From positions 840,001 to 872,000 of the forward strand of contig OY776328.1 in assembly GCA_963675515.1 (NCBI GenBank): a stretch of DNA of 32,000 nt, written 5' to 3'. Positions 1-32,000 of the stretch are shown here, one piece after another. A model generated the notes under the pieces. It searched no databases. It saw nothing but the letters and a program-made list of their open reading frames with translations, and had not been told where the DNA came from. The DNA comes from Coprobacillaceae bacterium (GTDB lineage: Bacteria > Bacillota_I > Bacilli_A > Erysipelotrichales > Coprobacillaceae). The translations under genes and the position numbers were made by a program. Position 1 is the stretch's first letter. The number at the start of each line of letters is the position of its first letter.

Positions 1-327
1 TATAGGGATTTCATCCTTAAATGTGAAAACTTTCCACTTGAAGGAACCGAAATCATTAAGTTCGGTGATCATTAAGACGCCACGCACTCTTTTATTATAG
101 GTGGTCCTACTAATAATTTTGTTTTGAAGTTGCGAAAGATAGAGCTTTAGCAGTGAATCCATAATTTCTTGACTATAGTTGATTTGGTTTAAGTCAGAAT
201 ATCTTTTCAAAATGGGGTTAAAGTAGCTGGATTCGTAGGCCTGAATGGTAAGTTCATTATAGCCTTGAGACTTCAGGTTATTTAAAGCAAGCTGAACTAA
301 TTCGTCGATACTATTCAAATTTTTCAT
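1..327 (-). CDS. Partial CDS (N-terminal 109 codons, open at the left window edge). Hypothetical protein, possibly the N-terminal domain of a tyrosine recombinase/integrase.
   Basis: It is absent from the ORF track because it runs off the window. ATG is at 327-325 (minus strand), preceded by AGGAGG (reverse complement of 338-343). My translation is MKNLNSIDELVQLALNNLKSQGYNELTIQAYESSYFNPILKRYSDLNQINYSQEIMDSLLKLYLSQLQNKIISRTTYNKRVRGVLMITELNDFGSFKWKVFTFKDEIPI. The helical pattern resembles integrase SAM-like N-domains, but the function is a guess. The gene is visibly more AT-rich than its neighbours. Confidence 0.45.
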   Translation of the reverse strand, partial: MKNLNSIDELVQLALNNLKSQGYNELTIQAYESSYFNPILKRYSDLNQINYSQEIMDSLLKLYLSQLQNKIISRTTYNKRVRGVLMITELNDFGSFKWKVFTFKDEIPI

Positions 328-464
328 TTCAAACTACCTCCTAACTACATTATAGACTGAAAATAAAATTATCCCGACTTTTAATAATACAAAAAGAGAC
401 TATCCCTCAAAAATACATATTTGTCGGGATAATCCAAAAGTCGGTATAAGTGGTGTGAGAGGTC

Positions 465-493
465 GAAAATAAATAGGGAAACTATTTATTTTC
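465..493. terminator. AT-rich perfect 12-bp hairpin downstream of the HAD gene (possible terminator)
   Basis: GAAAATAAATAG-ggaaa-CTATTTATTTTC lies 19 nt beyond the stop at 512-514. There is no separate T-run, but the 3' arm is itself U-rich. Confidence 0.3.
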
Positions 494-511
494 TCCTACT
501 CGATTTTATTA

Positions 512-1354
512 CTAGCGCGCTTCGATCAGTCCGAAATGCACGAAAGCGTTGTACAGTCCGTCATCATCAACGCCATCGGTAACATAATCGGCCATGGCCT
601 TGATCCCGTCGCCGCCGCTGCCCATGGCGATTCCCACTTTGCAGTGTTCAAGCATGTCGATGTCGATATTGGCATCACCGAAGGCGAAGGTGTCTTCGAT
701 CGATGCCCCCAGGTAGTCAAGCAGGTGGTTGATCGCATTGGCTTTGGTGATCCCTTTGACACCGAGGTCACCGAACAGGGCGATTTCTCCGGCCCCACCC
801 CAGGTTCCCGGTTTTAGATCAGGGAATTCCTCGATTGAATCGAGATGGTCCTGATAGCTTTCCAGGATGAAACTCACCTTGTTGAGGTCGTCGCGGTAAA
901 GCTCGCCACCATAGATCATTTCCGGATAGATGTCGTCGACCGTTATGGTTGAAGCATTTTCCTTGCCTTTGCGCCGTGAATATTCCTGCATCACCGGAGT
1001 TGCCCGTTCCTTGAAGTTTTTCGAAGCGAAAAGCCCGTTGTTGCTTTCCAGGTAGAACTCCAGCTTGCGCGAATCAAGCCAGTCTACTATATGTTTGCCT
1101 TGTTCCCTGGTGATCAGCTGGTGCATGACAACTGTGTCGTTGTCTTCGACATAGCTGCCGTTGCCCCCGATCATCCCGTCCAGTCCGATATCCCACAGGT
1201 AGGGATAAACCTCGGCTTTCGACCGGCCGGTGCAGATATACACCCGATGGCCTTTCTTTCTTGCTTCCTTGATTGCATAGTCCGCCGATTCAGGCAATTT
1301 GTTTTCATAGTTGACCAATGTCCCATCGACATCGATAAAGATAATTTTGTTCAT
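512..1354 (-). CDS. Cof-type HAD-IIB family phosphatase/hydrolase
   Basis: 280-aa ORF. It carries HAD motif I FIDVDGTL and motif IV FGDANIDIDML, with a Cof-like cap region. AGGAGA lies upstream of the ATG at 1354. Confidence 0.85.
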   Translation of the reverse strand: MNKIIFIDVDGTLVNYENKLPESADYAIKEARKKGHRVYICTGRSKAEVYPYLWDIGLDGMIGGNGSYVEDNDTVVMHQLITREQGKHIVDWLDSRKLEFYLESNNGLFASKNFKERATPVMQEYSRRKGKENASTITVDDIYPEMIYGGELYRDDLNKVSFILESYQDHLDSIEEFPDLKPGTWGGAGEIALFGDLGVKGITKANAINHLLDYLGASIEDTFAFGDANIDIDMLEHCKVGIAMGSGGDGIKAMADYVTDGVDDDGLYNAFVHFGLIEAR

Positions 1355-1494
1355 GGCTTTCTCCTTTTTGTTTCCCTTATTTTATCAAATAAGCAGAAAT
1401 ATGAAAGGCAGCGGGGGAATGATGAAATAATTGTGGCAGAAATTGTCCGCAAAAAATGATTTTGTTGAAACAGGTGACCAGTTGCACTTACCGG

Positions 1495-2451
1495 TTATTT
1501 CTTGGCATAGCCGGTTGTGAAGTCGACTTCGTTTATCAGGGGCAGGTTGTTGAGGAGGTTATCGAGATTGCTTATGACCAGGTCCGTGAAGTACTGCTGG
1601 GTTGTGGGCCAGCGGTAGGAGCTGGACACATGGGGCGTGATGAATACCTTATCGTAGTCCCATAAGCCGTCATCATCGCTGAGCGGTTCGTTTTCAACCA
1701 CGTCGAGACATACACTGTGAAGTTTGCCGGAATCGAGGGTCTTTTTAAGGTCTTGAGTATTGACCGCCGAACCTCTGCCGATATTGATGAAACTCGCATT
1801 GTCTTTCATCAACTCGAAGCGATTGAAGTCGAACAGGTGGACGGTGGCAGGGGTGTGGGGCAGGCAGGAGATGATGAAGTCGCCTAAAGGCAGGACCTTG
1901 TCAATATCATCAATGGTATGCAGCTCGTCGACGTTTTCTGGAAGATTGTCCATGGTCCGCTTGATTCCGATTATCCTGCACCCGAAGGCTTTCAGCCTTT
2001 TTGCGAGTTCCAGTCCGATATTCCCCAAACCGACAATGACAACGGTGGAGTTGTAAAGTTCCTTGCCAACGCCCCAGTCATGCCAGCGGTGGTTGTCCAT
2101 GTTGGCAAAGTAGCTGCGGAAATTCTTGTTCAGCGCCAGGATCATACCAATCGTGTGTTCGGCCATGGCCTTTGAATGGGCACCGGTCGCATTGGCCAGC
2201 TTGGTGTTGTCATGGAGCATGCCGGGCTGGACGTAGCGGTCGCTTCCGGCACTGTTTAGAAACAATGCCTGCAATCCGGGCCGGTTGAGATTCAAAGATG
2301 ATCCGGGATTTCCAATCAGGATGTCGCAGTCGTCGATTTCCTCCTGGGTCACTGTTTTCCGGGAACTGAAACTGAATTCAAGATCCTGAAAACTGCTTGT
2401 TATCGCTTCTATGTATTCGCTGTCCAAGGGTGTCAATACTAGTACTTTCAT
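1495..2451 (-). CDS. D-isomer-specific 2-hydroxyacid dehydrogenase family protein (NAD-binding)
   Basis: The track ORF extends to 2526, but ATG at 2451 gives the typical N-terminus MKVLVLTPLD. Motifs seen are the NAD motif VGLGNIGLELAKRL, INIGRG, LDVVENEP and ITPHVSS. Confidence 0.8.
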   Translation of the reverse strand: MKVLVLTPLDSEYIEAITSSFQDLEFSFSSRKTVTQEEIDDCDILIGNPGSSLNLNRPGLQALFLNSAGSDRYVQPGMLHDNTKLANATGAHSKAMAEHTIGMILALNKNFRSYFANMDNHRWHDWGVGKELYNSTVVIVGLGNIGLELAKRLKAFGCRIIGIKRTMDNLPENVDELHTIDDIDKVLPLGDFIISCLPHTPATVHLFDFNRFELMKDNASFINIGRGSAVNTQDLKKTLDSGKLHSVCLDVVENEPLSDDDGLWDYDKVFITPHVSSSYRWPTTQQYFTDLVISNLDNLLNNLPLINEVDFTTGYAKK

Positions 2452-2783
2452 AATAGTCCTCTTCTTTCTGTGAGTTACATACATTTTAACATATCCATGA
2501 TTATCGTTCCAATAAGTTCTTATCAACTTTCGCAGTCCATTGCCCTGTCAAAGATGTTCCTACAGAATCAGCGAATTGATTTGACAAGTGGCATCCAAGG
2601 TTGGATGAAGGCTCAATGACCGCCTGAAAAAGGTGGTTCAACCGGGAGAGTGGAAATAATCACGCAAATGTCATGGCTTTTGTTTTGGATTGAACTATGA
2701 TAAAATCAAATTAGAAAAGGAGCTTCAAGGCGTGGGGTGCATAAAATTGTTTGATATGTCTGTAATCTGGAAGGAGTCTTATA

Positions 2784-3713
2784 ATGAAAGCTGTAGCAAC
2801 GCTGTTTCCTGTGTTTTTCATGATTGCCCTGGGCATGTTTGCCAGGGTCAGACATCTGGTTACCCCGCAGCAAAAAGACGGGGCCAACCATATCGTCTTC
2901 AACGTGCTTTTTCCAATCCTTATCTTCCATATCCTGTTCACATCGACAATCGAGCTTTCAGCCATGTTCATCGTCCTGTATGTCTTTGTGGTTTTCTGCT
3001 TGATGATGGTGGCGGGAAAACTACTGGGAAAATTCACCGGTGAGCGATTCGCACATATTTCGTTCTACATGCTCACTACATGCGAAGGCGGGAACGTGGC
3101 TTTGCCGCTGTACCTGTCGATAGTCGGAGCTTCAAGCAATACCGTGATATTCGATCTGGCCGGAATCACCTTGGCCTTTGTCATCATTCCAATCATGGTC
3201 GCCAGGACTAGCGCCGGTAATGTGGGCACTTCCCAGCTGATAAGAAGGATAATCACCAACTCCTTTGTGATCGCCGTCATCCTGGGTTTGGGTCTCAATA
3301 TGCTTGGGGTCCATGACCGACTTGTTTCAAGCCGGTTCAACGAACTTTACGTCAACACCATGGCCCAGGCCACTGCGCCGATTGTCGGGATGATTCTTTT
3401 GATCATCGGCTACAACCTGAAAATCCACCTCGACACCTTGGGTTCCGTGTTGAAACTGCTGCTTGTAAGAATCGGGGGCTATGCCCTTGTCATCTCCGGT
3501 TTCTTCGTTCTTTTCCCGGCCCTGATGGCTGACAAGATTTTCATGATCGCAGTACTGATCTATTTCATGTCACCGACGGGCTTCGTTGTGCCGATGCAGC
3601 TAGAACCACTGTTCAAGGACAGGGATGAATACAGCTACACATCCGCAGTAATATCGCTCAACATGATCATCACCCTGGTCGTCTACGCTCTGGTTGTGGT
3701 CTTCATCGCTTAG
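2784..3713 (+). CDS. AEC (auxin efflux carrier) family permease
   Basis: 309-aa polytopic membrane ORF with N-terminus MKAVATLFPVFFMIALGMFA. AAGGAG lies 7 nt upstream of the ATG. Confidence 0.7.
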   Translation: MKAVATLFPVFFMIALGMFARVRHLVTPQQKDGANHIVFNVLFPILIFHILFTSTIELSAMFIVLYVFVVFCLMMVAGKLLGKFTGERFAHISFYMLTTCEGGNVALPLYLSIVGASSNTVIFDLAGITLAFVIIPIMVARTSAGNVGTSQLIRRIITNSFVIAVILGLGLNMLGVHDRLVSSRFNELYVNTMAQATAPIVGMILLIIGYNLKIHLDTLGSVLKLLLVRIGGYALVISGFFVLFPALMADKIFMIAVLIYFMSPTGFVVPMQLEPLFKDRDEYSYTSAVISLNMIITLVVYALVVVFIA

Positions 3714-3825
3714 AAAAGATAACAATGTCGACGGATCCGAGTTCCATAGGGCTTTCGTTCCAGTTGAACAAAATCGGTTTTTGAAGCCGGCTTTACTCAA
3801 GTACGAATATATAAGGAGGGAAGAC

Positions 3826-4710
3826 ATGTACGACAAACATCTTGAAACATTCATCAAAGTTGCCCAGGCCGGAAGCTTCAACAAGGCGGCCCAGGAGCTC
3901 TTCCTTTCGCCTAATGCGATCATGAAGCAGGTCAATCTCCTCGAACAACGTCTGGATATGGCGCTGTTCGAACGCACCCATCAGGGGATTGTCCTGACCC
4001 AGGCCGGCCAGTCGATCTATGATGATGCCCTTAATCTAATCGACTATAGCAACAAGGCTGTTGAAAAGGCCCGGGGTTTCAACACCAGCGTCATCAATAT
4101 CGGGACATCACTTACGACACCAGTCAATTTCCTCGTCAAGCTGTGGCCCAGGATCGTCCAGAATGAACCGAGCCTGTCGTTCGAGCTGATAACCTTTGAA
4201 AACACCCCGAAAAACGCCCAGGAAATAATGAACAACTTTGGCGCGGATATCGACCTGGTTGCGGGTATCTATAATGATAATCTCCTTGAAAGACGCAGCT
4301 GTCAGGCTTTGAAGATAATCGACAGCCCGGTGAAAATCGCAATGGCTTTGGACCATCCCCTGGCTTTCAAAACGGAACTCGAAGTTGGAGACCTGGCCGG
4401 TCAGAAAATCATGGTCATCACGCCCGGCTATATGGATACCTTCGATGAAATTCGGGAATTCCTGAACAATCAGACTCTTGGAGTCGACATAGTAGAGTTC
4501 CCTTTCTATGATATGTCCGTATTCAATCGCTGCGTCAAGGAAAAATCGCTGCTCCTGTCGGTCGGTCACTGGGAGACCATCCATCCCCTGGTAAAAACTC
4601 TGCCGGTCAAATGGGACTTCACCATTCCCTATGGGATCATCTATTCCAAAAATCCATCAGCCAAGGTCGAACTTTTCATCAAGACGCTTAAAAAAGCCTA
4701 CTATGACTAG
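3826..4710 (+). CDS. LysR-family transcriptional regulator
   Basis: The track ORF starts at 3694. AAGGAGG (3813-3819) plus ATG 3826 gives a canonical LysR wHTH N-terminus, MYDKHLETFIKVAQAGSFNKAAQELFLSPNAIMKQVNLLEQRL. Confidence 0.85.
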   Translation: MYDKHLETFIKVAQAGSFNKAAQELFLSPNAIMKQVNLLEQRLDMALFERTHQGIVLTQAGQSIYDDALNLIDYSNKAVEKARGFNTSVINIGTSLTTPVNFLVKLWPRIVQNEPSLSFELITFENTPKNAQEIMNNFGADIDLVAGIYNDNLLERRSCQALKIIDSPVKIAMALDHPLAFKTELEVGDLAGQKIMVITPGYMDTFDEIREFLNNQTLGVDIVEFPFYDMSVFNRCVKEKSLLLSVGHWETIHPLVKTLPVKWDFTIPYGIIYSKNPSAKVELFIKTLKKAYYD

Positions 4711-4745
4711 TTGCAACCTTTTGGTTATAACCCGATAGCTTTTCG

Positions 4746-4768
4746 AGACTTCTATGAAGTCTTTTTTT
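4746..4768 (+). terminator. Hairpin plus T-run between the LysR gene and the AKR gene
   Basis: AGACTTC-tat-GAAGTCT is followed by TTTTTT. The stem is short (7 bp), so this could be a weak terminator or an attenuator. Confidence 0.45.
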
Positions 4769-4796
4769 GTATTATGATGGTTTTAGGAGGAATGGA

Positions 4797-5765
<969 letters not shown>

Positions 5766-5833
5766 TAAATAGAGCCTCAAATTACATTTAGAAAACCAAA
5801 CAAATCGGATTATTCGATCTAGGAGGAAACAAA

Positions 5834-7087
5834 ATGAACAAACAAAAACTGCAGATGATTTCACTGCTGCTCTCATCAACTGTCGTCGTATCCTGGGGCG
5901 TGATGAATATCAATATCCCGGCCATGGCCAGAGTTTTCAACGATGTGCCTTTGGCGATGGTGGAAAACCTGGCTACGGTGTCATCGCTGTTTATCATGAT
6001 TGCCGTTTTGCTTTCCCACCGGATTGCCAGGATCCTGGGTTACAAGCGGACAATTGTGACCGGTTTGGCGCTGGTGGTGGTCAGCGGGCTGGTTCCCTTG
6101 CTTGTAGACAACTTCTATGTGATCTTTATTTCCCGGGCAACCCTGGGATTTGGGATCGGGATGTTCCAGGCATTGCTTGTATCCTTGAACAAGTATTTCT
6201 ACTCCGGTGAGACCAGGACAAGGATGTTTGGCTACCAGAGCGCCTTCGAGGGACTGGGCGGGGTCACGCTGACCTTCATTGCCGGGCAGCTGGTCAGGCT
6301 GGGCTGGCAGGGGATATTCTGGATATACTTGTTGGTGATTCCGGTAATCATCCTCTTCATTCTTTTTGTCCCGGCCGTGACGACCGAGGATATCATCGCC
6401 AAAAGCAATCTGGAGGCGGCCAAGTCGGATTCCAATCCGAAAACGAATGGAAATGCATTTCATGACATGTTGCCCGCAGTCAAATACATCGCTTTGGTGT
6501 TCGTCCTGGCCATCATGTACATGATCCTGGGGATAAAGGCTACCGCTCTGATCATTGAAAAAGGGATCGGAAGCGCGACCGACGGGGCGACCGTGTTGCT
6601 TCTTGTCGGGGTCGGGGCGATGAGTTCCGGGTTTGTCTTTGGCAGATTGACCAGGGTCACGAAGAATCTTACTTTGCCACTTGGTTATCTGACCCTGGCT
6701 TTGGCCATGTTCCTGGTGGGAACCGCCGGGAATATCATGGTGATGTCATTGGGCGGGCTGCTTGCCGGATTCTCGTTTAGGACGATCTTCCCTTACCTTT
6801 TGAACCATGTCAACAGCGGCAAGTTCCAAAACAGCGGCCTGATAACTTCATTGCTGCTTGTGGCGCTCAACCTCGGGACATTTGCTTCGCCATACGGGGC
6901 GATGGTCCTAAGCAGGATAGCCGGTTCGGATGCGATTGCAACGATCTTCCACCTGATCACCGCAATCCTGGTTGTCATGGCCGGCGGCTCTTTGCTTGGG
7001 GGAAAAATAATGAATCTCGCAAAGTTTGAGATCGCTAGGAATGGATCTCTCGACAACATATCAAACGAAGAAGCTGGGGAGTGTTAA
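5834..7087 (+). CDS. MFS transporter
   Basis: 417-aa ORF with about 12 hydrophobic segments. AGGAGG RBS is present. It lies 68 nt downstream of the AKR gene and is probably co-transcribed. Confidence 0.75.
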   Translation: MNKQKLQMISLLLSSTVVVSWGVMNINIPAMARVFNDVPLAMVENLATVSSLFIMIAVLLSHRIARILGYKRTIVTGLALVVVSGLVPLLVDNFYVIFISRATLGFGIGMFQALLVSLNKYFYSGETRTRMFGYQSAFEGLGGVTLTFIAGQLVRLGWQGIFWIYLLVIPVIILFILFVPAVTTEDIIAKSNLEAAKSDSNPKTNGNAFHDMLPAVKYIALVFVLAIMYMILGIKATALIIEKGIGSATDGATVLLLVGVGAMSSGFVFGRLTRVTKNLTLPLGYLTLALAMFLVGTAGNIMVMSLGGLLAGFSFRTIFPYLLNHVNSGKFQNSGLITSLLLVALNLGTFASPYGAMVLSRIAGSDAIATIFHLITAILVVMAGGSLLGGKIMNLAKFEIARNGSLDNISNEEAGEC

Positions 7088-7112
7088 AATTCTCCGGTTT
7101 CTTATTTTCCTG

Positions 7113-7143
7113 TTGACATGGAGTCGGCTCCATCATTTATGAT
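7113..7143 (+). promoter_or_regulatory. MerR-type promoter P1 (19-bp spacer) upstream of the UPF0303 gene
   Basis: The sequence is TTGACA-tggagtcggctccatcatt-TATGAT. The spacer is exactly 19 nt. The dyad ATGGAG-tcgg-CTCCAT (7118-7133) sits inside the spacer. Confidence 0.65.
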
Positions 7144-7191
7144 GTATCCGGACAAAGAAAATTGGTAAAATTAAACTAGGAGAAATCGACA

Positions 7192-7689
7192 ATGGAGAAC
7201 TACTATCACTATTTTGCGGCCAAAAAGGATCTGCCAAACAAGGCCGATATATTGCAACAGGAAGATAATCTTCACTTTGGTGCATTCGACCGCGACGCGG
7301 CCTTGACTCTGATCAACATAATCGTGGCCAATGCCAAAGAAGCGAACAAGAGCGTGGCGGTGCGGATCATGATTGGTGATGATCTGACCGGGCAGTATTT
7401 CATGGAAGGGGTTGATTTTCTCAACGGTCTTTCATGGCTCGAACGGAAGGAAAAGGTGGTAAGACTAAGTGGCCATAGCTCATACTACACCTTCCTGTCG
7501 AACATGGATGAACATCTTTATGATGATCTGATCTTCGATGAATCTTATGGCTTTGTGGGAGGCGGCTTTCCCATCATCGTGCAGGATGTAGTGATCGGCA
7601 CAGTGACTGTGACAGGACTCCGCCACAATGAGGACCATGAACTGGTCGTCACCGCCCTTGATATGTTTAAACAAAGCGCAGGATATTGA
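7192..7689 (+). CDS. UPF0303 / GlcG-HbpS-like (heme-binding/degrading domain) protein
   Basis: 165-aa ORF with an AGGAG RBS. The C-terminal part GGGFPIIVQDVVIGTVTVTGLRHNEDHELV is typical of this family, as I recall it. Confidence 0.6.
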   Translation: MENYYHYFAAKKDLPNKADILQQEDNLHFGAFDRDAALTLINIIVANAKEANKSVAVRIMIGDDLTGQYFMEGVDFLNGLSWLERKEKVVRLSGHSSYYTFLSNMDEHLYDDLIFDESYGFVGGGFPIIVQDVVIGTVTVTGLRHNEDHELVVTALDMFKQSAGY

Positions 7690-7877
7690 CAATACCATAA
7701 ATATGTCAATTTCTTGATTGAAAGGCGATTATGTAAATTGCCTAAGCAAACGTTTAAAGATAAGATTGTTATAACCCTATGACCGAAAGTCCTGGATGCC
7801 GGTAAATTCCAATAATTGAAGATTGCTCCGTAAAACCATTTGCACCTTGGAAGCGGAGCTAAGATAAAGGAGTCATT

Positions 7878-9206
7878 ATGAGATTCACAAACAAAGATCT
7901 GAAAAATATGATCATTCCCCTGTTTTTCGAGCAGCTTCTGGTGATGCTTGTGGGTATCGCCGATACGTTCGTGGTAAGCTACGTCGGCGAGTCCGCCGTA
8001 TCGGGAGTTTCACTGGTAAACATGTTCAACACTATCTTCATCTATCTGTTCACCGCCCTGGCTTCAGGTGGCTCGATAGTCATCTCCCAGTATATCGGGA
8101 ACTGGCAAAAGGATGACAGTGTCAAGGCTTCCAGCCAGCTGCTGATGTTCTCGGCGGTGTTTTCGACAGTCATGGCGGTTTTGATCCTGATGGTCGACAA
8201 ATGGCTGCTGGCTCTGATGTTCGGTTCAGTCGAAGCGGCCGTCATGGAAGCCTGCCTTGTCTATCTGAAAATCAGCGCACTGTCTTATCCGGCCCTGGCA
8301 ATCTACAATGCGGGTGCGGCCATGTACCGCTCGATGGGAAAAACCAGTGTCACGATGTATATTTCAATCGTGGCAAATTTAATCAATGTCGTTGGGAACC
8401 TGGTCGGGGTATTCGTTTTGAAAGCCGGAGTGGCCGGGGTTGCTTACCCTTCGCTGATGGCCCGGGTGTTCAGTGCCCTGGCGATAACCTGGCTATGTTT
8501 CAATAAGAAGAACATAACCTACTACAAGAAACAATGGATTCTCTACTGGGATAAGTCAATCATCAGTAAGATCATGGGTATTGCGGTTCCCAACGGCATC
8601 GAAAGCGGCATCTTCCAGCTGGTGAAGGTTGCCCTGTCGAGCGTGGTCACCTTGTTTGGCACCTACCAGATCGCCGCCAACGGGATTGCCCAGAGCATCT
8701 GGTCACTGGCGGCCCTATCCGGGGTGACGATGGCCCCGGTCTACATCACGTTGATCGGGCAGTGCATGGGGGCCCAGGATCTCGAGGGGGCGAAGTACTA
8801 TTTCAAGAAGCTCACCAGGATGACGTTGTTGTTCTCGGTAGGGTGGAACATCTTCATTTTTGCGATCAACCCATTTATCATGCAGTTCTACAACCTTTCG
8901 ACCCAGACAGTCAACCTGGTCATCTGGCTTGTCGCCATCCACAACATCTTCAACACCGTCGTCTTCCCGTTTTCGGGACCGCTGTCGAACGGCCTGCGGG
9001 CGACCGGGGATGTCCGGTACACGATGATCGTCTCGATCGCATCGACGGTGTTGGGCCGGTTCATCTTCTCGATCATCTTCGGGATTTATTTCAACCTCGG
9101 GGTTATCGGTATCGCCTTGGCGATGTGTCTTGACTGGACCATCCGTGCCGTTGTCTTCTTCTTGAGATACAGATCGGACAAATGGCAGCAGTTCAAGATC
9201 ATCTAG
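7878..9206 (+). CDS. MATE family efflux transporter
   Basis: 442-aa, 12-TM-like ORF. The N-terminus, including IIPLFFEQLLVMLVGIADTFVVSYVGESAVSGVSL, is characteristic of MATE. AAGGAG RBS is present. Confidence 0.85.
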   Translation: MRFTNKDLKNMIIPLFFEQLLVMLVGIADTFVVSYVGESAVSGVSLVNMFNTIFIYLFTALASGGSIVISQYIGNWQKDDSVKASSQLLMFSAVFSTVMAVLILMVDKWLLALMFGSVEAAVMEACLVYLKISALSYPALAIYNAGAAMYRSMGKTSVTMYISIVANLINVVGNLVGVFVLKAGVAGVAYPSLMARVFSALAITWLCFNKKNITYYKKQWILYWDKSIISKIMGIAVPNGIESGIFQLVKVALSSVVTLFGTYQIAANGIAQSIWSLAALSGVTMAPVYITLIGQCMGAQDLEGAKYYFKKLTRMTLLFSVGWNIFIFAINPFIMQFYNLSTQTVNLVIWLVAIHNIFNTVVFPFSGPLSNGLRATGDVRYTMIVSIASTVLGRFIFSIIFGIYFNLGVIGIALAMCLDWTIRAVVFFLRYRSDKWQQFKII

Positions 9207-9276
9207 GACAAGACAAGCCAAAATTGATTTAAAAACAAGGTTCGAGCAGTTTAGACGATGATTCGACAATAATGCC

Positions 9277-9331
9277 GCATGCAAGCATATCACTCAGGAT
9301 TCAATCAGTTTCCTGACTGGCATGCTTTTTT
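9277..9331 (+). terminator. Rho-independent terminator after the MATE gene
   Basis: An interrupted hairpin GCATGC..CACTCAGG-loop-CCTGACTGGCATGC is followed by TTTTTT. Confidence 0.7.
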
Positions 9332-9374
9332 GTCTTTTTGAAGATGTTATGGCGGAAATTTTAAGAATCGTTTT

Positions 9375-9403
9375 TTGCATTCGGTGACCATAAATGATAA
9401 AAT
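9375..9403 (+). promoter_or_regulatory. Sigma-A-type promoter with extended -10 for the crt-like operon
   Basis: TTGCAT, then a 17-nt spacer ending in TGa, then TAAAAT. It lies about 48 nt upstream of ATG 9451. Confidence 0.6.
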
Positions 9404-9450
9404 TGAATTATGAAACGCAGTCAATGTAGGAATTGAGTGAGGTGTTATTT

Positions 9451-11058
9451 ATGGAAATAAAAAGAAATTTTGATGTGATAGTGGTCGGGGCCGGGATGGC
9501 AGGGTTGAGCGGAGCAGCCTACCTTTGTAAAAACGGATACGATATCTTGCTTCTCGAGAAAAACAGCGAAGTCGGCGGGCTGGTTGGCTCGTTTGAGCGC
9601 AACGGTTTCCATTTTGATGCCGGAGCCCGGGCGCTTGAGAACTCCGGGGTCATTTTCCCGATGCTAAAACAGCTGGGGATGAAGATGGAATTCGTCAAAA
9701 ATGAGATCAGCATCGGTCTGGAAGACGATTTCATCATTCTCAAGGATATAGAGAGCATTGATGACTATCGCAAGCTACTTGAAAGGCATTTCCCCGGCAA
9801 TATAGAAGACATTTCCGCCATCATCAAGGAAATCAGGAAAGTAGTCGGCTACATGGAGGTCATCTACGGCATCGACAATCCCCTGTTCAGCGATTCGATG
9901 GATGATCCCGATTATCTGTTCAGGACAATCCTGCCATGGCTGGTAAGGTATCAGATCAACATCAAAAAAGCCATGAGGTTAAATCTGCCAATAAAAGAAT
10001 ATCTGGGAAAATACACCAAAAATCAGGCGCTGATCGATTTCATCTCCCAGCATTTCTTCGCCAAAACGCCGACGTTTTTTGCCCTTAGCTATTTCGGGCT
10101 TTACCTTGATTACCATTATCCAATTCAAGGCACCGGAGATCTGGCGTTGAAACTCAGGGATTATATAGTTGAAAATGGCGGCACGATAGTTACAGATACC
10201 AGGGTGGATAGGATAAATATCGACGACAAGAAAATAGTTACGTCAACCGGAGAAGAATACGGTTTTAAGAAACTAGTCTGGGCAGCCGACAACAAGGCGT
10301 TGTACGATTCAATCGATTCAGCCGATCCAATAACGAACATGGCGGTGGAAAAACACAAGATCAGGACTGCCCGGGCCAAGGGAGGCGATTCGGTTCTGTC
10401 TGTCTTCCTGTCGGTCGATAAGGACAGCGAATATTTTGGCTCCATTTCAAGTCCCCATGTTTTCTACACCCCGACCAAGGCAGGGATAAGTTCCATCGAT
10501 GCGATGCCGGAAACAGGAAGTGCCACCAAGGATCAGATACTAAGATGGCTGCATGATTATCTTTGCAACACGACCTATGAGATTTCGATCCCAAACCTGC
10601 GCAACCCCTGGCTGGCCCCGGAAAACCAGACCGGACTGATCGTATCCACGTTGATGGACTACAGGCTGATCGAGCATATCGCCGCAACTGGCTGGTACGA
10701 ACAGTTCAAGGAATTTGCGATCAATGAAATTGTCAATGTTCTGGAACGGTCGCTTTATCCTGGCCTTGGTGAACGCATTGTTGAACAAAGCTGCGCCACC
10801 CCTTTGTCAATCGCGAACCACTGCGGCTCTTTCGAGGGGGCGATCACCGGCTGGTCATTCGAGAATCATCCGCTGCCCTGTGTCAGTGATCTCAAGAAAA
10901 TCGCGAAGGCGGTTGAAACCGAATTCCCCGACATCTTGCAGTGTGGCCAATGGACGTTCTCACCTTCGGGGGTCCCGGTAAGCATCATCACCGGCAAGCT
11001 GGCCAGTGACCGGATCGCCAAAGGGCTTGGGGCTAAAAAAGGTGACAAGGATGTTTGA
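9451..11058 (+). CDS. Phytoene-desaturase-family (CrtI/CrtN/CrtP-like) FAD-dependent oxidoreductase
   Basis: The track start at 9433 is TTG, so ATG 9451 after GAGG is preferred. The dinucleotide fold is FDVIVVGAGMAGLSGAAYL..LLLEKNSEVGG. The C-terminal GQWTFSPSGVPVSIITGKLASDRI resembles the family's C-terminal FAD motif. Confidence 0.75.
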   Translation: MEIKRNFDVIVVGAGMAGLSGAAYLCKNGYDILLLEKNSEVGGLVGSFERNGFHFDAGARALENSGVIFPMLKQLGMKMEFVKNEISIGLEDDFIILKDIESIDDYRKLLERHFPGNIEDISAIIKEIRKVVGYMEVIYGIDNPLFSDSMDDPDYLFRTILPWLVRYQINIKKAMRLNLPIKEYLGKYTKNQALIDFISQHFFAKTPTFFALSYFGLYLDYHYPIQGTGDLALKLRDYIVENGGTIVTDTRVDRINIDDKKIVTSTGEEYGFKKLVWAADNKALYDSIDSADPITNMAVEKHKIRTARAKGGDSVLSVFLSVDKDSEYFGSISSPHVFYTPTKAGISSIDAMPETGSATKDQILRWLHDYLCNTTYEISIPNLRNPWLAPENQTGLIVSTLMDYRLIEHIAATGWYEQFKEFAINEIVNVLERSLYPGLGERIVEQSCATPLSIANHCGSFEGAITGWSFENHPLPCVSDLKKIAKAVETEFPDILQCGQWTFSPSGVPVSIITGKLASDRIAKGLGAKKGDKDV

Positions 11059-12148
11059 TATTGCGATGACGATTGCCGGTATCGCTGCCAGCTGGATCCT
11101 TTTCTTCCGGTTTCCATTTTTGAAAAACGTCACCTCTGTCAAGGGTGATAAGCTCGGTAATGTGAGTGTGATCATTCCGGTCCGCAATGAACAGGAAAAT
11201 ATCGGCCGCCTGCTTGACGACCTGCTTGGTCAAAGCGTGAAGGCAAAGCAGATCATCTGTGTCAACGACGGTTCCACTGACCAAAGCGCCGCGATCATTT
11301 CCGGTCATCCGGTCACCCTGATTGACGTCGACAATAAACCCGAAGGCTGGATTGGCAAGTCGTATGCCTGTTATCTGGGGGCAAATCATGCCAAAGAGGA
11401 TCTGCTGCTTTTTGTCGACAGCGATGTCCGGCTCGAAAGCAATGCCCTGGAAAAGCTGCTAGAAGCCTACAATGAACATGGATTGCCTGTTTCTATCCTG
11501 CCCTGTCATCTCATGGAAAAGCCTTTCGAACAGATGTCTATTTTCTTCAATCTGGTCCAGGTAGCCGCCAACGGCGCCGCCTTGGTCATCGATGGCCAGC
11601 AGGCGGGCCTGTACGGTCCAGTCATCATGATCGACAGGGCAACATACGACAAGATCGGGACACACGAAGCGATCAAAGGCAGCATAGTCGATGATGTGGC
11701 CCTGGGCAGCCGGCTCAAATCAAAAGGATACAGTTTCAGGCTGTATCTTGGCAAAGGTGTGATATCCTATCGGATGTACTCTTCCTTACGGAGTCTGTTT
11801 CAGGGCTGGATCAAGAACTACGCCACCGGTGCCCAGTATGCACCGGCACTAGTTGCCTTGCTTACCTTCTTGTGGGTGGCCTCTTTGTTGACGACTTCGC
11901 TGGGGCTGGCAAAGATGGTGATCGGAGGTTTTGCAGAGGTCAGCTGTTTTTTCATCCTGGCTTATCTGGTCTGGATTGGCGAACTGTTCCGGATTTCTCC
12001 CAAGATCGGGAATTTCAAAACTTCCACAATCATCCTGTTTCCTGGATATGTCGCTGTCTTTGTGGTGGTTTTCCTGATTTCGGGGTTCAAAAAAATATTC
12101 CGACTTCCGGTTGTCTGGAAGGGTCGGAAAGTAAGGGTGGTGAAATAA
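11051..12148 (+). CDS. crtQ: GT2 glycosyltransferase, CrtQ-like (4,4'-diaponeurosporenoate glycosyltransferase family)
   Basis: ATG 11051 overlaps the upstream stop (ATGTTTGA), which suggests translational coupling. Motifs seen are VSVIIPVRNEQENIGRLL, CVNDGSTD, GWIGKSYACYLG, FVDSDV, YRMY..L.SLFQGW.KN..TGA and VVWKGRKV. These match my recollection of S. aureus CrtQ. Confidence 0.7.
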   Translation: MFDIAMTIAGIAASWILFFRFPFLKNVTSVKGDKLGNVSVIIPVRNEQENIGRLLDDLLGQSVKAKQIICVNDGSTDQSAAIISGHPVTLIDVDNKPEGWIGKSYACYLGANHAKEDLLLFVDSDVRLESNALEKLLEAYNEHGLPVSILPCHLMEKPFEQMSIFFNLVQVAANGAALVIDGQQAGLYGPVIMIDRATYDKIGTHEAIKGSIVDDVALGSRLKSKGYSFRLYLGKGVISYRMYSSLRSLFQGWIKNYATGAQYAPALVALLTFLWVASLLTTSLGLAKMVIGGFAEVSCFFILAYLVWIGELFRISPKIGNFKTSTIILFPGYVAVFVVVFLISGFKKIFRLPVVWKGRKVRVVK

Positions 12149-12149
12149 G

Positions 12150-12650
12150 ATGCGCATATTTTACTTCGATTCCCTGACCACCATCATCATCTGTTTTGTC
12201 CTTTGGGCGGTTTTGGGTCTTGTCGCCATGGAGATCACATTTCTGATTCCGGACAGCTTCTATCGGGTCGACAACTGGATGTTCAAAACCTATGCCTGGG
12301 AAAAAGACGGCGTGATCTATGAAAAGCTGTTCAAGGTCAAAAAATGGAAACATCTTTTACCTGATGGGGCCCGTTATGTAAAGCGGGGTTACCGCAAAAA
12401 GAACCTGCAAGACAGCTCGAAAGAAAATCTTGAGTTGTTCGTACTTGAAACCTGTCGGGCTGAGCTGACCCATGTCCTGGGCGCCTTGCCTTTCTGGGTG
12501 TTCGGATTTTTCATCGAACCTGAAGGCGTCCTGATCATGCTTGGCTACGCGATCATTGCCAACCTGCCTTGCATCCTGGTCCAGCGTTACAACAGAATCC
12601 GGCTGACTAAGATACTTGCAAAAAAGAAAAAGGCAGTTCCCGGTTTATGA
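12150..12650 (+). CDS. crtO: CrtO-like membrane acyltransferase (glycosyl-4,4'-diaponeurosporenoate acyltransferase family)
   Basis: 166-aa membrane ORF starting 2 nt after the GT2 stop. KKWKH, ETCRAELTH and LVQRYNRIRLTKIL match motifs I recall from S. aureus CrtO (from memory, not searched). Confidence 0.6.
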   Translation: MRIFYFDSLTTIIICFVLWAVLGLVAMEITFLIPDSFYRVDNWMFKTYAWEKDGVIYEKLFKVKKWKHLLPDGARYVKRGYRKKNLQDSSKENLELFVLETCRAELTHVLGALPFWVFGFFIEPEGVLIMLGYAIIANLPCILVQRYNRIRLTKILAKKKKAVPGL

Positions 12651-12670
12651 TCGGACCGGAACTGCCTTTT
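12632..12670 (+). terminator. Rho-independent terminator ending the crt-like operon
   Basis: GGCAGTTCCCGG-loop-CCGGAACTGCC (one bulge) is followed by TTTT. It overlaps the stop codon at 12648-12650. Confidence 0.75.
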
Positions 12671-12732
12671 GGGCCTTGTGAGAGTTGAACGAAGGAATTG
12701 TGGAATCTGAAACGCTTTTGTGAAAAATGTAT

Positions 12733-12763
12733 TGACTTAAGTTGACTCTAAGGGCGTATACTC
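12733..12763 (+). promoter_or_regulatory. MerR-type promoter P2 (19-bp spacer) upstream of the AKR/Fe-S gene
   Basis: The sequence is TTGACT-taagttgactctaagggcg-TATACT. The spacer is 19 nt and contains CTTAAGTtgACTCTAAG. Confidence 0.65.
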
Positions 12764-12783
12764 GAAAATAGGAGGGCTTTTAC

Positions 12784-13902
12784 ATGACATATACATTTGA
12801 AGATATCAAAGAATTAGGTTTCGGTCTGATGCGGCTGCCTAAGAGTGGCGATAGCATCGACATCGAACAGACCAAGGTTATGGTTGACAAGTTCATGGCG
12901 GCGGGATTCACTTATTTCGACACGGCTTGGGCTTATTCAGGCAGCGAAGATGCCATCAGACAGGCATTGGTTGAACGCTATCCAAGGGAATCCTATCAGC
13001 TGGCAACCAAAAATGCGGCCTGGATTAACTGCAAGAGCAGGGAAGAGGCCATCGACCAGTTCAACACCTCGCTAAGACAGACCGGAGCGGGCTACTTCGA
13101 CTTCTATCTGCTCCATAACCTGGGTGAGGCAAGAACCCACTATTTCGACGATTTCAAGATGTGGGACTTTGTCCAGGAGAAAAAGGCTGAAGGGCTGATC
13201 AAGCATGTCGGTTTCTCGTTCCACTCGACTCCAGAAGAGCTCGAGGAAATCCTTATCCAACATCCGGAAATGGAATTTGTCCAGCTGCAGATCAATTATG
13301 CCGACTGGGAAAATCCGGCTATCCAATCACGGGCCTGTTATGAGGTTGCCCGCAAATACAACAAGGCGGTCATCGTCATGGAACCGGTAAAAGGTGGCAT
13401 GCTTGCCACTCCGCCTGAAACCGTAGCCAAGGTGTTCAAGGACGCCAACCCGGATGCTTCGATGGCATCGTGGGCGATCAAGTTCGCTGCCAACCTCGAT
13501 GGCGTGGTCACTGTCCTTTCAGGGATGAGCAACATCGAGCAGATGGACGACAACCTTTCGTACATGAAGGACTTCGAGAAACTGAGCGGAGAAGAAATGA
13601 AAGTAATCGAAAAGGCGCAGGAAGAGTTGAGCAAGATCGACATCATTCCTTGCACCACATGCGATTACTGCGCCAAGGTGTGTCCGATGGATATTGGAAT
13701 CTCGGGATCATTCACTGCGATGAACGTGCATATCATATACGGGGACAAGGCAAAGGCCCAGGCTCAGGAAAACTGGCTGGTTACCAGACATGGCAAGAAA
13801 AGGGCAGACGAATGCATTAAATGCGGAGCCTGCGAGGATGTCTGTCCGCAGCATATCCAAATTCGACAACAGCTCGACCGGGTTGTTTCAGAATTGTTCT
13901 AG
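12784..13902 (+). CDS. Aldo/keto reductase fused to a C-terminal 2x[4Fe-4S] ferredoxin-type domain
   Basis: 372-aa ORF with an AGGAGG RBS. The AKR N-terminal part carries FTYFDTAWAYSGSE, LATK and FYLLHN. The C-terminus carries CTTCDYCAKVCP and CIKCGACEDVCP. Confidence 0.8.
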   Translation: MTYTFEDIKELGFGLMRLPKSGDSIDIEQTKVMVDKFMAAGFTYFDTAWAYSGSEDAIRQALVERYPRESYQLATKNAAWINCKSREEAIDQFNTSLRQTGAGYFDFYLLHNLGEARTHYFDDFKMWDFVQEKKAEGLIKHVGFSFHSTPEELEEILIQHPEMEFVQLQINYADWENPAIQSRACYEVARKYNKAVIVMEPVKGGMLATPPETVAKVFKDANPDASMASWAIKFAANLDGVVTVLSGMSNIEQMDDNLSYMKDFEKLSGEEMKVIEKAQEELSKIDIIPCTTCDYCAKVCPMDIGISGSFTAMNVHIIYGDKAKAQAQENWLVTRHGKKRADECIKCGACEDVCPQHIQIRQQLDRVVSELF

Positions 13903-13931
13903 AGAGTTTACAACAACTCTCTTTTTTTTTG
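13901..13931 (+). terminator. Rho-independent terminator
   Basis: AGAGAGTT-tacaac-AACTCTCT is followed by T9. It overlaps the stop codon. Confidence 0.8.
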
Positions 13932-14155
13932 TCACCTCATAACCGCCGACGTTTCTAGTTGGGGATGGTTGATTCGCACCCTTCATCATGATATAGACAA
14001 AAAGCCTCCATAGAATTGCCGTGGATCAAAGACAATTCAATGGAGGTGGTCTTGCATTTACTTGTCAGTGAAAAGCTTAGAGATCATTGTCTTTACGGCT
14101 ATGTTTGCGGGCGGGATTATTTTTGTCATCGATGACATGATTTAGAATATCCTTT

Positions 14156-14494
14156 TCATGGTCGACCTTGTTTTAAATAGGCGACCCGAAGTTGCGCCTG
14201 AACCAGCTGCTCTTGAGCCAATTCAAGCTGGGATTGGACCAGTTCATATCTTTTCGCAACTGCCTCATCGCCTGACTCGAAGCAAAGATCTTCATATTCC
14301 TTGATGGCTTCCAGCGACATTCCCAGTTCGCGCAGGTATATCACCCCTTTGAGCCAGTCTATTGCTTCGTCATCGAAAACCCGGCGGTTGTTTTCATCCC
14401 GCTTAAGGTTTGGAACAAGCCCCAGGTTTGTATAATAACGCAGGGTGTGGATTGATATATTGAGAATTTCGCTTACCTCTTTTGGCAGATACAT
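14156..14494 (-). CDS. Small MerR-family transcriptional regulator (paralog 1)
   Basis: 112-aa ORF with a GGAGG RBS. The wHTH is MYLPKEVSEILNISIHTLRYYTNLGLVP...NRRVFDDEAIDWLKGVIYLRELGMSLEAIKEY. It has a coiled-coil tail and no C-terminal ligand domain. Confidence 0.85.
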   Translation of the reverse strand: MYLPKEVSEILNISIHTLRYYTNLGLVPNLKRDENNRRVFDDEAIDWLKGVIYLRELGMSLEAIKEYEDLCFESGDEAVAKRYELVQSQLELAQEQLVQAQLRVAYLKQGRP

Positions 14495-14590
14495 AGGTTT
14501 TCCTCCATTTTCATGATTTGATTAATATCGATGGACTCGAGACTAAAGATTGCTTGATTCACGATAATTACCCGGGCAATTGCCATTTGA

Positions 14591-15004
14591 TTATCTGTCT
14601 TTTTGGGATTTCCTTTTTGCCGGGTTTTTGGTGTCCTGACTCTCGTCTTCAAGGATATCCTTTTCATTGGCGACAGCCTTTTCCAGATAGCTGATCCTTA
14701 TTTTGGCCTTTTCGAGTTCCGCTTTCGCATTCTCCAGCTGCTTTGATATGATTTCCAATCTTTTTTTCTTGGCATCTTTGCCATCCTTCTGGCAAAGTGA
14801 GATGAATTCCTTGATGTCGTCAAGAGGCATTCCCAGTTCACGGAAATACTTGGTTCCCTTGAGCCATTCGATCGACTCTTCATCGAAAACCCGGCGATTG
14901 TGCGAGTCACGCCTCAAAGATGGGACCAAGCCTTCGTCGCAATAATAGCGGATTGTATGTTGGGAAAGTTCCAGGATTTCGCTTGCTTGTTTTACGGTAT
15001 ACAT
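14591..15004 (-). CDS. Small MerR-family transcriptional regulator (paralog 2)
   Basis: 137-aa ORF with a GGAGG RBS. The wHTH is MYTVKQASEILELSQHTIRYYCDEGLVP...NRRVFDEESIEWLKGTKYFRELGMPLDDIKEF. It has a Lys/Glu-rich tail. Confidence 0.85.
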   Translation of the reverse strand: MYTVKQASEILELSQHTIRYYCDEGLVPSLRRDSHNRRVFDEESIEWLKGTKYFRELGMPLDDIKEFISLCQKDGKDAKKKRLEIISKQLENAKAELEKAKIRISYLEKAVANEKDILEDESQDTKNPAKRKSQKDR

Positions 15005-15030
15005 GTTTTTCCTCCAGGTTAAAAAAATGG

Positions 15031-15061
15031 TTGACTGAGAGTAACTCTAATACCTTAATAT
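15031..15061 (+). promoter_or_regulatory. MerR-type promoter P3 (19-bp spacer), divergent from MerR paralog 2 and facing the MFS gene
   Basis: The sequence is TTGACT-gagagtaactctaatacct-TAATAT. The spacer is 19 nt with a perfect dyad AGAGT-a-ACTCT. Confidence 0.7.
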
Positions 15062-15207
15062 CATTCTAGCATCTTCTTGTGCCAATGGAAACAGGATATT
15101 TCCTGTGACTATAAAGGCGACCAGCTTAATCATAGATGGGTCTGGACAGTCGATGCGAACTTATCGTTGTCATCAGGCAATGATTCTATTGTGAAAGGAA
15201 ATCAAAG

Positions 15208-16365
15208 ATGAAAAACAAGGTTTTAATGAATTATATCGCAATCCTCTCGCTGTTTTTGTTTGCGGGGGCGGGAACATTTGAAAACCCCGGAGTCCAGGCG
15301 ACCATAGAAGCCTGGCCGAAGATTGCCAATTCGACAATCCGGATGATGATCACCCTGCCAAGTCTGGTGAGCACCATCACCATGATCCTGGTTGGCCGGA
15401 TTGTAGGCAAGAAAATAAGTTACCGCAGAGTCTGCATCCTGGGGGCTGCAATGATATTGATCGGGGGACTCGTTCCGTTTTTCTTCCATCCTGATTGGTA
15501 TCTTGTATTAGGATTCCGGGCGCTGCTTGGAGTAGGAGTCGGATTCTTCTCGGTTAGAAATGCGTTGCTTATCAAGGAAGTTCCAGTGGAATCTCTGGCT
15601 AAATACATCGGTTATGGCAGCGTCCTGGCAAGTCTGATGACGGTCATTGTCTCGCCGGTTGTCGGGCGCCTGGTCGCTTTTGGATGGCAGTATGCAATGT
15701 TGGGCAATCTGGCCGTTTTGATAAGTGTTGTATTGGTTGTCCTTTTCTTGCAGGAACCGGCCGACGATGAGACTGTCGAAGAAATCGAGCCAGTCGGTTC
15801 AGTTCCCAAAGTCGTGTATTTATACATCTTCATCCAGTTTTTAGCGACCATGGTCCTCTATCCGGTGCTGTCGGGAATGTCTTCGTATCTGGGAGCGATT
15901 GGGATCGATAATGCCACAATCGCCGGTTACATGTTATCGCTCTACACCATTGGTGGTGTTATCTCCAATACTTTTCTGTCTGGCATCCTAAAACTGTTCA
16001 AGAAAAACACATTGTTCATGGCCTTGATGACTACGGCTTTGGGCAATGCGTTGATCATTTTTACGGGCAACATCATCATGATTGGGATTGGGACGATGCT
16101 TTCGGGAGTCGGGTTCATGATTCTCTTCTCGCTGATGCAGATTTTCAATGGCCGGGTCTGTGATCAAAGGATAATCGCCCAGACTTCGACGATGATCCTG
16201 GCCGCAAGCCAGCTGGGAGTGTTCTTGTCGAGCTACTTTATCGAAGGCGCAGTAAAGATCAATCTTTTTGAGATTGAGATATTGAATACGTACTTTATAT
16301 GCATGTTAACCTATCTTGTACTGGGTGCAGTGGTGTTTGTTTTTAAAAGAATAATCATCAAGTAA
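15208..16365 (+). CDS. MFS transporter
   Basis: 385-aa polytopic ORF, the only long ORF in this interval. Confidence 0.7.
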   Translation: MKNKVLMNYIAILSLFLFAGAGTFENPGVQATIEAWPKIANSTIRMMITLPSLVSTITMILVGRIVGKKISYRRVCILGAAMILIGGLVPFFFHPDWYLVLGFRALLGVGVGFFSVRNALLIKEVPVESLAKYIGYGSVLASLMTVIVSPVVGRLVAFGWQYAMLGNLAVLISVVLVVLFLQEPADDETVEEIEPVGSVPKVVYLYIFIQFLATMVLYPVLSGMSSYLGAIGIDNATIAGYMLSLYTIGGVISNTFLSGILKLFKKNTLFMALMTTALGNALIIFTGNIIMIGIGTMLSGVGFMILFSLMQIFNGRVCDQRIIAQTSTMILAASQLGVFLSSYFIEGAVKINLFEIEILNTYFICMLTYLVLGAVVFVFKRIIIK

Positions 16366-16748
16366 CAGATAATTTGTCTTAATCTTGAATTGATCTCAAA
16401 ATCTTGCTTTGCCTGTAAAGGTGAATTCGCATTCCAAATTTTCCTTGACTTAAATAATATGAAGATTAGGAATTAACTGAGTGATGAAGCCCGCCATATA
16501 TTTTGAAAATGTAATGATGCTTTTGAATGACCACATGGCTCAGGTTGAAATTTTCAGTTGTGAAATATAGAAATTTTGTCACTCAAAAACGCACCAAATT
16601 TCTACATACTAGATAAAATACTATCCTTTCACAAACCAAAAGACATGCTCCTGTGGCATATGGTCATTCAAGATGATGCTTAAGAGTTTCACTATTTTCA
16701 GATACTATGTGTGCTTGGACCAATTAGCGATTATATGTGAAAAATTGA

Positions 16749-16779
16749 TTGACTTAGAGTTATATTGAACCATTATAAT
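16749..16779 (+). promoter_or_regulatory. MerR-type promoter P4 (19-bp spacer) upstream of the flavodoxin gene
   Basis: The sequence is TTGACT-tagagttatattgaaccat-TATAAT. The spacer is 19 nt. The left half-site TTAGAGT is conserved and the right half is degenerate. Confidence 0.55.
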
Positions 16780-16906
16780 GGATGTAGAAGGGACATTCAT
16801 GTCATGGTTGTCATAAATTTATTTGTAGGTTCAAAAAGCCTAATTGGGGCACAAAATCTGTCCAATTGAATGACCTTAATTGCGAATAGGAAAGGAAGAA
16901 TATGAA

Positions 16907-17392
16907 ATGAGCAAGAAGATATTAGTTACTTATTTTTCATGCAGTGGTGTTACAAGGGAATTGGCGGGTCAAATATCAACCGAGGTTGATGGTGACTTGT
17001 TTGAAATCGTACCGGAGGTGCCGTATACCAATGCGGATTTGAACTGGATGAATGATAAATCCCGTAGCAGCATTGAGATGAAAGATCCATCATCTCGGCC
17101 GGTAATTGCCAGCAAGATCGATGATTTTTCCAAATATGATACAGTGTTTATCGGATTTCCGATCTGGTGGTATACATTCCCTTCAATCATCAACACGTTC
17201 CTTGAAAGTTACGATTTCAACGGCAAAACAATCATCCCATTTGCCACGTCGGGCAGCAGCGGTCTGGGGCAGATTGAGCAGCATTTCAAAAAAGCCTGCA
17301 AGGGCAATGTGTTCTGGAAAAAAGCGGAAGTATTCAAAGGTGGTTCTTCCCATAAGCAATTGATAGCATGGCTGGAAAATCTAAATATTTGA
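16907..17392 (+). CDS. Flavodoxin-family protein
   Basis: The track start at 16880 is TTG, so AAAGGAAG plus ATG 16907 is preferred. The N-terminus MSKKILVTYFSCSGVTRELA is an FMN phosphate-loop type. FIGFPIWWYTFP is also present. Confidence 0.8.
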   Translation: MSKKILVTYFSCSGVTRELAGQISTEVDGDLFEIVPEVPYTNADLNWMNDKSRSSIEMKDPSSRPVIASKIDDFSKYDTVFIGFPIWWYTFPSIINTFLESYDFNGKTIIPFATSGSSGLGQIEQHFKKACKGNVFWKKAEVFKGGSSHKQLIAWLENLNI

Positions 17393-17527
17393 GTATGATA
17401 ATTTGATTCAACGAGTTGATTTTTCATCGCTTGTTATCATGCGTTTCATGCATGCTTGATAATAAACGATAGGCATTGGACATGACTGGTAGCTTGAGAT
17501 AAGATGGAGTTATAGGGAGGCTCATAT

Positions 17528-18742
17528 ATGAAAAACAAAAGCATGAAACACTGGCTGGTGATGGTCGTCTGCTGCGGGATGGCGGCAGCATCCATCGGTG
17601 TGTCCATCAATTCCTCAGGGGTGTTCTACAGCCCGGTGGCAACAAGTCTGGGAGTTTTGCGCGGCAACTTTGCCTTGCATATGACCATATTTCTGATATC
17701 GAGTGCCCTGGGGTCGTTGATGGTCACTTCGATATTGAAGAAAGTGTCATTCAAGCTGATGCTTGTGATTGCAGTCGGGGTGATTGTCGGTGCGACAGCA
17801 TTGATGGCTCTGGCGACCAATCTTTTGATGTTTTATATCCTTGGGGCGATCCGAGGGTTCGCCGCCGCGATGTTTTCCATCGTCTCATTGTCAATCATCA
17901 TCAACAACTGGTTCGAGGCCAGACATGGCACCGTAACCAGCATCGTTTTTGGTTTCAGTGGCCTTTCCGGTGCTCTCTTTTCACCGATTATCGCCTCAGT
18001 TATTGAAAAATGGGGCTGGCAGGTCGGTTATCTGGCAATGGCCGGGTTCATTCTGGCATTATGTCTGCCTGCCATCATCTATCCGTTCCACCTTGATCCC
18101 AAGAAGGACGGTCTGGTAGCCTATGGTCATGAAGAAAATTCGCAGCACAAAATGGATGTGGAAGATTTCAAGTTCAATTTCAAAGCCGGATACTTCTGGA
18201 CTTTCATTGTTTTTGGGGTAATCTGCTCCTCGATAACAAGCGTGACCCAACATTTGCCAGGATATAGCACTTCGCTGGGATTCTCTTTGGAGACTGGTGC
18301 GGCCTTGCTTTCAGCTGGAATGATCGGGAATATCATCTCCAAAATAATCCTTGGCCTGTTGAGTGATAAGATTGGAGCCCTTAAGGCGACCCTGGCAATG
18401 TTGGCATTCAACACCCTGGGTATTGTGCTTTTGATTTTGGGATCATCGACAATGCTTTTAACCGGCGGGGCATTCATGCTCGGTTTTTCATACGCAGTCG
18501 GGGCAGTGGGGCTGCCACTTTTGACCAAGTATTATTTTGGCTTGGAAATGATGGCCGATGTCTTCCCCAAGATTTCATTCGCATCAAGCATCGGGGCATC
18601 TATTTCCCTGACCCTGGTCGGCTATGTCTATGATTACTTCGGGTCCTATCTCTATGCGTTCTATATAGCATTGGTGCTGATTGTCATAGCCCTTGTTGCC
18701 TTGATGGTTACAACTTTATTAGTCAAGAGAGTAAATGCATAG
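17528..18742 (+). CDS. MFS transporter (oxalate/formate-antiporter-like or monocarboxylate-type architecture)
   Basis: 404-aa, 12-TM-like ORF with a GGGAGG RBS. Confidence 0.7.
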   Translation: MKNKSMKHWLVMVVCCGMAAASIGVSINSSGVFYSPVATSLGVLRGNFALHMTIFLISSALGSLMVTSILKKVSFKLMLVIAVGVIVGATALMALATNLLMFYILGAIRGFAAAMFSIVSLSIIINNWFEARHGTVTSIVFGFSGLSGALFSPIIASVIEKWGWQVGYLAMAGFILALCLPAIIYPFHLDPKKDGLVAYGHEENSQHKMDVEDFKFNFKAGYFWTFIVFGVICSSITSVTQHLPGYSTSLGFSLETGAALLSAGMIGNIISKIILGLLSDKIGALKATLAMLAFNTLGIVLLILGSSTMLLTGGAFMLGFSYAVGAVGLPLLTKYYFGLEMMADVFPKISFASSIGASISLTLVGYVYDYFGSYLYAFYIALVLIVIALVALMVTTLLVKRVNA

Positions 18743-18765
18743 TTCTTAATAAGAAGATCAAAAAA

Positions 18766-18803
18766 AATCGCGTTCGACATAATAAATTCGAGCGCGATTT
18801 TTA
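18766..18803. terminator. Bidirectional terminator between convergent genes
   Basis: AAATCGCGTTCGA-loop-TCGAGCGCGATTT (one G-U pair) is flanked by an A-run on the left and a T-run on the right. Confidence 0.75.
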
Positions 18804-18879
18804 TTTGTGAATCAATATTTTTGATTCGTAGATCCTTGCGAGCGGATTAATCTAATTCGATGAATTTTCGTGTAGTGGA

Positions 18880-19784
<905 letters not shown>

Positions 19785-19833
19785 ATAGCGATAGGTAAGA
19801 CTTTGATGTTATCTCCATCTTTTCCCCCGCTCC

Positions 19834-19867
19834 ACACCGTGCATGCGACTTTCACCGCACACGGCGT
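19834..19867 (-). ncRNA. Group II intron domain V
   Basis: The minus-strand sequence is ACGCCGUGUGCGGU-GAAA-GUCGC-AU-GCACGGUGU. This is a 34-nt hairpin with a GAAA tetraloop and a 2-nt bulge. It is position-for-position comparable with the canonical GAGCCGUAUGCGAUGAAAGUCGCACGUACGGUUC. Confidence 0.75.
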
Positions 19868-19883
19868 TCCATCTAATTCTTCT

Positions 19884-21678
19884 TTAATTTATTTCAGTTA
19901 AATTACATCTCTTACGCAACATGTTCAGTTTTTTAAGCTGTGTTTTGTTTAGATTGAACTTTTTCAATAGCGTTTTTTCAGTTTCCTGATTATTACCGTG
20001 TATTAGTTTATGTACTTCTTTGTGAATAATGATTAGATTGTCAAAATTATCGGTTCCACCATCTCCAACGGAAACAATGTGATGACAGTGTATTTCCTCG
20101 GCCGTTAGAAACAACTGGGTGATTCCACAACGCCCTTTTTGCATTGAATACTTTGAGATTGTGTTATCCCGATATTCCACACTTCCGTTTCCAATTGGCA
20201 GTTCCAGCAACCTCTTCATAACTGAGGTTACATTATTTTCTAATCGTTTATAAACTAATTTGCGCCCCTCTTGGGTATAGTTGCATATGTTTTGATTGAA
20301 GTTTGTCTTCAATTTCCACTGCGTATCCGCCAGTGGAAACAATGAAATGGCTCCAATCGTGAATGTGCGATAGTTATTCTTAAATAACTTCTTATACAAC
20401 GGTGGGGGACTCCTGGGTACTTCATATTTAGCTATTGGTTTCAATCGGTTGTACAAGGTCTTGAGCGTCTGATGGTAAACATTTCTAAAATCTATATTTA
20501 CATGTGTTGCAGCTTCATAATAATTTCTTATCCCCAGTATATATGAATTATAATTGTGGATATTCTTGGAAATTGTATGACGCTGTATCTCGATAACTCT
20601 TTTCCTTATTTCCGCTTTGATTTTTATTTTACTTTTCGCCGATACAAAGGTATTCGCAACGTACTTCTTGCGCTTTGGTACCAGCTTCATTTCAAACCCC
20701 AAATAGTCCGACCTACGTTTCCTTAGATTGGTAATCTTTGACTTTTCAGGTGAAACATTAAGTTTAAGTTCATTCTTCAGATATTCCTTGACCGCATGAT
20801 ATATCCTTACCGCATTTTTATAACTGCAAGTGAAGACTCGTGCGTCATCGGCATACCTTACCGCATACATTTCTTTTAGATTGGTTTTCTTGAGTACTCT
20901 ATACTTATATGGACATTTATAATCAGCATTGAATGTTTCCCATTGATTGCTTATCCACCAGTCCAGATCGTTCAACACTACGTTTGAAAGTAATGGCGAA
21001 AGCACTCCTGCCCTGTGGTGTCCCACAGTGTGGGACACCTACTCCTTTGATGGGAGCTTTCAGCATTCTACTTATAATCGTCAGTACCTGATTATCCTTG
21101 ATGCCGATATTCCAAAGTTGTTTGATTAACTTGGTATGATTGACATTGTCAAAGAACGATTCGATATCCAAATCAACAACATAGTGATTGTGCGTCATAT
21201 TGGCGATATGGCAACATCTTGACAAAGCATTATGGGTTGAGCGATTGGCTCTAAATCCATATGAATGCTTATGAAACTTCGCTTCGCAGATTGGTTCAAG
21301 TATCTGTTTGAACATCTGTTGAATCAGTCTGTCATGCATCGTTGGTATTCCCAATGGTCGTAATTTTCCATTAGGTTTAGGTATTTCTACTCTTCTTACC
21401 GTTTTTGGTTTATAGTCCAATAGCGATAGTCTAATATCCTGAATAAATTTCTCAACGTTTTCTATCTTGTAATCATCAATAGTAAGGCCGTCAGTGCCTT
21501 TTGTGTGACTTCCGGTGTTGCTTTTGATGTTTCGATAGGCGAGGAGTATATTGTTCCTGGATATCACCAGATTATAAAGATCTATCCCGTAAGTATCATT
21601 GTTTAAACTCATTTGATACAACCAGTCAAAAGTTTCCTGCATACTGTAATATTCGTTGTTTCGTAATCCCGTGCTCAC
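19884..21678 (-). pseudogene. Intron-encoded protein (RT domains 0-7, X/maturase, D/HNH endonuclease) disrupted by a 1-nt frameshift near 21009
   Basis: ORF 21678-20923 ends with ...KAPIKGVGVPHCGTPQG followed by out-of-frame residues. ORF 21038-19884 carries GVLSPLLSNVVLNDLD...YADD...CHHIV..GGTDNFDNLIIIHKEVHKLIH. The GTPQG and GVLSPLL blocks are separated by a single extra base. The start is GTG 21678 or ATG 21642. Confidence 0.75.
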
Positions 21679-22348
21679 CGATGGATTATTCCTTTCGTTT
21701 AGAACAATTGTTTCCCATCATCTTATCAGACCCTGTGAGCTTCATTTAACTGTAACTGATTTTTAAAGAACCAGACTTGGGGCTATCCCTCCACCATTTT
21801 TCGTGGCTTCATCGGTACTGTGCCCCTACTTTCACGAGAATAAAAACACTTCGTTTACACTTATAGTTACCGTCCCGATAACAGTCGTTTAATAGACGTT
21901 TCTCGCTTACAACGTTCCAAATATTCTAGCTTTACATTTATCCTTAGGTTCCTGCTATGAGCCTGATGAATTATACCCTCATTGTCGAGTATCTCGAATT
22001 TCATATCAACGATTCTTACTTTTCGATATTCATCGTTGCGCACGCAACATGCCACCTTTCAATAGCACGACTTTCTAGACCCGTACATTCGCAGTTTCGT
22101 CAGTCCTTACACGGACATTCTCACCATAGATAATTTATAGCGTCCCGGCCTATCCTTTACCATATGATATATCACTTAGGTATTGTTCAGCCGACTTCAC
22201 CTAGCTTCACACATAATTTTACTGTTATAACCTCATGCGTGTAGGAGTATCAGACTACTTGTTTCAGGCTAACATGACAGCCATCATTCCAAGTATTGAA
22301 TATTCAGTTGTGATTTTCCTATTGGAAAATCCTCCCATTTCATGCCTA

Positions 22349-22981
<633 letters not shown>

Positions 22982-23239
22982 TCATTCATGAAATCCCGGA
23001 TAGGTGAATCTTACTAAATTATAGAGAAGAAACTGAAAAGGGTTGCATATTTTCGCAAATAGAAATAGTTAGGTAAACTGTGTGTGAATGGATAGTATTC
23101 CAAATGGCTTTATGTTGCCTATTTTTAAGATAGGGAGCAGATTTGAAATGTTTAAATGTGAAAATAATATTGATTTTTGATAATGCAAACATCAGGACAT
23201 ATTTTAAAAACACTAGCTACTATTAATCAAATAGGTGAA

Positions 23240-23248
23240 TGCTATAAT
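23240..23248 (+). promoter_or_regulatory. Extended -10 promoter element (TGcTATAAT) for the alpha-galactosidase gene
   Basis: This is a perfect TGnTATAAT. The -35 is weak. It lies about 175 nt upstream of ATG 23425. Confidence 0.55.
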
Positions 23249-23255
23249 AATTGTG

Positions 23256-23269
23256 CGAAAGCGTTTACG
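23256..23269 (+). promoter_or_regulatory. cre-like (CcpA) or LacI-family operator just downstream of the -10
   Basis: cGAAAGCGTTTACg matches TGWNANCGNTNWCA at all specified positions except the two outermost bases. Its position over the predicted transcription start fits repression. Confidence 0.5.
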
Positions 23270-23424
23270 GTGTTGTCTATTCCATGAAGTATATTTTTAT
23301 TGGATTTCTGGACTTGGAATAATGGAAGAACTAGTGCATTGAAGAAGGATGACAAAAAATTGCCATCATGGTTCCATATTATAAGATAAGGCAACAATTT
23401 TGAAATGACGAAGAGGAGGATAAG

Positions 23425-25650
23425 ATGCCAGTAGCATATAATGAAAGTAAAAATACTTTCCATCTTTATAATAATGAAATAAGTTATATTTTCAAGGTTC
23501 TGGAGAATAATCAGTTGGGCCAACTATATTATGGGAAGAAAATAGCTGACCGAAACAATTTTGACCATTTGCTTGAAATGCGACCAAGGGCGATGGCTGT
23601 CTGTGCGTTTGAGTCAAGCCGGTTGTTTTCCCTTGAACACATAAAACAGGAATATCCGGTATATGGCACAGGTGACATGCGCATGCCTGCAATTGATATA
23701 TTGCAGGAAAACGGCAGCAGGATCCTTGATCTTCAATACAAGAATCATACGGTTTACCAGGGAAAGAAAGAATTGCCCTCATTGCCGGCGACTTATGTTG
23801 AAGGCGATGAAGAGGCGACCACGCTGGAAGTCACATTAGTTGATAAGGTCATCAATGTCGAGGTGAAATTGTCGTATACAATCTTTGAAAATATGCCGGT
23901 GATAGCTCGAAATACGAGCATCTCCAATCTAGGAGAACAACAATTGATACTCGACCGGGCAATGTCGCTTTCCCTTGATCTGCCTGACAAAGATTATGAA
24001 ATGATTGAACTGACCGGAGCGTGGTCTCGGGAAAGAAGCATCAAGAAACGCATTCTTGAACATGGGATCCAGTCCATCGGATCGCTTAGAGGGTGTTCAT
24101 CAAGTGCGTTCAATCCGTTCCTTGCTTTAGCAAGAAGAAACTGTGATGAGTATAGCGGCGAGGTTCTGGGATTCAGTTTTGTGTATAGTGGCAATTTCCT
24201 AGCCCAGGTCGAAGTGGATACTTATGATGTTTCAAGGGTAATGATGGGCATCCATCCTCACTGTTTCAACTGGCCACTTGCCAAGGGTGAGTCATTCCAA
24301 ACGCCTGAGGCGATAATGGTTTACAGCGATCAGGGCTTGAACAAGATGTCTCAGACATATCACAAATTGTACCAGACTCGTCTGGCCCGTGGTAAATACC
24401 GGGATCTACCAAGGCCGATTCTTATAAACAACTGGGAGGGCACATATTTTGATTTTGATGAGGACAAAATTGTCACAATGGCAAAAACGGCGAAAAGTCT
24501 GGGAATTGAACTTTTCGTATTGGACGACGGCTGGTTTGGGAAACGTAATGATGACTTTGCGGGTCTAGGTGACTGGTATCCTAATCTGGATAAACTACCA
24601 ACCGGAATTTCTGGACTTTCAAAGAAGATTACTGATTTGGGGATTTCATTTGGGCTATGGTTTGAACCAGAAATGGTGAACAAGGATTCCGATTTGTATC
24701 GTAGCCATCCCGAATGGACTCTCGAGACGCCAGAACGGCATTCAAGCCACGGACGCAACCAGTATGTCCTGGATTTTTCGAATCCGGAGGTCGTGACATA
24801 TATCTTCAATGCAATGGACAAGGTCATCAGCGAATCAAAGATAACATATATAAAATGGGACATGAACAGATGCATGAGTGAGGTGTATTCAAGCAGCCAT
24901 GGTTCAAAAGAACAAGGCAAAGTGATGCACGAATACATTTTGGGTGTTTATGACCTTTATGAAAGACTTATTGAAAAATTCCCTGACATATTATTTGAAT
25001 CATGCGCAAGTGGTGGCGCTAGATTTGATCCGGGGATGATTTATTATGCTCCTCAAGCATGGACGAGCGATGATACCGATGCTATGGAACGCCTCAAAAT
25101 TCAATATGGGACGAGCATGGTATATCCGGTTTCTTCAATGGGATCACATGTCTCGGCAATTCCAAATCACCAGGTGCGCCGCAACACGCCAATACAAACC
25201 AGGGCCAATGTCGCCTACTTCGGAACTTTTGGTTATGAGCTGAATGTCAATGAGCTGGGTGAACAGGAAAGAGCTGTTGTAATGGAGCAGGTTGAGTTCA
25301 TGAAAGAATACCGCGACCTAATCCAATTTGGCAAATTCTATCGTCTTAAAAGCCCGTTTGAAGGTAATGAGACGGTCTGGATGGTGGTCTCAAAGGATCA
25401 AAAGGATGCAATTGTAGGCTACTATCGAGTTCTCCAACAAGTAAATGCGCGGTATGGCAGAGTGAAATTGCAGGGATTGAATCCGGACTTCGAATATGAA
25501 GTGTCATTGAATGATACTTTGAATTACGGGGATGAATTGATGAATGTTGGCCTGATTACTACTGACGGGTCATCAGGCGAGCCACAAGGACATTATAATG
25601 GTCTAAACGGCGACTATCAGTCACGACTGTACATTTTAAAAGCTAAATAA
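23425..25650 (+). CDS. Alpha-galactosidase (GH36)
   Basis: 741-aa ORF with an AGGAGG RBS. Motifs seen are LDDGWFGKRNDD, YIKWDMNR and FESCASGGARFD. The size and N-terminal domain are typical of GH36 AgaA/RafA-type enzymes. Confidence 0.9.
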   Translation: MPVAYNESKNTFHLYNNEISYIFKVLENNQLGQLYYGKKIADRNNFDHLLEMRPRAMAVCAFESSRLFSLEHIKQEYPVYGTGDMRMPAIDILQENGSRILDLQYKNHTVYQGKKELPSLPATYVEGDEEATTLEVTLVDKVINVEVKLSYTIFENMPVIARNTSISNLGEQQLILDRAMSLSLDLPDKDYEMIELTGAWSRERSIKKRILEHGIQSIGSLRGCSSSAFNPFLALARRNCDEYSGEVLGFSFVYSGNFLAQVEVDTYDVSRVMMGIHPHCFNWPLAKGESFQTPEAIMVYSDQGLNKMSQTYHKLYQTRLARGKYRDLPRPILINNWEGTYFDFDEDKIVTMAKTAKSLGIELFVLDDGWFGKRNDDFAGLGDWYPNLDKLPTGISGLSKKITDLGISFGLWFEPEMVNKDSDLYRSHPEWTLETPERHSSHGRNQYVLDFSNPEVVTYIFNAMDKVISESKITYIKWDMNRCMSEVYSSSHGSKEQGKVMHEYILGVYDLYERLIEKFPDILFESCASGGARFDPGMIYYAPQAWTSDDTDAMERLKIQYGTSMVYPVSSMGSHVSAIPNHQVRRNTPIQTRANVAYFGTFGYELNVNELGEQERAVVMEQVEFMKEYRDLIQFGKFYRLKSPFEGNETVWMVVSKDQKDAIVGYYRVLQQVNARYGRVKLQGLNPDFEYEVSLNDTLNYGDELMNVGLITTDGSSGEPQGHYNGLNGDYQSRLYILKAK

Positions 25651-25656
25651 TAATGA

Positions 25657-25697
25657 AAAGAAGGAACTCCGCATAACTTATCGGTTCCTTCTTTTAG
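25657..25697 (+). terminator. Rho-independent terminator
   Basis: AAGAAGGAAC, a 16-nt loop and GTTCCTTCTT are followed by TT. Confidence 0.7.
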
Positions 25698-25860
25698 TTG
25701 TAATCAATTATTCAAATTTTTTCCAGGATTAATAGGGTTAAATAATCAAGACGCCGTGCCTGGATAACTACAAGCAAGGCTCCAAGAATGCATAATATAT
25801 CAATATTGAATACATGAACTAGGCTTAGATGAAAAAAATAGTGAAAAAATCAAAAAACAT

Positions 25861-25891
25861 TTGACTTAAAGTTAACTTCAAGTGTTATTCT
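25861..25891 (+). promoter_or_regulatory. MerR-type promoter P5 (19-bp spacer) upstream of the alpha/beta hydrolase gene
   Basis: The sequence is TTGACT-taaagttaacttcaagtgt-TATTCT. The spacer is 19 nt. It carries an 18-bp near-perfect palindrome CTTAAAGTTAACTTCAAG (8 of 9 pairs). Confidence 0.65.
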
Positions 25892-25940
25892 CGATTTGTG
25901 AAAACAATTTATATTTGAATTTATCGAATAGGAGAAAAAT

Positions 25941-26915
25941 ATGGAAAACGAAAAATTAGAATTGACTCAAGAATGGGATAAAGTATTCCCTTTAAGTGAC
26001 AAAGTAAATCATAGAAAAGTCACATTTCACAATATATATGGAATAACATTGGCTGCTGACTTATATGAACCTAAAAATGCAACAGGTAAACTTCCGGCAA
26101 TCGCAGTTTCGGGACCGTTCGGTGCTGTAAAGGAACAGTCGTCAGGTTTGTATGCTCAAACAATGGCCGAACGCGGTTACCTTACAATCGCATTCGATCC
26201 ATCTTTCACAGGAGAAAGTGGTGGATTCCCACGTTATATAGCTTCACCAGATATCAACACTGAGGACTTCTCTGCTGCAGTTGATTTTCTTTCGACACAG
26301 GACAATGTTGATCCCGAACGCATCGGTGTGATCGGTATCTGCGGTTGGGGCGGAATGGCATTGAATGTTGCCTCTATGGATACACGCATCAAAGCCACAG
26401 TGACTTCAACAATGTATGACATGACCCGCGTTTCGGCAAACGGATATTTCGATTCAGTGGATGCAGCGGCCCGTTATGAGATGCGCAAAAATTTGAATGC
26501 CCAAAGAATTGAGGATTACAAAAACGGTACTTTTGCAATGACTGGCGGATTGCCTGATGATGCTCCAGAAGAAGCACCATTCTTCTTCAAGGATTATATC
26601 AATTATTACAAGAGACCTAGAGGATACCATGCGCGTTCATTGAATTCAAACGGTGGATGGACTGTAACATCATCACTTGCATTTGCGAATACGAAAATCC
26701 TTCAATATAGCGATGAAATCAAAAGCGCGGTTTTAATGATTCATGGTGAAAAAGCTCACTCAGTGTATTTCAGCCAAGATGCTTTTAAAAAATTGACAGG
26801 GGACAATAAAGAATTATTGATCATCCCGGGAGCTGTGCATACTGATCTGTATGACCAAATGGACGTAATCCCATTTGAGAAAATCGAGGAATTCTTCAAT
26901 AAATATCTGGCGTAA
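25941..26915 (+). CDS. Alpha/beta hydrolase (dienelactone-hydrolase/COG1073-like)
   Basis: 324-aa ORF with an AGGAGA RBS. A nucleophile-elbow-like IGVIGICGWGG is present, along with C-terminal IPGAVHTDLYD (His of the triad). Confidence 0.7.
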   Translation: MENEKLELTQEWDKVFPLSDKVNHRKVTFHNIYGITLAADLYEPKNATGKLPAIAVSGPFGAVKEQSSGLYAQTMAERGYLTIAFDPSFTGESGGFPRYIASPDINTEDFSAAVDFLSTQDNVDPERIGVIGICGWGGMALNVASMDTRIKATVTSTMYDMTRVSANGYFDSVDAAARYEMRKNLNAQRIEDYKNGTFAMTGGLPDDAPEEAPFFFKDYINYYKRPRGYHARSLNSNGGWTVTSSLAFANTKILQYSDEIKSAVLMIHGEKAHSVYFSQDAFKKLTGDNKELLIIPGAVHTDLYDQMDVIPFEKIEEFFNKYLA

Positions 26916-27007
26916 GCTTGATTGAAAAACTGTTAATAACGTGGATACGGGTAAATACTTTTAGAAATCTCTCGTTTTCAACAAGGTAGTGTCAAAAAAA
27001 AATAAGG

Positions 27008-27058
27008 CCATCCAAGGGCTTGAACAGTTGATTCTTGTTCCCCTGGATGGTCTTTTTT
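27008..27058. terminator. Bidirectional terminator between convergent genes
   Basis: CCATCCAAGGG-loop-CCCCTGGATGG (one mismatch) is preceded by A9 and followed by a TCTTTTTT run. Confidence 0.65.
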
Positions 27059-27225
27059 AATTGCATTAAGAAATGAGCAAATTGTTTTCTATCAAAATAT
27101 GACATTCTGGTTGTTTGAATATATCAGCCTGAAAAACTGGATAGTGGAGTTAATTCAGACAAATTTGCCTTAAAATTGGTCATATTTTTCAAACATTATG
27201 TTCGGATTTCTTGTTTCGGATTCGC

Positions 27226-28104
27226 TTATGACTTTATGCCATTTGAGCTGCTGCTTTTCAGATAGGGTAGAAATGATTCGATGGCCTGTAAGTTGGAACT
27301 GCGGTATAATATTCCGATATTTCCCGCGGAAATGTTCGACGGCACCACCTTAATAATCGATTCGTAATTATTCTTCCACAGTGAGTGGATGACCATAATT
27401 TCGTCGGATACAAGCCGTCTGGCGGCGATGGATAAATCGTATTCCTTGTCAAGCGGCCGTACTTTCGCAAACGGTGGCAGATTATTGGAAAACGGAATGT
27501 TGAGATAGTCATATTTGCCGCTGATGATTTTCACGTTTTTCAGGTCAGGCGGGGTGATGATCGTCAAATTTGCCAGAGGGTGATCGGGCCGCATACAAAA
27601 ACTGTATGTATCCTCATAAAGCGGATAAAATGTGAGACCGCTAATAAACTCATCGGCCGGCTCGGCAATGATGCTCAAATCCACAATCCCATCGGATATC
27701 GCTGCAATATGCTCACCAAATGGCATAGATATGAATTCTATTGAGGCATTTGGAAAATCTTTGTAAAAGGCTTCATATGCTTCAATGACAAAATTTGGAA
27801 CTTTCTCGAATGGGGTAGCTATTCTCAATGTGAGCTGCTCCATTTTTTCCAATTCCCTTCCCTGGGCGCATGCGGATTCGAACAAATCAAGAATCTTCTT
27901 CGCTGATTTGTAAAATAGTTCGCCTGGAGGGGTCAGGGATATGCCCTGGTTTGTTCTATTGAACAATTTGAATCCTATGTTCGCTTCCAGCAAATTGATT
28001 TGTTGGACCAGGGCGGGTGTGGAAATGAAGGACGAAGCAGCCGCCTGAGAAAAACTCTTTGTGTCCGCGGCGAGAATGAATGAATGTAATTGGCGTTCGT
28101 TCAT
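27226..28104 (-). CDS. LysR-family transcriptional regulator
   Basis: 292-aa ORF with an AGGAGA RBS. The wHTH is MNERQLHSFILAADTKSFSQAAASSFISTPALVQQINLLEANIGFKLFNRT. It is divergent from the radical-SAM gene. Confidence 0.85.
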   Translation of the reverse strand: MNERQLHSFILAADTKSFSQAAASSFISTPALVQQINLLEANIGFKLFNRTNQGISLTPPGELFYKSAKKILDLFESACAQGRELEKMEQLTLRIATPFEKVPNFVIEAYEAFYKDFPNASIEFISMPFGEHIAAISDGIVDLSIIAEPADEFISGLTFYPLYEDTYSFCMRPDHPLANLTIITPPDLKNVKIISGKYDYLNIPFSNNLPPFAKVRPLDKEYDLSIAARRLVSDEIMVIHSLWKNNYESIIKVVPSNISAGNIGILYRSSNLQAIESFLPYLKSSSSNGIKS

Positions 28105-28211
28105 ATTGTTTTCTCCTCGTATTGGGCGATGATTATGATTCTATTATCTCAATTGAACGGAAGAAAATCAACTGCATAAAGCAAATACTTTATACGTCTT
28201 GAAAAAGCAAC

Positions 28212-28239
28212 TTCCAAAAATATTACCTTTTGGTAATAT
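28212..28239 (+). promoter_or_regulatory. Promoter (TTCCAA-N16-TGgTAATAT) overlapped by the dyad ATATTACC-tttt-GGTAATAT
   Basis: An extended -10 lies at 28231-28239. A perfect inverted repeat with 8-bp arms at 28220-28239 sits in the LysR/radical-SAM divergent region and is a candidate regulator binding site. Confidence 0.45.
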
Positions 28240-28264
28240 AGGAGAAAAGAAAGTTGGTGATATT

Positions 28265-29149
28265 ATGCATTACAATGGACCGATTGTCCGACCCCCAACA
28301 GATGCCTACAGCGTAATGCTGGAGATTACGGTGGGGTGCACGCATGACAAATGCAAGTACTGCAATTTTTATAAAGGTTTTCCTTTCAAAATGGCGGACC
28401 TGAATCAAATAGAAATGGACTTGAAAGAAGTCGCATCAATAGATGCCAAGGTGAAAGATGTCTGGGCTGCCGGTGGCAATCCTTTTGCCTTGTCTGTCAA
28501 CCGTCTGGAAAGTATAGCCCTGCTTGTGCGCAAATATTTGCCCGAAGCCAGGATATCCACATATGCGAGGGTCAACGACTTCAAAGACAAGAGCATCGAA
28601 GATATCCGTCATCTCAAGGAACTGGGATTTGAAGATATTCTTATCGGGGTTGAAAGTGGAGATGACAAAGTCCTTGTATCCATGAATAAGGGCTACACAG
28701 GAGCGGATGTCTTTGAACAATTGCGCAAAGTCGAAGCAGCCGGAGTCGATTACCGGGTCATCTACCTAGGTGGAATCGCGGGAGCAGGCGAGTGCGAAAA
28801 AAGCGCAAAAATTACCGCTGATGTTTTTAACCAGTTGCATCCCTATATGATTTTCCTTACCTCCGTCGCGTTGTTGCCGGGAACACAACTTTATGAAGAG
28901 GCTCGAAATGGAAAGTTTGTCGAACCAAGCGAATTGGAGAGAATCATAGAACTTCGGACGTTGCTGGCAAATATGGAAAATGATATTTTCGTATATTCGC
29001 GAAGTGTTTCCAGTTTTGTGGATTTCACCGCCGATTTGCCTAATGATAAAATTAAGGTTTTGAAAATGCTGGATGATATCATAAACAATTTTTCAAAGTC
29101 GAATGAGTTTGAACTTAAACAAAAAAGAGACAGAATAACAAATGTCTAG
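28265..29149 (+). CDS. Radical SAM protein with a CX4CX2C cluster motif
   Basis: The track start at 28199 is TTG with no RBS, so ATG 28265 after GGTGA is preferred. The sequence begins MHYNGPIVRPPTDAYSVMLEITVGCTHDKCKYCNFYKG. AAGGNPFAL and GVESGDDKVL are also present. Confidence 0.75.
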   Translation: MHYNGPIVRPPTDAYSVMLEITVGCTHDKCKYCNFYKGFPFKMADLNQIEMDLKEVASIDAKVKDVWAAGGNPFALSVNRLESIALLVRKYLPEARISTYARVNDFKDKSIEDIRHLKELGFEDILIGVESGDDKVLVSMNKGYTGADVFEQLRKVEAAGVDYRVIYLGGIAGAGECEKSAKITADVFNQLHPYMIFLTSVALLPGTQLYEEARNGKFVEPSELERIIELRTLLANMENDIFVYSRSVSSFVDFTADLPNDKIKVLKMLDDIINNFSKSNEFELKQKRDRITNV

Positions 29150-29166
29150 AAAAAGGAGCTATTGAA

Positions 29167-29658
29167 ATGAACGTGGAACAGAGAATTGCAAGATTGGAAG
29201 ACATGGAAGAAATAAAAAAGCTTAAATATACCTATGCTAAAATATTGGATGAAGGCTACGACCCGCTGAAAGTGGCATCCCTATTCGTAGAGGACGGACT
29301 TTGGTCGATAAGCGGTGTCGGTGGTACGGCCAAAGGTATTGAAAACATCAAAGCCCATAGTGAAAGACTTGGAAATGACGTGATCTGGGGACAGCATAAT
29401 ATGTTTTCGCCGATCATCGAGATATCTGAAGATGGCCTGTCCGCAAAAGGTGAGTTCTATCTGTTATACCTGTTGACGATGAATGCGCCCGAAAGCAAAG
29501 ACGGCAAGGAAGCATATGTGTTGGCAGGAAAATATCATGATAAATTTGTGAAGATGGATGGGAAATGGTATTTCGCCGAATTGGTTGGTCATATTGACCA
29601 GGCTTCACCTTGGTCAAAAGGATGGGTGGAACAATCATTTACTAAAGAAACGTGGTAG
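29167..29658 (+). CDS. SnoaL-like / NTF2-fold (SnoaL_4-type) protein
   Basis: 163-aa ORF with an AGGAG RBS, 17 nt after the radical-SAM stop. The N-terminal helix is RIARLEDMEEIKKLKYTYAKILD and the C-terminal part is KYHDKFVKMDGKWYF. This layout is that of SnoaL_4 proteins such as BaiE, as I recall it. Confidence 0.65.
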   Translation: MNVEQRIARLEDMEEIKKLKYTYAKILDEGYDPLKVASLFVEDGLWSISGVGGTAKGIENIKAHSERLGNDVIWGQHNMFSPIIEISEDGLSAKGEFYLLYLLTMNAPESKDGKEAYVLAGKYHDKFVKMDGKWYFAELVGHIDQASPWSKGWVEQSFTKETW

Positions 29659-29916
29659 GCGCCCTCCGCAATGTTGCTTTGCGAAACCGTCCCATATTGT
29701 TTGATTGTTACAGTGCTTAAAGTCATTGATTGATTTGGTGTTTTTTGATCCGACCAAGTTTTGACACTTTGAAAGCGGCATTTTGTCATTCAAATTTCAA
29801 GAGAATTATGGTAGCATGAGAAGTGGTTTGAGTAAAACGGTGGGGAGTGATCTTCGGACAACTGTCAAGCTGCAGGAAAATTCAAAGCGCGTATTTGCAA
29901 TTGAATTTAAATTTAA

Positions 29917-31398
<1,482 letters not shown>

Positions 31399-31511
31399 TA
31401 CCTTGTTTGAACAGCAAGTTTAAAGCTGAATATAAACGAACTGGATAAGCATAGCCGATTTGATATTTTGGTATAATTGTTAACGAGGTCGTGTTTTCGT
31501 GGAGAAAACCA

Positions 31512-31574
31512 ATGAAACGACTCAACTTGCGCTGTTTTCTCGTTAGTTTACCAATAATTTCATTTCATAAATAA
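31512..31574 (+). CDS. Candidate 20-codon small ORF (MKRLNLRCFLVSLPIISFHK)
   Basis: GGAG (31501-31504) lies 7 nt before the ATG. TGgTATAAT (31469-31477) lies upstream and a strong terminator immediately downstream. It could equally be non-coding 3'UTR of the GH1 gene. Confidence 0.25.
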   Translation: MKRLNLRCFLVSLPIISFHK

Positions 31575-31580
31575 TTACAC

Positions 31581-31614
31581 AAAAATGCATCTTCGTTTAA
31601 GAAGATGCATTTTT
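31581..31614 (+). terminator. Rho-independent terminator
   Basis: AAAAATGCATCTTC-gtttaa-GAAGATGCATTTTT is a perfect 14-bp stem including A/T-run flanks. Confidence 0.8.
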
Positions 31615-31798
31615 CCCGTTTTTGGATGTGTCCTGTCCAGTCAATGAATTCGACTGGATTATTTGTAGAACTATAAATAATAAGCGCCTATCACAGCCAG
31701 TCACTATGACAAGCGGCAATAGGCGCTATTGTTTTTGGGTTGTTATTCAAATTTTCGGGTTCGTCAGTCAATTATGTCCGCGCATTAAAAATATGAGG

Positions 31799-32000
31799 TT
31801 AATTAGCATCGTAGAATGTTATTGATATTAATTTCATCGATATCATGGTGATCAGTCCAAACCCAAAGAAGAAAAAGCCAAATACATAGGCGGGCTGATT
31901 GACCTGATCAAGGACAGGCAATGCAAGAGGTATGATGTTGAAGCAGACTATCACCAGGGCAATTGCCGGTTTGCTCATCATATAGTATATTGCATCCTTG
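31799..32000 (-). CDS. Partial CDS, C-terminal part of a small or polytopic membrane protein (open at the right window edge)
   Basis: The track gives 31799-31981, but the frame stays open to position 32000 (...KDAIYYMMSKPAIALVIVCFNIIPLALPVL...). It contains two hydrophobic helices and has no recognisable family. Confidence 0.35.
   Translation of the reverse strand, partial: KDAIYYMMSKPAIALVIVCFNIIPLALPVLDQVNQPAYVFGFFFFGFGLITMISMKLISITFYDAN

Follow-up and report, generated by a model that had tools for sequence, protein, structure and literature searches.

The five promoters described here carry at least three operator types, class A (P3 and P2), class B (P5, with P4 as a probable degenerate copy) and a type of its own at P1, and they are therefore probably read by several different MerR regulators and not by one. 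They lie in a stretch of 32,000 nucleotides, referred to as the window. They look like ordinary members of a known promoter type, with strong hexamers, a 19-bp spacer and an operator that lies within the spacer and abuts the -35 element, as the preliminary description had recognized. That description had also joined them into one regulon under the tandem MerR genes at 14156-15004, and this part is not supported: position weight matrices (PWMs) built across genomes split the sites, and promoters of the P5 type pair with another MerR subfamily. The case for MerR-type control is good at P3, P2 and P5, plausible at P1 and weak at P4, and no single operator is shared by all. Every assignment of a regulator to an operator is inferred by comparison between genomes.

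Promoters with 19-bp spacers

P1 to P5 are all present with the sequences first quoted for them, apart from an offset at P2, which starts at 12732 and not at 12733. The pattern TTGAC[AT]-N19-TAnnnT has six exact matches on the two strands of the 32-kb window; 100 dinucleotide-preserving shuffles gave a mean of 0.54 (sd 0.81, largest 3), in agreement with an earlier estimate of under one chance match. When the same hexamers are combined with spacers of 14 to 22 bp, the window contains 3, 1, 0, 0, 1, 6, 0, 1 and 1 matches, respectively. The 19-bp spacing is thus specific, since six matches occur at N19, the neighbouring spacers are nearly empty and all six lie outside the main ORFs, which make up 82% of the window. 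Exactly this spacing is found at P1-P5 and also in the promoters of homologous loci from other genomes.

The sixth match, TTGACTGCGTTTCATAATTCAATTTTATCAT (9394..9424, minus strand), was missing from the preliminary description. It faces the 3' end of a MATE gene, has no dyad (arm matches of 2/8 and 4/8) and is probably due to chance or an unrelated promoter. One chance match is plausible at an expectation of 0.54, as this site illustrates, and the five promoters could in principle be read as a chance co-occurrence of promoter-like hexamers too. We consider this hardly credible: none of the 100 shuffles reached six matches, all matches are intergenic, all but one of the six precede a gene in the right orientation, hardly any match has a spacer of 16-18 bp, and P2, P3, P5 and the P4 orthologue have homologous counterparts elsewhere. 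The shuffles and the conservation across genomes together contradict a chance origin.

Dyads were scored as matches between 8-bp arms, with 6/8 at P1 (2-bp centre), 5/8 at P2 (1-bp), 6/8 at P3 (1-bp), 7/8 at P5 (2-bp) and 3/8 in either register at P4. An inverted repeat at a fixed distance from the -35 element, formerly ascribed to every site, is consequently present in the spacers of P1, P3 and P5, marginal at P2 and absent from P4, where only the left half-site is found. The dyads are related to one another only loosely, because their central spacing differs between sites. When the window was scanned less strictly, with one mismatch permitted in the -35 element, spacers of 19-20 bp and several dyad registers, no further convincing site emerged; a match at 30503 (minus strand) lies inside a GH1 gene. 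The intergenic position of the five sites and the genes that they face (UPF0303, AKR-[4Fe-4S], MFS, flavodoxin and alpha/beta hydrolase, in this order) were confirmed, and with them the theme of reductases, flavoproteins, a hydrolase and exporters. The leaders that follow P3 and P4 are long, and a search against Rfam detected no riboswitch in them.

A class A module of MerR regulators and aldo-keto reductases

P3 (15031..15061, plus strand; -35 TTGACT at 15031-15036, -10 TAATAT at 15056-15061) points away from merR-1, at a distance of 26 bp from the start codon of that gene. It faces an MFS transporter gene (15208..16365, plus strand; Pfam), whose start codon follows the end of the -10 element after 146 nt. 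The P3 operator, CTGAGAGT-A-ACTCTAAT (15035-15051), has the geometry of class A, in which 4 nt separate a 17-bp 8-1-8 palindrome from the -10 element.

Class A was surveyed in 80 genome loci with MerR-1 homologues (42-52% identical). In about 70 of the 80, TTG(A/C)CTTCGWGTnACWCGAAGG-N3-TAnnnT points away from the regulator gene, in most cases at 10-50 bp from its ATG, so that both the position and the geometry of P3 recur in them. The first gene behind the promoter encodes an aldo-keto reductase (AKR) in 66 of 73 distinct foreign cases and an MFS transporter in two. Defined over the 80 loci, the module comprises a regulator marked by His16, Cys71 and a D-x2-NP tail together with a divergent 8-1-8 box, CTTCGWGTnACWCGAAG, in a 19-bp spacer; MerR-1 and P3 share its protein features, geometry and position, and P3 is the top PWM match in the window. 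Judged from these loci, the MerR-1/MerR-2 subfamily regulates YvgN/YtbE-like aldo-keto reductases widely across Bacillota. Our literature searches for MerR and aldo-keto reductase found no account of this module, and a full-text search for the box sequences yielded unrelated primer matches only; BapR of C. difficile was set aside as an unrelated BmrR-like MerR. The module is of interest because its regulator, in which the canonical NmlR cysteine is missing, is a candidate sensor of carbonyls or electrophiles.

The class A PWM was derived from 54 foreign sites, solely promoters adjoining foreign homologues of the window's MerR genes. Applied to the window, it ranks P3 first (14.8 bits) and P2 second (12.2 bits), both above every shuffle (maxima with a mean of -1.3, largest 9.7), and leaves out P4 (4.2 bits), P5 (1.5 bits) and P1. 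When the matrix is reduced to the dyad, the 11.0 bits of P3 fall inside the range of the shuffle maxima (mean 9.2, sd 3.2). The half-sites of P3 read TAGAG/TCTAA against a family consensus of TCGWG, and these variants recur in L004, L016, L018, L052 and L059.

P2 (12732..12762, plus strand; -35 TTGACT, -10 TATACT at 12757-12762) precedes a gene for an aldo-keto reductase fused to a 4Fe-4S dicluster domain (12784..13902, plus strand; Pfam). Read in the class A register, it consists of a weak left half, CTTAAGTT, a central G and the right half ACTCTAAG (12745-12752), followed by GG. In six genomes such an AKR-ferredoxin fusion is transcribed from a class A promoter, with a gene for a MerR homologue on the other side in divergent orientation, and the P2 gene product is 72-75% identical to those of L006, L007, L025, L033 and L048 and 49% identical to that of L004. 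The nearest foreign homologues of MerR-2 include four of the six paired regulators (L006, L033, L048 and L004). Several foreign loci, for example L045, L070 and L080, have two class A promoters near one regulator. These comparisons suggest that P2 belongs to class A, more weakly than P3: its left half-site is poor (5/8), and the gene of its candidate regulator MerR-2 is convergent instead of divergent, begins or ends no closer than about 250 bp beyond the target gene, and is frameshifted.

The tandem MerR genes

MerR-1 (137 aa; 14591..15004, minus strand; Pfam MerR_1, E=1e-18) belongs to the class A subfamily and displays His16, Cys71 and the C-terminal D-x2-NP tail in the family alignment, where both residues are invariant in 83 of 83 members. 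MerR-2 (112 aa as encoded; 14156..14494, minus strand) is a 53%-identical paralogue truncated by a frameshift. Its C-terminal tail, NKVDHEKDILNHVIDDKNNPARKHSRKDNDL up to the stop, lies out of frame at 14077..14172 on the minus strand (tblastn and three-frame translations), parted from the main ORF by one extra base in an A-run near 14166-14172. In tblastn, residues 111-136 of MerR-1 align to 14166-14089 with 50% identity, and repair of the frameshift gives a protein of about 137 aa. A protein-versus-translated-DNA search of the 32 kb revealed no third MerR gene, and none close to P1, P4 or P5. The region upstream of merR-2 (14495-14590) bears a weak resemblance by eye to a class A remnant (TCTCGAGTCC), for which the PWM gave no support.

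A consensus scan proposes a merR-1 promoter at 15063..15091 on the minus strand (TTTCCA, 17 bp, TGcTAGAAT). This candidate overlaps P3, so the merR-1 transcript would run through the operator, and the overlap may bring about merR-1 autoregulation.

The tandem proteins are short, have no C-terminal sensor domain and find their top PDB matches in 3GPV and HiNmlR. The proposal that they act as NmlR/AdhR-type sensors could not be upheld: against the NCBIfam NmlR equivalog NF041849, with a cutoff of 175 bits, they score 68.6 and 64.5 bits (76-90 bits for the foreign class A and class B regulators). The sensing cysteine is absolutely conserved in the NmlR/AdhR clade (Cys54 in HiNmlR, Cys52 in B. subtilis AdhR; PMC4776306), and the equivalent column holds Tyr in MerR-1 (GTKYFRELGM) and MerR-2 (GVIYLRELGM) and Y 46, C 19 and H 11 times across the 83 class A members. 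As far as their sequences tell, MerR-1 and MerR-2 are part of an NmlR-related clade, on a sensor-less branch, yet not NmlR/AdhR sensu stricto.

Class B promoters and the question of a single regulon

P5 (25861..25891, plus strand; -35 TTGACT, -10 TATTCT) carries the operator CTTAAAGT-TA-ACTTCAAG (25865-25882) in the class B geometry, where 3 nt separate an 18-bp 8-2-8 palindrome from the -10 element. The target is an alpha/beta hydrolase (DLH / Peptidase_S15-like; 25941..26915, plus strand; Pfam) with orthologues of 70-78% identity in 80 metagenome loci, located on gut-metagenome contigs. Fifteen of these loci have an operon start at TTGACCTAAAGTCAGCTTTAGGT-N2-TAnnnT, and in 14 of the 15 a regulator ORF was recovered, namely a divergent MerR with 'VIECLK' and 'WC' cysteines that is 36-40% identical to MerR-1 and MerR-2. 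A PWM made solely from promoters before foreign orthologues of the hydrolase assigns 30.1 bits to P5 (shuffle maxima with a mean of 7.0, largest 15.6) and 4.5 bits to P2, with P3 outside the top eight. The window has no gene for this two-cysteine NmlR/AdhR-like regulator. Among the 80 loci, at least seven (L089, L091 and L093-L097) contain no MerR and have promoters that look Bacteroidetes-type, which makes them uninformative on P5.

P4 (16749..16779, plus strand; -35 TTGACT, -10 TATAAT) stands before a gene for a Flavodoxin_4-family flavoprotein (about 16907-17392, plus strand; Pfam, NCBIfam), which is followed by an MFS gene (17528-18742). The flavodoxin is 100% identical to P0073 (161 aa). 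The left half-site CTTAGAGT (16753-16760) has no matching right half (TATTGAAC). The P4 orthologue of the relative L081 (79-90% nucleotide identity in aligned blocks), TTGACATAAAGTTAACTTGAACTGGTATAGT, keeps the 19-bp spacer before the flavodoxin orthologue and has the core AAGTTAACTT; in this comparison the promoter block is a conserved island of its intergenic region. For P4 this 81%-identical relative is the sole informative comparison. Flavodoxin homologues of 57-61% identity (L082-L085) were rejected, being in unrelated contexts (LysR, MATE, TetR) with no P4 footprint. From the L081 sequence, P4 would be a degenerate class B copy, which may no longer be regulated. The good half of P2 is the right one and that of P4 the left one, and the latter has exactly the sequence of this genome's class A half-site.

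In a single regulon, MerR-1 and MerR-2 would serve all five promoters as NmlR/AdhR-type sensors. All five do share TTGAC(T/A), the 19-bp spacer and an (A/G)AGT...(A/G)CT(C/T) core with a common starting point within the -35 element, P2 and P3 imply a half-site that is identical to the left half of P4, and the window has no other MerR gene. We nevertheless judge a single regulon improbable, as the half-sites are 1 nt apart in P2 and P3 versus 2 nt in P1 and P5, there is a clean division of the sites by the cross-genome PWMs, the orthologues of the P5 gene go with another MerR subfamily, and the flavodoxin promoter persists in L081, where the block with both MerR genes is absent from the locus. 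The frameshift in MerR-2 and the missing NmlR hallmark cysteine speak against it as well. L009 and L022 have 8-2-8 boxes at a distance of no more than a few kb from a class A regulator, and no second MerR was found in the locus, so cross-recognition between the classes is possible. An extension of this idea, that MerR-1/MerR-2 heterodimers, or a tolerance of both 9-bp and 10-bp half-site spacing, read the half-degenerate P2 and P4 and join classes A and B in one electrophile regulon sensing through Cys71 and the D-x2-NP tail, seems to us more doubtful still.

Partial decay, with P4 and perhaps P2 as decayed operators that are now weak unregulated promoters or under other factors such as the LysR regulators nearby, is somewhat less remote than a single regulon and nonetheless unlikely. 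It is consistent with the 3/8 dyad of P4 next to the palindromic core of the L081 orthologue, with the 5/8 left half and frameshifted candidate regulator of P2, and with the LysR-type regulators that adjoin distant homologues of the flavodoxin (L082-L084) and the hydrolase (L002, L003 and L044). On the other hand, P4 and P2 retain perfect or near-perfect hexamers at exactly 19 bp, a poor design in the absence of an activator, the P4 block is the best-conserved part of its intergenic region, and P2 is second in the window by the foreign class A PWM. Our preference, held with moderate confidence, is for several MerR regulators acting on distinct operators.

A third operator type at P1

P1 (7113..7143, plus strand; -35 TTGACA, -10 TATGAT) precedes genes for an HbpS-like/UPF0303 protein (7192-7689) and a MATE exporter (7878-9206), both on the plus strand (Pfam, NCBIfam). 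Its operator, CATGGAGT-CG-GCTCCATC (7117-7134), is in the canonical position, has perfect 6-bp arms, ATGGAG/CTCCAT, and represents with ATGGAG-N4-CTCCAT a third type, 8-2-8 with GGAG half-sites. Among 166 loci a similar box, nearly identical to that of P1, occurs only in L042 (11287, minus strand), TTGACTTGGAGTCGGCTCCAAG. There it is divergent from a 162-aa AdhR-like MerR, whose motif 'IACLKKTGM' contains a Cys, and it faces an ORF resembling a short-chain dehydrogenase. By this one foreign example, a plausible regulator of P1 is another AdhR-like MerR encoded outside the window.

Proposed regulation of the window

The window can be read as a patch of detoxification-type genes, i.e., aldo-keto reductases, a flavodoxin-like flavoprotein, an alpha/beta hydrolase and MFS and MATE exporters, behind what appear to be MerR-type promoters with near-consensus hexamers 19 bp apart and an operator that begins inside the -35 element (TTGA, then CTT...). 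If the mechanism is that of MerR, CueR, BmrR and HiNmlR, such a promoter would be kept off by a bound MerR dimer until the dimer is modified or liganded; the activated dimer would then untwist and bend the spacer and so permit sigma-A to use both hexamers. Class A boxes would be read by the MerR-1/MerR-2 subfamily, class B boxes by a two-cysteine NmlR/AdhR-like regulator from outside the window and the P1 box by yet another AdhR-like regulator encoded elsewhere. Likely signals, considering the target genes and the invariant Cys, are reactive carbonyls, quinones or other electrophiles sensed by cysteine. Two or more further MerR regulators should accordingly exist in this genome outside the window. 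The combination of strong hexamers, a 19-bp spacer and a dyad can be used to map MerR-type promoters in an unannotated genome, and operator geometry together with cross-genome pairing can separate overlapping regulons that look alike by eye.

Comparison with known MerR systems

HiNmlR of Haemophilus influenzae (HI_0186; PDB 5D8C, 5D90 and 5E01) and the NmlR/AdhR clade resemble the system described here in being short MerR proteins without a C-terminal ligand domain and in their theme of electrophile and carbonyl detoxification. The HiNmlR operator likewise lies in a 19-bp spacer with the -35 element embedded in the inverted repeat (PMC5001606), the MerR-1 family profile matches the HiNmlR structures with E=2e-28, and the class B-paired regulators have a Cys at the Cys54 position and a second one near position 71. 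Besides the Tyr at the Cys54 equivalent and the scores of 65-69 bits against the equivalog cutoff, class A differs in that its invariant Cys71 aligns one residue after Cys71 of HiNmlR, its invariant His16 replaces the base-contacting Tyr17 and its operator, an 8-1-8 palindrome, is of odd length. Within the window its targets are an AKR-Fer4 protein and an MFS transporter, and not a thiol-dependent formaldehyde dehydrogenase of the adhC/adhA type or estD.

The best structural relative of the class A family is PDB 3GPV, a MerR-family regulator of Bacillus thuringiensis to which PMC5045206 gives the name NmlR; the match (E=1.2e-30) spans 126 residues and reaches into the beginning of the C-terminal tail. 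3GPV differs by a Cys at the Cys54 equivalent (LCLKNTGM) and by the lack of a Cys in the class A Cys71 column (DWSMEGD). 3GPV is a structural-genomics entry, and the literature searched contained no functional or operator data on it.

Classical MerR-type regulators (Tn501/Tn21 MerR, CueR, ZntR, SoxR and BmrR) activate by DNA distortion (PMC7722741, PMC8113463, PMC8169799, PMC9909328). They share with the window the 19-20 bp spacer containing a dyad operator and the regulator divergent from overlapping promoters, here P3 and merR-1. Unlike them, the regulators described here have no metal-binding loop, [2Fe-2S] motif or drug-binding domain, and they have reductases, a hydrolase and exporters as targets. 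The P1 core, GGAGTCGGCTCC, may be likened to the ZntR box, and the P5 core, AAGTTAACTT, to that of SoxR.

Promoter Pattern and Spacer Length

The pattern TTGAC[AT]-N19-TAnnnT has six matches on the two strands of the 32-kb window against 0.54 expected, and none of 100 dinucleotide-preserving shuffles gave six. With spacers of 16, 17, and 18 bp the same hexamers give 0, 0, and 1 match; the 19-bp spacing is specific. All six matches lie outside the main ORFs, i.e., within 18% of the window. Five of them, all on the plus strand, are the promoters P1 (7113), P2 (12732), P3 (15031), P4 (16749), and P5 (25861) of the preliminary description, whose sequences were quoted correctly, as were the positions except for P2, which starts one base earlier. 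That observation was correct and non-random, and Pfam and NCBIfam also upheld its gene calls. P1 faces an HbpS-like/UPF0303 gene (7192-7689) that is followed by a MATE exporter, P2 an AKR fused to a 4Fe-4S domain (AKR-Fer4; 12784-13902), P3 an MFS gene (15208-16365), P4 a Flavodoxin_4 protein (around 16907-17392) followed by a second MFS, and P5 an alpha/beta hydrolase (25941-26915). The two tandem MerR genes, MerR-2 (14156-14494) and MerR-1 (14591-15004), are located on the minus strand.

The dyad supposed to be common to the five sites is less uniform than claimed. Counting matches between 8-bp arms around a 1-nt or 2-nt centre, we obtained 7/8 for P5 and 6/8 for P1 (both 2-nt), 6/8 for P3 and 5/8 for P2 (both 1-nt), and 3/8 for P4 in either register; the calculated chance of at least 6/8 in one register of random sequence is about 0.004. 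The sixth match, TTGACT-N19-TATCAT (9424-9394, minus strand), had not been listed. It lacks a dyad (2/8 with a 1-nt and 4/8 with a 2-nt centre) and is directed at the MATE gene, into its 3' end and terminator region, with only ORFs of 25-28 aa downstream. A relaxed scan of the window (one -35 mismatch, 19-20 bp spacers, several dyad registers) gave no additional convincing site.

P3, P2, and P5 have good support as MerR-type promoters; for P1 this reading is reasonable, and for P4 it is weak. A single dispersed regulon controlled by the tandem MerR genes is not supported, since the sites are divided both by their operator geometry and by two independent cross-genome matrices. Judged by sequence, the sites fall into at least three operator classes, of which class A alone appears to match the regulators of the window. 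The five promoters and their regulators are additions to a well-known promoter/regulator type.

Class A Operators and the Regulators of the Window

A scan for relatives of the MerR proteins in one genome per species yielded 430 of them, from which the best 80 loci were retained (42-52% identity to MerR-1; Bacillales, Paenibacillaceae, Clostridia, and Erysipelotrichales). About 70 of the retained loci have a divergent promoter upstream of the regulator, in most cases at a distance of 10-50 bp from the ATG; in a few loci it is found upstream or downstream of the regulator in the same orientation. This class A promoter has the form TTG(A/C)CTTCG(A/T)GTnAC(A/T)CGAAGG-N3-TAnnnT, in which a 17-bp palindrome (8-1-8) inside the 19-bp spacer starts at the fifth -35 base and stops 4 nt before the -10. 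The first gene behind it is an AKR in 66 of 73 distinct cases, an FAD monooxygenase in four, and an MFS gene in two, and at least four of the AKRs have a ferredoxin fusion. Judged by its consensus (A3), the common AKR, of 283 aa, presumably resembles YvgN/YtbE/DkgA. The comparison thereby defined, as a by-product, a widespread MerR-AKR module, of which no description was found in the literature searched.

P3 lies divergently 26 bp from the MerR-1 start and has exact class A geometry (TTGA-CTGAGAGT-A-ACTCTAAT-ACCT-TAATAT). In six loci the regulator is transcribed divergently from a homologue of the P2 gene (72-75% identity in L006, L007, L025, L033, and L048; 49% in L004). P2 aligns with these six promoters column by column: ACTCTAAG as the right half, the GG after it, and the distance of 4 nt to the -10 are in register; the left half-site CTTAAGTT is poor. 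P2 (12732-12752) also contains a direct repeat of TTGACT, at 12732 and 12742, and a perfect palindrome, ACTTAAGT, at 12735-12742, which may be the trace of a 1-bp deletion in the ancestral left half-site.

A class A weight matrix, built from 54 distinct sites of foreign origin only, gave its highest scores in the window, both strands included, to P3 (14.8 bits) and then P2 (12.2 bits), with shuffle maxima averaging -1.3 and reaching 9.7; P4 scored 4.2 and P5 1.5 bits, and P1 fell outside the top twelve. With the dyad columns only, P3 is still top (11.0 bits) but inside the range of the shuffle maxima (mean 9.2). The half-sites read TAGAG in the window vs. TCGWG in the family consensus, and the same variants occur in L004, L016, L018, L052, and L059. 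When the first 108 residues are compared, four of the six AKR-Fer4-associated regulators (L006, L033, L048, and L004) are found among the closest foreign relatives of MerR-2. An arrival of MerR-2 together with the P2 gene would fit this sequence relationship; the two genes are now convergent, not divergent.

The 12-kb locus L009 of Clostridium algifaecis is a foreign parallel to the window's cluster of mixed operator classes. Between 3000 and 11300, one class A promoter and three of the 8-2-8 kind, with boxes at 4695, 7937, and 10226, face an AKR; a flavodoxin and an AKR-Fer4; a 94-aa ORF and a phosphoesterase; and an AKR-Fer4 and a flavodoxin-like gene. A single MerR gene was found in this locus.

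Class B Operators at P5 and Probably at P4

Orthologues of the P5 hydrolase were retrieved at 70-78% identity from 80 metagenome loci. In 15 of these the operon begins at TTGACCTAAAGTCAGCTTTAGGT-N2-TAnnnT, twice with a second copy of the box. In this class B promoter, the 19-bp spacer contains an 18-bp palindrome (8-2-8), which stops 3 nt before the -10; the promoter usually precedes an ORF of about 180 aa, which reads like an FMN reductase, and then the hydrolase. In 14 loci with a recovered regulator ORF it is divergent from a MerR gene, whose product shares 36-40% identity with MerR-1/MerR-2 and carries the motifs 'VIECLK(R/K)(S/A)G' and 'WC', i.e., a Cys at the NmlR Cys54 position and another beside Cys71. 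A matrix of 12 distinct foreign sites gave P5 30.1 bits (shuffle maxima: mean 7.0, largest 15.6), P1 13.0, P4 9.9, and P2 4.5 bits, with P3 outside the top eight. The hydrolase occurs at 70-78% identity in very different contexts (L087-L166), at least seven contigs having seemingly Bacteroidetes-type promoters and an upstream flavodoxin-like gene with an apparent signal peptide start, which suggests wide spread by horizontal transfer.

The case for P4 comes from L081, a Logan contig of a close relative (79-90% nucleotide identity over aligned blocks). Its flavodoxin orthologue (81% identity) is preceded by TTGACATAAAGTTAACTTGAACTGGTATAGT with a 19-bp spacer; the core AAGTTAACTT matches the P5 core TTGACTTAAAGTTAACTTCAAG, and the class B matrix gives this promoter 18.6 bits. 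In a pairwise comparison with the window, the intergenic region proved diverged apart from two conserved islands, the promoter block and the ribosome-binding site, so that P4 is a real, conserved promoter. In the present genome the inner ACT of its right half is now TAT, and the left half-site alone remains. L081 lacks the block at about 7100-16885 of the window (ca. 9.7 kb; L081 3552-4085 at the syntenic locus), which contains P1, the HbpS-like and MATE genes, three carotenoid genes, P2/AKR-Fer4, both MerR genes, and P3/MFS. Since MerR-1 and MerR-2 are missing there, the flavodoxin promoter is independent of adjacency to them.

A Possible Third Class at P1

The arms of P1, in the 8-2-8 register, match perfectly over 6 bp (ATGGAG-N4-CTCCAT), and its GG half-site is unlike that of class A or class B. 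The only similar box in the 166 fetched loci, TTGACTTGGAGTCGGCTCCAAG in L042, is divergent from a 162-aa MerR, whose stretch 'IACLKKTGM' includes a Cys, and faces an ORF for what seems to be a short-chain dehydrogenase. From this single, thin example, a third, AdhR-like regulator for P1 is plausible.

The MerR Proteins

MerR-1 (137 aa) and MerR-2 (112 aa) are paralogues with 53% identity. The solved structures closest to the family profile are 3GPV, a MerR-family entry of B. thuringiensis (E=1e-30), and H. influenzae NmlR (HiNmlR; E=2e-28), which places both proteins in a sensor-less NmlR-related branch. They are not NmlR/AdhR proteins in the strict sense: they score 65-69 bits vs. the NCBIfam equivalog cutoff of 175, and the hallmark Cys is a Tyr. 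This Cys has been called absolutely conserved in the NmlR clade (HiNmlR Cys54, AdhR Cys52; PMC4776306; PMC5001606), whereas the equivalent column in 83 subfamily members holds Y in 46, C in 19, and H in 11. In the recognition helix, the class A subfamily has an invariant His16 in place of the base-contacting Tyr17 of HiNmlR; its invariant Cys71 aligns one residue past HiNmlR Cys71, and a D-x2-N-P motif, formed in MerR-1 by D124, N127, and P128, is conserved at the C-terminus.

MerR-2 lacks the D-x2-N-P tail because of a frameshift alone: one extra base in an A-run (+1) separates the main ORF (14156-14494) from the tail NKVDHEKDILNHVIDDKNNPARKHSRKDNDL, intact in the next frame (14172-14077, minus strand). 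Either a sequencing error or a genuine, recent inactivation or truncation would account for the frameshift. Given the gap of 96 bp, MerR-2 may be co-transcribed with MerR-1.

Mechanism

The sequences show the promoter architecture, its conservation, and how it pairs with subfamilies of regulators. By analogy with earlier work on MerR, CueR, BmrR, EcmrR, and HiNmlR (PMC7722741; PMC8113463; PMC8169799; PMC9909328; PMC5001606), the MerR dimer would occupy the spacer and repress while unmodified; upon a signal it would untwist and kink the DNA and thereby realign the hexamers. A candidate merR-1 promoter (TTTCCA-17-TGcTAGAAT, 15091-15063, minus strand) overlaps P3. Its transcript would cross the operator like that of the mer operon, an arrangement suggestive of autoregulation. 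The target genes and conserved cysteines alone suggest an electrophile, carbonyl, or quinone as the signal.

Genomic Surroundings

The operon at 9433-12650 encodes an FAD-dependent desaturase/amine-oxidase-type oxidoreductase, a family-2 glycosyltransferase, and a CrtO-type glycosyl-4,4'-diaponeurosporenoate acyltransferase, apparently for the tailoring of a staphyloxanthin-like C30 carotenoid. On either side of the region lies a LysR-type regulator (3694-7087 and 27226-28104), and the LysR-AKR-MFS unit at 3694-7087 is kept in L081. In L002, L003, and L044, hydrolase or AKR homologues are paired with LysR regulators, not MerR.

L081 carries a PTS/BglG/lactamase_B block (5915-10043) that has no counterpart at 18714-18882 of the window. 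At 19783-22376 (minus strand), a group II intron (Rfam RF02004, 22134-22312; RF00029, 19785-19869) resides within a GH1 glycosidase gene, with flanks at 18880-19782 and 22346-22951, and its RT/HNH ORF is broken into two frames that overlap (19884-21038 and 20923-21678). The GH1 gene of L081 (10042-11523) is uninterrupted and represents the empty intron site.
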